From assembly GCA_964023285.1 (NCBI GenBank), contig CAXIEN010000093.1, positions 2,311,739-2,375,738 on the forward strand: 64,000 nt of DNA, given 5' to 3'. This DNA is from Larinioides sclopetarius (Eukaryota). This document shows, in pieces, positions 1 through 64,000 of the stretch. Each line of letters starts with the position of its first letter. Position 1 is the first letter of the stretch. The translations under genes were made by a program, and so were the position numbers. The notes beneath the pieces were generated by a model. That model was not told the DNA's origin, made no database searches, and saw nothing but the letters and a program-made list of their open reading frames with translations.

Positions 1-179
1 ATTGTTTAACTTCCTAATTCTATGATGATAATATACATGATTGCAATGGAAGGAAGAATAATGACCCTTTACGGCTTCTCTCACTTATGGGAGCACTTCA
101 AATAGGGAGTGAGATTAGTTTAGTTTATTTATATTAAAATCCTGTTTTGAAGTAACATGAGGGCTAATATGGCCTCGTA

Positions 180-445
180 ATTTTGAACAGTGGTCAGATG
201 ACTAGGACAACACCTGAGCAGGCACCCTATTTTCTTCGCCGCACCAACGGGAATATGGGAGTGAGAGCCTGCCATATAAGTAAGCAATCTCGCTTCCCAG
301 AGGGATATGAAAGTGGTGGGGGGAATTACCTTCTCCCCATGACAGACCCCTCTATCTGAGGGGTCGTCGTGTGAACTGCTCGTAATAAGGGCTGTTATGC
401 GTCGACCACAGTGTCCCATTAATTGTCGCGGTTGCCAGGTCATTC
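180..445. other. GC-rich island of unknown origin, clearly different in composition from the AT-rich flanks; contains a 104-aa minus-strand ORF (129-443) with no recognisable motif
   Basis: Sharp local rise in G+C (runs such as ggggggaattacc and gtcgtcgtgtgaactgctcg). I cannot match it to any rRNA or snRNA sequence I can recall. Confidence 0.3.
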
Positions 446-1902
446 AATTTAAATCCGCATGCCTATACTGATCGGAATAATTCGTTCATATGGGTGATCG
501 AAAAGACCTAAGATCTTATCCTCCAAAGACTTTAAAAGAAGAAAAGGCTCTTTCCCCGGTTTCTTCGTCAAAATTCTTATCTTGAAAGGATTTTTGAGAT
601 TTCATCTATGATCAGTGACGAATCAAGTGAATAATGCAGGTAAAGCTGTGACGTGTATTATTATGGAAGATTTAAAGCAGTTCTGAATATGACCGTAAGC
701 TATTAAAAATAATTGGTGTTTTTGAAAACGCGGTTTAGTTTCAACTGACAACAATCGATATTTTTCTTCGCTTATCGATAACAGGGGTGCCAGCAGCCAG
801 CACATCTAACTTCAGCTATGGTGGAATATAGTCATAATGTAAAGATTATAAATACATCGAATAAATTTGCAAAGCATAATCATGAATATACAATTCATCC
901 CAAAGTAGATCGGAACAGCCTTTGTCAAATGCGATTAGAAAATACTCCGCTTACAAAATTTTATGATGCTTCAAAATAATTATGAAACGTTAAAAAAAAT
1001 CGTTTGCTTTTTCAACAAGAGCATCAAATGACAAGATGTCATCCCAATGCTCATTTTTGATTTTGAAAGGATCGAATGCTTCTTTTTTTACCACTTCATA
1101 TTCATTTTGAAATACGCATCCCCAATTTTTGGGGGGCAGTGCATGTGGATAGTTTTTTTGAAAAATGAACTTATAAATTCGTTTTCATATTTAAAAAACT
1201 ACAAATATAGCTTTAATTTTTAAAAAAATTTACACTTGATTAAACTTGAAATAATCTTTTTTTATCAAAATTTGTTACTTACTTACTAAAAAAATAATAG
1301 TAGATGGCATCTTAACTCAAAACTTTCTTTTACCATTAGAATACTTGAAATAATTTAGGATAAGAAAAAAATGAGCTTGTGTTTCCTAAAAATAAAAAGA
1401 AAATTCTTCTTTTCCAGAAAACTTGGATGAAACAGTTTTTTCCATCCAAGTTTTGAAAAGCGAACTGGAAACTTGGGGTCTGTTCCTAAATACTACTTCC
1501 AGTATACAATAGAGTTAAAGATATCACAAAATGTTTCTCATTCAGATTTCTCAGCGTTTCATTCATGACACTAGACAAATTTCTGTGCACACATTCCAAA
1601 CCTGTTCCTGTTTCATTCACTGCATACCCCAACTTTTCACGTCGGTAATATATCATATCCTATGTGGATCTTCTAAGAAAGAGAGTATTTTATTATTGTC
1701 TGCCGCAACGATATACTTTTTCTTCTCTCAATGACGACAAAAATTAGAGACCAAACAATAAAATAAGAATCTGCCACGAAAGACAGAGTAATATTTCCTG
1801 AATTTATCTGATTTTTATAACGTGCTTCAAGACTGCAATGATTTGGTGACAGAATCTCTACCGTGGCTTCAGAGGATAAATGGTCCGAAATACACTTCCA
1901 TG

Positions 1903-3782
1903 TTTTGAGGCTGCTGTTAAAGCCTGATTTCCACACAATCTAACAAAGCCCAGGCTTTGGATCCCAAAATTTTCAAAGTTGTTGTGGTCAAAATTAACTT
2001 TGCTCCTTTTTTAATATTTTTATTTTCGTTTTTAACTCGAATGGCTGTGTTTTCTACATTGTTTATTTACATTATAATGCCGTACCTACGTTATTCCTGT
2101 GTAATGCTAGTCGAAAGTATTTCTGTATCAAATACTCCATATTATGTACTATACTCTCTTTATGTTATAATTTCTGTAACGTCTTTTCTTACACATTCTT
2201 TAAAACCATGTACGTTCAAAGGAAAGTCCTTCATTCAACTACTGTCAATATATATCGGAATACCTTCTACACTTAATTCTTGAGGCTGCTGTTAAAGCCT
2301 GATTTCCACACAAGCTAACAAAGCCCAGTCTTTGGATCCCAAAATTTTCAAAGTTGTTGTGGTCAAAATTAACTTTGCTCCTTTTTTAATATTTTTATTT
2401 TCGTTTTTAACTCGAATGGCTGTGTTTTCTACATTGTTTATTTACATTATAATGCCGTACCTACGTTATTCCTGTGTAATGCTAGTCGAAAGTATTTCTG
2501 TATCAAATACTCCATATTATGTACTATACTCTCTTTATGTTATAATTTCTGTAACGTCTTTTCTTACACATTCTTTAAAACCATGTACGTTCAAAGGAAA
2601 GTCCTTCATTCAACTACTGTCAATATATATCGGAATACCTTCTACACTTAATTCTTGAGGCTGCTGTTAAAGCCTGATTTCCACACAAGCTAACAAAGCC
2701 CAGTCTTTGGATCCCAAAATTTTCAAAGTTGTTGTGGTCAAAATTAACTTTGCTCCTTTTTTAATATTTTTATTTTCGTTTTTAACTCGAATGGCTGTGT
2801 TTTCTACATTGTTTATTTACATTATAATGCCGTACCTACGTTATTCCTGTGTAATGCTAGTCGAAAGTATTTCTGTATCAAATACTCCATATTATGTACT
2901 ATACTCTCTTTATGTTATAATTTCTGTAACGTCTTTTCTTACACATTCTTTAAAACTATGTACGTTCAAAGGAAAGTCCTTCATTCAACTACTGTCAATA
3001 TATATCGGAATACCTTCTACACTTAATTCTTGAGGCTGCTGTTAAAGCCTGATTTCCACACAAGCTAACAAAGCCCAGTCTTTGGATCCCAAAATTTTCA
3101 AAGTTGTTGTGGTCAAAATTAACTTTGCTCCTTTTTTAATATTTTTATTTTCGTTTTTAACTCGAATGGCTGTGTTTTCTACATTGTTTATTTACATTAT
3201 ATTGCCGTACCTACGTTATTCCTGTGTAATGCTAGTCGAAAGTATTTCTGTATCAAATACTCCATATTATGTACTATACTCTCTTTATGTTATAATTTCT
3301 GTAACGTCTTTTCTTACACATTCTTTAAAACCATGTACGTTCAAAGGAAAGTCCTTCATTCAACTACTGTCAATATATATCGGAATACCTTCTACACTTA
3401 ATTCTTGAGGCTGCTGTTAAAGCCTGATTTCCACACAAGCTAACAAAGCCCAGTCTTTGGATCCCAAAATTTTCAAAGTTGTTGTGGTCAAAATTAACTT
3501 TGCTCCTTTTTTAATATTTTTATTTTCGTTTTTAACTCGAATGGCTGTGTTTTCTACATTGTTTATGTACATTATAATGCCGTACCTACGTTATTCCTGT
3601 GTAATGCTAGTCGAAAGTATTGCTGTATCAAATACTCCATATTATGTACTATACTCTCTTTATGTTATAATTTCTGTAACGTCTTTTCTTACACATTCTT
3701 TAAAACCATGTACGCTCAAAGGAAAGTCCTTCATTCAACTACTGTCAATATATATCGGAATACCTCCTACACTTAATTCTTT
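1903..3782. repeat. Tandem satellite, 375-bp unit x 5.0 copies, more than 98% identical between units
   Basis: The ORF track shows an identical 108-codon ORF starting at 1957, 2332, 2707, 3082 and 3457 (period exactly 375). Junction motif cttaattcttgaggctgctgttaaagcctgatttccacaca recurs at each boundary. The array ends abruptly at ttaattctt|tatggggccc. Confidence 0.95.
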
Positions 3783-4320
3783 ATGGGGCCCTGAAAGCAT
3801 TCTGTGCTCTGGTTCCTGAGTGATGTAAATCGGGCCTTGGTTACTGCCCGTTGAAACCCGGTACACTCATCCGATTTTAATCGGAGGAAATTTAGCAGAA
3901 AAATGCCAGAGAAGCGACGAGTGACATGAAATATACTGACAGCAGTTGGATACTGCAAACAACCGTAGTCACGGGTCCGGTTCTGTTGCAGAAAAATGAC
4001 GAGCAGAATGGCTGCTAATGATCAACAACGAACTTCAAAACCCTTCGCTTTTTTGCGCATGCGTCTGGAGGAGTTATTTTCGTCAAAATGGAGGGAAAGT
4101 GGAAAACGGAAGGGGAGATTTTCGCATTGTACCGAGTGTGAGCTAACAAAGAATTCCGGAAAATAGCTCATATAACTCATTGCCGGCTTAAAATCGACCA
4201 AAAGTGCTATGTCTCGGAATCCGTTGCCTAGCTATAATTACTATTTAGCCCCCCCCCCAACACCCCGGAAAATATAAGCTCATCCAGCCGCTATTTATGA
4301 TTTCAAGCCACTAATCATTT

Positions 4321-5775
4321 ATCTGGCATTTTGCCGCTAATAACTTGTTTAGCTAAAATCGGATTTAACGCTGAATCTAAATCAGTTGTCATGCTTCAAA
4401 TAAATTTTCTAATGTTGGTGTGGCGAGTAGCTGGGCAGTTTATGGGAAATGAGACACAGATTCAAGTTTCGTCCTCCTCATCAGATCTGAGAACAAAACT
4501 GTTGTGTCCCTCGGAACGGGTCAGATATTTAACAAATCAAACTATCTGGTTTTTTACTTTCTCGTATAGAGAAAGTTTTGTAATCGTCGAAAAATTCGAA
4601 CTCGAGATTTTGACGAATCTCCACGTTTTACACCTCCCTGAATCCGAAAAACACAATTTTGGAATTATGTCTGTCTGTCTGTCTGTGAACACGATAACTC
4701 ATTCATCTATTATAACTACAATTCTGAAACTTGGTATGTGGTCTTTGTACATAAATTGTAAGATTCTATCGAATTTTGGGCAAAACCCGCCCTCGGGAAG
4801 TATATCTGTCTGTCTGTCCGTGTCCACGTGAACTCAATAACCCAAAACTGGATTAGCTACATAGATAAAATTTGGTACACAATTTCCTCATCTTTAATGT
4901 ATGCACATATAAAATTTTGGGCTAAATCCGTCAAATGCTTGACCGTCAGTCGGTCTGTATTAATCAAATATTTGTAAAATTTATATCTCTTAAATCCTTT
5001 AGCGGAGATATATAAAATTTAGTATGACGTATGCTATTAATAATTGTAGACCTATATAAAAGTTTCATCCCATTCGGTTTACTAGAAGTGTTTTAATTGC
5101 GAACCCCATTTTATAGATAACGCGCTGACCGCATTTATTTAAACTTCTGGCACGTCGTTTTGTGAGCTAAGGAAAGGGTAGAAAGTAGAACTTTCTAAGT
5201 TCTTTTTTATTTCATTTCGGCTCCCTTTTCCCCCTTTGGGCGAATTGTGATGGGGTTTGGATTATTTTAATTACTTGGAAATTAATGACGTTTCGGGTAT
5301 AGAGCAGATTCAAAACTTTTTATACGGTTTATAGTCTTTAGAGTCGGTGGAATTTTTTTTATCCACGCTGGAGGATGGGTATAGAGCAGATTCAAAACTT
5401 TTTATACGGTTTATAGTTTTTAGAGTCGGTGGAATTTTTTTATCCACGCTGGGGAGGATGGCAAACAGCTTAACTCTTGGGAACTATACGAGAACGTTTA
5501 GGGAAGGCCACTTCCACTGGTTTTATTACTGAATCGTTTCTCCGGCATTTTGCCGCTAATAACTTGTTTAGCTAAAATCGGATGTAACGCCGAACCTAAA
5601 TCAGTTGTCACGCTTCAAATTTTCTAATGTTGGTGTAACGAGTAGCGGGGCAGTTTATGGGAAATGAGACACAGATTCAAGTTTCGTCCTCCTCATCAGA
5701 TCTTAGAACAAAACTGTCGTGTCCCTCGGAACGGGTCAGATATTTATCAAATCAAACTATCTGGATTTTTTTTTT
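4321..5775. mobile_element. Composite repeat: about 980-bp internal segment flanked by about 235-bp direct terminal repeats (4321-4560 and 5543-5775). LTR/TRIM-like architecture, unclassified.
   Basis: Left repeat tctggcattttgccgctaataacttgtttagctaaaatcggat...caaactatctgg recurs at 5543-5775 with a few substitutions. The internal segment is a repeat family with a second, unflanked copy at 49803-50612. Confidence 0.6.
5285..5460. repeat. Internal tandem duplication (about 83 bp x 2) inside the composite repeat
   Basis: gtatagagcagattcaaaactttttatacggtttatagt(c/t)tttagagtcggtggaattttttt(t)atccacgctgg occurs twice back to back. The paralogous copy at about 50460-50560 has it once. Confidence 0.85.
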
Positions 5776-6119
5776 ATTACTGAATTATTCTGTAGCTAAA
5801 AAAACAGAAAAAAGGCAGGAAAAAGTGCCAACATAATACAATATATGAAAATTATAAGCTGTGTATTTTTAAATGCTTTTACTAAGTTGAAAGGGTTTCA
5901 TGTTTGTATGTGTGCATGTAAGATTGGAATTTTATGAGCAATTTTTTTCTCACTTCTTATGCGATAGAGTTTTGAAATTTTGTTTGTTTATTGGATCATA
6001 ATAACATTGCAATATTTTGATACTAAAAGAGATGTCAGTTGTCAATTTTTAAATCATTATCAATGACCTTAAAATATCAATGATGAAGTAGGTAGCTGCC
6101 CATGTTGATACACAGGAAT

Positions 6120-6341
6120 GGCGCTAGAATTTGCCACCTGGGGGTCCTATTTCCTCTACAGGAAACATTATGACCTGCTGTACGAGGGGACGAGTGCAAT
6201 CAAAAGAGTCTCAAATTTTCGCCAGACATTATTTATCAACTATAGTTGAATACCATGTGCAAAATTTTTCCCCAATCGGGGGGGGGGGGTACGGTATCTC
6301 CACCGGAGGGCCATGAAACCCCCCAATTACCCTCTAGCGCC
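6120..6341. mobile_element. Possible small MITE-like insertion (222 bp) with short terminal inverted repeats, containing a poly-G tract
   Basis: Starts atggcgctaga and ends tctagcgccat (11-bp inverted termini). The interior is GC-rich relative to the flanks, with ggggggggggg at 6278-6290. Confidence 0.3.
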
Positions 6342-9300
6342 ATCCCAGCAGATACCTAACATTGCGGCAATGAGTCAGATTTCGCTCTTTAATCAGATTA
6401 AAAAGTATAAGCACTTCAATTCCTGTTTTTGATTCTGACGCAAAACTACTCTCGCCCAGGCCTCTCGGGGTTGTTAAAAAGGTCCTGCTTGTTTTCTCTT
6501 CTTATTTGTAAACTTTAAATAATTGTCCACAATCAGAGCATTCAGTTTTCTTCTATATATAAAATTCAAGCTATGAATAACAAATTAAAATTTTATCGAT
6601 TACTTAAACTTATATAATTAACAGCAATTCAATCAATTATTAATTACGAAATCATTTATTAATTACTGACAGAAAATCAACTAATTATTCACATTTGTTA
6701 AAAAAAATTTGTTAAAACATTGGCATGACTATTCCTTTATATCCAACATGAAGTACTATAAGGGGGATAAATAAGCTATAAGGAATGTCTTTAAAGGTAG
6801 GTTGGGGCAAGGTCTCTTAAAAACAAATAAAATATAAATTGATTGAAATGAAGCTTAATATGCCTGTTTGAGCATATCGAACTGAAAAAAGAGAGGAATT
6901 AAATGTCTTTTTATCTGTTCTTTAGATCACAAACATAACTATCAAAAGGATAATGTGAAATGTTTATTTAGAACAGCCGGAGCAATTTTGGCGAAACATG
7001 TTCTATTAATTGACTTCAGCATGTTAATTACCAAAATATTAGTTTTTAAAAGATTCCAACTTTGTTCACCAACAATAATAAGGATAGAAATGGTCCCTAG
7101 AAGGCATTCTTTTGGTTTGAGTGGAAGTCAGTCCTGGAATTATACCGAGCAAAGGGCTAATTAGCATTAAAATCTTATGATTAGGGTCCCTAAAATAAAT
7201 TATTCTCCCAAATTGATGAATAATGTAAGGATAAAATGTTTTAAATGAATGATATTTTTGTACTATTTATTTATGGATATTTTTACAAAAATATTGATTC
7301 TCGCAATAAAAAAATTAATAAATATTTTATTTACTATTAATAATTCAGAAACCGGTCTTACCTACACTTTTGATTTTTAAAAGCACTGATTGTTGTTGTT
7401 GTTGCTTGAAGCTTTGAGACGTATGCTCGCTAAAAGCAAAAGCACTGAGCAAGGCCGGGTCATTGATAGAAAGAAAAGAGTAAACACATCATTTTTGAAA
7501 TAAATCTGGTGCCCTTTTTTAATAGTGCAGCCATCTAGTGAGCATAAAAGACGTTAAAATTTAATTCTGGGATTCCCAGTATCTAAATTACCTTTACAGA
7601 TATCATGATAGACCTGAAAAGTGAAAAATAGAAGTATCTTGAAATTTATTTAAACTAAAGATTATATTCCTGCCTCCGTTGGAAATGAACATTTTAAAAC
7701 GAAGTAAAACTGAAATGAAAAATGAACGACAACGCATGTAAAAACTTTAAAAAATATTAAGATAATCAATAAGCTTAAAATCGGAGGACAGAAAATCTAT
7801 TTTAATATCAGTGGCAACAGTAAGCAGGGAAAAAGGGCAGTCGCCTCCCAATTTTTCTGGCTGTTACGCTGTTTAAAATTAGGTTTAAAATTTTTTTATT
7901 GTTATTCTATTAAATTTTTTTTTAAATTTTAGTTGTTTAAAATTAGAAATTATAAGTTGCCTCTTCTTTCTGTGTCTTTCGACACGGGTTTATTCAACAC
8001 AAATGGTGTGCCAAATTAGGTGATAATAATAGTGCCCGTTTCTACCGGGCGTGCACGAAGGCGGCCGGCATTAAGGGCGACTGCTGCCGCCTTCATTATT
8101 ATTTTTTCTTTTTCAAATTATTAAAAAAAATATTCTTTCTCAAATTATCCAAGTTTTTTTAAATTTCAGAAATTATTAATAGACTTCTATTTTCTTTATA
8201 ATTTGGTTATATTCAATTAAGACAAAGATTCAAAGGATGGAAATAGTTCTGCTGAAGCTTTCTTTACAAAAAACCCTTGAATTGTTGTCTTATTGTGATT
8301 ACTATCTTAAGCAATCTATCTTTTTTACAGCTGAAGGTAAAATAAAATCAGTCTCAAAAATTGAGACTCCCTGAAGTCCTTCTGAGAAAAATAATTACAA
8401 TCATTTGGTGGAATAAGTTATATTTGAGTACCAAACCGAAACATGTAAAATCGCGGCTATTGGACGATTTAGGATAGGAAATGCTAGGGCAAAATTGTCA
8501 TTTCTGTCTTGGGTCAGCAGAAAGTTCTATTAAGAAAAACCGCTTCTTTTTGGCACTGTCTGAAAAGAGTAATTTCTGACTTTGAAAGTTTAAACTATTA
8601 TTACTCTATTTTAACACTGGCTCTTTTGTGACCGCAATTATCACTTAGCACACAAGAAAAATCAAACGCAGTTGTTCTACCCTAAACATATAATCATAAT
8701 AAGAAGGGAGATAGATCGCTCAAAATTTTATAAATACGCACAGGTAAAATTTATCAATACATTTTGGTGTCAAAAACAAGATGTAGCAGTAGGACTTTTT
8801 TCACCCTCCGGTTAACAAAAACCGCTTTTTTTTTAAATTTTTACAAATTTTTAAATGACCCTGATTTGTGTGTGCAAACTATATATATATATATAATCCA
8901 GGTTATTTACTCCTGTTTCTATCGCAAGCTTCGTTCCTACGGCCTGTCATCCCACAGTCACCACGAATTTGGGTCGAAGGGTGCCTTATTTCTGGTGGTG
9001 GGAACGGAGATATCCAATGTCTGTTATGGACATCAGCTCGAATCAGCTGAGTCTCATAGCGAATCTATAAATATTAAAAGATAAGACGCGCGGGATGGTA
9101 GTGCCAATACATCCGCTCTGCAAACGCATTGAGAAATGTTGGCCAGACAAAGAGGTTGAGGCACCGTGTATCCTTTTCAGGTTGGTGCGATGTTACGAGA
9201 AATTACACGTCTTCGGAACAGCTTATCTGATAAAAATCAGATCAGCCATAAATCCCACCAGATGCCATTGGAATATACGATAGTAGGAACAAGGCTATAG

Positions 9301-9436
9301 AGAAGAACAAAGGGAGGAGGGGGATATGTTTGAACTGTCTTTCTGTCGCAAGAACACCACTGAAACGGTGAATACTCTTGAAATGTAATTTGCACGTTCC
9401 AAGATTAATTCTACTTCTTCAAATTTTCAAAATACA

Positions 9437-10508
9437 TATATCTCTTCTATATAATTATATGATTGAAACCGAGTAATACTAAAAACAAAAAAAAATATTG
9501 AAAAATTTATGAAAAAATTGAAATAGCAGCGCCACCTGTCAAGCAATCTGTACAGAAATTTTAAGAACATTAATTTAAGTCAAGACAAAACTAAATATAA
9601 AATTTTATGAAATTTCTCCAATTAGTTTTTTATGTAGAGTGGATACAAAAAATAGTGAAAAACGGAATAGCAGCCTCACCTGCTGAGCGATCTATACCAA
9701 AATCTAATCAGCACCAATTTATGTTAAAATACAACTAAATATAAAATTTCTAAAGACGACTAAGTTATGGCGGAAGAGCCCAGTACCAGGGCTGGACAGG
9801 GTGATGACTTATAGTGATATATAATGATATTGTAACAGGACTACCTTCCGAGCGTGCCGCCTAGCGGACGTACCAAGAAAACATTAGTTGAAGCCTTGGA
9901 AGTCGTGAGTGAAATATGTTTTCCGCCCCGAGAACTCCGAACTGCAAACTCTATCCTTATGCGTTTGTCTTTAATTATTTGTAATGTTTGACCCCATGTA
10001 TCAAGTTCCTTTTTTTTTGGAATCGCGAAAACTTTCGACCTCCGTTTTTTGATGGATTTATGCGTTTTGAGGGGGGTCCTGAACACGATTTCACTATTTT
10101 TAGAAAATATATGTCTGTGCGTCTGTCTGTGTGCTGTGTGTTACACAAATTTTATGGGCGCGCTAGCGTAAAAACTACTTTACAGAATTTCATGAAATTT
10201 TATATTTAGTTGAATTTTAATATAAATTGGTGCTGAATGGATTTTGGCGTAGATCACTCAACAGGTGTCGCTGCTATTCCGTTTTTTTTCACGACTTTTT
10301 GTATCCACTTTACATCAAAAACTAATGGGGGAAATTTCATGAAATTTAATACTTAGTTTTTTCTTGACTTAAATTAATGTTCATGAAATTTTTGTGAAGA
10401 TCGCTTTACAGGTGGAGCTGCTATTTCAATTTTTTCATAAATTTTTCAATATTTGTTTTAGTATATCTCGGTTTCAATCATATAATTATATAGAAGAAAG
10501 TTTTGTGA
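9437..10508. mobile_element. Foldback-type element: about 310-bp inverted arms (9437-9750 and 10195-10508) around an about 445-bp spacer. Each arm is built of two about 145-bp tandem subunits.
   Basis: The reverse complement of 10195-10508 aligns at roughly 90% to 9437-9750 (for example attgaaatagcagcgccacctgtcaagc versus rc ...attgaaatagcagctccacctgtaaagc). The subunit motif aaatagcagc..cacctg...aaatataaaatttc appears twice per arm. Confidence 0.85.
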
Positions 10509-11598
10509 TGGCCACATCATACTAGTTGTATAATTAAATGTATTTGTTTCAAGCAAGCATCTTTTTTTTAACATCTTCTGTTTTCCCTAACACAAATGTA
10601 AGTTGGCTCACTTCTGATTAGTTAGTTTTATTGTCGGTTGCAATATGATCTTTAACTATTGTTAAAATTTTAGTGAACGAAATTTGCTCTGTTTGATATA
10701 TTTATCAACCTCTAGATCCCAAGCAGATTTTCACTTATCAGCAGTTTTTTCTTCAGTGAAATTTACTATATAAATTTTTCGCCACTAATGTTAATGTTTT
10801 CTTTCTTCAATTATAATATAATTTGTTTTTTCTTTTGCTGTTGAATTGCAAATTCTTAGTTTCATTCTAATATTGCCACTATTGTAATTCAGGTTTCTTT
10901 TTTTACATCTTGACTAAGAAAAAAATGAAAATGAACTTTCATTGTCTTTACAGAATTTATTGTTTTGAAAATTTTAATAGCTATCTTTTATTATACATAA
11001 TTGATATTTTTAACATTTTTCTTGAAACTATTTTTGGAAACCTACTTTCTACTTTAGAATTATTTCTTTTAGATTTCAAAATTGTATTATTCTTTCATTT
11101 GGTAATTGATAAGACGTTTAGATATTTGAGAACTTTCTCAACTGTTAATTTTTTGCTTTTCAGTTTAGCCTTGTAAGAACATTTAGCTCAATACAATTAA
11201 CACTAAAATATTTCATTTCGTAATCAAGGAGAGAAAACGGTAAGTTAAATTCACATGTATTTGAATTTTCATTAAATTTCAATTTTTAATCTTAACAAAC
11301 AATGAAGATAAGATTTTAAATATTTATGCATTCCGTGTCAATTATTTAAAAGTCTGAATTTTCCTGTCGAGCAAGTTTGTCTGCGAAGGTGGTTATTTAG
11401 AAATATATTAAAATTATAATCAGAAGCTACCATAAGCGGAATAAAGTTTTTACAAAGAAAGCTTGTAGATATGGCTGATCAACAGGTTCATGGATAATAC
11501 AAAGCTCATCCAGATAGTAAGTATACCGTTTGAGTATTGAAAATATAAGCAATTGTTTTTATTTGTATTCTATTACAAAATAATCTACACACCTTAAA

Positions 11599-12010
11599 CT
11601 ACTTTTCGACAAACTCACCATGCGAGTTAAGGCATGTCTCATGTCTAAGCACTAAATGCAACATACTCGCTTCGTAGAGTTCTACTGCATGGGACCTTAA
11701 CCAGTCTTGGTCGTTTATCTTAATCTTATCGTCACCTACAAATTGCTGGACGGTAAGAGATTTCCTGATATGAGAAAACAAAGGGAGGTCGGATCGTAAA
11801 ATGTTTTAAAATTCATTCACAAAGCAGAAATCGTGAATAGGCAATTGGAACAAAAGTTTTTTCGTTGATGCAGCGTACCAATTCTTCGATGATCATTGTG
11901 CTCCTCGTCTTGTGTGGACATTTTCTCTTCCTTCGCTAAACATCCTAACCCTCTTTCCTACCAGACCTTCACTCATCGAGTTCTCGCCTTAAGTTCCACT
12001 TATCCAAAGA
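11599..12010 (-). pseudogene. Degenerate mariner-like transposase C-terminal remnant
   Basis: Minus-strand ORF 11599-11781 ends ...ETCLNSHGEFVEK*, resembling the C-terminal ...W.KCI.S.GEYFE* of mariner transposases. Upstream in minus orientation there is RKKKYSILW, compare PKKVMLSVWW. Similarity is weak and other frames are broken. Confidence 0.3.
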
Positions 12011-12949
12011 TAAATTTCACAAGATCGAATATTTCTTCTTTCTTTCACATATCACAGCTGGTAGGACGCTAGATTATTTTAAACATGATTACAAATAAAA
12101 TCTTACTGCTGTCAGATAGGGATGTATAATCCACGATATTTTTAATAACTAATATTTCTGCTATTATTATTTTTAAATATTTAATCTAAATAAGTGTGAT
12201 TTTAATCACACTTTTAACTTTCAAATTCTTATTAAAAGTATAAAAAGCTTATTGAAGAAATTTTAAATAAAAATAATCTATTTGTTTTATTACATTTTAT
12301 GAAAAATTGTATGTTTTTAGTTCTATATATTGTCGATAGATGGCGCTTTGTAGCGAAAACTACTTAAAAAATTCCGAGTAATTGAGATCACCACAAATAT
12401 TTCCATCAATCGCAGAAGCTGACTTCAACACAGTTCACCATTCCGAATTCCTTTGCAGTGAATCGCAATTTCGATCATTTTAAGTGACGACGCAGTTTAT
12501 GGATTGATTGCGAAGAGCTGGAGCAATTTATAATGAATCATACTTCATCATTTTCCGTTCCGAATCAGATGCGCAAATGGTACTTATTTTCTGGTTGAGC
12601 TTAGTAGATATTAAGCCAATTATTTAAGTGTTGACTGAAACAAAATGTTGTGTAAGCACAGTTTATTTTTTTTATAATTTTCTCCGGAATCCAGCACCTT
12701 TTAAAATAACTTTACTCTCAGTTTGGCTTTGAAAAAATAAAAAATAACAATGTGCTCCTTTTACACCCAGCAAAAAATTAATTAAAATTGTATTTATATT
12801 TTACTTTTCCAACAATATGTAGATTAGAGTTGTTAAATTTATTATATTTTTAAGAATATCATTTTTATTAAATCTCTTTAATAAATCAGGTTTTAAAGAG
12901 GAATGAAAATTAACGAAAATGTGTTACGCAAGGGGAGGGCGCAGCTTGG

Positions 12950-13095
12950 CCAATTCCGCCACCCTTACGAAAATTTCAGTCATAGCTCTATAGAATTATG
13001 GCTGGTTTTTCTATAGCCTATAGAAAAACCACCCATAATTCTATAGAATTCTTATGATATTTTCATAAGGGCAAGGGCTCAGGATGATCTTTTGG
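12950..13095. repeat. Palindromic/hairpin repeat
   Basis: ctatagaattatggctggtttttctatag | ctatagaaaaaccacccataattctatag forms a near-perfect palindrome. The outer arms ccttacgaaaat / attttcataagg are also inverted. Confidence 0.7.
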
Positions 13096-15540
13096 TACGA
13101 CCCTGCTAGAGTGCCTTTATAAAGACACTCTAGGCACATCATTTTCCGGTAATCATAAAAAGTCAAAAGGAAACTACAAAAATTCTAACATTCTGTTTGA
13201 AGATAGTAATTAATGTTAAATGTGATTTTTTTAATGTTATCCCTTAAGATTTCTTTGAGAATATTTAATTTAATTTTGCTATCGTTGTAGCTTTTTTTTT
13301 CTTCTTAAGATAAAAACCTAAATGCTGAGGGATGTTGATGCAATTATTCTTATCGCTCATTTTACCTACGCCGACCGAAAAATTTCTTTAGTTGCTAAAT
13401 TTTTAAACATGTAATTCTAAAATTACCAACGGTTAAATATTTAACCAAACGATTTAGCTTATTCTAATAGTTTGAATTTAAATACTTTAGAGGCTTTTCT
13501 TAACCGATTTAAAAAAAAGAAAATGTACAAACTCAAAGTTTTGTTTACTAAAGAAAGACCGATACAAACTTGGCGCTTGATTCCATTTCCAAATGGCTTT
13601 GGCGATTGCTTGAATCGGAAGGTTACCAAAAAACGGTCTAGAGAGGTTCAGAATTTAAACAATTTTGGAAACTTGTCCATAAACGAGGATATATTTTTTT
13701 TCTTTTCTATGTTCTTCAGCTCTTCTGAAGTTATCAAATTGGTATGGTAGTATAGTGACTGGAAGAAGGCTTCTTCTAGCACTATAATGGTAGTAAGAGC
13801 CTGAATCTATTAATGGACCTTATGCGTGTGATGTCAAATACGCCGACATGTGACATTTTGGGCTGTAGTCATTGATCAGTTTTTACAGCTAATAGGCAAA
13901 CTCTGAGCATCATTGGCTGTTCACTGTCAGCTGTTATTTCATACCCACCTATTGCAATAGGTCCATTGTAATTCTTATATAAAACTTTGCACAATTCAAC
14001 AAAATTTTATTGAAAAATGCTTTAATGCTACATAAAGAATTCCAAATTTTTAAAATCCATTACATTTTGCTTAATCATTCCTATGATTTGGAGTAAGACA
14101 AAGCATTTAAACCGTAATATCCTCGTGTCTTTGTTACTAGATTGATCGGAAATCTACCGATTCCTGGAGTGTTTTTGATGTCATGGTATTATAAAATAAA
14201 TAAACTGACGTCTTTTATTATTATCCTATTCATAAAAGTCGAACAAGCTGAATCATTTTTATTGTCCACTAGAGTAAATCCGGAAGCATAGTGCATGGGC
14301 GGTGCTTCCATCTGTTTGTTTTCGATTACAGTCAAGTGATGCAATCCGAAGGATCTTGCCGGTGTGTTTTGATTATTTAAAACAAGACGAAAGCGGACGA
14401 AGTTCAGCTGGTATGTAATTAAATTAATCGTTGAATTATTATTTGTAGAAACTTGTATAGAATCTGCAAAAGATTTTATAAAAATATTATTGAATCTTAT
14501 ATTACTTAATTATAAAATTGTTTCCACAATATCTTATCAAAATTTATCGGTTAAAGAGAATTTTTTTTGCATCTGGATTTTATTTCTTTCGTCCTTTTTC
14601 AGAAAATCATTGGAATTAATCAATAAAAAATGTAGTCGACTTTTTAAACCTTAATTGAAAACTCCGATCAGTTCAGCGATATTTCGAATATGTATGTCAA
14701 AATGTTAATAATGTCTATATCATAGTGTCAACTAAACAAAAGTACACGGTACAGTGCCAAACTTGTAGCCTTTTTTGGCTATAAATTGTCTAATGTGTTA
14801 TCCCAATTACAATATATTTATGTTGTGTTTGGCGAGTTTTCCATCTGTCTATTCTTTCAAAGAATTTGAAAAGAAATATTTAAGATTTATTTTTAGCTGG
14901 GATGCATAAAATCTGTGTTCTAATGCAATTTTTCCAAAGAAATGTAGGTATCAAAATTTCCTTAAAGAGAATCTTTGCATATTTCTTCTCTATCTTATTA
15001 AGAGTATCTTATTCAATATTTTAAATGGTGTGCTTTGTATATCCACATTATTTTTATATTATTAAAGGCCTCTGGTTGTGTATATATATGTTGTACAATA
15101 CATTTCTGAATTTATTCTATGTTTTAAGCATTTTACAATATTGTAGACTATTTCGTTCTATTTCAGACTCTTTTTATCTCGGTTGTGCTTGATTTTCAGA
15201 ATTTCAATAATGTAGTGTAAAAAATATTTCCTCATTAACTATTCAGATTAATTTATGTTTATTCCAAAGCATCTATCTATGAAGTTTTAAGTATAATTTT
15301 TGTTTGAAAAGTGTAAATCCATTTGATGGCATTTTGAAATTTTCAAAGGTTCAATTTTCAGTTTAAAATTCTTAGAATTGCAATTATCTAAAGTGTATTT
15401 TTAAAAATAATATTCCACATCAGCTGTTCTGAACCTTTTGGGTTGTGTGGACCACGAGCCATCCAAAATATGTAAACAATATTTTGAATCCTACTATAAG
15501 TAAGTGCACAAATAAAAATTACACTCATTTATATATACAT

Positions 15541-16741
15541 TAAGACGCCGAATATCCATCGTTCGTTGGATTTTTTGGATAGTTTAGGTTATTGACTTAA
15601 TTTACGAAGAAAATGCATTTAGCTATTGACTAAGCAATAAATATGAAAATTAATGTAAAAAATTATATGTTACAATTTTAAAACATTTATTATTTTTTTC
15701 GTATAATTTAATTCTTGTTGAATTTCAATCAAAAGCATGGAATTTACTATGGGACATACATAATATTGACGCCATTTTAACATCTATAGATATTTTCTGG
15801 CTGCCTAATTGAATAAATTATACCAAATGTTAAAAAGGGTTGAATGCAGCTTCGCTTAGTGACCGCAAACCTCCATCTAAATAGGGCCAATCATCACTGT
15901 GCTTTTAAGCTGCCACTGCTTTAAGGATGCCCAAGAATAGTTCATGGTAGTTTAGGAGATACAGCTGAGATATACGGCGCCCAAGGCGACTTGGTGAGAT
16001 TTGGTTTGATTGGCGACTTTTCGCGTTTGCGTCTATCACGCGTTTTAAAACGCAATCCGCCATTTTGACGATCGGAAGTTCGAGCTTTCCATTTCTGGGC
16101 AATAAAGAAACTAGTTGCCTAACAGTTAATTTAAAAGCGAAGCCGGCGATGTTTTTTTAAGTTAAAAAAATTTGCCCGGAACGCATAGAACTTAATGTAT
16201 ACGTTAAGAACTTTTCTTCATAAGAAACTAAACGTACCCGCCATCTTGAATAACGATTACAACTCGCCAAGCCGCTATGTTTGTTTACATTGAAAAGTCG
16301 CCAAATCGTCTTGGGCGCCGTATATCCCAGCTGTTCCGTTTAGGAATGCAAAATTAGATAATTCTTAGAAATTTGAAAATACAGTCATATCTTACAGAAA
16401 TCATGATTTTTAGTAAATATTTAAAGTAAAATCACTTGCAAGTGTTAAGTAATTTCACTTGTAAAAGTATTTATTTTGTAACTAAAAAGAAAATGAATAC
16501 AGTCGAAATTTAAGCATGATGGAATATTGAAAAACGCTTCTCAAGATTAATTTTCTGGTGCCAACATTTGTGATTTGTGCCTAGCAGCCTATTCTCTACT
16601 TTCTACTTAAGATGGAACAGAATATATCAGCCAAAAAAATTTTTTAATGAAAACAAAATGTAGACAAAATAAATTTTTGGTAAAATTAACGGTCAAAACT
16701 GTCTGGTTTTTAGGAGTCCAGATTTATTGGTGTCATTCTGT
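15541..16741. mobile_element. Non-autonomous Tc1/mariner-type element, family M copy 1 (about 840 bp plus a 362-bp nested insertion). Its termini are more diverged than in copies 2 and 3.
   Basis: Collinear with 34614-35438 and 55841-56863. Shared internal blocks include ttattgacttaatttac.aagaaaatgcatttagct, ccactgcttaaaagg..cccaagaa and ttggtgaaattaacggt.aaaa.tgt.cagtttttt.gagtc.gg.tta. Confidence 0.8.
15967..16328. mobile_element. Nested MITE (362 bp) with 28-bp terminal inverted repeats inserted into family-M copy 1. Target-site duplication CAGCTG (or AGCT).
   Basis: Left end gagatatacggcgcccaaggcgacttgg. Reverse complement of the right end gggatatacggcgcccaagacgatttgg (26/28 match). Flanks ...atacagctg|[insert]|cagctgttcc. 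Paralogous copies at 35.07 kb and 56.53 kb read straight through (ggtagttttagagtttaaaattag), so they act as empty sites. Confidence 0.85.
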
Positions 16742-16862
16742 CTCTCTCTCTCTATATATATACACACATACTTGTCAGTGATTAGTACAGCTTGCTGTAA
16801 AAGGATTTAAAAGCTAGAAAAAAGTGAAAACTCTTGTAGCTTTAATGATTTCAATTTTTTGA

Positions 16863-17677
16863 CTAGAGGTCTGAAGGGTAAAAGTTCAGATAACGGTGCC
16901 ACTTTATTTCTACGAAAGTGGTCGCTAATTTATTGTCGCCAATAGGGCGATAGCTTTGCGACGGTGGAATGCGATGGTAGAATTTGTTTCGTTTCTCGCG
17001 CGAAAGTTCCGCTGATTTTTTGTTTGTTTGTTTTTTTCTTCTCTCTTCTGGAACGCAATTATTTCTATAACATGATGAATTTTTTTTCCCGCTGCGCACG
17101 CAATGCCTGCGGCATTGCAAACGTGTACCGGGCAATTATTTTAACTAAAAAAAAACTTCAGCGGCTTCGCTTTCAGCATAGCAGGCAAATCGTAGCTTCG
17201 CTAATAAAGTGAACGTATGGAATCCTTCGCTTTTTTTTAAAATTCATTTTCAGATAGTTACTGGAGAACCTGTTAGTTGATGGTAAGTTTAGGAAATTAA
17301 AAATACTAATTATGAATTGAAACAATAACGTTTCATTCACCTTTTCTGCTTTAGCGAAACAAAATCAGCTATTTACTGGCGAAAATAAAAAACCAGAATT
17401 CTGAAAAGCAAACGATATTGTTTTAAAATGAAAATTCTAAGAACTCGACCAACCAGAATACATCTTAAAGTCACATGATAATTGAAATGCAATCAACGAA
17501 CGCGAAACAGAATTCCAAGTCTTGTTGCGCAAACTGGACACAATTTAAGACATTTCTGCACATACCAAACAATTATTACACGTCGCCAATCTATCCTATT
17601 CTTGGCGTCAAAGAATCGTCTTGTTTATAGGTTAGAAGTAGCCGCGCACCGTTATCTGAACTTTAACCGTCTGAAGC
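16863..17677. repeat. About 815-bp segment bounded by 33-bp inverted repeats. The interior contains a palindrome (gcaatgcctgcggcattgc) and a possible 5-prime exon with GTAAGT donor at 17255.
   Basis: 16863 ggtctgaagggtaaaagttcagataacggtgcc. Reverse complement of 17643-17677 is gcttcagacggttaaagttcagataacggtgcgcc. Confidence 0.5.
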
Positions 17678-20600
17678 TGTCTAATACCCTATCTACGACT
17701 CATAAACGGTTCATGACCCACAAGTTGGGAACTGCTGTTTTATATGATCAGAATATTCTCATACCAGATTACATTTCATCTTTAAAAAAATGTTGATATT
17801 GTTTATGAAAGCTTACATGATTATTTTCTTACTACCAAATCTTTAAGTCAATGTCTTTAATATTAATATAATATTAAAGTTTATTTTGATTATAAAAATT
17901 ACTATTTAAAATTCTGTGTTTAAAAATTATTATCTGTAAACATATAAAAATTATTTATATATCTTGGTTGTATAATGTTAAATATATATATATTATGTGG
18001 GTTTTTTAGCATTATAGTAATGCTTATGCTAATACAGTGGACGCCTATTTTAAAGACCACTGCTGTAGTTACTGCTTTCAAAGAGATTTTAAATCTATCT
18101 CCAGGAACTGAGATACTATATGCCTACAGTCACTGCAACTTGATAGTCACCCATTGATTTTTACTATTTTAGATATTTATGACAAGCTTTGTGGTCTAGG
18201 TTTTACATTTTTATTCTGTTGGGTATCAGCACATGTTGGTTATGAACAGGCTGGGCTTCCACTCTTTTTCATTCAACAGTACCTGTAAATTATCTTAAAA
18301 AGTTTGTCAAAAACCAGAGTCATTCAAACTGGCAGAGCCAGTGGAATAATGCAATGCAATACAAATTTCATGCAGCTTAGCCAACTATACTAGAATGGAA
18401 ATCCTTTAGTAACAGGAAAAGGGGTACTGTTCTAACGCAACTGTGTATTGGCCATACCCAATTCACTCTTCGGCTTTTGATACTGGGAGAAGTACCTTCT
18501 ACGTGCCTGCGTTTTGAATGTACCACACCCGTTTACTGATAGAGTGCTCTTTGCAATGGGAATACTTCTTACAGAAACCTTCAATTATCATTTCTACGTT
18601 GATTGGTTTTTACACCACATGATGAACTTTTTTTATTTTTAAATTCCATTAATTTTTATAATCAGATTTAGATTTTTGTCATATTCTCATTGTTTTTTTC
18701 CCCCATTTGTATCCATACATACGAGTTTTTCACACACGGACTGTTTTAAATGTGTTTGAAATTTAATTTACATTGATATAATTATGACATTTCATCTGGC
18801 CTTGTATACCAACATATGGCTGTTGTGCCAATAAACCAAAACTATTTCTAAACTAGCATTAATTTACATATTACAGTAACAGAGTTTTTATCCAGTGACC
18901 CAAATTCAGAATGACCCGAAAACTGGCAATTTTTTTACCAATCAAAAATTTTCAACTTGCCTCCACTTTCTGTAATTTTCCTTTCGTTTCTCAACACAGG
19001 AATGAGTTCCTTCAAATTTCTGACTTCTTTTATATTACATTTAAATTATCTGTCTGCCATGGAATTTATTTTGCTAAATGTACAAGACCCCTTTTATTAT
19101 GGACGTTGGACTCCTTACATATTTCCTCTTCTAATCGGCAATAGTCAAAGTTTCGATTATGTCATCATCTACTCAGTCAGATTTCATTATGATGAATTAG
19201 AAAGGGAGGGAAGGAGACAGTTTGTTGGCGATTTTTGAGTGATCACTGTGTTTGAGGGATGTTGCAATTTGATTTAACTATTTTTATTTTTTATAGAATT
19301 TTAACTTTGTTTACTATAGAAGAAAACTTTTTCTTGACTTGCTGGGACTTTTAGAGAGGAAAAAATGCATTTCGCAATTCCAAGTTAAATATTATTTTTT
19401 CAAATCATTTTTTTCTTTTTGTATCGGGAAAATGGTGTTCCTGATCTTGCCGGATAAAGGTTCTGCTTCTGTATATGTTTTATATATATATTACTGTGTA
19501 TAAGCTGAGAATTTTTGGCCGAGTTTCCAAAACTAAAGTAAAGGGTTTGGCTTGTATACAGACCTAGTTAACAAGCAAAAAAAGGTAGGTACTTTTCTAT
19601 CAGCAGAGTGGAGTTTTTCCTCCATGGAAGCAGGAAACATATACTGAATTTCGGCGTGTCCGCTATTTCGCAACATCTAATGAGAATTGCCGAGATGTAG
19701 TGTCATCAGTCAAATATTCATTTAGCTCGTCTGGCCATAGAACTGAAATATGACCATCTTTCATAAAAGAGAAAGCCACAAAATGGTGAAGGGTAAGGGT
19801 GGGTGGAGTCATTCTAGGAAAACCAGGGCAGGAAAACATGTTTTGAAATTGGGAGGGTGGAGACTGAAAAGAAGGCTTTGTGGTTTAGATATATTGATAG
19901 GGTTACCAGAGTTAAAAATATCGACACTGGCGTCTATTGCTCAGCAAATATTTTCGCCCACATAGCGAAATATTGGAAGATTTTTTTATTCTTTTTTCCA
20001 CTTTGGCTTATGTACGGATTTTAAATTTTGGCCACTTTTCCAAATTTAAAGTAGGGATGTCGGCTTATACAATTATGGGCTTATATTTGGAAATATACAG
20101 TATATCTTGTTCTAGTAGGGCATCATTGCCTTAATAAACTCTAAGATTCTGACAAGAAAGCCAGGATCATGGTTGTTAGTATTTAAACAGTATTTTCAAT
20201 TTCAGTAACATTTTCAGATAGAGATTTTTAAATACTATTGATAAATCAAGAGCTTGGGTCCCTAATTGTGAATCAAGACCCCATATATTGGGTCAAAATT
20301 TTTTCACAGGACCTCATTCTTTTTTATGCTTTCACTAAATTTTTTCATTTGTTTGAGTACAATGTATCATAACAAAACAATTAGTAATATACCAGACAAA
20401 ATGCTCAAATTGATATTAAATTTTAGTTCTAGTAAACAAGCTATAGACACTCTCGATCAGCTTTTGAATACAAACACTTGTAATATATTTATAGTTATAT
20501 TTAATTAGCATGCTGGATACTTTTTATAAAGCATTTATTCTCTAGACATCAATAAATAGCCAATAGAATAAAAACAGGTTGACGAAGAGTTTTTTTGTGG

Positions 20601-23600
20601 AAGAACTAGAGAAATTCTTAATTACTTTATATATGCAGGCAAGACAACATCTCCCAATAAATGAAGAATCTTAGGATATACCATATAATATAGGCTCAGG
20701 ATAACAGGCTAAGTGATTCATTTCTATAAACTACTGTTAATCTCAAGCATAAGATTGCAAAAAAATGAAAAAAGAGGAAAAGGCTGTTAAACGGAAAAAT
20801 AGTAAGTTATTTAATAAAAACTGTGAACACAAGACAATGATAAAAACTATAAAAAGATAAAAGTGCAAAAAGACAAATCAGTAGAAAATCTTGGATCCGT
20901 GGAACAATCTCTTGCCTGTAATTTACAGATGAGTAGCAAACATGCTTAATGCAATTTCTTGTCTACTTATCAATAATAATAAAACAAATATGTCGTTTGA
21001 GAATTGTAAAAGGTGTCTGCAAATAGCATGTACCATATTATTGTCCAAGTTATCATTCAAATATCTTTACTTTTAGAATTAATCTTGTATATCTCTAAGC
21101 ATAATATTGTTTTGAAACCAAAGTACTCAAGTTCCTATAGTTAGAATTCAGTGTTCAGGTTATATTGGCCTGAATGTTATATGTGCTTAGTGAATGTGAA
21201 CCAAACAGCCAGATTAAAGAAATATACACAAAATATACGGTGTCTGCCCTTTTATTCTAACCATGCATTTTATTTTAATCATGAAAATTATTTGTTTTTT
21301 AATTTGACGATTTTTGATCAAATTATAGTGTATTAATTTATTTTCTCACTTAAAGTGGATTTTTAATAATAGTTTTAATCTTATTTTTTTTTATTTATTT
21401 TCCACTATTTAGTAAAGACTGATACAAATACATATTTTATATTAGACATAGTAAAAAAAAATTCAATTGCCAAATTCTCCAGTATAAAACACATATTAAA
21501 ATTATTATATATATGTACAATTGCATTTTTAAAATGATTTAATGCCATCAACTTTCGGAAATAGAAATCCATAATGTATTACATGACCACAGCAAATTAA
21601 ATTATTTCGTTCATTGTAAAGTTTATTTAAAATGCTTTTGGGGTATTTGTCAACTTTTTGTATATTACTTGATTTACACAACTCGGATTATCTTGAATTT
21701 GAGATACCCAAATGTTTAAGCTAAGCTAAGGCCTTGCCATCATTGATAAAAACTGCTTTGCACGTGTGGATGCAGGGCAGGCCTTAGGAAATGCAGGGCC
21801 CTACTAGAAGCAATATTGGTTTCTGTATTTCCCAAAGTATAAAAATATGGAGTGGTCATAAATTATTGGACCTATTTTAAAAACGAATTTTAAAAAATAC
21901 TAATAATGTTTTAATTAGGGATGTAATGAATAGTGATTTGGCCGAATAACCAAATACCGAATATTCGGCCAAAAACCAGCCCGAATATCTAATTTTTAAA
22001 AACATTACCTTTTCTTATATTTAATAAAATATTAATCAAACTTTAAATAAAAAAAGAATGATTAATAAAGTTGATTTTAAAATATTTATTACTTTTATTA
22101 AATATTAACGCCTTGTTGTATTTTTGTAGTACTTTTAATAAACTTTAATTCTAAGAATAAGGCAATGACTTTCTAAATAAATTAATAATTAATCTAAATA
22201 AAATATAACAGTATAATATGACACTTAAATTGATTAAAATATTTTTAAAGTTTTAGTTTTTTTTAGAAAATTTTTAATAAGAGAAATAAACAAAAATTTC
22301 TTCTAATCCTTTATGCCTTTCACTTAAATATAATAAAATTTCTTTTCTCCTAGTAAGAATGTTAAGTCATTTCCTTTTAAATGTATACTTGCAATTCTTA
22401 TTCAACTCTATTTACCACCCAAACAAATGCCTTTCCTTTTCTTTGATCCCTAAAATACTACTCCAAACGATACTTGATTTTAATTAGAATAAGTTCGAGT
22501 GTATTGTCTGCCGTGCGGCCCTATTAGGTACAATCATTTCAATCAGCTAAAGGCCGGCCCTGGATGGATGAATCTGATAGCAGAGGGTATGTGAAAATTT
22601 AAAGATTAAGGCTCCAGGAAGGTACGCTGAGTAAAAAATTTTGTGAACACTGAAAGTGATTAAATCACGTTACCATTTTCCAAACTTTATTGCTCAAATA
22701 TAGAACTAAAATTTTAATATAATTTTATAGGTTTAAAAATAGATATAGATATCATTTTTTTGCATAATATTTTGTAATATCTAAAAACTTGCCACTATGT
22801 TAAATTTTAAAGTTTTAGCTTGATTGGAAGTAAGAAATTTATCTCAAAAATTCAAGGAAAAGACACACAAGTTGAATTAAAAGCTAATGATAAACCGTTC
22901 TTTGTTTCTTTTCTATACTTGTAGTTCTTCAGAATCTCCTTTTATAATGTAAAAAAGCTTTGCAATGCTATTTGTTTAGAAAAAAATTTATTTCAAATTT
23001 GGAAAACTTAATAACTTAATTGGTATAAAAAAGGGAGAAATAAAAGTGTTACTAATATAGGTAGTTTATGTAAATTGAATTTAAATTAGATATGCAATGA
23101 ATATCAATAGAATATTTTCAGCTTAAATTATTTTTTTTACTTCTTTTTGAAAACATATTATTAAGGAATTTTAAATGATGTATATGAAAGCGGGGTCTTC
23201 CGAGTTGCATAAAAAAAGCCGAAAATTGACTCCTTGCCAGCCAGATATTTTAAGCAAATTGTAGGAAATGTCGAAATTTGGACAAAAGTTGGGAAACTCA
23301 TCACTGGGCAGAGGAATGAAGGGGGAATAACAGAAAACGGAGTTGAGCCCAAAAATTTTTTGGTGGGTAAAAAAAGCTTGCTGATTTTCGGTTGTCATTC
23401 CAGATTTCAGGTTCCCAGATAAAGGGTCCATTACTGTATCAAAATACTATTTTGATTTTTATGTTGTTGCATGTTAGCTGCCTATGCCCAAAACACTGTT
23501 TATTTTTAAAAATAGAGCATTGAAGGGTTAAATTTACAGAAAATACAGTCTAAATATTTCAAAAAGAAGTTTCTTTTAATTATAGGCATGTTTGATAAAA

Positions 23601-25734
23601 TTTTCAATTTGAAAATTTATTTGCACTTTCTTCATTATAAAAATTTTGATATAACAGCATAGCAGAAAATTAAGATTAGAAAAAAAGAAAATTAGATTAT
23701 TTAATTAATCTGCAACCACATTTAACAATGATTTATAAAATAAACTTTTTAAGTTTGTTAACAATATAGTAGATATTAAAAAAGTCATTTTTTTAAATGG
23801 TAAAATAAGCATTAAAAGTTAGGCAAGGTGTTAAGATCCCCGTTGGCCGCTATTTTGATGACATCATTACTAGTCAATTATGATTAAAATTACCTGTTTT
23901 TAGGTTGGAAAATGATGCATAATCAGCGCACCAAAATTCACAATTTCTTTTTAAAAGTAAAATATTTGTGTTTTTTGCTAATGCACCACACTAATACTGA
24001 AAATAAAAAATTATGTTTTGAATCATTGACAATATATATACGCTTATGTTATTTCTGAATTCAGAGTCATTTACACATTTCTAAAAGGAAATAATGTTTA
24101 TTTGTTGTCTGGACACCACTTGGAATAAAATTGGAAAGGAACGGTATAGAGGATGAAATCTGGACAGTTCAGATTTAAAATAGGTTCAAAACATTTTATT
24201 TTGATTGTTTATTGTCAGAGCTCATTGACCCAAGCCATCTTTCCTCCTTGCCATTCATTGCAATATACCCAAAATTATAAGAAGGGAAAATGCCCAAAAT
24301 TATAAGAAGGGGAAAAAATTGTAACTGAATAAATTCAAGGAAATGTATATATGAAGAAAATGTAAATATGTATTATTGCATGTGTTATTTTAATATTCTT
24401 CCTGCTTGAGAAGAATTTTTTTTGAAGCTTAACTTCTTAAATGAATTTTTTAGGAAAAAAATCTTGTATTTAAATTACTTTTTCTTGGTTCTAAATTTTA
24501 AAGGGAGAGATTATTAGTCAATCTTTATTTGATAAAAACCCACCAATATTGGAAATGAAATTATGCAAAATCCATTAAAAAACTGATAAATTCATACCCT
24601 TTAAAAATACCAATTCTGGTACATCCAAAGTTATTTCAAAGCCCAAGCAAGCAGATTTTTTTTATGTCCAGTCTTCTCATGTAATAGTGGGAAGTTTGTG
24701 TAGGTGGAAGAAAGGATTGTCGCCATTGTGAAAGCTGAGTAATTGGGGAAGATAGAACCCTATCCCTTTAGGCAGTCGAGTTGCAGGCTCTCAGGTAACA
24801 AAACACAAAGCATGAACAGTGAAATCTCTCCGAATGCAACCCCTGCATAGTGGGGACCCCTCTTAATGGCCAGTTTTTCCTGGCACAGATTTTTCAGCCT
24901 ATAGATATAATGTTAAAATAACCTCTCTGAATGGCTGCCTTGTGAGTTCGCTTTGTTTCATATTTCTAACCTTGAGCCTTTCTGTTAAGGGAGGTCATTT
25001 GTTCCTTGCCTCTTAGTGGATTCCGACCATTTTTAGCAAAAATATATGTTCATGCTTGTTTCTTTAGTTTGTCAGTGATTTGAGTTACAACGACTTCAAA
25101 GCACATTTTTTTAAATTTGTGGAGAAAATAGATAAAGTCATTGGAAATTCTGATGTAATGACAAAGAAATCAGTTAAGGATTTACCTTTTTAAACTGAAA
25201 AATAAACTTGAGAAAATGGTTTTTCCCGAGAAGAGTAAAAACTAGAAAACAGTCACAAATTGTATCCTTTTCACCAAAAAATTTCAAGAAATCATGAATT
25301 AAAAGTACTATTTTCTAATTAGTTTACTTTCAAGCTTCATTTTCAATAAGAATTAAGTATCAGACTTATTTATATTATTTATTATAGCAATTATCTTGTA
25401 ACTGTATAGAAAACCCTTCAAATCAGCCAAATTTTCTTGGAATGGAGGTGTGGCCGCTCAGAGAAGTTTCATTGTACCACTATAATAAGTCATCCAGAAT
25501 ATTCCTTCTCTGATTCGATGCCCCTTAAGGAAAGCTAAAACGTATTTCAAAGCTACTCGCTTCTCATCTTGGAGTAATTGTTTCTCAAATTTATTCTTTT
25601 TTTTTCAATGCAATTTTTAATTTACTTTTGTATGAAGATTCCAGTTTATATAGTTTGTAAACTGATTATTGTTGAGCATTCTTAATTTAACTTTCGGTAT
25701 TTCAAAATTTTTCATTTTATCCTTTAGTATCATC

Positions 25735-25859
25735 ATGATGACTGAAGTATTGTGCAAAAATGTTTTCTTGAATGGAACAACTCTAACATCTACAAAAAAT
25801 AAATTTATCTTGGAACCTGAGTCAAGAAATTTGTTTGGTGATGAATTTGCCATAAATAG
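25735..25859 (+). CDS. Candidate first coding exon of a small two-exon gene (MMTEVLCKNVFLNGTTLTSTKNKFILEPESRNLFGDEFAIN), donor AG|GTAAAA
   Basis: ATG follows a pyrimidine-rich tract. The open frame ends at a GT donor, leaving 2 nt (AG) that complete the codon AGC with the first nucleotide of exon 33383-33518. Confidence 0.3.
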
Positions 25860-26401
25860 GTAAAAATTTTTTGTGTTTAAATTTCTTTAAATTAATATTT
25901 ATTATTATATGCATTTAATAAACCTATTAGCCAATTTTTATTGTTAAAGGGATATAGGTAAATTGTTCCAGACACATTTCATAAGCATAAGAAACATACT
26001 TCTAATATTAATTGAAAAATTCAAAAAAATTTATTGCAATCTTAGAGGTCCTTGTTATTATTTTTATTAATTAGTTTTATTACAAAATGACATAAGTTTC
26101 ACTACTCAATCTTGTAACCTGCAAAAACTGTGTTATTTTATATTTTGTACCTATCTGTTTTTTATATGAGTGGATTTTATCTTTTTTTTTCATTAAAAAC
26201 ACGTCACTTGGAATTTGATAAATTAGAGATGAAACTAATACTGAGATATATGTTTTTATATATATATATATTTTAAATCTGAATTGTTTTCTTTTAGTTT
26301 TTTTATATTGTGCACTAGATTGGTTATAAAATTTAGAGAACTAATGCCTATTATTTTTTAATGCATTTGAAGTATTAGATACTGAATAATACCCAACAAA
26401 G

Positions 26402-27905
26402 TACACTCATGTCCATAAATTAAGGATAATTCAGAATCACACAGAAATTGAACTCTAAAATAAAAATTTCACCTGTAGAATTATCACACACATCTTGAAG
26501 AATATGCAAATTACAGGAAACCACCAGATGGCGCGGATAGTTCCTCACAATGACGAGAATGTAAGAGAGGGGTATATAAGGAATGGTGGCAAAGAAGTAA
26601 AATTGTTCACAAGCGCTTTAAAAGCCTTTCAGTGCAATAACCGCATAGTTATGGCACAAAGGAAGCATTTGGATGATTTTTTATGTGGTAGAATTATCGG
26701 AAGACTGGAATGTGGATGTACCCAGCTGGAAGTATCCGAGGAACTTGGAATCGCCCAGAGAGTCATCTCCAGGCTTTGGCAACGATTCCAAGATAATGGT
26801 AATGTGAGTAGATGTTACAGCACAGGTCGCCCCTGAGTTACAACGCCGAATGAGGACCCGTATTTGGCAGTTACTGCCAAAAGAAACAGGCGGAGCACAG
26901 CATCAGACCTGTCTCGTCAGCTCTCTTCAGCTACCGGTACGACAGTTTCAAGGCAGACCGTGTACAGATGCTTAGGGCACATTGGTCTATATGCTCGTAG
27001 GCCTGTCAGATGTGTTCCACTTACCACAACTCACTGTCGGCTGCGATTAGCCTGGAGTAGAGAGCATGCATTGTGGACACCGCAACAGTGGTCTTGTGTG
27101 ATGTTTTACGACGAGTCCAGGTTTAGTTTGCAGTCTGATTCTCACCGGACTTTCATATGAAGAGTGCCAGGTACCCGTTACCACCAAAAGAACGCCATTG
27201 AACGACACTGTTACGGTGGTGCAGGATGGCTCGTTTGGGGAGGAATTATTCTTGGTTCCAGAACTGACCTGCATGTTCAGAGTGTAACGATGACAGGCCA
27301 CATCTATCGGGATGTCATTCTGGAACAACATGTAGGTTTGTGTAGGGGCGCCATGGGTGCTGAATTTCTGTTTATTGATGACAACGGCCGTCCTCACCAT
27401 GCAAACATTGTAGACGAATGCCTTCAATCAGAGGATATCACCCGTATGGATGGGCCAGCATACTCACCAGACTTGAATCCAATAGAGCATGTGTGGGATA
27501 TGCTTGGCCGACGAATTGCAGCCCGTCAACTCCCTCCCACGTTATTACCGGAACTTCGGAGGGCATTGCTTGATGAGTGGTGTAATATTCCCCAAGATCA
27601 GATTGATAATTTGATACTCAGCATGCCTAGGCGTTGTAAGGCCTGTATTGCATTGTCTGGGAGACACTCTGTATTAACCATCATACTAACCATGTTATAC
27701 TGTTTTTTGTAAATAGGTTCTTTTTAGAAATTTGCTCCAGGGAGTAAAAATCGCAATTTTTATTAATAGTGTTAAACATATAGCATCTTTTTTGCTCTTT
27801 ACCTTTTGTTTAATAAATAGACTTTACAAATAAGTCAAATTTGTTTTGCTTCTGTCTCTTTCTTTGCCTGAACTTCATTATCCTTAATTTATGGACATGA
27901 GTGTA
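26402..27905 (+). mobile_element. Tc1-like (Tc1/mariner superfamily, DD34E) transposon, 1504 bp, perfect 29-bp terminal inverted repeats, TA target
   Basis: Left TACACTCATGTCCATAAATTAAGGATAAT (26402-26430). Right ATTATCCTTAATTTATGGACATGAGTGTA (27877-27905) is the exact reverse complement. The internal ORF carries the Tc1 signatures WS.VMFYDESRF, FIDDNGRPHHA and YSPDLNPIEHVWD (D..D..34..E). Confidence 0.95.
26495..27715 (+). pseudogene. Tc1-like transposase gene interrupted by two in-frame stop codons (TGA at 26837 and TGA at 27161). No frameshifts.
   Basis: ORFs 26495-26836, 26864-27160 and 27164-27712 are all in the same frame (start mod 3 = 2). Concatenated they give an about 405-aa transposase with an HTH-like N-terminus (RLWQRFQDNGNVSR) and a DDE domain. 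Confidence 0.9.
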
Positions 27906-28639
27906 CATAAAGATATTACCTTCTTTTGTATTTAATCTTTAGTAAACGTTTGGTGCAGTTGAGCAAAATGTGTACAGTCATCACCAATTAGTTGTTTTTG
28001 CATTGTTGTGCTTTCTAAATAAAATTAATGAAATATTTCTATTTTATACACATTTATAATAAAGAGGTGAAAGTAAGTTGTCACTGGTTAATCCTCTTTT
28101 GAGACTAGTTTTGAAAAATACTAAATTATTGAGATAGGAACTTAATCAAGATGCCGAGGATCAGATTATCCAAACATCTAATCAATTGAAAACAATTTTC
28201 CGATTCTTTCTTTCTGTTGTGTTTATTGAAATATTGAGGTTTCCACAATACATATGTTATAACCAATGCAGAACAAAATTGAGAATTTAAAACAGTTTTT
28301 ACCTTTCATAACATTCTAGTCAAAATTCTATTAAAGAAATTCTTTAGTGGCTGAACTTGATTAATTCTTTGTTAATTAAGTAATTGTTCTGATTTTTATT
28401 AATATTGTTACGGACATGGAAAGTTGCTTCCTAGCGGCGTCACTCTCCTCACTGGAAAGAGAGTTCTACAGGAGTATGTATGGGAATGTGCTTGAATAAA
28501 TGAAGCCATTGACCATCTGAGCTTGGCGACCATATGGCCATTTATCGCCAGGTTTGGAGAGTTTAGTGACAAAAACTAGGTTCTCAAATCTGCTAAAATT
28601 TTCTGCATAACTCCATTAGAAGAGGAGATATAGAACTTC

Positions 28640-28970
28640 CATGAAAAATGTATGGGACTTCATGCATGACATCACAGCCTTTCTGGGGAAGCTATATAAG
28701 CTGCGCTTGGATTGCGAAGATGGAATGTTATTCGATTGCGAGTGTTTGTAGCTCGACTGTGAAGCAATCAACTGTGAGCAAAGGTTGCTTGTATTCGAGT
28801 GTGGAATCGCCTTTGATGAGTGAACATCTTTGGAGCTTCATCCACTGTGTAAGCCAGAAGGCTGACTGACGATGCCAGAGTGAAGAGAGTGTTGATCGCA
28901 GTGAACATCTATGGACTTCAAAGAATCTCTTCTGTGAATTGTTCACTCTGCGAGTTATCAGCAGTTGACG
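28640..28970. repeat. Degenerate short tandem repeats (about 20-60-bp units: gattgcga..., (c/g)agtgaacatct...)
   Basis: Recurrent motifs gattgcgaagatgg / gattgcgagtgtttg / gactgtgaagc, and gagtgaacatctttggagcttca / cagtgaacatctatggacttca. Confidence 0.5.
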
Positions 28971-30180
28971 TTTAGTGCTGTTATTCCTGTTATTGTTAGT
29001 GATTTTCTATCTGCTTGTATTGCTTTTTGAGCAAGTTTGCTGTTTTCCTGATACCTGTGCTTTGTGTTTTCTTGAAAATTCGAGAATAAAGTGTTATTCT
29101 CCCATTATACCTGTTAGTTTGACTGTCTTCACTGCACACACAATGGATGGATTTTTTGTAACAATCCATAGGGGTTTTAAAAAAGGCATTTTATTTTTCA
29201 ATGTATTTTGTCGCGTTTAGTTATTTTTATCCTGTAAACAGATACATTTTTATCCTATGTTTAACAAAACTAAAAAATCAGTAGGTGAAAGGATAGCATT
29301 TCGTTTTTCTCAAGAGAAATACACCTGAAAACATTTTATAGCCATAACTTTCAGCCAAACATTCTGGATTGTGAATATTCAGTCATCACATTTCTTTCTT
29401 CTTCATTTGCTTTTTGTTTTGAAAATATAAGTTCTCTCTCTCTATAGCACTTTCAATATGAGGATTTTACAAATTGTCCATTTCATCGTTTTATTGTATT
29501 TGATTTAATTTAATTGGTCAGGTATATGGACTGTTAGGTGCTGACTCATATTATTGCATTATAGTTTGATGATGATGACACCTGAGCCAGACTTTCATAG
29601 TTCATAAACCCAGCATCATTTGTTTCCCAACTAGGTTCACATGCATTAGATACACCATCTTCTGGCATTTGTACTAACCTAGTTCTTTCATGAGTCCTGG
29701 GAGCTCAATTTATTTCAAATAGTAAGGTGTAAGTAATCTGTAAAAAGTATTTCTGCAATTTTCATTTACTTTTGAAACACTTTTCAGAATTTGACTCTAT
29801 AACTCCAAAGTTATTTCAAGTCATATGAATTTTTTTGAACAAAGGTGGTTGTGTTGCAGAGAGATATTTTTTAAAATTCTATTAGTAATTTATTAAAAGC
29901 TACAGTAACCTTATTTTATTTATAATGTTTATTTGCAAAAAGCACATGTGATTTATTACAAGTTTCATGTTATTTAAGACATTAATTTCTTGTGAAAGGC
30001 ATATTAATAATCATATATACAGGTTTCTAAAAAAAGGTCTTTATTATTTTAAACTTTAATGAGAAAATATGAAAAGATGGAACACAATGCAGTTTGCAGT
30101 AAAAAAATGAAGAAACCTAAACACTTTTCTTTTAACCAATTTAACCGTATTTAAGCTTTTTTTATTAGAGGAAGAAGTTT

Positions 30181-30215
30181 AATTCTGTATTCACACACAC
30201 GCACACACACACACA
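30181..30215. repeat. (CA)n microsatellite with one G interruption
   Basis: cacacacacgcacacacacacacaa. Confidence 0.9.
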
Positions 30216-30949
30216 ATTTATAACCAAAAATTCTTTTATAACATTTTGGTCTGTGTCGGTCAAGATTGCTAACTGTAACCATTCCTTTAAATGAGAAGCA
30301 TGTGTTTGATAACATTGTCTTCATATAACTCCACAAGAAATCCTATAAAGCTATTTTGAAATATTGCCAACAAGGAGAGAACACGACTTGGGAAATTCAG
30401 TTTGGATGAAATTTGGCCTTTTAATAGCCTAAGTTTAGTATGTTCACCCTTTAATGTAAAAAAACTGTAATGCCCATAAATTTTGGAGGTATAGGCCCTC
30501 AAACTTTGGACGCTGTTTATATACCAGTAAGTGTTGTTTATAATAGTAATTTCACAGCACATTTGGCAGCATATACCAGAATGCTATATGCTAGATTGTC
30601 AATTTGATACTCAAGAATTTTTTTCATTTTTTTTGAGAATTATTGAAAATTAAAGAAACATTTTTTGATTAAGATTTTAATGTATAAATAATCTTTTATT
30701 CACATGGCACTTGTGTGAATTATAAATCAAATTTAATTTATCAGCAGAAAAATAATTATAAATTGATTTAAAATTAAAAATAATGATCGTAATTAATATT
30801 ATAATCATAAAATAATCGAAAGTTGAGTTATAGCTATAAATATTTGGTTTTTTCTGTATCTTGAAAACAAAAGAGAGCAGATGGTAGTGTATTGAATGCA
30901 TTTGTGGTTGGTTTAATAGTTTAATGATCAAATGTAAATATTAGAGAAC

Positions 30950-31795
30950 GGCTGTTTGTTACAGGGTGCAAAACAGAACCAAGAAACCAGGGATTTCAGG
31001 GAAAAATTAGGGAATTTTATTGATCTGAAAAAATCAGCAGAGTCAGGGAAATTCGTAAAAGTATCTAAAAATCAGGGAAAATTGCTGATAAGAGCATTTT
31101 GCACTAAGTATAAGCTCCATCGGTGATTTGTTTTAAGTGTTATTGGCAAACATTTATTATATTTGTTACTTGAGTTATTCTTTTCTGTAAATTGATATCT
31201 CATGTCTAGAATTTTTAAGAAATTAATTCACTTATATGCATAAAATCTTTAAGTTTTGATTTAGAGCAATGGATTTCATTTGATTTCTTAAAGAGTAAAG
31301 ATATGAAGTGATACTTTGGCAGTTCTCTTTATAAATATATATTCATAGGCACATACAATTATACTATTTTGAATTTATGCTGTTATATTTTATTCTGATA
31401 CTCATGCAAAGAGCGCTAATTAGTTATACAACTGTTTAAGAATTTTGATCAATGATTATAATAACCTTAATTGTTATATAATCTAACTTGTTAAGTTTTT
31501 AATGTTAGTGTTTCTTAGAATTCGTGTGTAGTTTTAGATGCAAAGTATATTGTTATAATTTCCAGTGTTTTTTACATATAAGAGATATACTGTTTTAAAA
31601 TGTTTATTCCATTTTTTAAAATTAAATTTTATAAAAATATTTTTTCATATTAAATACCTAGAAATTTTTTTAATAGTATATTTGTACATATACAGTGATT
31701 CTGAGTAGGGAGAAATCCAAGAAACTAATCAAATCAGTAGCTGTAAATCATGAGAATTTTGTAAGTTTAATCAGGGAAAAACTCACATGATTCCA
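30950..31795. mobile_element. Repeat family with terminal TCAGGGAAA subrepeats, copy A (unclassified non-autonomous element)
   Basis: Homologous over its length to 42500-43265. Start ...ccagggatttcagggaaaaattagggaattttattgatctg..., middle ...ctcatgcaaaga.c..taattagttata.aac.gtttaa..., end ...cagt.attctgagtagg.agaaa...gaaactaat.aaat.cagtag...tcagggaaaa. Confidence 0.75.
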
Positions 31796-33382
31796 ATGAT
31801 TGGAAAGGGAAAATGTGTAATTGTTTTAACTCATTTATATGGTATGAAATTCTTCTATCATGCTATTCTTATTCCTTTAAAAACTCTAAACAAACATAGT
31901 TATTCACCAAGGATTTTGAATTGTTTCTTATTGTTTTTTGATTAAATTAGCATAATACAAATAATTAAAATATTTCATGAATAAATAGATAGCTAATGAA
32001 ACAGAGTTTAAAAATGGAACTGTACAAAAAAAAAGAACCATTTTTGAACAATCACCATTTATTAATTCTCCAAATTATGAATATATTTCTTTCTAATGCT
32101 TTCGTGGTTATTATTATCATTCTGGTTCTTTTATGTAATTAAATATAGAATTACCAGTAGTAAACAAAAGATAAGTTTTAAAATAATTTATAATAACCCT
32201 AATTTTAGAAAGAATTTCTGAAATTTATGAATAACAAACTCTAAACAAAAATGTCTCATGATGTGCACCATTAGAATTATTATTTATTACCCTTAAAGAT
32301 GTGTTTGATATGTGGTTCTACTTATAAAATAAACTCTAATATATGTATCATATGAATGAACAGTTATTTTATGCTTAAAAATAATTGATATTTTAACTCA
32401 ATTTTTAAAATTTTTTTAATTTAAATTGGAATAATTCTGAAGAAATAAAAATGAAAAAAATTCTTGAGGATCGACCTGATAATCTAACGGATAGCATTCT
32501 GATGTGCTAACAACTGTGCTATTACTATCACTTACTGGTATACAAACTGTAGAAGACACTTACTGGTACATAAACTGTGCCAAATTCACACTAAACATTT
32601 ATTGTTTTGCTCATTTTCAGCTGAAGTGTGTGGGTTCTCTGAGCCCCATATCCTAATATTATGGTGGTGAATCTTTCCAAACACATGGAATGTGCTAATA
32701 TAGAACTACATTGAAAGAACCGTTAAAGACTGTATTAGATTTCTTTATTCTTTTGCTGCAAACTACATTTCATTATTAATGTTTAGAATAGTACAGAGAT
32801 TTATCTCGAATACCCTTTATTTCTGATTCCATCCACCACACAATAGGCAGTTGTAAGAATGTAATAAATAAGAAATGGTAAAGTTATATATCTGAGCTCC
32901 ACCTGGTATTCTAGGATAAAAAAATGTTTTGTTGGCAGTTTCTATTTGAATTTCTCAAAATCAACATAATTGAAATCATTTCATTTTTATAATTTTTTAT
33001 ATGATTTGTTTATTTTTTTTTTTACTTTCCCAATAGATCTTTTTTTTAAATCTTTGAATTAATTCCTGGTTGTATTTATGACTTTGCTGTTTTAAATGTT
33101 AATTAACAAAAAAAATTGAAACTTATGTTTATAAATTTGATCTTTGAATTGAAATTGTATATACATAATTTTATTGCCATAGCTTCTCATTGGGTTGTTT
33201 CAAGAATAAAAATATATTCATTTTTTGATGTAAGGAATTCTGATTATTTATTGCAGTTTTAATCCCTTACAAGAAAAATTTTAATTTATGGAATTTGTTT
33301 TAATGTTTTTGTGAAAATTTTAATGAAATAAGTGTGTGTGTTTTATGTGTACAATTGATCGATCAAATGTGTTTCTTTATAG

Positions 33383-33518
33383 CATTTCTGATATGAAATC
33401 TGGGACTGCTGTTTCATCTCGAAAAAGGAAACTTCACTCATCATATTTAGAAAGCTTAACAAAAGAAAATGCTTTAACAAGCACAGTAAATAAATTCCTG
33501 CCGAAACGTAAGACATAA
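33383..33518 (+). CDS. Candidate terminal exon (S)ISDMKSGTAVSSRKRKLHSSYLESLTKENALTSTVNKFLPKRKT*; basic NLS-like SRKRKL and a KEN motif
   Basis: Acceptor ctttatag|C. Reading frame is phase-compatible with the exon at 25735-25859. Ends with TAA at 33516-33518. Confidence 0.3.
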
Positions 33519-34613
33519 TTTTTGTATGCTATTTTCTGCATATGGCAATTTATTATAAATTTGTATTTTAATAATCCGTCCCAATAAGTTTTGGGAATAA
33601 TTAGTAAAAGGCTTGGCAGATTACCTTAAAATTAGTGATTTTTTTTGTTAAAAATTAATTATTTTGAGATTGTATCAATTTGTGTACTGTTCAATATTTT
33701 TTTATGCAAGTGAATTTTTAATTTTTCAATGAAAAATGCTTAATTTCCCATTGTGTTGTTTATGAAGTGATGAGGGAAAAAATACTAACCTGTCCCCAGA
33801 TTTAAAAAAAAATTCATAATAGTAAATATACTTTAATAATATGAAAATAGCTTCATGCCTTGTTCTTTTGAATAAATCCCACTGCACTGATTTTAGATAA
33901 ATTATTTTAGACAACATCAACTTTTTTTTGTATGACAATAAAATGATCTTGAAATGCTTCTCCTATGAATTATGCATGTCTATACAAAAAATTGTTTGAA
34001 AATAATGTTTTTAATTTACTCTGTATGTTTATACAAATTGATGTCAGATAATAATCAAAATTTTGACCTTCCAAAAGGCTATTTTTTATGCATTTGTAAT
34101 TTGTGTGTATTTTTTGCATTTTTATTGTAATTTATTGATCTTGTAACATTCATCAGAAATATTACTACTATAGTTGATTAGGTTAGGTATTTTTTTTAGA
34201 TTCCTTAAAAAGATTTTCATGATATAAAAGCAAACTTTTTAATACACAATAACAACCATTTACTGAAATTTTTCTTGTGCCTTTTATATCTGAACTTTGC
34301 AGTATTTCACCTCTGATGGTGCTTTAGTAATTTCTTGCTCAAAGATTGATCTAACTTCAAATATGCTAAACCTGTTCTAGTCTCCTATACAGAAAAACTA
34401 AAATAAGTTAGTAACTTATTATTATTGCTTAATGGGTCTTTTGAATATTTCTTAATTATCTGTTTAAAATATAATATAGTGATCTCTCACTTATGCACGG
34501 GCACTGGGGACAGCGAAACAAATTGTGTGCATAAGTGAAAAATCACAAAAGGGAACTTAAAAGTGATACATCAATGCAACAAACATATTTTGTTAATTAA
34601 TGTTTTGTATATA

Positions 34614-35438
34614 CAGTATAAAGCCGGTTATCCGAAGTCAACTGGACCACAACGATTCCTGATTTTTGGGTGACTAAATTTATGAAGAAAATGTATTTTG
34701 CTGTTGATTTACCGATAAATACGATAATTTACATAAAAAAGATATTATATTAAAATTTTAAAACATTTATTTTTTCGGTATAATTTTATTATAGAATGAG
34801 TAAAGAAGAGAGCAAAACACACGTGTCCCGATTACTGTTCAATATTGCACCCTATATCTCATGAAGTATTGACATACACAATATTGACAAAATATAAATA
34901 TATTAAATATAAATAATTTTCAACATGGAATAAATTATTTCAAATGTTACGAAGGGCTGGGTGCAATTTCGTTTACCAGTGCCGCTAACGACACCGCAAA
35001 CCTCCATGTCAAAAGTGCAATCATTGCCTTGTGTTTAAGTGGCCACTGCTTAAAAGGTCCCCAAGAAAAATAGTTCTCGGTAGTTTTAGAGTTTAAAATT
35101 AGAAAATTCTTAGAAATTTGAAAATGAACTCAGATTTTACAGAAGTTGTGATTTTTGTGTATATATTTAAAGTAAAATCACTTGCAAGTCAAGTAATATC
35201 ACTTGTAAAAGGTATTTATTTTGTAACTTAAGCAATTGAATACAGCCGAAACATAAACATGATGGAATATTGGAAAATGCCTCTCAAGGTTAGATTTCTG
35301 GCTGTGATTCGTTCCTATCAGCCTTTTCTCCACTGCCAACTTAAGTTGGAAATTTTTTTTAGACGAAATAAACTTTTGGTGAAATTAACGGTTAAAAATG
35401 TTCAGTTTTTTGGAGTCTGGATTATCGGCGTCATACTG
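34614..35438. mobile_element. Non-autonomous Tc1/mariner-type element, family M copy 2 (825 bp)
   Basis: Termini CAGTATAAAGCCGGTTATCCGAAG ... CGGATAATCGGCGTCATACTG (inverted, CAGT ends as in Tc1). Collinear with copies 1 and 3. Confidence 0.8.
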
Positions 35439-38400
35439 TGTTACTGAAAAATTTAAATAACAATAGTTTCAAAATGTAAATATGTGGATAACTTGCATTA
35501 ATTATTTTTTTAAGAACACAAAGAAAATGGAAATGTTTTCACACCTGAATTTTGTTTTGCTCATATTAAGGCACAAGTTTCCTTATTGTTCAAAAAATGA
35601 ATTTCTTCAAACAGTACCACAACTTTCTCAAATTCTTCCGAATTGACACCTTCAGGCCTCATAGTCCTCCTATATTTTCTCAATTTGGGAGATATTCTCC
35701 TATATTTTCATATTAACTCCTATATTTTTTTATGTCTTCCTTTAAATGGTATCCAAAAATTCAAAAATTAATTCCTTCACAAAGCATTCTCTGAAGATTT
35801 ATTCTAATTTAACTGACTAAATGGCTGTACTGATAAATAATGGCACTAATGGTTCCACTAATAAAATGTTAAATACAATGTACCCTTGATATTTCAAAAA
35901 CTTTGATTGCTCGAAAAATATTTAATATATTTCCCCATAAAATTTCATATTTCTATAATGTTAATTGCTTTCTCGAAGAGTTTTCACTCAAAACCTTAAT
36001 ATGCCAAATTCGTTTAAGTCTTTCTCTTTTTTTTTGAAAATCACTGTTTAGCCACATTGTGACCTTCAAGAAGGTATGTGATACTTTGCAGAATCACCAG
36101 GGTGCGTAGCGTCATTAAAAGTGCTTAAAAATGCTTATATTTGAAAACTGTTTAAACACCTTAAAAAAGTTTAATGTTGGAGAAATGGTCCTTAAAAAGT
36201 GCTTGATTTTCTCAAGAAATGCAAAGAAAATATTCCTCTTTCAAAATATCAGATGTTGAAAACTTATATATCAAGAATAAGAACCAACAAAATGTAAGAA
36301 TATGGAGAAGGAATTCAGGGTGATATAGATCCAAGAGAGTCCAGTCAAGATCCTGTGGAAAAAAACATTAAATCATCTAGTATTTGATAAATGATACATG
36401 TTCTCGTGAAGGGCTGATGATGAACATACAGAAAGTTTCTGGTCCTGAAGGGGAAGCTTGTGCCGTCATCTTGCATTTTATCCTATCATTTTAGTTTTTC
36501 TTAAATATTCAGAAAAAATTCCATTTTGAAATTGCAATTGATATATCAAATTAAAAAGCTCGGAATTCGCTTCAAATGCATGCTTTTATTTTTCTTCTAG
36601 CTTAAATAATTTCTGCGATAATGTCTTAAATTTTGCACCCATCTTGGGTTTGTCATCCTTTTTTTAATCTTTTCTTTATTACTTCAAAAATTATTCATTC
36701 AGTTGTAATGCAACCAATTTAATTGTTGTAAAATTCTCTGCAAATACTTGCTTTTATTTTTCTCTTTAGTTTCAATAGTTTTTGAAATATTCATGAAAAA
36801 TAAAAAAAAGGTAGTTAAAATACAAGTTTGTGGAAACTTTGAGACCCATTACTTTGGAAACTATTAAGGATAGAAATAACATAAAGGTATGCATTGGTAG
36901 GGAATTTTTTGCTATTTAGTTTTCTGATTACATAAATTTTGCAAAGTAAATATTTTTTAAGTTATTAAAGAAACTTAAAACAGATATGAAATTCAGGCAA
37001 ACTGAAAGGCTCATTATCTCGGAACCTATTTAATCTAAAAGAAAAATTAAAGCATGTAGTTTTTGGAAATTTCACCCTCTTTAATTTGTTAAATTGGTTG
37101 TAATTTGAAGGTTGGATGATATTTGGTTTATTCAAGAAAAAACAATTAAGGGGAAGAAATCCATGTTGGTGATTTAAGTTTCTCCCTCAGAACAGGTTAC
37201 TTGTAATATTTTCAACAAAAACCTATCAAAAACTTGTTTTAAAATTTCAAAACTTTATATGATTTGTCTTTTTTTCAACTCTTCATTTATTGGACTATTT
37301 ACCTTTTCCCCATTTCCTCAATAATGAACACAACTGTATAATGAAGCACTAGAGTAGACATCACAAAGAAGCAAATAACTGGTTATTTATTAATTTTAAG
37401 AAATATTGAAAAAGATCACTGATATTTATATTCAATCTTTTAAAAAAGATTATTTATAATTTTATTATTGAAGTAGTTATTTAATTTTTGGCAATGTCAG
37501 TTTGCATTATTTTTATAATTTCAAACCAAAAAAAGCATCCTTTATTTTACAATAGAAAACATTGTGTAAATACAAAAATAAATATCAAAATTAAAAAAAT
37601 GCAAATTTGAAGTTTAAAAATATACACATTTAAAATTTTTCAATAACAATTATGCAGTATTATAAAATGAAAAGCATATGCTTAGAAAAAACCTTGGTCT
37701 ACAATTTGCATATGTGTGCATGTACTTAATTTTTACTACAATTTATTGTTACGCACCCTGAACACATACTTTCCCCTGCCAGAATTCGTAACAATGTATA
37801 AAATTCCTCAAGTTACACCAAACAAATTGATGATTACTGGTCTAATAAATTATAAATGAAAAATAATTTTGGCAGTGGTAAACCCATTGGAGCAGCATTG
37901 AGCATATATCATGGACAGGTTGATGGTGAACGTGATTTTTCTGTAAATCCTCGCTATGGGACAACTTGTGCTTCTTTCAATGAAAAGATAATTATCAGTC
38001 TTCACTCAGTTGCGGCGGGAATCTGAAGCAGATGTGGTGATGTAACAAAGATTCCCGTCTCTCCCAAGATGCTGAAATCTTTTTGAGAAGCCCACAAGTT
38101 GTGTAAAGAATATTTAAAAGAAAATAAAGAGGACAGGGAAAATTTAAATTTGAAGAGGAAGTGGGATGATGAATTGAAAAATTTAGAAATCAAGAAAACA
38201 TTAAAAAAAGAGTTAATTCTAGCTATTAATTAAGCAAAGCTACTACGAGACTATTTAAAGCAGTTCATAATAACAATATGGTGGAAGTATGCTCTGCACA
38301 ATCCCTTCTGCAGTCAGGGTACAAAATGGTTACTGAAAAGGGAGAAGAACTCAAAGGTGAATTGCAACTTAATTTGATAAAAAAAAGTTTAGAAAAAATA

Positions 38401-39149
38401 GTTTTTTTTTGTTTGTTTACATTTGTTATATTGGTATAATGTCCAATATAACAGACTTTGATTGGAAATTGTTGGTTAAAAAAATCAGGTTTTGTCTAAT
38501 GTGCTCCAACAGTGTAATTCTGGAACATTAAAATGTTCCACTAAAGCATTTTTTGAGGTGCAAAGCATATTTTAACAGCATCCATTTTTAATGAAAGGTA
38601 CAATTTCGTTCTTTTCACCAATTTGAGACGTAACCATCAAACCAAAACTCCAAAGATGTTTCTTTTGTTAGTAATCCATGTCGTGTGGTGCTCTTTAATT
38701 GGCTGCTGTATAATGGCAACTTTTGCTGATGTCAATCACAAGAGCCCCCACGTACACCCCTGTGTATAATGTAGAGTAATATGTTCCTGGAATCTGAACA
38801 ATAGAGTAAAGGCGGGAGAATGCATCCCTAGAAACAGACCAAGAAGTGTTTTTGTTTTGCTGGAAAATAAATCTTTGTGAACTGAGAAAATTTTTGCCAT
38901 GTGCATAAATTAGAGGTGCTTTTTTTTAGTGTGGCACAAAAATGATATGAGTTATTATTTTCTGATATCTGGGGTCGAGACTGTGAAAAAAACATGTACA
39001 AAAGAGAGCACATATAAGTGAGAGATCACTGTAGTTATTAATCAGTTTATATTTCATTAATACTTTTTTGGTGATAAAAAGAGACATGGTTGTTCATAGC
39101 TGCTTTTCCTGAAAAGAAAAAAGTCTGTTCAAAGAAAAAAAAGAAGAAA

Positions 39150-39228
39150 ATGTATCTTGCTTGCCGGAGTGCTAGGTATCTACATGGACCTGCTGATTCT
39201 AGATCTAGATCGAGAAGTTCAGAAAATG
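39150..39228 (+). CDS. FG-repeat gene, candidate first coding exon (MYLACRSARYLHGPADSRSRSRSSEN + 1 nt), donor ATG|GTAAGT
   Basis: ATG at 39150 and a strong donor. The leftover G plus GT of the next exon gives Gly, in frame with 40781-40828. Confidence 0.45.
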
Positions 39229-39878
39229 GTAAGTGGATGTCTACTAAAACATTTTGGCTGAGCTGTATTTAATGTTAATCAGTTAAGTATTTAACTGATT
39301 ATGTCAAAATGTTTTGTTTTATATTTTCTTATTGAAAAAATATTACAGTCAAACATTCTCTTTGGCAATTCTGGATTTGGGATAATTCTGGATTTTGAAT
39401 CATTTTAATGTTAAGAAATAAATTTAACATCATAAAACACATCATTCAATTCAAAATTAAACAAAAAACTTATTTATTACTTGTTTTCTTTGATTTATAA
39501 ACATACTTAATATTATTCCTTTCTTATTTTAACATTTAAACAAAACATTTAATTTAAAATGAGTTGCTTTATTAATTTTGGTTTTTGATTAAGTAATTTT
39601 TATTTCATGTATTGCCACTATATACAACTTTGTCTATAATAAAATAAAGTCCCTTGATCAAGTCTTCTTGTTTCTATGTTCAATACTTTCTCTAAGCTGT
39701 CAATTGGCATTTTATTTTCACATGTGTTTTTTCTTTACTCTTCTGCCTATTGGATACCAAAGTTTTTGAGTTCATCAACATCATGCTCTATATTTTGGCA
39801 TCGTATCGTAGCAATGCAGAACTTCAAGGGCATCATCTTCAGCAATTTCTTGTCCTCTTAAATTGATGAACTCAAATA

Positions 39879-40210
39879 TTAAAAAAAATTCAGCTTTTGC
39901 TTTTGAGATCTAAAATCGTTTAAAATATCCAGGGTTTTTTTGTCCTCATAGAATATGATTTCCGGCCACATTTTATCGTCACGGGCAGAATTTAATTTCA
40001 TGCTTAAGCTACATTTCAAATTGTAACATTTCAATAACTTTTGAAGCATTTCCTCTCCATTTAGAAAGCTGATCATTTCTTTGAGAAATTCTGATTTGTA
40101 TTGGCATTTTAATGCCCGCCTGTAATATCTCATTCTTTCTGGGCAAATTCTCTCTGAGAGCCAGAAGGGGAGAGGAAGTTTGCACATGCATCTTATTTGT
40201 TAACATTTTT
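39879..40210 (-). pseudogene. hAT-family transposase C-terminal (dimerisation-domain-like) remnant
   Basis: 102-codon minus-strand ORF with ...FWLSERICPERMRYYRRAL.......FLKEMISFLNGE. Compare the hATC consensus ...SSA.SER.FS......RR..L......L.FL..N. An overlapping second frame suggests a frameshift; there are no flanking TIRs. Confidence 0.35.
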
Positions 40211-40780
40211 TACATTTTGGACTAGTTCATTTTGAGTGTTGGGGAGAGGGTAAGATATTGTTACTCCAGAATTTGTTACTATAGCTCCCCCTCCTGCAAT
40301 ACCTACGTCACACATCGTTGTACATGTGATTAGATCCTTTCCTTTCCCAGATGGCTTTTGCTGATCTGGGCACCAATTTTTTAGATAAAAGTTAGGATTT
40401 TTTTTGGAGGAATTACAAAATTAAAAGAGGGCCGGATTTGCGAAGTTTGACTGTAATTTAAAAAAAAGAAAAGGAAGTTTTTTATTGTAAGCATTATTAA
40501 AAGAGAAATATGCAATTATTTTAGGACTATATCTAACACTGAAAGTGTGTTTACCTTAGAGTTACTTAACTGTAAAATTAGTTTGCTCCCCCCCTTCTCC
40601 TCCCCTTCCCCTAACTGGAATTTGTTAACTGAGTCAAAGAACTTCACAATTACATAACAAATACAAGGGTTGTATTTCTTGTTTTCATGTTCTATTGTTC
40701 TGTAAATTTTCATCTGAAATAATTTGTTAAGCTCATTATTATTTTTTTCTTTGTAATTTGTTATGAAATCATTTAAACAG

Positions 40781-40828
40781 GTTTTGATGCATTGGATTCT
40801 GCTATTGCTGACTTTTTAGCAGATGGAG
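40781..40828 (+). CDS. FG-repeat gene exon: (G)FDALDSAIADFLADG
   Basis: Acceptor tttaaacag|, donor GAG|GTAATA. Only one open frame. Phase 1 in and 1 out. Confidence 0.5.
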
Positions 40829-41876
40829 GTAATAATTTACTTTTTTTATTTAGAGTTGTGAGAATGCAATTTTATTAGCCCAATTTTAACTTAGCTGTTT
40901 TATTTTATAATAAATTTAGATCACTTTTTCTGTTTTTGGAATGTGTTTTCATTTAAATTCAATGAAGAACCTTAAAGATGGTTGAAATATTTATGGATTC
41001 CACATAATTTTTATGTCAAATTATAGCGTCTGTGAAGAATGTCTTTGTTTTAATTTTTGTTTTGTTAAATTTCGATTATTTGATGCACATTTGGGGTACA
41101 GGCAAATCGATTAATCGGTTAAACCATATATTTAATGTTCTTTTCCTTTTTTTACAGAAAAAAACTTTTATAAATAAGTTCTTAAGTAATTAATCCAGTG
41201 GAATTTTTAGTAGTTACATTAGATTCTGCAGTGGACAGATCTGCAACAAAATGTTTAAGCTCTTCTGCTCGAAACTCTGCTCCAGCTGCAGGATCCCCTG
41301 TATAAAGTCCTGCATCTCCTGAATATATTAGATTTAGGCGTGAGAAAGTTTTCCAATACGAAACGATATTTGTAGTGCGTAATTTTGCGTGATTCATATT
41401 ATTAAAAATAATTTGTTGATTTCTGTTGTTTGACAGTTTTTTTTTTTTTAAAAATTATTTAAATCTCGCATCTGAAAATTGTGAGAATATGAGAATTGTC
41501 AATGAAACAAGTTATTTGAAAAATATTGAACGCCGATCTCAGTCGCTACTTGCCGAAATTTACAATCGAGATTAGTCAGTGTTCTAAATGAATTTTTACC
41601 TTGTGAATGATTGCTTGGCGCTCATGTTTGTTTTCATTTATCTCTGTTTTAGTTATTCTTTCAGTGTTCTGTGAAAATTTTGTTTCCCACAAATTTTTAA
41701 AATTCGATACTCAGAAATGTAATGACTAACTTTGTGTCTGTTATAGTTTTGTGACTTACTATAAATTTATATTGTTGAAAAATGGGAAACATTCAAAAGA
41801 AGTCAAAATTTTATTTGTAAAAAAAAATCTCTATATCATTTGATATTTAGTTCTGTCATCAAACTAAAAAGAAAAC

Positions 41877-41886
41877 ATGAGTGATG
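41877..41886 (+). CDS. Alternative candidate first coding exon ATGAGTGATG|GTAAGT (MSD + 1 nt). Would splice in frame to 44440, giving MSDDFLDADIPESEL...
   Basis: Consensus donor immediately after ATG AGT GAT G. Phase 1 matches exon 44440-44538. Confidence 0.35.
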
Positions 41887-42499
41887 GTAAGTTCCCATTG
41901 CAGTTACTATTTAAGGATAATTTTATTTGCTAATTTTATGTGAATCTTGGATCTGTAAATTCTTTTGGATTTTGTGTTGTGATCTTTGCAAGTTTGTCTG
42001 TCCACTCATTGTCGTTTCTACCCACCTAGACCATGACCTAATACAAATCATAATTCTTTAGAAGGATTTTAAATTTAAGATTGATTTTGTGGTTTCAATT
42101 TAAAGATTCTACTGCCATCAAAACAATCTTCAATCATTAAAAATATTTAATTTTTTCTATATTCAGTGTGCTTGATATCTTTTGTAAATCATTTGTTATC
42201 TACTTGAATCTGCTAGTGTTTAGTTCTTCAACCTGGATTTCAGTTCTTTGGTGATTCCTTTCTTCCCTTAAGTATATGCCCAATACACTCCCTTAACTTT
42301 CCCATCTCCTTTGGAACTGTTGGTATAAATTTTCACTTTTTTATTCAAATCAAGTTTGGCACACAGCTATTCGAAAATTATTCTTAAAATGTTTTTTTCT
42401 GTTTTTAAAAATTTATAGTTCTTCATATTTTGATGATGCCGTTATCAATGTTCAGATTTTACCTACGCTTCAAGATGGTAAATTTCTCTACTTTGGTAT

Positions 42500-43265
42500 C
42501 TGTCATTACAGGGTGACGACAAAACCGGGAAATCAGGGATTTCAGGGAGAAGTCAGGGAATTTTATGGATCTGGAAAAATCAGGGAGAAGTCAGGGAAAT
42601 TCATAAAAATTCCTAAAAATCAGGGGAAATTGCAGATAGGAACATTTTACACCGAGCATGTGCTCGATCGATGGTTAATTTAAAAAGTTATGAGCAAACA
42701 TTAATTATTTGTTATTTTGAGTTATCTATAAATTACTATCTTATGTTTAAAATTATTTGTAATAGTAAATGGAATTTTTGCAATTTCTGTAATAAAATAT
42801 TCTAAAATATATATTATTAAGTATGTATTATTATTATACTTTATTTGTTGCAATATGTTATTCTCATACTCATGCAAAGACCATTAATTAGTTATAAAAC
42901 CGTTTAAATGTTCTGAAATAAAATCTTAATAACCTTTATTCTTAATATAATCTAACTTCTATTGCAAAGTATAATGTTAAAATTGTCAGCATTTTTTACT
43001 TATAATAAATATTAATATGCTGTTTTAATATTTTTTTAGAATGTTCATTCCTTTAAAAAAAAAACTAAATTTAAAAAAAATGTTTATTTTTTTCTTATTG
43101 AATGACCGGTAAAAGTGTTTTTATAGTATATTGTGCATATGCAGTTATTCTGAGTAGGAAGAAAGCGAGGAAACTAATAAAATTCAGTAGTCATAAATCG
43201 GAAATTTTATTAGTTTAGTCAGGGAAAAGTCAGGGAAATTTGTTTCAAAGATTCTGTAGTCACCT
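42500..43265. mobile_element. Repeat family with terminal TCAGGGA(A/G)A subrepeats, copy B
   Basis: See copy A. Lies in an intron of the FG-repeat gene. Confidence 0.75.
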
Positions 43266-44439
43266 TGCATTAGCTCTTTGAGCAAACAACCCAGCAGCAT
43301 CTTCATAGCTTTCCTATACAGTATTGTAGGTCTTATTTATGTTTTTTAAACCTTGTTTCTGTATTTGCAATATTTTTTTATCTTTAGTTGTTCTATGACA
43401 TCTGAACAATATAAGAATGATTTTCTGTTGCACAAGAAAGACATATTTGCTTTAAATCCTTGAATCTAATTTCTAATGGTGATTTAGAATAGCACTTAGA
43501 TTTGTTTTGTATTTTGATTTTTTTCTTTCAAAAAGCTTAAAATGTAGAACAAGATAGGTGTAAATTGTTTATTTCATTTAGGATTTGGTTAAGGCAAAAA
43601 ATAAAAAATCACTTTAAGAAATTATTGTACTTATCAATTTAACAATGTTTCAATGGGTGTTACCAGAGATGGAACCAGGAAAACAATTATTTTCTTGTTG
43701 TGGAAATTTTTTGTAATGGGTATTCATCTGTAATTAATAAATAATAATCTTCCAAGAATATGAGACCAATTTCATTGTGCTTGTTCTCCTCATACAGCAG
43801 GTCAGGTTCTCCTTTTGAGGAGACCATTCCCACTTGTCAAGGAAATCAGCCACCCGTCCCCTTGGGTACAATTTAGCATTATTCCTGGATGTTTCTCTAA
43901 GTATGATATTTCACATTCAGATTATCAGATATGTGGGGCTTTATGTGATCGCACCATTCCAGATCCTTGCAAGTTGGCTGTATTTCCATTCAAAGTAACT
44001 TTTGTTTGGCGTACATTTATAATTATTTATTTCATTTAGGATTTGGAATTTCCTTTTCTATTTTTTTAAAAATTTATATATGTGTAAGTTATTGTACGAA
44101 TTTTAATCTTGCACTTTTTGAAATATCTGCTCACTTTTAGTGTAGTGACCAATAAAAGAAAATGAAGCATAACATCAATTCATATATACTTCTATAAGTT
44201 AACTGCCATTTCTGAAGTTTTTGAATGTGTGATCTTTAATTTTTTGAGGAGTTTTAATATTAATCTTGTACAGTTGATTTTTATTTAAAAAATGCTTAAA
44301 TATTTAGTATTTGGAAAATCTTCTCTTGTGCTGTTTTTTAAAGGAAATCTCAAAATTTATTTGTTTTGCTTTTTGTATTTAAAATGATTGTCTTGTCTTT
44401 AAAATCACCATCACTGCCATAATTGGAATCTTTTTACAG

Positions 44440-44538
44440 ATTTTTTAGATGCTGATATTCCTGAGTCGGAACTAATCATTCCACCAGAGCCAAGCATGGC
44501 CATCAGCAATCCCATCAGCATGCCACCATCAGCATTTA
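44440..44538 (+). CDS. FG-repeat gene exon: (D)FLDADIPESELIIPPEPSMAISNPISMPPSAF
   Basis: Acceptor ctttttacag|, donor TTTA|GTAAGA. Single open frame. Phase 1 in and 1 out. Confidence 0.65.
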
Positions 44539-47204
44539 GTAAGAAATGCTTTTATTAGTTGAAGTTTTTAATATTTGAGTATGGCTGTCTTTTTTTTCTG
44601 GTCATGAATGAGATAATATCCATATATTAGACCTTATTGACAAATATACTTCATTTAATTTTAGTTTCATTAAAAAATTTTTGATTGGGAAATTATCTTT
44701 AAACCACTTTTTCATTAATGCACTAAGGATGGGCATTCATGAAAAAATTTGAAAAGCCTTATATTATTCATTTCTTTAGCTTCTCATTCTCTACACTCTT
44801 TAGCATTGATAGTTGATTCTTAAATGATAACGAGGGTATTTTATTATGAAGGGTAGAAGTTTGGAACCATATGTTGTGATTAAATTTTATACTAAATTCT
44901 GCCTTTTATATCATCATAATATATTTTGTAAAATTTTTTACCAGACATTTCTTGAAACAGTTGGCTTATAAGTAAAACTAAAGCTTAAACTAACAGTTGT
45001 AGAAATTGCACACCATTGTTGTGGTCGCAACATAAACAGTGAGCATGTGCAGTTTCAGAAATTTCTATCCTGGATGTCAACTACAGTGCTATTTTAAAGA
45101 TGTTTTAACAATTTTTTTCTTATTTATTTTCTGTTGGGGAAAATGTTATTTGTTGATCTATAGATAAAAGTTAAATAAGTGTTTTCTAGTTTATATAATA
45201 TTTATAGTAAATTAAAATATCAAATAGTAATTCTCATTAACTTACACAAACATGCTTTATAGAATAAATTCTCCATGAAATGGACTCTAGATTTTCATTG
45301 AAATTTTTATTGCCATTTCCCCAAAGTAATTTATTTTAAAAACAAAAAATTTAAATTTAAAGTAAAAGTTTTGCCAACTGGACACCCATGCTTTCCTTTT
45401 TTTAATCAAAATCAAATCATTAAAGGGAACTTGGAAGTACAAAAACTATTTATTTGATCGTATTCTAGCAGATTTATTAATTTCTGAAACAGAACCAGAT
45501 CCTTTTCGATTAATAGCTTTAGAGTAGAATAGTGGTTGAATTTATTTTTAACCAATACCATATATGAGTGAAAAGGATATATGGACTTAACTACTGTGTT
45601 CAGTTTAAAAATAAATTGACATAATATAAACCAAATATTAAAAAAATGATAAAGCATGGTAATAATATAAAGTAACCAATATAGATGAAATTTTATCGAA
45701 AAATAATCTAGATATGGAAAAAATATGAACTTTGTAAAAATTTTTTAGCTTCTTCATTTTTATATTAATTTTGCACTGGAACTTCATTAATGTATTACCT
45801 CTTTACAGTGTCATACTACAGGATGCAGTGGGAATGTTCATGATCCTTTACAAAAATCAATGCATTTATTTCTCTTTTTTAAATCAAATATGATGATAAG
45901 AAGAAAGGGGAGATAATCCCTTGGCACCATTTTCCATTACTGTGGGCTAGCTTTTAATTGTTTAAGTCAATTACTCTCAATCGGACCCTTTGCCAGAATG
46001 CTATTTATTCTGGGCTCATTTTTTCACTAGAGGGACAAATCAGAGTTTAAGAATTTGAAAGAACAGATTTTATTTTTTACCTTGTATCCAAACTAATAAA
46101 AGGAAAGCACTGAAATTGCCAAACAATTCGCCTTTGAGATTTTGCTGTATCTCCTAGAGACCTGTTTTTGGAATTATGTTAGTTTATCTGTGAATGCAGT
46201 GTGTGGTTGCAAACACTTAGAAAAAATTTCATATGTAGTCATAACTCCAAAATTGAAGATTCCTATCAAATTTTGGATGAGATCCATCTATGAGAAATTC
46301 ATCAGTGTGCATCTGGGCAGGATAACTGAAAAACACAAAAAACTAGATGGCTGAAATTTTACATATTGTTTTATCAACAGAGTGTTAAATTTTTATAAAT
46401 GACTCAACCGAATCTGTCAAAGGGTTGACCAGTTCTTAGTCTGTATATCAACGGCGTACCTGCAATTTCTGCTGCCTGCTCTGGATTTGGAAAATGAAAC
46501 CCTTTCATAAGGTGGATAGGCCACATAAATTAACCAAATCAAAGACAAAACCAAGAAAAAAGAGACAGGAAAAAAAGAGAACTTTTAAAATAACACAAAA
46601 ATTTATAATGTAATTTTATTATGTAATTATGTTTAACAGATATTGCAAGGCAAAGTTACTAGAGAGTATTAGGTTAGGCTCACACAGGGAGCAGATGCGT
46701 TGATGACGTATCCTTGGCCCTTATTGACATTGCTTTGCTTCGTAGCAATGCTATGTAATTGAATAAGTATTATGTTAGAAATCTTTTTTAAAAACTGAGA
46801 ACTTCCTGTTGTCAGAATTTTTGTGGAAACATTGTTTAATCAGTCTTACATTATGAAAGAATCAAAATTTAGATAGTTTTATCGAAAATTTTATTAAAAA
46901 TCAGTGATCTTTCTGATATGAATTTTAGGAAAAAAATAAGGAGGTCCCTAATCTTTAATTTTTAGAAACAGCTTTAGAAGAGAAAGTGGATTTTTTGGAA
47001 ATTGAAGAATTGTGAATAACTTTATTGCAATTATAAAATAAAGTGTTTCACTTTGTAGTAAAAAAACAAAAATGATATCTTTGAAACAAATTATAAAAGT
47101 AATTTGTAATTTTGAATAAATATAAACACAAATAATTTTCTATTTTTTCACTATTTCTTTCATTGCTAAATTCGCAATTGAATTATACCCATATATATAT
47201 TTTG

Positions 47205-49230
47205 CAGGGGTGTCCATTCTCCCTAGACGTAAGGCTCACCCCCCCCCAAAAAATAGTTGACCCCCCTTCTGCCAAAGCCAACTGTATACAATAATTGACT
47301 TTTCCCCACTCAGAGATACATTTTCATATGATAAAAATAACAACTATTAGTTGGAAAAATCATTTCTTTCAATATACCAAATGAAAATTATTCAAATTTT
47401 AAATTTTCTTTCAATATACCAAATGAAAATTATTCAAATTTTAAATTCATCACAAAAATTAAAAACAGAAAAAAATTAAGAAAAACCATAAAATTGGTTA
47501 GTTATAAAACTGGAAATTAAATTCAAAACATGCATTTCCTCACCTTCAAGATTACGTATAATTATGTACTTCAAGTAGCTTTTTAACTAAATTCGTACTT
47601 AATCTAACTACTTAATGGTATATTAAATCTTTTAATGAACGGTTCTGTTATTTAACAATAAAGCTTTAGTGCATAGTTTCTCAGAGGGTTAACAATTAGC
47701 CAAATGAAAAAATTCTGAAACAGTACAGGACTAATCATCCATGTACTTCATAAAAATCTTTTTTCACGCGTTATAAAATGCAAAATTAATCCGTGATAAT
47801 ATAGACTAAATATAACCGTTTCACATTAAGATAAAAAACAAATTGATAAATTTTCTAGAAAAACTTTGTCGAATTTTTTGTTTGTTTGTTTATTTATTTA
47901 TTCTAAAAATATTTGCATATTTTATCCATGTGATATTTAAATTAATAAAAAATAACATTAAATAAGGATAGTTTTAAATTTATCTACGAATTATTATAAT
48001 TGCATCAGTAGTATATTTCATAATATTAAATCATTCCCGCTATAAAAGTGCCAAAGTCGAGCCATTGTAAATTGCTTACATGCGATAGAGCACTCTAGTG
48101 ATAGTTTTTTCTTAACTTTCTGGAAGAAATTTTCAGTTGAAACTTTTCGAATGATCTAAAACTGTTATACTCTTCATACATTTTCATACAACTGAAAAAT
48201 TTGGGGTTTCAAAGTTCTTCCCTAGGAATTCTTGTCCTATAAAACTGTTATGGGTTTGATTTAATGCATAATTTCTGAAAGCGAATTTCATAAATATAAA
48301 GCTCATACTATTTTATTGGTGCCTTTAGAGTTACAATCGACAAAAGTTGTGTTACTTTTTTCTGTCCTGTTTTGGAAAAAAATAAATCAGCAAATTAATA
48401 AGTCTAATTTTTTGACTTGATGGAAATGATTGATGCAAATTTCTTCCTTGATTCTATTTTCTTTTTCAAACTATTTGAGAAATTGGAAAGAATTAATAAT
48501 AGTTATTTAACTATTATTAATTCCGTGATATATTACTTACCTGATATCAAGAATAAGTTGGTCTTCAGAAGTTATAGTTGAAGTTTTTCCACTGTATGGC
48601 TTCTATTGATCACTTCCACTTCTATTGTTTTAAATTTTATATCAATATTATTTATGTTCAGTCCACTTATCGTAATTGATGATCACATTGCACATTAACT
48701 CCAAGCATTTGTATTTATAAGGAGTTTCTTTCTTAGCCATGGTTGATACTGATCACTTATAAAATTAAGCTGAAATTAAAACAAGATTCTGTTTCCGTGA
48801 ATGAGCTATGACTTTGAGTACACACAAGTGATGTTTGATTCGAGCACGTGAATTAATCCTCCAAAATCCTACTACCCTTTTTCTTTGAAGTGAGTGTAAT
48901 CCGATGTATCTTTGGCCGGATTTCTGCTTTTTGTTATTTTGTAGAAAAATTCTTTTTTTTCTCTCTCTCTCTTTCTCAAAATTCTATTCCCTTGCTGATT
49001 TCCGGCTCCCTCCCCCATCGAACCATTTTATCTAGCTGAGATCACGACTATCTCTCAATTCCACTTCTTTCAGCTTTATATTAATATAAGAATTAATTTA
49101 TACAATTATTTTTAAATGATATAATACAGTTTTGAAATAATCTATACAATAGTTGAATGATTTTTTGAGCCCCCCCCAGAAATTTCAATGGCGCAGTCTG
49201 TGCCATGTCTTTCCCTTGTGGGCACCCCTG
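47205..49230. mobile_element. Possible hAT-like non-autonomous element (about 2.0 kb) with 12-bp terminal inverted repeats CAGGGGTG(T/C)CCA and subterminal poly-C/poly-G tracts. Imperfect target-site duplication, roughly TATATT.
   Basis: 47205 caggggtgtccattctccc...ctcacccccccccaaaaaata. 49150-49230 ccccccccagaaatttcaatggcgcag...ttgtgggcacccctg (reverse complement caggggtgcccacaa). Flanks atattttg| and |tatattgc. Confidence 0.4.
47348..47440. repeat. Tandem direct repeat, about 45 bp x 2
   Basis: tttctttcaatataccaaatgaaaattattcaaattttaaatt occurs twice consecutively. Confidence 0.9.
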
Positions 49231-49802
49231 TATATTGCATCCTTAATTTATACTTATCGCATTTCCACACAAACAAAAAAAATATCTCTACAATAATTTT
49301 TTATCACAAAATTCTTAATAGGATAATACACCCTATACAACATGCATGCTTTATTAATATTTATTTAATTTTCACACACATATATAAATTCAAAATTTTC
49401 AAACAATGTGATGAACAGTATTTACACTATTAATAATTAATTGCAAAAATGTTTATTTTATGTTTTAAATTGGATAACTTTTATAACAAAACTTATATAC
49501 CTTTTATTAGGACAAGACTGTAATCACATTTTAGAAGGCTGACAATGTGAAGCATTCCACTTCTTGGCTCTCTTTAGCTGTTCTCTTTGAAATTTGTTTG
49601 TTTCTAGCTTTTGCATTGTTAAACACATCTTTCATTCTGCATTTGAAAATCTAAATTTTTCTGACATCCTGATCTTTTGGAAAGGAATGAAAAGAAACAT
49701 TTGTGACTTTGGAATTTTTCAAATGCATACAGCCAGGCATTTGCACAGCTTAAAATGTTTCCTTGAAACTATAACATATGGCTCTAAAAAGAGCTGTTTT
49801 TA

Positions 49803-50612
49803 CTTTATCATATAGAGAAAGTATTGTAATCGTCAAAAAAATTCAAACTTGAGATTTTGATGAATCTCCACGTATTAGACCTCCCCGAGTCCAATAAACA
49901 GAATTTTGGAATTATGTCTGTCTAGGAACATGATAACTCAAAAACTATTATAGCTACGAGGCTGGAATTTTGGTGTGTGGTCTTTTTTTACATGATTTGT
50001 AAGATTCTCAAAGTTTTGGGCAAAATCCACCCACAGGAAGTATGTCTGTCCACGTTCATGTGAAATCAAAAACTTGAATAGCTAGATTGATAAAATTTGG
50101 TACACAGTTTTCTCATCATAAATGTATGTCAATATAAAACTTTCTGCCAACTCCGTCAAGGGTTTGACTGTCAATGTCTAGATATATAAAATTTAGTATG
50201 ACGTATGCTAATATAAATTGTAAACTTGTGTAAAAATCTCACCCCAATCGATTGCATAGAAAGGGTTTAATTCTTTATCCAAATTCCTAAGATGCAGGCA
50301 TGCGCAAAGCGTCGTTTTGTGAGCAAAAGAAAATGTTGCATAAGGATTGCTAGTGGGGAACTTTCTAGTTGCTTTTTTCTTCCATTTTGGATCCTTTTTC
50401 TCCCTTTTGGTGATTTCTGATAGTGGTTGGATTATTTTAATTATGTGGAAATTAATGGTGTTTCGGGTATAGAGTAGATTCAGAATTTTTATCCAGTTCA
50501 TATTTTTTACAGTTGGTGAAATTTTTTTATCCACACTGGTGGATAGGAAACGACACAATTCTGGGGAAATATACGAGAAAGTTTAGGGAAGGCCACTTCG
50601 TCTGGTTTATAA
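49803..50612. mobile_element. Second, diverged copy (about 80-85% identity) of the internal segment of the 4321-5775 composite repeat. It lacks the 235-bp flanking direct repeats.
   Basis: Collinear blocks: tatagagaaagt.ttgtaatcgtc.aaaaattc.aact.gagattttga.gaatctccacgt, aatttggtacaca.tt.ctcatc, aaatttagtatgacgtatgcta, tggattattttaatta.ttggaaattaatg..gtttcgggtatagag, agggaaggccacttc. Confidence 0.85.
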
Positions 50613-52414
50613 TTTAGCTTACGAAACAAAGAAAATCTCAAAAAATAAATCTCTCCTTTACGATCGAACATCCACCCCAGCTCTGAATCAAACAAGAAAT
50701 ATTCATAATAAATCCAAATTTCCCGCCTTTTAGTTTGGAATCTGAGGAGAAATAAAACTAAAAAAAATAACCAGACTCTAGATTAGATTTAAATAATATT
50801 TATTTTCATTCATTAAAAACTCCTGTTAGATAAATAAAAAAGCAAATAGTATTCTCCAAAAACAAATCATTCATTTCAAACTGGTGTAAAGTAAACAAAA
50901 AGAGATAAACCTGGTTTACTTTCATTAAAAACAAAAGTACTTGGCGCAGAATTTATGAGCCTTCTGCTAATAAATTCCTCGCCATGTACTTTTATTGATG
51001 CCTCGTGTCTCATGAAGTAAAAATAATGAAGATACAATAACAAACCATTGATCTGGTGATTTTAACGTTCCTTACAGATGGAATAAAATTTATTTCCTTA
51101 ATTTTGAAACCGATTGGAATAGTGGAGAATTTGAATGTCGGGCCAGAATGACGTCATGCGCAGAAAGTTCTACTGCGCATCACGTTTGTGGACCCTCTTT
51201 GATTGCAAGAACCCTTGACTGCAAGTTACTTATCAATGACCTTAGATGATTTTTAATTAGTTTTAAATTAAAAAACTTTGCTGGAATTTTTCAATGCTCA
51301 CAGAAGTTCTTACAGTTAAAATAATATTAAGAATGGGGTTTTCCATCCTGTAATTTTGAATAAATTGTAAATGTTCAAGGGGATTTTTTTTCCATGTTTC
51401 TGTTTGTCTTCATTGGTGGTGGCAGAAATATAAAAAAATAGTTACAATTTACTGAATGAACAATATGAATGTATCTCGTAAGAAATGCATATTTTTCAGT
51501 AAGAATATTTAGTTTTTTAAATCTGAAACTGATTTCTTGAATCACTCTGTCAAGTAAAGAAATAATTTTGTTGTCTAATTTTCTCTTAAAGCCGTCATTA
51601 CATGACAATTCCTAAATCCTCACAAATGAGTTTCTTTTGCAAAACTTAATGCAACATGAACCATCTTATCTCCACTGATCAATGTCTTTAAAATCAATAT
51701 CACCATTTCTTTCTTCTGTATGTTTAATGCTAAAGCTGTTAGTTTGATGCTAAATTGCTTTGAGACTTCAGATTCTTCTAAAGTCATGTATTCAACTGTA
51801 GTGGAAGTAGTTACCTGTGTCTTCTCTCTTATCAGCATCTGTAATAACACCATTAACAGTAATTGTAAGAGAAATTAATTTAATTGTTCTAGAAGTTGGT
51901 GCCGTGTGTTCTTCAATGGTGGCAGTGGATATAGCAGCAGTTGGAAGAGTTCTCAAAATGTCCCTGAGAAAAGAATCTCAGTATAGTTTTTTCATTTTTT
52001 CCCGTCTTCTTTTATACTCTAGACTTTTTAATTTTTCTGAAAGCAGCAACACTTACATACTTTTTGTCATTTCATTTTAAATGGATAAAAATATTTCCAT
52101 TCAAAATAAATTAAACTGATTCCATTAAAATATAGATTTTCCTTATGGTTAAATAATGTTCGTTTGTAATTAATAAGAAAATTAATTTTTGTTAGTTTGT
52201 AATTAATTAAGAAAATAGTTTTAAAATATATTCTTTATATAAACCATGAATTTAACTTTTAAAATCACACTAAATTAAATATTTATATAGACACATTTTC
52301 ATTTGCCACATCAATTTTTCGCACTGATCTGATAATATTTATGATGATATTGTTTTCCCAGTAGAATATGCTTTAAAAATTGCAACTTTCTTGTTATGCT
52401 TTAGTGATTGAAAT

Positions 52415-52555
52415 TTGAAAAGGAAATATTTTCTTGAATAGTTAAAATTTAAAGAGGAATTATTTTTTGAATAGTTGAAATTTGAGGAAGAAATATTTTT
52501 TTGATAATTAAAATTTGAAATGGAAATATATTTTCTACAAATAAAAAGTTCATTT
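52415..52555. repeat. Minisatellite, about 36-38-bp unit x 4 (tgaatagttaaaatttaaagaggaattatttttt)
   Basis: Four consecutive degenerate units: gaaatttgaaaaggaaatattttct / tgaatagttaaaatttaaagaggaattatttttt / gaatagttgaaatttgaggaagaaatattttttt / gataattaaaatttgaaatggaaatatattttct. Confidence 0.85.
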
Positions 52556-53174
52556 TGGAAATTAGTGGTGTTCTACTATATAAATCTTCGTCTACATGTC
52601 TCATTTTGCCACCCCTCTCAAAGTGCTATATCCGGGGCAGAATACCCCCATTTTTGCACATGAATAAAATTTAGAATGTGGTATTGTCACAAGAATTTTA
52701 GATCTGTATCAAATTTTAAATCCAATAGGATAAAAGGAAGATGTCAAAATATCCTTAGTCAGTTTTTTTCACTGTTCAACAAAATACAAAATGTGCCATA
52801 TTGTGTACATTAAGGAAAAAGTAGAAAGGCCAACACCTTATGCTATATTTTAAACACTAAATTCTTATATTCTTTTATACAGAAAAAAGTTTTGGTCTCG
52901 CTTGTTTCTATTTGGACCCCACACCTCCTAAAGCCGGCCTTGTTACTCTACCACTGTTATCCTAATTGCATATTCTTATCTGTAACTATCGATATCCTCT
53001 GGGGCCAACTGACTAATTTTGTGAAGTGTATTATTTGTCATTTGATTTTGAATTATATTTTCATGGAAGAATGGTTTATTATTTGTTAATATCATATTTT
53101 TGAACAATTTTATTAAAAATATAAATGTATTATGCAATATATTTTCAATCATGTTATAGTTTGATTATAAACAG

Positions 53175-53258
53175 ATTTTGACTCGGAACTTTCAGCTCCG
53201 GAAATGAGCCATGATTTCCTTTCTGAAGCCTCTAGTGCAATGTCTGAACCTGGTCATG
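53175..53258 (+). CDS. FG-repeat gene exon: (N)FDSELSAPEMSHDFLSEASSAMSEPGH
   Basis: Acceptor tataaacag|, donor CATG|GTAAGT. Phase 1 in and 1 out. Same ATTTTGA start and DF motif as the other N-terminal exons. Confidence 0.65.
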
Positions 53259-53504
53259 GTAAGTATAATATGTTTTTTATTATAATATTGATTTATTTTA
53301 ATTATTGTCATTTGTTAATACAGTAGAACCCTGCTATTCTAAACTAATTGGAACATCTGCATGTTTGGTTTATAAAAAATTCGGATTGCCCGAAATTCTG
53401 ATAAAATGGAAATGAAAAAATTATCTTCTAAGTACTCAGTGCTAGTATATCTTCAAATCTTTTATTCAAAAGCAATAGAAAGAGAATATATCTCCCTTTT
53501 TCAT

Positions 53505-55840
53505 TAGAATAATGGATCCATGCTGAAAAAGTACAGGGTGGTTATAATTAAAGTCACCCTATTCAAGCCTCTCTAGAATCCGATCTGCTTGTCGGATTTG
53601 AATGAAACTTTATATATACGTTATATGGATTATGGTAAAAATAGTTCAAATTTTGACCACCAGGGGGAATTGTGACGCCTGAAGAAGGACAAAAAAAATC
53701 TGTCTGAATCATTAAAATTTATTCAATTTCAGAATGTGCTCTATAGATATCAATTATGTGTTGAAAGTGCATTATAGTGTGTTCAATGGTAGCGCAAAGA
53801 CACTCTCAATTTCAGCAACATGGCGTGTAATGCTGGCTTTCAACTCGGGTAAAGTCCCAATTCCTTCTCCATAAACCCGATCTTTTAGAAAACCTCACAA
53901 CCAGAAATCACAGGGATTTAAGTTGAGTGAACGAAAAGGCCAGGCATCTGGAAAAGCTCTGGATATTACACAATTATCACTAACTAAAGTTAGCAAGAAG
54001 CAGTTCTTTGATTTGGCGCCCATTGTCAGGAGTTGCTCCATCTTGCATGAAGACATTGTTCTGCAAACATTGCCATTCCTGTAAAGCAGGTATGACTTGC
54101 TATCTGTTGCATATCACACCCACATTTTTGAATTCCTCGTCAATTATTTTCTTGTTTTGTTTAAATATATTTCTTATCTTGACTTGAGTTTTCCAGCAAT
54201 TCTGCATCGAATTGGAAACGGATGAGCATTTGAACCCGGTAATCTTTACCTTTTACAAAATCTGACTTAGCTCGCTGACGTTGACAGCTCTCTCTGATTT
54301 GCCAATGATGATTCCTGTGGATTGTGACGTTTCACAAATGGATGCTATATAATCTTCAGATCTCCACTCACGCTATATTAGACCGAGAAATGACTGCTGT
54401 GTGATTATAGGCTGATAAAAATGGTTGGTGAAGCAGCAAGTTGCTGCCGAATGATTTTCTTTTCAACATTTCATCTTGCATTTGTTTTCCAGTTGTATTT
54501 TTCTAGTAGACCGTTTCATTCCTTAAAGTTTAAAGATTGTACTATTTGATTTTCTCAGTAACCTGCCTCGTAGGTAATATTTTTTCCTCTGGAATAAATG
54601 TTATGAAATTCTTGCATATTTTAAGGTGTTTAATTTTTTTCTATTGCTTGTTTTTTCTATGAAATAAATAGATTGTTTTTATTACCTGACTGTTTATTTC
54701 CTCTGCATTGCACACACCTTAATGTTAGTTTTTTCTAGATTAAAATTTGTTAAATTATAATTAAAACTTTCGGTTGAGCAATTCAGTAACGCTCCATTGC
54801 GTGTTAAACTTTTGGTAGTTTGTCTTAAATGCAGGTTTTTAGCAATAACTCGCTATAACCTGACACTGTCTAAAGATTTCACTGTACCATTCACTCATGA
54901 CAGAGCATCTTTTAGGATCTTGAGGAGTGAGAGTTACAAGAAAAATGGTCCAAGGATAAAATCAGCATTAAATCCACGTAATCAGAATGCAGTGGTTATT
55001 GGTGCAGGTTATTAGGAGGTGAGGCACCCATAAGCGGCAATTTTGGCTATTCGCAGCTCCATCTAAAGAGAAGTCCACATCATTTGAGCATTAAATTTTC
55101 CACGCCCACATGTCATCAAAAGCCATTTTTTCCAAAAATTGAGGAGCAAATTCATAGTGTGTTTGGTGGTCTTCAGGTTGTAGCATTTGCACCAAGTGAA
55201 TCTTTATATAGATATAGATACCATTTTTTAATGGACTGCAAAATTTTTTGTACTATCAACCAACGAATCGCCAACTCAATTAACACCGATGGACCACTTG
55301 CTGAAGAATAGCAGTAACTGAAGGCCCTTTGAAACACAGCAGTAACAACTTCTTTGGCAGTTTCATTCGCAACAGGTTACCGCCCTCTTCCTGGCAGCAC
55401 ATTAGAATCTACAGTCTCTTCAAATTTCATTATCATCTTCTTCAAACCAATCTTCGGCATGGGCCCTTTTTGCAATCCCTTCGAATGACAATATTCACAC
55501 AGTGCAGCTAAGTTATTGCTGCCGTTCTGATAAAACAGTTTTACCAGTAAAGCTCAATCTTTCTTTTGTAAGGGCATGGTTAACGATAACAAAGACATGC
55601 AGAAGGATTTTCTGGCTCTGAATGCAAGTCTCTTTATAGGTTCGACTAATTTTCATAAGGAATTCTGGAAAATTGCCCCTTGTGGTCAAAATGTAACTAT
55701 TTTTATTGCAAAACTCTTTTCCCTATGATCCATATAACGTATATACTAAGTTTCATCAAAATCCGAGAAGCAGAATAGGTTCTAGAGAGGTCTGAATAGG
55801 GTCACTAATTATAACCACTTGTACTTTTGTTTTTAGTATG
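53505..55840 (-). mobile_element. Tc1/mariner-superfamily element (about 2.3 kb) with long (about 190-bp) terminal inverted repeats. Carries a degenerate transposase on the minus strand and directly abuts MITE family-M copy 3.
   Basis: 53520-53700 (gtacagggtggttataattaaagtcaccctattcaagcctctctagaatccgatctgcttgtcggatttgaatgaaac...) is the reverse complement of 55670-55838 at roughly 85% identity. Confidence 0.75.
53890..54080 (-). pseudogene. Transposase remnant of the long-TIR element
   Basis: The minus-strand translation gives two motifs in different frames, which implies a frameshift. QVIPALQEWQCLQNNVFMQDGATPDNGRQIKELLLANF matches the FQQDGAPPH.. motif of mariner-like transposases. AFPDAWPFRSLNLNPCDFWLW matches FPDRWIGR...WPPRSPDLTPLDFFLWG. 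Confidence 0.6.
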
Positions 55841-56863
55841 CAGTACAACGCCGATAATCGGGAACGCGACAATTCCGAATTATCTGATTTTCTGAATTTT
55901 TTGGTTATTGACTTAATTTTACTAAGAAAATGCATTTAGCTGTTGAATAATCGATAAATTACATAAAATATGTATTGCTATTTTAAAGCATTTATTATTT
56001 TTTTCCTGACAATTTTATTATTCACAGAAGAAGTAAAAAATAGAGTAAAAATAAACGTATTCCGATTGCCGGCCGAAATTGGAACATAAATCTTGAATGA
56101 GAGAGGTGTGGGATTTTTAATAACCATGGCCATTATCCCCTAGTCCCATGTTAGGCACAATAAAGTTCGTTCTAAAAAAAGAATTCCTTAAAATTGATTA
56201 TAAAAAGCACCAAGGAGAACGAGAACAAAGTAAGCGTTCGAATCTGCTGGACTGACAATGAAAATAAAAAGCAACAAACCAGGCTTTTGGAACGCTGGTT
56301 GCCAAAAGGATGCATTTAAGAAATATCAAAATACTTGAGGGCTTGAATGAAAGGTGATCAGATGTTTCTTATTGTTTAAGACAAGATAAAAGGGTAGGTA
56401 GTAATGTTGGGAATAATTATATTTAATTTGGACCACACACAGAGAATATTTCTGAAGGATATGTAATGCTCGGGTTCCCTTCAAGCGGCCACTGCTTGAA
56501 GGATGCCCAAGAAAAGTAGTTATGGGTAGTTTTGGAATTTAAAAGTAGAAAATTATTAGAACTTCAAAAATAAGTACTTATTTTACATAAATCGTGACTT
56601 TTGAGTATGTATAAAATATATTTATTTTGTAACCAAAGCGAATGAATACGGCCGGAACATAAAATATTGGGAAAACGTTCCTCAAGATTAGATTTCTGCC
56701 GCCGGCGTCTATGATTCGTTCCTCGCAGCCCTTTATCCACTGCCAACTTGAGATGGTAAATTTTTTAGAAGAAAAAAAATGTAGACGAAATAAAATTTTG
56801 GTTAAATTTTTAATGGCTAAAAATGTCCGGTTTTTTGAAGTCCGAATTATCGGCGTCATACTG
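55841..56863. mobile_element. Non-autonomous Tc1/mariner-type element, family M copy 3 (1023 bp)
   Basis: Termini CAGTACAACGCCGATAATCGGGAAC ... GTCCGAATTATCGGCGTCATACTG. Reverse complement of the right end is CAGTATGACGCCGATAATTCGGAC, giving an about 22-bp TIR. Confidence 0.85.
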
Positions 56864-57456
56864 TATTTAACCCTTTCTGACACGGGCCATAAAGTTCTTT
56901 GAAATATGATACAAAAACATGGATGTGTTTAGTTTATTGCCTTGACATAAATTCTACAATTTTTTTTTCGTTTTATTTTTTCTGGGGGGACGTTTCTTTT
57001 GAGGATGCTTCCCTCTTTTAAAACTCCTCTTTGATACAGTCACCTTGAGAAACTCACAAAAGTATTGTTGAAACTTGAAAATTGAAATTTCAAGAAATTT
57101 GGACAAATTTTTTGAGTAATTTTGATAAAATTGAAAACTTCCAAGGCTCACATTAAATTTCCTATTTCAAATTTTCCCACTTTTCAACAATATTCTGTGA
57201 ATAGGCATATTTTTTAGAAAATTTTAAAGTCGTTGTCCTTTTTTGTAACCACCGCGCAAAAAAGGGTTAATTCTTTTCAGGTAAATATAATTTTTGGAAA
57301 TGAAATTGTTTTGGATTAGCTAGGTTTCATACTGTAATTTTTATCAGAATATGATTGGAATATATGAAGTATTTTAAATTGCAGAGTAACTTTATTTTAA
57401 ATAACTTCTGAATAAATGTGGATGTTATTAGTTTTATTATTTTTGAACTTTTAGCT

Positions 57457-57507
57457 AAGAACAGGAACGATGCTTTCCTTTTTGGAGCTGCTTCTGCTCG
57501 TCATGGT
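57457..57507 (+). CDS. FG-repeat gene exon: (A)KNRNDAFLFGAASARH
   Basis: Acceptor gaacttttag|, donor CATG|GTAGGT. Single open frame, phase 1. Confidence 0.7.
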
Positions 57508-57600
57508 AGGTATAATATGGTTCTTAATACTGTAATTAATGTTCTTATCAGTCTGAAATTTTTCACTGAGATGAGAATTCAACAATTTGTTTCAATTTAG

Positions 57601-57717
57601 CTCCTCTGAAATTTCAACGATTTGGTGCTGCTCCTAGAGCATTTGGTGCTGCTTCTCAAGCATTTGGTGCTGCTTCTCAAGCATTTGGTGGGTTGCAGTC
57701 AGCGACAATACGTCCAG
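57601..57717 (+). CDS. FG-repeat gene exon: (A)PLKFQRFGAAPRAFGAASQAFGAASQAFGGLQSATIRP
   Basis: Acceptor caatttag|, donor CCAG|GTAAGT. Single open frame. Contains a 21-nt codon repeat gcatttggtgctgcttctcaa x2. Confidence 0.8.
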
Positions 57718-58921
57718 GTAAGTGTTGTATTCATTATAGTTTCTTTTAATAGGATGATAGTTGTAAAAACCCTATCTAGATTTCGAAATTGCATTGGAGG
57801 TCTTCTTTTTAAAAAATTATAGCTTCTATTTTTTAAAGTATAGCTCCAAATAGATTGTAGTAAAAACTGTGAGAAATGTACTCACAGAATTTATGCTCTT
57901 TGTAAACAGGAAGCTGTCGTTTGAGATGACTATACAAATTGCTAGTTCGGCTGTTTTAATGAAAAGTGAGAAAACTAATGGTAGTAAAAGTAATAAAATG
58001 TAGTAAATTAAAGTATAAGTGCTTTTATTTTTGGAATTAAATGGCCTGAAATAAATTATCACTTGTATCCACTTTTTTTAATTTACTTAATGAAATTCTA
58101 CAAAAAGTGTGAAAATGTTTTTGTCATTTTTATCCATTTGATTTTTTTGGAAATACCAGTTATTTATATTTCATAGTTGAAGTAATTTCTCTTTTTATTG
58201 ATAATGATGTACAAGAACACTTGTGTGTTCAATTGATTGTTGTTATTATTATCTTTTTAAAATATTTTCTTAGGATGATTTCTTTTAGAAAAATTTGAGT
58301 ATTATTTAATTTCACAAAATCCTGTTTAAAATATCTACAACTGTCTTGGTTCTCCTAATTCACTATATCTGATTGAGAGGATTTTCAATTCTTTTATAAG
58401 ATTTGAAATAAAATTATATTTATTTAGAATTATTGTTCTAATTTTATTACAAAAATATTGTTCTCATAAATGATAATAATGATATCTGAGGGTATATTCA
58501 ATTCAGCTTAGTGGAATAATTATTTTCTAGATTTAAATAGTTACTTTTGCTTTAAAGCTTGATTATGAAATATTTAAATGTTGATCCATTTTTATATTAT
58601 ATTGTTGCTTTATTTTCGATTTTTAAGAATTGAGATACAGTAGAATTGAATTGAGTGTCTATTATCCAAACACCCTTTCTCTGCTGCCAGTCTTAAGCCT
58701 GGATAAAGTATGAAAGAAATTTTTGCACACTGAATTTTTAAAAATCTACTTATTAATGTCTAAATTTGTTTAAAAGACATTAATTTGCTGCAGTGAAAGA
58801 TATTACACATAAAAAATATATATTTCAACTGTTAGAGAGTATAGTATTAAGTATTTTCCACCTTATGTATATATATGAATTTGTTGTAAGGTCTGTTTTT
58901 TTTTGTATATTTCCCTAAAAG

Positions 58922-59076
58922 CAGCCACATTTGTGCCTGATTTATCCAATATGCCTGCATACAGTTTTGCATCTACAGAAGAATTTAAAGCTCAAACATT
59001 TGAATCATTTAGTTTTGTAGACACTCAAGCAAGTTTACTTCAACTTGAGAGGGTCCACTGCATTAAGAGTAAAAAG
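58922..59076 (+). CDS. FG-repeat gene exon: (A)ATFVPDLSNMPAYSFASTEEFKAQTFESFSFVDTQASLLQLERVHCIKSKK
   Basis: Acceptor ttccctaaaag|, donor AAAAAG|GTAAGT. Phase 1 in and 0 out. Non-repetitive, globular-looking sequence. Confidence 0.8.
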
Positions 59077-59801
59077 GTAAGTGGTTTTCAGCTAAGTATT
59101 TTGCAGTTTACATCATACAATCGTTATTTAAGAATTAACTAACTTTAGCTATATTAGTGCTGTCTAGAGTTAAGTTTTCTGGTAATTACTGACCTTTTGG
59201 AAACTTTATTTTACTTGATTTCTTTTATGTTTGTAAGAATAGAATTTTTTGTCCATTTTTCATTTGCGTGATAATACAGTATTTAAATTTTTCCAGATCT
59301 TAATACTCGGTTTATTACTTATTTATTCATGTTTTGATTCCATTTGTGTGTCAGAACCGGAATGAATTTCTATGGATAATGATTATAAGATTTCTTTATA
59401 TTTATTATTTTGAGTTAGATTCCTAAACACACACACCAAAATAATAATTTTTACAAATTCTATTTTTTAGTTTGTTATTATAAGTGTGTTTCAAGAATTA
59501 TTTGTAATAATTATTTTACTTGCTTTCAAAATAGATGTTTGAGAAATCTTGGTAATCACATTTTCCCCAAATTATTTCTATTTTAAAATAGTTATTGATG
59601 CAGATATGTAGAAAAATATGTAGTCAGATGTTTTAAGTTAGTTAACTAAATTGAATTTCAAATTTTTAAAAGTTGTGATAGGGGAAAAAATGATCTTTAG
59701 CCTATAAATTAAAAGGCGAATTGTGCAATATTTGTAAATTTAAGATAATTAAATTTTTATATCTTTTAAAAAATTACAACTTTTTTATAATTTTATTTTA
59801 G

Positions 59802-59936
59802 ATGCAGTTTTTGAATATAACAAGTATGGCATTAATTTATAACTCTAACATGAAAAATGTTGAGGATGTTTATCGAGTAACTGTTCAGAAATATGCAGAT
59901 GAAGTAAAGACTTTTGATCCAGAATTCATTTTAAAG
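59802..59936 (+). CDS. FG-repeat gene exon: MQFLNITSMALIYNSNMKNVEDVYRVTVQKYADEVKTFDPEFILK
   Basis: Acceptor ttttattttag|, donor TTAAAG|GTATGG. 45 codons, phase 0 in and out. Confidence 0.75.
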
Positions 59937-60568
59937 GTATGGATATAAACATACATCTTTTTGTATACATTACATATTTGTGTAATGCATTTCTAGTACT
60001 TTTTAAAATTGTAGTTCTAAATAATGATTCATATTTTGACTTGAATTACTTAAAAACATGCAGAAATTTTTATATATTTGTGATGTTAACTTTTCTTCCC
60101 AATTATTTGGAGTCCAAATATTAAAGAGAATGATATTTCCTTTAATTTCAATTATTTTATATAAAAAAGTCTTTTTTTAATTAATATGTTCTTATAATGT
60201 TAAAACTTCTTTAAGTATTATATAATGCATTCATGACACGATGCAGCTTTGAGAAGCATATTTTTAGACATATTAACAATTTTTATGGTCTACATAAAGG
60301 CAATGGTTTGTAAATATTAGTCAGCAAATGAACGTTTAAATTGAAAATAGAAGCACTCTAAATATTGAAAACTTGCCAAAAGAAAACATTACTTGTTATT
60401 CTTACAAAAAAAAACTTACAATTGATAAAACATCAAAATATTATAGCTATTTGTAATGAGTGGCACACAAAATAATATAAAAGCTTATAATTTGCTACTT
60501 ATAACCATTTCTTCTGAATTGATAAAATTTATAAATGAAACAGTTTTTTTTCTTTATAAAATCAAATA

Positions 60569-61996
60569 CAGTGAAACCTCTCATAGGAGACCACCCATTA
60601 GACCATAAAAATGCAGTCTTTAAGAGAGATGGTCTCTGAATAGAAGTAATAGGTAATGCAAAGTTTCATGAAATACACACTACAAAGAAAATTATTATTG
60701 AATTAGTTTATTATATTCTATGTCTATACAGCTTTAAAGAGGGAACTGATTGTAGTTTGCTTTGATTTTAACAATTTATCATTAACAATTTTTGTTTCTA
60801 AACATTCTTTGATATCTGAACAAATTATTTATTTTAGTATCCCCTCTAACAGATATTGAGCTTCCTTTTGATATATTAATTTCAGCAAGTGTTTCTTGAC
60901 ATGAAATAGAAACTTTAATTGACGGAAGCTCATCGTCTGAATTAGAATGAGCTCCTAAAAAAAGATTTAAAAAACCTTAATAGTATTATCATTCATTTTA
61001 ATAAATGATTGTAAAATTTATTTTTTAATATAAAATTTTTACCATTAGCCTTACCATTGTCGAGTATAATATGATTCTCCTAGTCTTCAGATAAGTCATC
61101 GTAACACTCAAGAGCTTCCCCATATCCATAAGATTTTGAATCATAATCAACTTCAGCTGCATTTGATAGCTGAATCACTTCATTTTCTAAGGCACTGATA
61201 TCACCAATGGATTTTTCTATGGATACAATTGCTTAGTCTACAAGTTCTGAAGCAATTGACAATTGTTTCTGTCTTTACGTTATCCCATGGACCTTTTATC
61301 CATCGAATAGCATCAAGTACATTGATGAATTTCACAATGTCAGATACATTTTTATTCTTATCTATTACCGAAATGAGCTTTCGTAAAACAAAACGTCTGT
61401 ATTCCAGCTTGAAACGATGTATAATTCCCTGATCGAACGGTTGAATTTTGGATGTCATGTCGTAGGAGCAAGAAATTGAAGTTTTACACTTTTCAGCTGT
61501 GTATCATACAAGTGACATGGAGAATTATCCAAAGAAAGGATATTTTTACCCTGTCAGGTCATATTTTTGTCATAGTCATGTCACCAATTTTAATATGGAG
61601 ATAAATTGGAATCTAGACTAACCCACCCCACCCACCCTGTCGAAAAAGACTCCCTCACTTTGAAGGCGTCTGTTAGTGGGCCAATTCCAGGAAAAAGGGA
61701 CTACAGTCCTTCTCCTTTCTTTCATAATCATAATGACATTAAACACTGTAATGCACAACAACCAGCTATATCCACCTAAGCAAGTTAGTGGGAGAGATGA
61801 CCTTTTGAATTTCGATATTTCTCTATGCAAAGAAAAGTAATCCCATACTTCGGTTTTAAAATGGTCTTTCAGGGAAGGAGACTGAAAATATGGTCCTTTA
61901 ATGGAGGAAAATTAACATTGAGCCTATAGCCAAAAATTATAGACCAGAAATAAATAGGTCTGTATGAGAGGTGGTCTTTCAGGGAGGTTTCACTGT
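60569..61996 (-). mobile_element. pogo/Tigger-like miniature element (1428 bp) with CAGTGAAACCTC... terminal inverted repeats and flanking TA dinucleotides
   Basis: Left ta|CAGTGAAACCTCTCATAGGAGACCACC (60569-). Right GGTGGTCTTTCAGGGAGGTTTCACTG|ta (-61996). The internal minus-strand ORF has pogo DDE_1 motifs. Confidence 0.7.
61201..61560 (-). pseudogene. pogo/Tigger (DDE_1, CENP-B-like) transposase remnant with a frameshift
   Basis: Minus-strand translation gives GKNILSLDNSPCHLYDTQLKSVKLQFLAPTT, then after a 1-nt frame change (M)TSKIQPFDQGIIHRFKLEYRR...TIVNCF. Compare the Tigger consensus ILLLDN...H......I.L.FLPPNTTS.LQPLDQGVI..FK..Y. Confidence 0.7.
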
Positions 61997-63741
61997 ATTT
62001 TACACCATTATTTAGAATGCTGGAATATACTCAGCTAAAGGAGAAGCTGAACCAGTTAAGACAAATATTCAATGAATATTGATATAGCTTTAAAAATCAG
62101 AAGTGAAGTTGTAATCTAAAATATATAAATAAGAGCATTCTTTTTTGTGAGGATGAATTTAATACCTAAAAAATTATGTCAGTTTTAGTTTATTTTGAAG
62201 ATTGAGATACTCCAACAAAATACTGTTTTACTCCTGTAATGTCACCTCCTAGTAATGTGGGTTTTAGGTTGGAAAGAGATATTTATAGAAGTTTTTATTG
62301 GATGCCGGAGAATTAGTAGACAATGGCCCTAGAGGACCATGACCATTTTGGTGACAAATTGAAGGTTCTTAAAAATAGAAATTTCGTTCATTTTCTATTA
62401 AGAACAGATTTGTTGAAAATGCTTTTGATGATTCTATATGACATCTCATTCTGTCAAAAAAGGTATAAAAATCCCAAGGTACTGAGATCTTTCAATGCTT
62501 TTGGAGTGCAAACATGTTTTGATATCTTTCATATCTCTCTTTGAAGTTTTGTCTGTATTGTGAGCTGGTTAGCTGATAGATGCTAAGTGTTTTTAAAAGT
62601 ACTTTTACTATTATTAGCAGTGGTTGGCTGTCCTATGTCACTAATTTGTGTTAGTGCTATTTTTCTGTTTCATGTGATTCACATTTTCTGGAATATTTGT
62701 AAATAAAGTGTAAATCTCCTTTACCCTCCTTCTTCAGCTGTTTTCACCCTGCACTCAGACGATTTTCTTAACAATATTTACCATCTGTTTAAATGAAGTA
62801 TCAGGGTTCATACTACTCCTGAAATTTTTAAAAAACTCCTGAATTTTGCCTTTATTTTCTAAGGGCCCTGAAAACTCCCGAAAATTGTGTTTTCTCTCCT
62901 GATATTTCTTTTTGAGTCCTGAAAAGTTACAATCAAAGAGCAAAAAATGACAAAACATTAAAATATAGTGTTTCTCTTTTTTTTCTCTCTTTCTTATTGA
63001 CAGAAAGACTTCTGTTTCTTTGCTTTCATATACAATAATTATGCTGTAGGAAAGTGCTTATTTATTGATGATTAAAAGGATATAAAGGTTGGCTGCTAAA
63101 TGTCGCAGAATTCCAATACAAAGCATGTTCAGCATGTAATCGAATCTTTGATGTATCTTATTTTAGATGAAACAACTTTACAATATCATAATTGTTGTAC
63201 AAAGCATCAAAAGTCTTTGAGAAATAATGAAAAGAAGAATAAATTATAAAACTTTTTTCTGCTCAACACAGCATTCAAAATTTTCCTCTAGCCAATTAAG
63301 TACTTCAAATCAATCTCTAAGTGATATGCCTATTTCCACAAACTTACTTCATGAATCTATGAATGTTAAACTGTCTCGGTGGAAAAGCTGAAATTTTATG
63401 GGCTTTAAGTTTGCATTATTCATACAGATCGTATGAAACTGTAAATTATATTTTTAAGACAATATGTTTTCAGATAGTGAGGTGGCCCAAAACTGTTGAG
63501 AAAAATGTTGCCCATATATTGATTTTTATCATAGGGCCTTATTCTTTATCTTAACTGAAGGATAGACTGAAAAGCAAAAAAAAGCACTGTTCTTTGATGA
63601 AATAAACTGGATTGCTACACAATACTTGGGCCCATGATAAAATACACGTGTCCAGAAAATGGTTAATAATTTTTTCAAAAAATGGAAGGCGATAAGGTTG
63701 CATTTTCTTCTGTTTCAAAATTAATTACAAAATTTGTCAAC

Positions 63742-63798
63742 AGATGGTACAGGCGATTGGGAAAACTATTAAAAAGTTACGAAGTTTGTTACCACAAA
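63742..63798 (+). CDS. Possible further exon of the same gene: MVQAIGKTIKKLRSLLPQK (phase 0/0). Weak donor (AAG|GTTCTG).
   Basis: Acceptor tttgtcaacag|. 19 codons open and phase-compatible with 59802-59936. Confidence 0.2.
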
Positions 63799-64000
63799 AG
63801 GTTCTGCTTTGCCTTAATATATCAAGCAGAATAAAAGTGAATGCACATATGATTGTAGGAAAAAAAATACTTGATATATCCAAAATTCATATTTAGTGTA
63901 CTTTTTTGCCAATTTTATAATTGTCCATACTAGCTCTTTCCTTTTTAGGATTGATTTTTTTTTCATTCACATTATCTCCTGAATTTTACTATCAAATATA

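What the first reader, a model, noticed from the sequence alone, without database searches (positions are those of the whole stretch)
15541..16741. Nested transposition captured with empty sites: a 362-bp MITE with 28-bp TIRs inserted into one of three paralogous copies of a Tc1/mariner-type non-autonomous element
The insert 15967-16328 has near-perfect 28-bp inverted termini (gagatatacggcgcccaaggcgacttgg and, at the other end, the reverse complement gggatatacggcgcccaagacgatttgg). It is flanked by CAGCTG on both sides.

The homologous positions in family-M copies at 35.07 kb and 56.53 kb are uninterrupted. This gives a clean filled-site versus empty-site comparison and defines both the MITE and its target duplication.

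The GC-rich TIR is unlike the host element's CAGTA... termini, so this is a different DNA transposon family.
Basis: seen in the sequence. Interest (0 to 1): 0.55.

Follow-up and report, generated by a model that had tools for sequence, protein, structure and literature searches.

The report
Merlin MITE nested in Tc1/mariner MITE

Summary
The insert is real, and it is absent from the two paralogous copies of the host element. Its ends were misplaced. Only one reconstruction aligns without gaps to both empty sites: removing 15958-16345. This makes the element 15958-16337 (380 bp), flanked by a perfect 8-bp target-site duplication GTTTAGGA. CAGCTG is its own reverse complement and lies inside the 37-nt terminal inverted repeats; it is not the duplication.

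The window comes from an araneid spider. A second, related element (16877-17668, 8-bp duplication GTCTGAAG) lies about 540 bp downstream.

Both elements match Merlin transposons that carry a DDE_Tnp_IS1595 transposase, fetched from Araneus ventricosus, Argiope bruennichi and Trichonephila clavipes:
- GG termini (one end of the insert reads GA).
- 8-bp duplications.
- An ACGG box at nucleotides 17-20 from each end.
- CGCCAA-type subterminal repeats.
- A shared internal module, 92-93% identical to the 3' non-coding region of the Araneus elements.

The downstream element aligns end to end with one such Merlin. The window has no Merlin transposase, so both are MITEs mobilised in trans.

Verdict: a nested insertion of a Merlin MITE into a Tc1/mariner-like MITE. 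It is a new member of a known kind and of low interest. The insert's own family, copy number and exact autonomous partner could not be retrieved.

The parts
15538..16740 (+). Host element M1. A non-autonomous Tc1/mariner-like element, about 815 bp without the insert. Ends are CATTAAGACGCCG...GGTGTCATTCTG (decayed from the consensus CAGTAnAACGCCGATTATCCG...CGGCGTCATACTG). TA lies on the left flank.
   Evidence: Alignment of the three copies; end coordinates and flanks.
15950..15957 (.). Left copy of the 8-bp target-site duplication GTTTAGGA.
   Evidence: It corresponds to GTTTTAGA in M2 and GTTTTGGA in M3.
15958..16337 (+). E1, the inserted Merlin-type MITE. 380 bp, 42% G+C against 31% for the window, with no long ORF. 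The + strand has the sense of the transposase strand of related Merlin elements.
15958..15994 (+). 5' terminal inverted repeat GATACAGCTGAGATATACGGCGCCCAAGGCGACTTGG. ACGG sits at nucleotides 17-20. It contains the palindrome CAGCTG.
16301..16337 (-). 3' terminal inverted repeat, read as the reverse complement: GGAACAGCTGGGATATACGGCGCCCAAGACGATTTGG. It matches the 5' TIR at 32/37 positions and starts with GG.
16134..16183 (+). Internal module AAAGCGAAGCCGGCGATGTTTTTTTAAGTTAAAAAAATTTGCCCGGAACG. It is shared with E2 and with the 3' non-coding region of autonomous spider Merlin elements (92-93% identity).
16338..16345 (.). Right copy of the 8-bp target-site duplication GTTTAGGA.
35083..35090 (.). 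Paralogous empty site in host copy M2 (34614-35438): GTTTTAGA, uninterrupted.
56529..56536 (.). Paralogous empty site in host copy M3 (55841-56863): GTTTTGGA, uninterrupted.
16877..17668 (-). E2, a second, related Merlin MITE of 792 bp. Termini are GGTAAAAGTTCAGATAACGGTGC and GGTTAAAGTTCAGATAACGGTGC. It is flanked by a perfect 8-bp duplication GTCTGAAG (16869-16876 and 17669-17676). It aligns end to end with the Araneus ventricosus Merlin in L063.

Best explanation
E1 (15958-16337) is a non-autonomous deletion derivative (MITE) of a Merlin-superfamily DNA transposon. A Merlin (IS1595-like DDE) transposase encoded elsewhere in the spider genome bound its 37-nt terminal inverted repeats and CGCCAA/TTGGCGA subterminal repeats. 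It excised the element and integrated it by a staggered 8-bp cut into GTTTAGGA, inside an already resident and already diverging Tc1/mariner-like MITE (M1). Gap repair produced the 8-bp duplication.

Shown: the insertion, its boundaries, the 8-bp duplication, and the sequence relationship to transposase-bearing Merlin elements. Inferred: trans-mobilisation by a Merlin transposase and the cut-and-paste chemistry, from what is established for DDE transposons. The element is probably an inert relic now.
For: 1. Boundaries. Only removal of 15958-16345 restores a gapless alignment to both empty sites. The flanking 8-mers are identical.

2. A neighbouring element, E2, has the same design: a perfect 8-bp TSD and GG at both ends. 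It shares with E1 the TIR core AGATA(T)ACGGYGC, the subterminal motifs and about 75 nt of interior.

3. The host is an araneid spider. Merlin is abundant in Araneus ventricosus, with 112 sequences (PMC8101967).

4. Six spider Merlin elements carrying a PF12762 DDE_Tnp_IS1595 gene all have GG termini and 8-bp TSDs, five perfect and one 7/8. These are L062, L063, L064, L065, L066 and L069, fetched and tabulated.

5. ACGG sits at nucleotides 17-20 from the terminus in all eight ends of E1, E2, L063 and L065. The E1 TIR matches the L063 TIR at 15/26 ungapped positions (background 7.7 +/- 2.1; 0.2% of GG-starting 26-mers reach 15). E2 matches at 18-20/26.

6. E2 aligns end to end with the L063 Merlin: both ends plus 120 nt of the 3' non-coding region at 82.5%. 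E1 16134-16183 is 92% identical to nucleotides 1352-1400 of that element.

7. Every other copy of that module in 238 kb of spider DNA lies in a Merlin element or a Merlin deletion derivative. One is an approximately 800-bp MITE with TSD ACTTTTTG.

8. Published Merlin hallmarks are TIRs of 24-462 bp, terminal GG and an 8-9 bp TSD (PMC8101967).
Against: - No second copy of the E1 family itself was found. Only one insertion defines its ends.
- Its 5' end reads GA, not GG.
- Its TIR is only about 58% identical to the nearest transposase-bearing Merlin TIR found. Outside the 50-nt module its interior has no detectable match to those elements.
- The autonomous elements come from other spider species, not the source genome. 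The window holds no Merlin transposase.
- Two Araneus copies of one Merlin family (L059, L060) show no TSD.
Confidence: 0.86

Rival explanations
1. One reading: a 362-bp MITE (15967-16328) of an unidentified family with 28-bp TIRs, which duplicated CAGCTG (4-6 bp) on insertion.
For: CAGCTG does occur directly outside the strongest part of the inverted repeat on both sides.
Against: - CAGCTG is palindromic, so it is equally an extension of the TIR (42-nt arms).
- This model leaves 22-26 nt (GATA...TTCC plus a second GTTTAGGA) unaccounted for against both empty sites.
- It would put the ACGG box at nucleotides 8-11 instead of the 17-20 seen in related Merlin ends.
Confidence: 0.03
2. An 8-bp-TSD MITE of another superfamily (hAT, P, Mutator-like, Zisupton), with the Merlin resemblance coincidental or due to a captured fragment.
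For: - An 8-bp TSD is also typical of hAT and P elements (general knowledge).
- The E1 TIR is only moderately similar to known Merlin ends.
- The shared module could in principle have been acquired secondarily.
Against: - The termini are GG/GA, not the CAG/TAG (YARNG) of hAT or the CATG of P.
- The in-register ACGG box, the CGCCAA subterminal repeats and the module all point to Merlin.
- The sister element E2 aligns end to end with a transposase-bearing Merlin.
Confidence: 0.08
3. No insertion: copy 1 keeps an ancestral segment that was deleted in the lineage leading to copies 2 and 3.
For: Copies 2 and 3 are paralogues, so a shared deleted master copy is formally possible. Other indels do distinguish the three copies.
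Against: - The extra segment is bounded exactly by 37-nt inverted repeats and by an 8-bp direct repeat of host sequence that is present once in the other copies.
- It has a different base composition.
- It is related to Merlin elements of other spiders.
Confidence: 0.01

Closest known systems
Merlin / IS1016 (IS1595-like) superfamily of eukaryotic DNA transposons and their MITEs (Feschotte 2004; survey in PMC8101967)
   Same: - 8-bp target-site duplication.
- Terminal GG.
- TIRs in the 24-462 bp range, imperfect, with asymmetry at nucleotides 3-5.
- E1's internal module and E2's 3' non-coding block match spider Merlin elements that encode DDE_Tnp_IS1595.
   Different: - No transposase (non-autonomous).
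- The E1 5' terminus is GA.
- The specific TIR sequence (GGAACAGCTGGGATATACGGCGCCC) was not found in any fetched autonomous element or in any other copy.
Araneus ventricosus Merlin in BGPR01000118.1 (locus L063 9723-11297; transposase P0136, PF12762)
   Same: - E2 aligns with it end to end.
- TIR identity is 18-20/26 for E2 and 15/26 for E1.
- ACGG at nucleotides 17-20.
- The 3' non-coding module is 82-92% identical.
- 8-bp TSD.
   Different: It comes from a different species. It is 1575 bp with a 316-aa transposase gene. E1 and E2 lack the coding part and differ in most of the remaining interior.
hAT-superfamily MITEs
   Same: 8-bp duplication, short TIRs, subterminal repeats.
   Different: hAT ends start with YARNG (CAG/TAG). 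E1 and E2 start with GG/GA and are homologous to Merlin elements.
Tc1/mariner-derived MITEs (the host element, family M)
   Same: Family M has CAGTA...TACTG ends of about 25 nt, TA at 4 of 6 flanks and no coding capacity.
   Different: E1 has unrelated G+C-rich ends and an 8-bp rather than a TA duplication. The Tc1 copy in the window (26401-27906) has different TIRs, so it is not M's evident partner.

Membership tests
Merlin superfamily (as a non-autonomous member) | 8-bp or 9-bp target-site duplication | tested here: met
   GTTTAGGA lies on both sides of E1 and is validated by two empty sites. GTCTGAAG flanks E2.
Merlin superfamily (as a non-autonomous member) | Termini begin with 5'-GG | tested here: inconclusive
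   The E1 3' end is GG and the 5' end is GA, one substitution away. Both E2 ends are GG, as are all 14 ends of the seven fetched transposase-bearing elements.
Merlin superfamily (as a non-autonomous member) | TIRs of 24-462 bp | tested here: met
   37 nt with 32/37 matching. The range is taken from PMC8101967.
Merlin superfamily (as a non-autonomous member) | Ends or interior homologous to an element that encodes a DDE_Tnp_IS1595 (PF12762) transposase | tested here: met
   - E2 aligns end to end with the L063 Merlin.
- The E1 module is 92% identical to nucleotides 1352-1400 of that element.
- TIR similarity is in register, 15/26 against a background of 7.7.
The match is to elements of other species, and for E1 it is limited to the TIR layout plus 50 nt.
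Merlin superfamily (as a non-autonomous member) | Own DDE_Tnp_IS1595 transposase gene (autonomous members only) | tested here: not met
   tblastn of three spider Merlin transposases against the window found nothing with E below 0.3. This is expected for a MITE. It means the element is filed as non-autonomous, and its actual partner is unidentified.
hAT superfamily | 8-bp TSD together with YARNG (CAG/TAG) termini | tested here: not met
   The TSD length fits. The termini are GATAC/GGAAC. Taking CAGCTG as the end gives non-matching flanking 8-mers, AGGAGATA against TTCCGTTT.
Tc1/mariner (host element M) | TA target duplication and CAGT-type TIRs | tested here: met
   CAGTAnAAnGCCG... and ...CGGCGTCATACTG ends. 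TA lies at 4 of 6 flanks, and the other two are one substitution away. No transposase and no autonomous partner was identified.

The most novel reading that the evidence does not exclude
The roughly 45-nt partly palindromic module AGCGAAGCCGCTGATGTTTTTTTAAGTTAAAAAAATTTGCCCGG, kept in E1 as almost its only recognisable interior, may be a cis-acting element. It could be needed for Merlin transposition or expression, for example as a transposase or host-factor binding site or a terminator/hairpin.

It is about 90% identical between Merlin lineages whose transposases share only 54% amino-acid identity and whose TIRs are unrelated. It is tandemly amplified in one element.

If this is right, spider Merlin MITEs would offer a natural minimal-element series for defining what a Merlin transposon needs in cis. 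That is essentially unknown, because no Merlin element has been studied biochemically.
Probability: 0.15. Interest if true: 0.35.

Novelty: new member of a known kind. Interest (0 to 1): 0.15.

Why it matters
Mostly for annotation. It gives exact ends, the duplication length and the superfamily for two unannotated MITEs in an araneid spider genome. It also shows that Merlin-derived MITEs accompany the known abundance of Merlin transposases in orb-weaving spiders.

It is also a worked example of a common trap. A palindromic hexamer inside a TIR can pass for a target duplication, and only the empty-site alignment resolves it.

Nothing here changes how transposition is understood.

Tried and rejected
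- Exact scans of metagenome contigs and genome contigs with the 17-nt TIR core gave 58 loci. All were 17-23-nt chance matches in bacterial sequence, including a 46-bp tandem repeat in L016. No relative of E1 was found there.
- Rfam at gathering thresholds and ARAGORN found nothing in the window, so the insert is not a known RNA gene.
E1 and E2 have only short ORFs.
- BLAST of E1, E2 and family M against 238 kb of fetched spider DNA found only the shared Merlin module. It found no E1-family or M-family copy. The source species is therefore probably none of A. ventricosus, A. bruennichi or T. clavipes, and copy number could not be estimated.
- I considered a 5-bp TSD (GTTTA) with GGA-initial ends, and a 9-bp TSD with one mismatch. 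The 8-bp reading is the one in register with E2 and with all autonomous elements.
- I considered that the shared module might be an independent repeat unrelated to Merlin. This was rejected because every copy found lies inside a Merlin element or a Merlin deletion derivative.
- The third large protein search, with a translated E1 ORF to fish for other copies, was not run. Its chance of success was low and the conclusion did not depend on it.

Full report
**What is in the sequence.**
The window is 30.8% G+C, with no tRNA or Rfam match. A frameshifted Tc1 transposase at 26495-27712 is about 90% identical to Tc1 transposases of Araneus ventricosus and Trichonephila clavipes. The window therefore comes from an araneid (orb-weaving) spider genome.

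The region named in the finding belongs to a repeat present three times: M1 at 15538-16740, M2 at 34614-35438 and M3 at 55841-56863. The copies are about 80% identical. Their ends are CAGTAnAAnGCCGATTATCCG...CGGCGTCATACTG, and TA lies at four of the six flanks. This fits a non-autonomous Tc1/mariner-like element. The Tc1 copy in the window has different TIRs.

**Checking the observation.**
- The 28-nt inverted termini are there (25/28). Their 17-nt core occurs exactly twice, once on each strand, against about 0.03 matches expected by chance.
- The segment is absent from M2 and M3.
Arms of 42 nt span 15961-16002 and 16293-16334. They include CAGCTG, which is its own reverse complement and so cannot be told from TIR sequence by inspection.

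I reconstructed the pre-insertion site under three models and aligned each to M2 and M3.
- Removing 15958-16345 gives a gapless alignment across the junction with both copies.

The element is therefore 15958-16337 (380 bp). The duplicated target is the octamer GTTTAGGA at 15950-15957 and 16338-16345. It corresponds to GTTTTAGA in M2 (35083-35090) and GTTTTGGA in M3 (56529-56536). The termini are GATACAGCTGAGATATACGGCGCCCAAGGCGACTTGG and, on the other strand, GGAACAGCTGGGATATACGGCGCCCAAGACGATTTGG (32/37). Subterminal TTGGCGAC/GTCGCCAA motifs follow.

**A sister element next door.**
About 540 bp downstream lies a second element, E2 (16877-17668, 792 bp).
- Its termini are GGTAAAAGTTCAGATAACGGTGC and GGTTAAAGTTCAGATAACGGTGC.
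- It has a perfect 8-bp duplication, GTCTGAAG.
- With E1 it shares the TIR core AGATA(T)ACGGYGC. That pattern matches three of the four E1/E2 ends and nothing else in the window; the E1 3' end differs at its first base.
- It also shares the GTCGCCAA motif and about 75 nt of interior, in opposite orientation.

**Which superfamily.**
An 8-bp duplication with GG termini is the published signature of Merlin: TIRs of 24-462 bp, terminal GG and an 8-9 bp TSD (PMC8101967). That paper reports 112 Merlin-related proteins in A. ventricosus.

I took one of its listed spider transposases, GBO46257.1. It has no match in the window. I used it to retrieve spider homologues and then the DNA around eleven of them.

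Six elements carrying a PF12762 DDE_Tnp_IS1595 gene could be delimited. All start and end with GG and have 8-bp duplications:

| Locus | Coordinates | Species | Duplication |
|---|---|---|---|
| L063 | 9723-11297 | A. ventricosus | GTACTAGT / GTACTGGT |
| L064 | 9345-12782 | A. ventricosus | CCGCCATG |
| L065 | 9762-11314 | A. bruennichi | ACACAATC |
| L066 | 9639-11262 | T. clavipes | GATTTTTC |
| L062 | 9763-11316 | T. clavipes | GTAAACTT |
| L069 | 9527-11406 | A. ventricosus | CCCGTTCT |

All of them have CGCCAA-type subterminal repeats.

**Direct links to E1 and E2.**
- Counted from the terminus, ACGG occupies nucleotides 17-20 in all eight ends of E1, E2, L063 and L065. This independently supports the E1 boundaries derived from the empty sites.
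- Ungapped identity over the first 26 nt is 18-20 for E2 against L063 and 15 for E1 against L063. The background is 7.7 +/- 2.1, and only 0.2% of GG-starting 26-mers in the window reach 15.
- The reverse complement of E2 aligns end to end with the L063 Merlin: nucleotides 1-78 with 1-78, 457-576 with 1313-1431 (82.5%), and 758-792 with 1541-1575. It behaves as an internal-deletion relative.
- E1 16134-16183 is 92% identical to nucleotides 1352-1400 of that element, in the 3' non-coding region.
- The same module lies downstream of the transposase in L068 (A. bruennichi). It is tandemly repeated in the 3' part of the L064 element.
- Every other copy found lies in a Merlin deletion derivative. 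One is an approximately 800-bp MITE at L064 15538-16336 with a perfect 8-bp duplication, ACTTTTTG.

**Mechanism.**
Shown: an insertion bounded by 37-nt TIRs, a perfect 8-bp duplication of host-element sequence, no coding capacity, and sequence kinship with transposase-bearing Merlin elements.

Inferred from general knowledge of DDE cut-and-paste transposons: a Merlin transposase made elsewhere in the genome recognised the TIRs and subterminal repeats, excised E1 and inserted it through an 8-bp staggered cut. Repair then created the duplication.

The insertion came after M1 arrived. The intact duplication contrasts with about 20% divergence among M copies. Some of the TIR mismatches (nucleotides 2-3) may be built-in asymmetry, because autonomous Merlins also differ between their two ends at nucleotides 3-5.

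**Limits.**
- No other copy of the E1 family was found, either in the window or in the bacterial, metagenome and spider DNA that could be searched.
- Copy number, family consensus and the true autonomous partner therefore remain unknown.
- One E1 end reads GA.
- The comparison elements come from other species.
- Two 99%-identical A. ventricosus Merlin copies (L059, L060) lack a recognisable duplication, which I cannot explain.

**Comparison and novelty.**
This is a typical nested TE arrangement. The element is a new, unannotated member of a known kind, a Merlin MITE in a spider. The boundary, TIR length and TSD do not.

One mildly interesting by-product is the 45-nt module. It is about 90% identical between Merlin lineages whose transposases are only 54% identical. 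That suggests either a cis-acting function or exchange between families.

Noticed in passing
window 16877-17668 (TSD 16869-16876 and 17669-17676): A second Merlin-type MITE (E2, 792 bp) with a perfect 8-bp duplication GTCTGAAG lies about 540 bp downstream of the insert. It aligns end to end with an Araneus ventricosus Merlin element.
   Followed up: yes
window 16134-16183 and 17103-17202; L063 11042-11150; L064 11154-12400; L068 10939-11007: A partly palindromic module of about 45 nt (AGCGAAGCCGCTGATGTTTTTTTAAGTTAAAAAAATTTGCCCGG) is about 90% conserved in the 3' non-coding part of Merlin lineages whose transposases share only 54% identity and whose TIRs differ. In L064 it is tandemly amplified. 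Its function is unknown.
   Followed up: partly
L059 9724-11379 and L060 4741-6386 (Araneus ventricosus): Two 99%-identical copies of a 1656-bp Merlin element with GG termini have no recognisable target-site duplication. A related copy of the same TIR family (L069) has a perfect 8-bp one.
   Followed up: partly
window 26401-27906: A Tc1-like transposon with perfect 30-bp TIRs (GTACACTCATGTCCATAAATTAAGGATAAT). Its transposase is broken into three ORFs (26495-27712) and is about 90% identical to Araneus and Trichonephila Tc1 transposases. Its TIRs differ from those of family M.
   Followed up: partly
window 1957-3819: About five tandem copies of a 375-bp unit, seen as five near-identical 108-120-aa ORFs spaced 375 bp apart. 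This is probably a satellite or minisatellite, not a gene.
   Followed up: no
window about 56090-56420 (within M3): Host copy M3 carries roughly 200-300 bp that M1 and M2 lack at the same alignment position. I did not determine whether this is another nested insertion or a deletion in the other copies.
   Followed up: no
window 16741-16775: A compound microsatellite (TC)n(TA)n(CA)n directly abuts the 3' end of M1 and replaces the expected TA flank.
   Followed up: no
window 4580-4678 and 49814-49950: A short repeat shared with A. ventricosus (L064 4054-4189, 82-92%) and A. bruennichi (L065 17703-17819). It is the only other cross-species repeat hit found and was not identified.
   Followed up: no

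Follow-up and report, generated by a model that had tools for sequence, protein, structure and literature searches.

The forward strand of the window, the whole 64,000-nucleotide stretch of Larinioides sclopetarius DNA analysed here, very probably carries, at 25735-59936, coding exons 1-10 of a TEP1 (telomerase protein component 1) orthologue from a spider. The ten-exon model comprises 1,068 nt, or 356 codons, without stops; every phase is consistent and all splice sites are canonical (Table 1). The initial annotation had described a gene at 39150-63798 without assigning its protein to a known family. Our analysis revealed that the ordered domain of this protein is the start of a TROVE domain, and that the gene starts 13 kb further upstream. 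Judged from its sequence, the locus appears to be a genuine multi-exon protein-coding gene of arthropod origin on the (+) strand, with tiny exons and large repeat-bearing introns. It is an ordinary known gene, usefully re-annotated, and not a novel FG-nucleoporin-like gene.

Table 1. Coding exons and other features of the locus
Feature	Position	Strand	Description
Coding exon 1	25735..25859	+	Begins with the ATG; phase 0 to 2; peptide MMTEVLCKNVFLNGTTLTSTKNKFILEPESRNLFGDEFAIN(S); repeat motif 1 LTSTKNKFI
Coding exon 2	33383..33507	+	Phase 2 to 1; encodes …ISDMKSGTAVSSRKRKLHSSYLESLTKENALTSTVNKFLPK; repeat motif 2 ENALTSTVNKFL
Coding exon 3	39100..39228	+	Phase 1 to 1; poly-K cluster KKKVCSKKKKKK and SRSRSRS run
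Coding exon 4	40781..40828	+	48 nt, phase 1-1; acidic module GFDALDSAIADFLADG
Coding exon 5	44440..44538	+	99 nt, phase 1-1; DFLDADIPESELIIPPEPSMAISNPISMPPSAF; single open frame, G+C 0.44
Coding exon 6	53175..53258	+	84 nt, phase 1-1; NFDSELSAPEMSHDFLSEASSAMSEPGH; single open frame, G+C 0.45
Coding exon 7	57455..57505	+	51 nt, phase 1-1; AKNRNDAFLFGAASARH; acceptor ttttag ends 57454; donor gtaggt
Coding exon 8	57601..57717	+	117 nt, phase 1-1; FG/Ala-rich repeat PLKFQRFGAAPRAFGAASQAFGAASQAFGGLQSATIRP
Coding exon 9	58922..59076	+	155 nt, phase 1 to 0; conserved pre-TROVE segment, TEP1 motif MPAYSFASTEE
Coding exon 10	59802..59936	+	135 nt, phase 0-0; first ~45 TROVE residues, ending …DPEFILK
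Intron 10	59937..64000	+	At least 4,064 nt, continues past window end
Tc1-type transposon, intron 1	26459..27709	+	Pfam HTH_Tnp_Tc3_2 E 4e-17, DDE_3 E 3e-9
2.3-kb element, intron 6	53552..55806	.	95-nt terminal inverted repeats at both ends
pogo/Tigger-type DDE_1 transposase remnant, intron 10	61204-61503	−	DDE_1 E 8e-14
Exon-like segment SSYFDDAVINVQILPTLQDG	42419..42477	+	59 nt, AG/GT boundaries, off phase chain

Identity of the gene

An exhaustive profile search identified 259 TEP1-type proteins, the closest being P0174, "telomerase protein component 1 [Nephila pilipes]". Residues 1-356 of the model aligned end to end with residues 26-364 of P0174 (BLASTP, E 1e-43), and overall identity to Nephila pilipes TEP1 was 34 %. 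Exon 9 is 61 % identical (E 5e-17) and exon 10 is 71 % identical (E 6e-20) to Nephila TEP1, and a TEP1-like protein of tarsier matched both (BLASTP, E 1e-9). An hhalign comparison with a profile built from 16 TEP1 pre-TROVE sequences, extending into the TROVE start, matched exons 9-10 with 96.4 % probability (E 1.2e-9), colinearly over the 59076/59802 junction. With tblastn, exon 10 was matched by approximately 35 database TEP1 proteins, which had no other match in the window.

Exon 10 corresponds to positions 14-65 of the Pfam TROVE profile and is predicted to encode the first helix or helices of this RNA-binding domain. The Pfam model itself matched these residues weakly (13 bits, below the cut-off of 23), and no Pfam family reached threshold on the spliced product. 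Many short genomic ORF fragments of other animals share one start, profile position 66, and one end, position 110, suggesting that both intron positions are conserved. TEP1 is defined as a TROVE-vWA-NADase-NACHT-WD40 protein (PMC7916137; bioRxiv 10.64898/2026.09.21.753143). Approximately 50 of the 442 TROVE profile positions are covered inside the window, and the remainder of the ~2,500-residue protein (the rest of TROVE, vWA, NADase/DUF4062/TeTIR, NACHT and WD40) lies beyond its end.

The initial annotation pointed to nucleoporins as possible nearest homologues. The product shares with FG-nucleoporins a short FG run in an Ala/Ser-rich, probably disordered context (exons 7-8 encode five FG within 42 residues). 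The lack of a Pfam family at threshold would also suit a nucleoporin-like FG-repeat protein that is new and without a known family, with a start at 39150 or 41877. However, five is a small number of FG dipeptides for such a protein, a Pfam search found no nucleoporin domain, including the anchor domain, and the flanking ordered part is the TEP1 TROVE start. In addition, the product is colinear over its entire length with the annotated TEP1 of a spider (GFS98075.1 of N. pilipes, the nearest annotated sequence), and the frame is open upstream of 39150, where homologous exons occur near 25.7 and 33.4 kb. A nucleoporin-like protein is effectively ruled out by this homology.

We consider it very unlikely that the window contains a TEP1 pseudogene or truncated duplicate rather than a functional copy. 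Only the 5′ end is visible in the window, intron 10 contains transposon debris, and there is no further exon within 4 kb; tblastn found no TEP1 match 3′ of 59936 within the window. In contrast, the 356 codons in ten exons contain neither stop nor frameshift, and spider TEP1 genes normally have introns of at least several kb. Conserved parts that are 61-71 % identical to Nephila TEP1, next to a diverged linker, are the pattern expected under selection.

Exon structure and splicing

The seven exons described initially, at 40781, 44440, 53175, 57457, 57601, 58922 and 59802, have an AG acceptor and a GT donor and encode the quoted peptides exactly. They join in one stop-free frame, with phase 1 through 58922 and phase 0 at 59076/59802. 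The described chain is thus confirmed, with minor corrections to coordinates and frames. The exon placed at 57457 exists but starts at 57455, with its acceptor AG at 57453-57454; the peptide quoted for it (A KNRND…) needs those two bases. This exon has two open frames, whereas a single open frame was found, as claimed, at 44440, 57601 and 58922.

The statement that such a chain was very unlikely by chance is too strong when based solely on AG/GT boundaries, open frame and phase. Under loose criteria, these introns also yielded about six other in-phase candidate loci, mostly within repeats. The credibility of the exons comes from homology and position. Mean G+C was 0.40 in exons and 0.29 in introns.

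The 5′ part of the gene also required revision. The alternative 10-nt start exon (MSD) proposed at 41877 found no support. The supposed start exon at 39150-39228 forms the 3′ portion of internal exon 3, whose frame runs upstream of the ATG through the poly-K cluster to an acceptor (ttcatag) at 39099, in phase with the exon 2 donor. Two homology-supported coding exons absent from the initial annotation precede it. Exon 1 (donor AG/gtaaaa) is 52 % identical to residues 24-50 of P0174 (tblastn, E 4e-4) and exon 2 is 47 % identical to residues 47-86 (tblastn); together, these two exons alone matched P0174 with E 1e-9. The boundaries of exon 2 (tttatag and gtaagac) are compatible in phase with exons 1 and 3. 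Exon 3 individually showed weak homology (E 0.03), and its poly-K and SR runs have counterparts at this position in both Nephila TEP1 and P0166, a second relative described below; the poly-K cluster may be a nuclear localisation signal. The presence of an AG acceptor 9 nt before the exon 1 ATG suggests a further non-coding exon upstream of 25735.

The linker encoded by the mini-exons

Exons 1-2 encode two short N-terminal (S/T)TxNKF(L/I) repeat motifs and exon 3 a lysine cluster. Exons 4-6 then contribute an acidic stretch rich in Phe and Asp, and exons 7-8 a stretch rich in Ala and Ser that contains the FG dipeptides. The conserved MP.Y.F motif preceding TROVE comes from exon 9, and the TROVE start from exon 10. 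The order of acidic F/D modules, FG/Ala-rich repeats and ordered domain had been recognised correctly. Residues 84-259 probably form a disordered, fast-evolving linker, which is encoded by six consecutive phase 1-1 exons; the frame would survive the skipping of any of these. The FG repeat is also evident in the DNA, as a young in-frame tandem array at 57620-57690 (period 21 nt, 3.4 copies, 94 % matches; Tandem Repeats Finder).

An origin of the DF mini-exons by exon duplication was not supported by DNA or protein comparisons. In a DNA alignment that included their flanks, mean column identity was 47 %, too low to be meaningful for sequence this rich in AT, and their peptides did not score pairwise above composition-preserving shuffles (p 0.12-0.88). 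The proposed common beginning ATTTTGA/GTTTTGA is found in two of the three, while 44440 begins ATTTTTTAGA; AGRTTTTGA is not enriched in the window (6 observed, 4.2 expected).

Exons 4-8 individually showed no significant homology, and decoys occur in the same introns under loose criteria. Their inclusion therefore rests on position, composition, splice signals and the linker lengths of relatives. It is conceivable, but rather unlikely, that in this TEP1 gene at least one of the mini-exons at 40781, 44440, 53175, 57455 and 57601 is an often-skipped cassette or a never-spliced chance frame: all five lengths are multiples of 3 between phase-1 junctions, which would leave the frame intact for any combination, and Nephila TEP1 and P0166 have fewer F/D modules. 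Against this, all five lie outside interspersed repeats, coincide with local G+C peaks and have strong donors; the 21-nt repeat period is in frame; and with all five included, the poly-K run is separated from the MP.Y motif by ~170 residues, compared with ~165 in Nephila. The succession of acidic and Ala/Ser/FG stretches also matches relatives, in which the DF mini-exons and FG repeats have positional counterparts without significant sequence homology of their own. Exon 4, for example, has one open frame and a G+C of 0.40 against 0.27 in its flanks, and its positional counterpart in Nephila is SDFVESYDAAD; exon 6 pairs with Nephila SVFDLESENLGSGLRGGFLEDD inside the long BLASTP alignment.

The exon-like segment at 42419-42477 falls outside the phase chain, as noted initially, and its length is not a multiple of 3. 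It showed no significant similarity to the DF exons. Just downstream of it is an interspersed repeat (42506-43228) with a match at 30959-31780. The segment is either a module that has decayed or is not used, or a product of chance.

Transposons in the introns

The description of the introns as transposon-filled was correct with respect to interspersed repeats (common to other parts of the window), an inverted-repeat pair and the pogo-type DDE_1 remnant; hAT and mariner identities, the latter proposed for the 2.3-kb element, were not confirmed by Pfam. The inverted repeats of this element (53552-53646 and 55712-55806) are 82 % complementary. The Tc1 transposase frame in intron 1 has two in-frame stops and is 91 % identical to the Tcb1 transposase of Araneus ventricosus, with spider copies being closest, in agreement with a spider origin of the window.

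Comparison with related proteins

Over the sequence before TROVE residue ~50, to which the comparison is limited since later parts are outside the window, Nephila TEP1 has the same N-terminal repeats, basic cluster, acidic and Ala/Ser/FG stretches, MP.Y.F motif and TROVE start ending in DPEFILK. The two differ in the number of acidic F/D modules (approximately three here, one or two in Nephila) and in the tandem repeat, which is a sharper (A)FGAASQ here and VFGS/LFGS in Nephila. Both genes have very long introns; the Nephila gene extends over ~104 kb for 808 residues, indicating that giant introns are normal for this gene. P0166 comprises 2,612 aa and comes from a contig of 8.3 kb that we infer to be transcript-derived. 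It has the same order of N-terminal elements, with LAFGSA at the position of the FG repeat, together with the complete TEP1 architecture of TROVE, DUF4062, WD40 and TEP1-specific β-propellers.

Vertebrate TEP1 (human, tarsier) shares the pre-TROVE motif and the TROVE start, but lacks an FG/Ala-rich repeat and has four 30-residue TEP1_N repeats (Pfam PF05386). The Pfam TEP1_N model did not match the window product or the N-termini of spiders or other arthropods. Nevertheless, a core pentapeptide, (K/E)N(K/R)x(L/I), occurs both in the vertebrate repeats, as ENRCL, and in the spider exons, as KNKFI and VNKFL; it is 20-fold enriched upstream of TROVE in 20 full-length TEP1 proteins. Other TROVE proteins, Ro60 and bacterial Rsr, share the DPEFILK-type TROVE start. 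In contrast to TEP1, they lack the long N-terminal extension, the MP.Y motif and the N-terminal repeats, and Ro-type proteins match over only ~13 residues (E ~1).

TEP1 is known to bind vault and telomerase RNA and is a minor protein of the vault particle. The spider protein would be expected to act like vertebrate TEP1, combining TROVE-mediated small-RNA binding with NACHT-controlled NADase activity.

Identification of the gene

Our comparisons with database proteins indicate that the gene is very probably the 5′ end of a spider orthologue of telomerase protein component 1 (TEP1), a vault protein. The query set comprised 120 database TEP1 proteins, fetched with a human TEP1 query, and the evidence comes from the database proteins alone. 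In a tblastn search these proteins pointed to a single site in the window, exon 10, which was matched by approximately 35 of them, always via the start of their TROVE domain. Exon 10 shares 71 % identity with Nephila TEP1 and carries the N-terminal part of TROVE ending in …(D/E)PEF(I/V)LK. Against the Pfam TROVE model it scored E 0.056, below the cut-off, at profile positions 14–65; the window covers only about the first 50 of the 442 profile positions.

BLASTP aligned the product with a tarsier TEP1-like protein (P0005) over 96 residues across exons 9 and 10 (E 1e-9), in a stretch including the motif MP.Y.(F/L)…EE, which is also present in sharks, frogs and invertebrates. Comparison by hhalign of a 16-sequence TEP1 pre-TROVE profile with the product gave a probability of 96.4 % (E 1.2e-9), and the alignment was unbroken across the predicted 59076/59802 splice junction. 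In the product, MPAYSF lies 84 residues before EFILK and aligns with the equivalent motif of mammals, sharks, spider and horseshoe crab. An exhaustive HMMER search with the pre-TROVE profile retrieved 259 proteins, some of them full-length at 2,300–2,950 aa; the closest to the product was P0174, the Nephila pilipes “telomerase protein component 1” (GFS98075.1), which even the shorter model of the initial annotation matched at E 6e-35. The best named relatives were those of a spider (Nephila pilipes), a horseshoe crab (Tachypleus tridentatus), a scallop (Mizuhopecten yessoensis), a copepod (Tigriopus californicus) and a millipede (Chamberlinius hualienensis), all labelled telomerase protein component 1 or 1-like and none Ro60. 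The initial annotation had placed the protein in no known family; tblastn, BLASTP, hhalign and the P0174 alignment now place it with TEP1. A word-indexed protein search with the initial 230-aa product returned nothing at E ≤ 0.01; the TEP1 hits of that tool were all ≤ 585 aa, which suggests that it does not reach long TEP1 proteins. A PDB sequence search with exons 9–10 yielded only chance matches to Tetrahymena respiratory-chain subunits.

TROVE also occurs in the Ro60/Rsr proteins, which have approximately 500–600 aa and in which the domain starts no more than about 20 residues from the N-terminus. In contrast, TROVE starts only after about 305 residues in the window product, and we rejected Ro60/Rsr membership. 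Furthermore, in TEP1 proteins MP.Y.(F/L) precedes PEFILK by about 85 residues, whereas Ro60 lacks that motif, and Ro60-type and bacterial TROVE proteins matched just the 13-residue DPEFILK stretch.

Within the profile-search set, many short, ORF-sized genomic entries from other animals (among P0164–P0259) match the TEP1 profile exactly at positions 66–110, which are the limits of exon 10. These shared limits suggest, from sequence matches, that the intron positions on both sides of exon 10 may be widely conserved.

Gene structure and 5′ end

On re-reading, all seven exons of the initial annotation are bounded by AG acceptors and GT donors, encode exactly the peptides quoted for them, and join into an open frame; the junctions as far as 58922 are in phase 1, and the one at 59076/59802 is in phase 0. 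The exons average 0.40 G+C vs 0.29 in the introns, and every exon is a local G+C peak. One exon start, placed at 57457, is corrected to 57455, since the acceptor AG is at 57453–57454, and two frames are open in this exon rather than the single one described. The agreement of phases had been judged very unlikely to arise by chance, which is too strong: a deliberately loose scan of the same introns, which sought YAG…GT intervals with a length divisible by three and no stop in the phase-1 frame, gave approximately six decoy loci, mostly within repeats. On their own, then, splice signals and phase carry less weight as evidence than was supposed. The multi-exon gene itself was real and correctly spotted, but its limits and its interpretation were wrong.

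The gene was thought to start at 39150, where the frame in fact runs open 5′ of the ATG via a KKKKKK run to an acceptor at 39099, which makes this an internal exon (exon 3). tblastn of P0174 against the window revealed two further coding segments upstream, at 25729–25809 (52 % identity, E 4e-4) and 33366–33500 (47 % identity), which, given canonical splice sites, become exons 1 and 2. The start thus moves 13 kb upstream. The resulting ten-exon model (1,068 nt, 356 codons) is stop-free and in phase at every junction, and its product aligns over its full length to P0174 residues 26–364 (E 1e-43).

The gene spans at least 25735–64000 in the window, about 3 % of which is coding, and introns 1–10 measure 7.5, 5.6, 1.6, 3.6, 8.6, 4.2, 0.1, 1.2, 0.7 and >4.1 kb. 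Since the Nephila TEP1 gene takes up about 104 kb to encode 808 residues, this long-intron layout is typical. No more TROVE exons were found in 59937–64000 by eye or by tblastn with TEP1 proteins; the vWA, DUF4062/TeTIR-NACHT and WD40 regions would fall past the window end. The part of TEP1 in the window is the N-terminal sequence, probably disordered, with the first TROVE helices.

Seven other candidate exons on the + strand (1555, 9181, 14332, 15926, 43798, 54189 and 61666) were unsupported and treated as noise, and no second gene was identified in 1–25 kb. By simple criteria, the whole window holds 83 splice-plus-ORF candidates on the + strand and 39 on the − strand, an excess that fits the T-richness of the + strand (negative AT skew).

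Features of the window and similarity of the exons to Nephila TEP1
Feature	Position	Strand	Remarks
Exon 1	25735-25859	+	from ATG; exons 1-2 vs Nephila, E 1e-9
Exon 2	33383-33507	+	see exon 1
Exon 3	39100-39228	+	weak, E 0.03; poly-K and SR runs
Exon 4	40781-40828	+	acidic Phe/Asp (DF) module; exons 4-6 vs Nephila, no significant match
Exon 5	44440-44538	+	DF module; see exon 4
Exon 6	53175-53258	+	DF module; see exon 4
Exon 7	57455-57505	+	FG exon; exons 7-8 vs Nephila, no significant match
Exon 8	57601-57717	+	FG exon; see exon 7
FG repeat	57620-57690	+	in-frame 21-nt tandem array, 3.4 copies, 94 % matches
Exon 9	58922-59076	+	pre-TROVE; E 5e-17
Exon 10	59802-59936	+	TROVE start; E 6e-20
Exon-like interval	42419-42477	+	AG/GT borders; encodes SSYFDDAVINVQILPTLQDG
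Tc1-type transposase	26459-27709	+	intron 1, gene's orientation; three same-frame ORFs, two stops between; nearly intact
pogo/Tigger-type DDE_1 fragment	61204-61503	−	Pfam E 8e-14; intron after last visible exon
2.3-kb element	53552-55806		bounded by one 95-nt inverted-repeat pair
Interspersed repeat	42506-43228 vs 30959-31780		carries the TCAGGGAAA motif region of the initial annotation
Interspersed repeat	49797-50608 vs 4551-5523
Interspersed repeat	55886-56864 vs 15569-15957, 16637-16741, 35034-35439
Tandem array	1905-3781		near-perfect; period 375 bp, 5.0 copies, 99 % matches
Tandem duplication	5295-5461		period 82 bp, 2 copies, 95 % matches

The linker between the N-terminal repeats and TROVE

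The middle exons of the model are supported by position and composition. Nephila TEP1 and a related full-length protein (P0166) show the same order of elements as the window product, namely N-terminal repeats, poly-K, acidic F/D, Ala/Ser with FG(S/A), MP.Y.F and TROVE, and the linker is about 170 residues long here vs about 165 in Nephila. P0166 has 2,612 aa encoded on an 8.3-kb contig, which points to a transcript-derived sequence, and its Pfam domains (TROVE, DUF4062, WD40, Beta-prop_TEP1_2nd and Beta-prop_TEP1_C), two of them TEP1-specific propellers, mark the lineage as bona fide TEP1. The poly-K cluster is a candidate nuclear localisation signal, and a flexible, fast-evolving linker is probably formed by the acidic and FG stretches. 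Exons 3–8 are each a multiple of three with phase-1 borders, and thus each could be skipped in frame.

The DF modules had been attributed to exon duplication on the basis of shared first bases and similar peptides. This is unsupported: the DNA alignment with flanks gave 47 % column identity, and the peptides scored pairwise no better than composition-preserving shuffles (p 0.12–0.88). The resemblance among the modules is compositional. Exon 5 begins with ATTTTTT… instead of the ATTTTGA claimed for it, and the window shows no excess of AGRTTTTGA (6 occurrences vs 4.2 expected). The interval 42419–42477 does fail to fit the phase chain (59 nt), as initially described, but its likeness to the DF exons is not significant; it could be a module that has decayed, or have arisen by chance.

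The in-frame 21-nt array makes the FG repeat a recent expansion, and relatives also have FG(S/A) in the region where it expanded. The repeat had suggested a nucleoporin-like protein. FG-nucleoporins combine a long FG domain of tens of motifs with a nucleoporin anchoring domain, whereas the window product has five FG dipeptides in 42 residues and its adjoining ordered domain is TROVE. No nucleoporin Pfam family matched at E ≤ 10 in one search, nor at E ≤ 0.01 in another. With so few FG dipeptides and no nucleoporin domain, the FG repeat is not that of a nucleoporin, and this assignment was rejected. A functional reading would be that the disordered linker of spider TEP1 gained short linear motifs not found in vertebrate TEP1, namely several acidic F-D modules and a young (A)FGAASQ repeat that is expanding in frame. 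These could tether TEP1/vault particles to FG-binding partners, for example the nuclear pore or nuclear transport receptors, or drive condensation, and the number of motifs would depend on which phase 1-1 mini-exons are skipped. We regard this as highly improbable.

N-terminal repeats

Both exon 1 and exon 2 encode …(K/E)N..L… and, after it, L(T)ST.NKF(L/I); an equivalent pair of N-terminal motifs is present in Nephila TEP1. The vertebrate TEP1_N repeat includes LSLENRCL. The Pfam model TEP1_N (PF05386) gave no match at E ≤ 10 to the window product or to four other arthropod N-termini, while the positive control, P0005, scored 182 bits; assignment of exons 1–2 to this Pfam family was thus rejected. 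Since PF05386 also misses arthropod TEP1 proteins that are annotated as such or have the full domain set, the family-wide features are those from TROVE onward. A core pentapeptide in common with the vertebrate repeats, (K/E)N(K/R)x(L/I), is present twice, so that homology with the TEP1_N repeat is possible rather than demonstrated. In 20 full-length TEP1 proteins, [KE]N[KR]x[LI] occurs 1.74 times per 1,000 residues upstream of TROVE vs 0.09 elsewhere in them, a difference of approximately 20-fold (Fisher p 2e-7), an enrichment that is a lead and not proof because the motif was picked after seeing the data. Among TEP1 proteins P0004–P0233, (K/E)N(K/R)x(L/I) was observed near the N-terminus in flukes, spiders, millipedes, fish and mammals.

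Introns and the remainder of the window

The Tc1-type transposase of intron 1 shares 91 % identity with “Tcb1 transposase” copies of Araneus ventricosus; its top-ranked matches with names are all from spiders (Araneus, Trichonephila and Stegodyphus), and the family is abundant in Trichonephila and Stegodyphus. This spider-nearest element agrees with Nephila as the source of the nearest TEP1. The hAT and mariner labels given initially to intron elements were not confirmed by Pfam; some decayed ORFs in the long-TIR element presumably resemble Tc1/mariner-superfamily motifs. Three interspersed repeat families, at approximately 75–85 % identity, have copies in the TEP1 introns as well as 5′ of the gene or elsewhere within it.

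Each copy of the 375-bp array contains an identical 120-aa open frame of low complexity and hydrophobic composition, and the array looks like a satellite or a very recent segmental amplification. An Rfam scan of the whole window detected no RNA family, including vault RNA.

Implications for the TEP1 family

TEP1 (TROVE-vWA-NADase-NACHT-WD40) binds vault and telomerase RNAs via TROVE, sits in the vault caps, and links its TIR-like NADase with a NACHT ATPase and with WD40 propellers, while the role of its N-terminal repeats is “still unclear” (PMC7916137; bioRxiv 10.64898/2026.09.21.753143; 10.64898/2026.05.01.722283). Among the features that define the family is a DUF4062/TeTIR NADase directly upstream of the NACHT ATPase (bioRxiv 10.64898/2026.09.21.753143; 10.64898/2026.05.01.722283).

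The main value of our analysis lies in annotation, as a seemingly unplaceable gene is assigned to TEP1 and its start is moved upstream. The wider points are modest, and none would be unexpected to a specialist. The phyletic spread and N-terminal variation of TEP1 are of current interest, since 2026 preprints showed the TIR-like NADase of TEP1 to be active and coupled to its NACHT ATPase. Our comparison suggests that the core (K/E)N(K/R)x(L/I) of the N-terminal repeats is common to TEP1 from flukes and spiders through mammals, whereas Pfam TEP1_N picks up vertebrates only, and that the linker from these repeats to TROVE evolves fast via mini-exons and in-frame tandem expansion.
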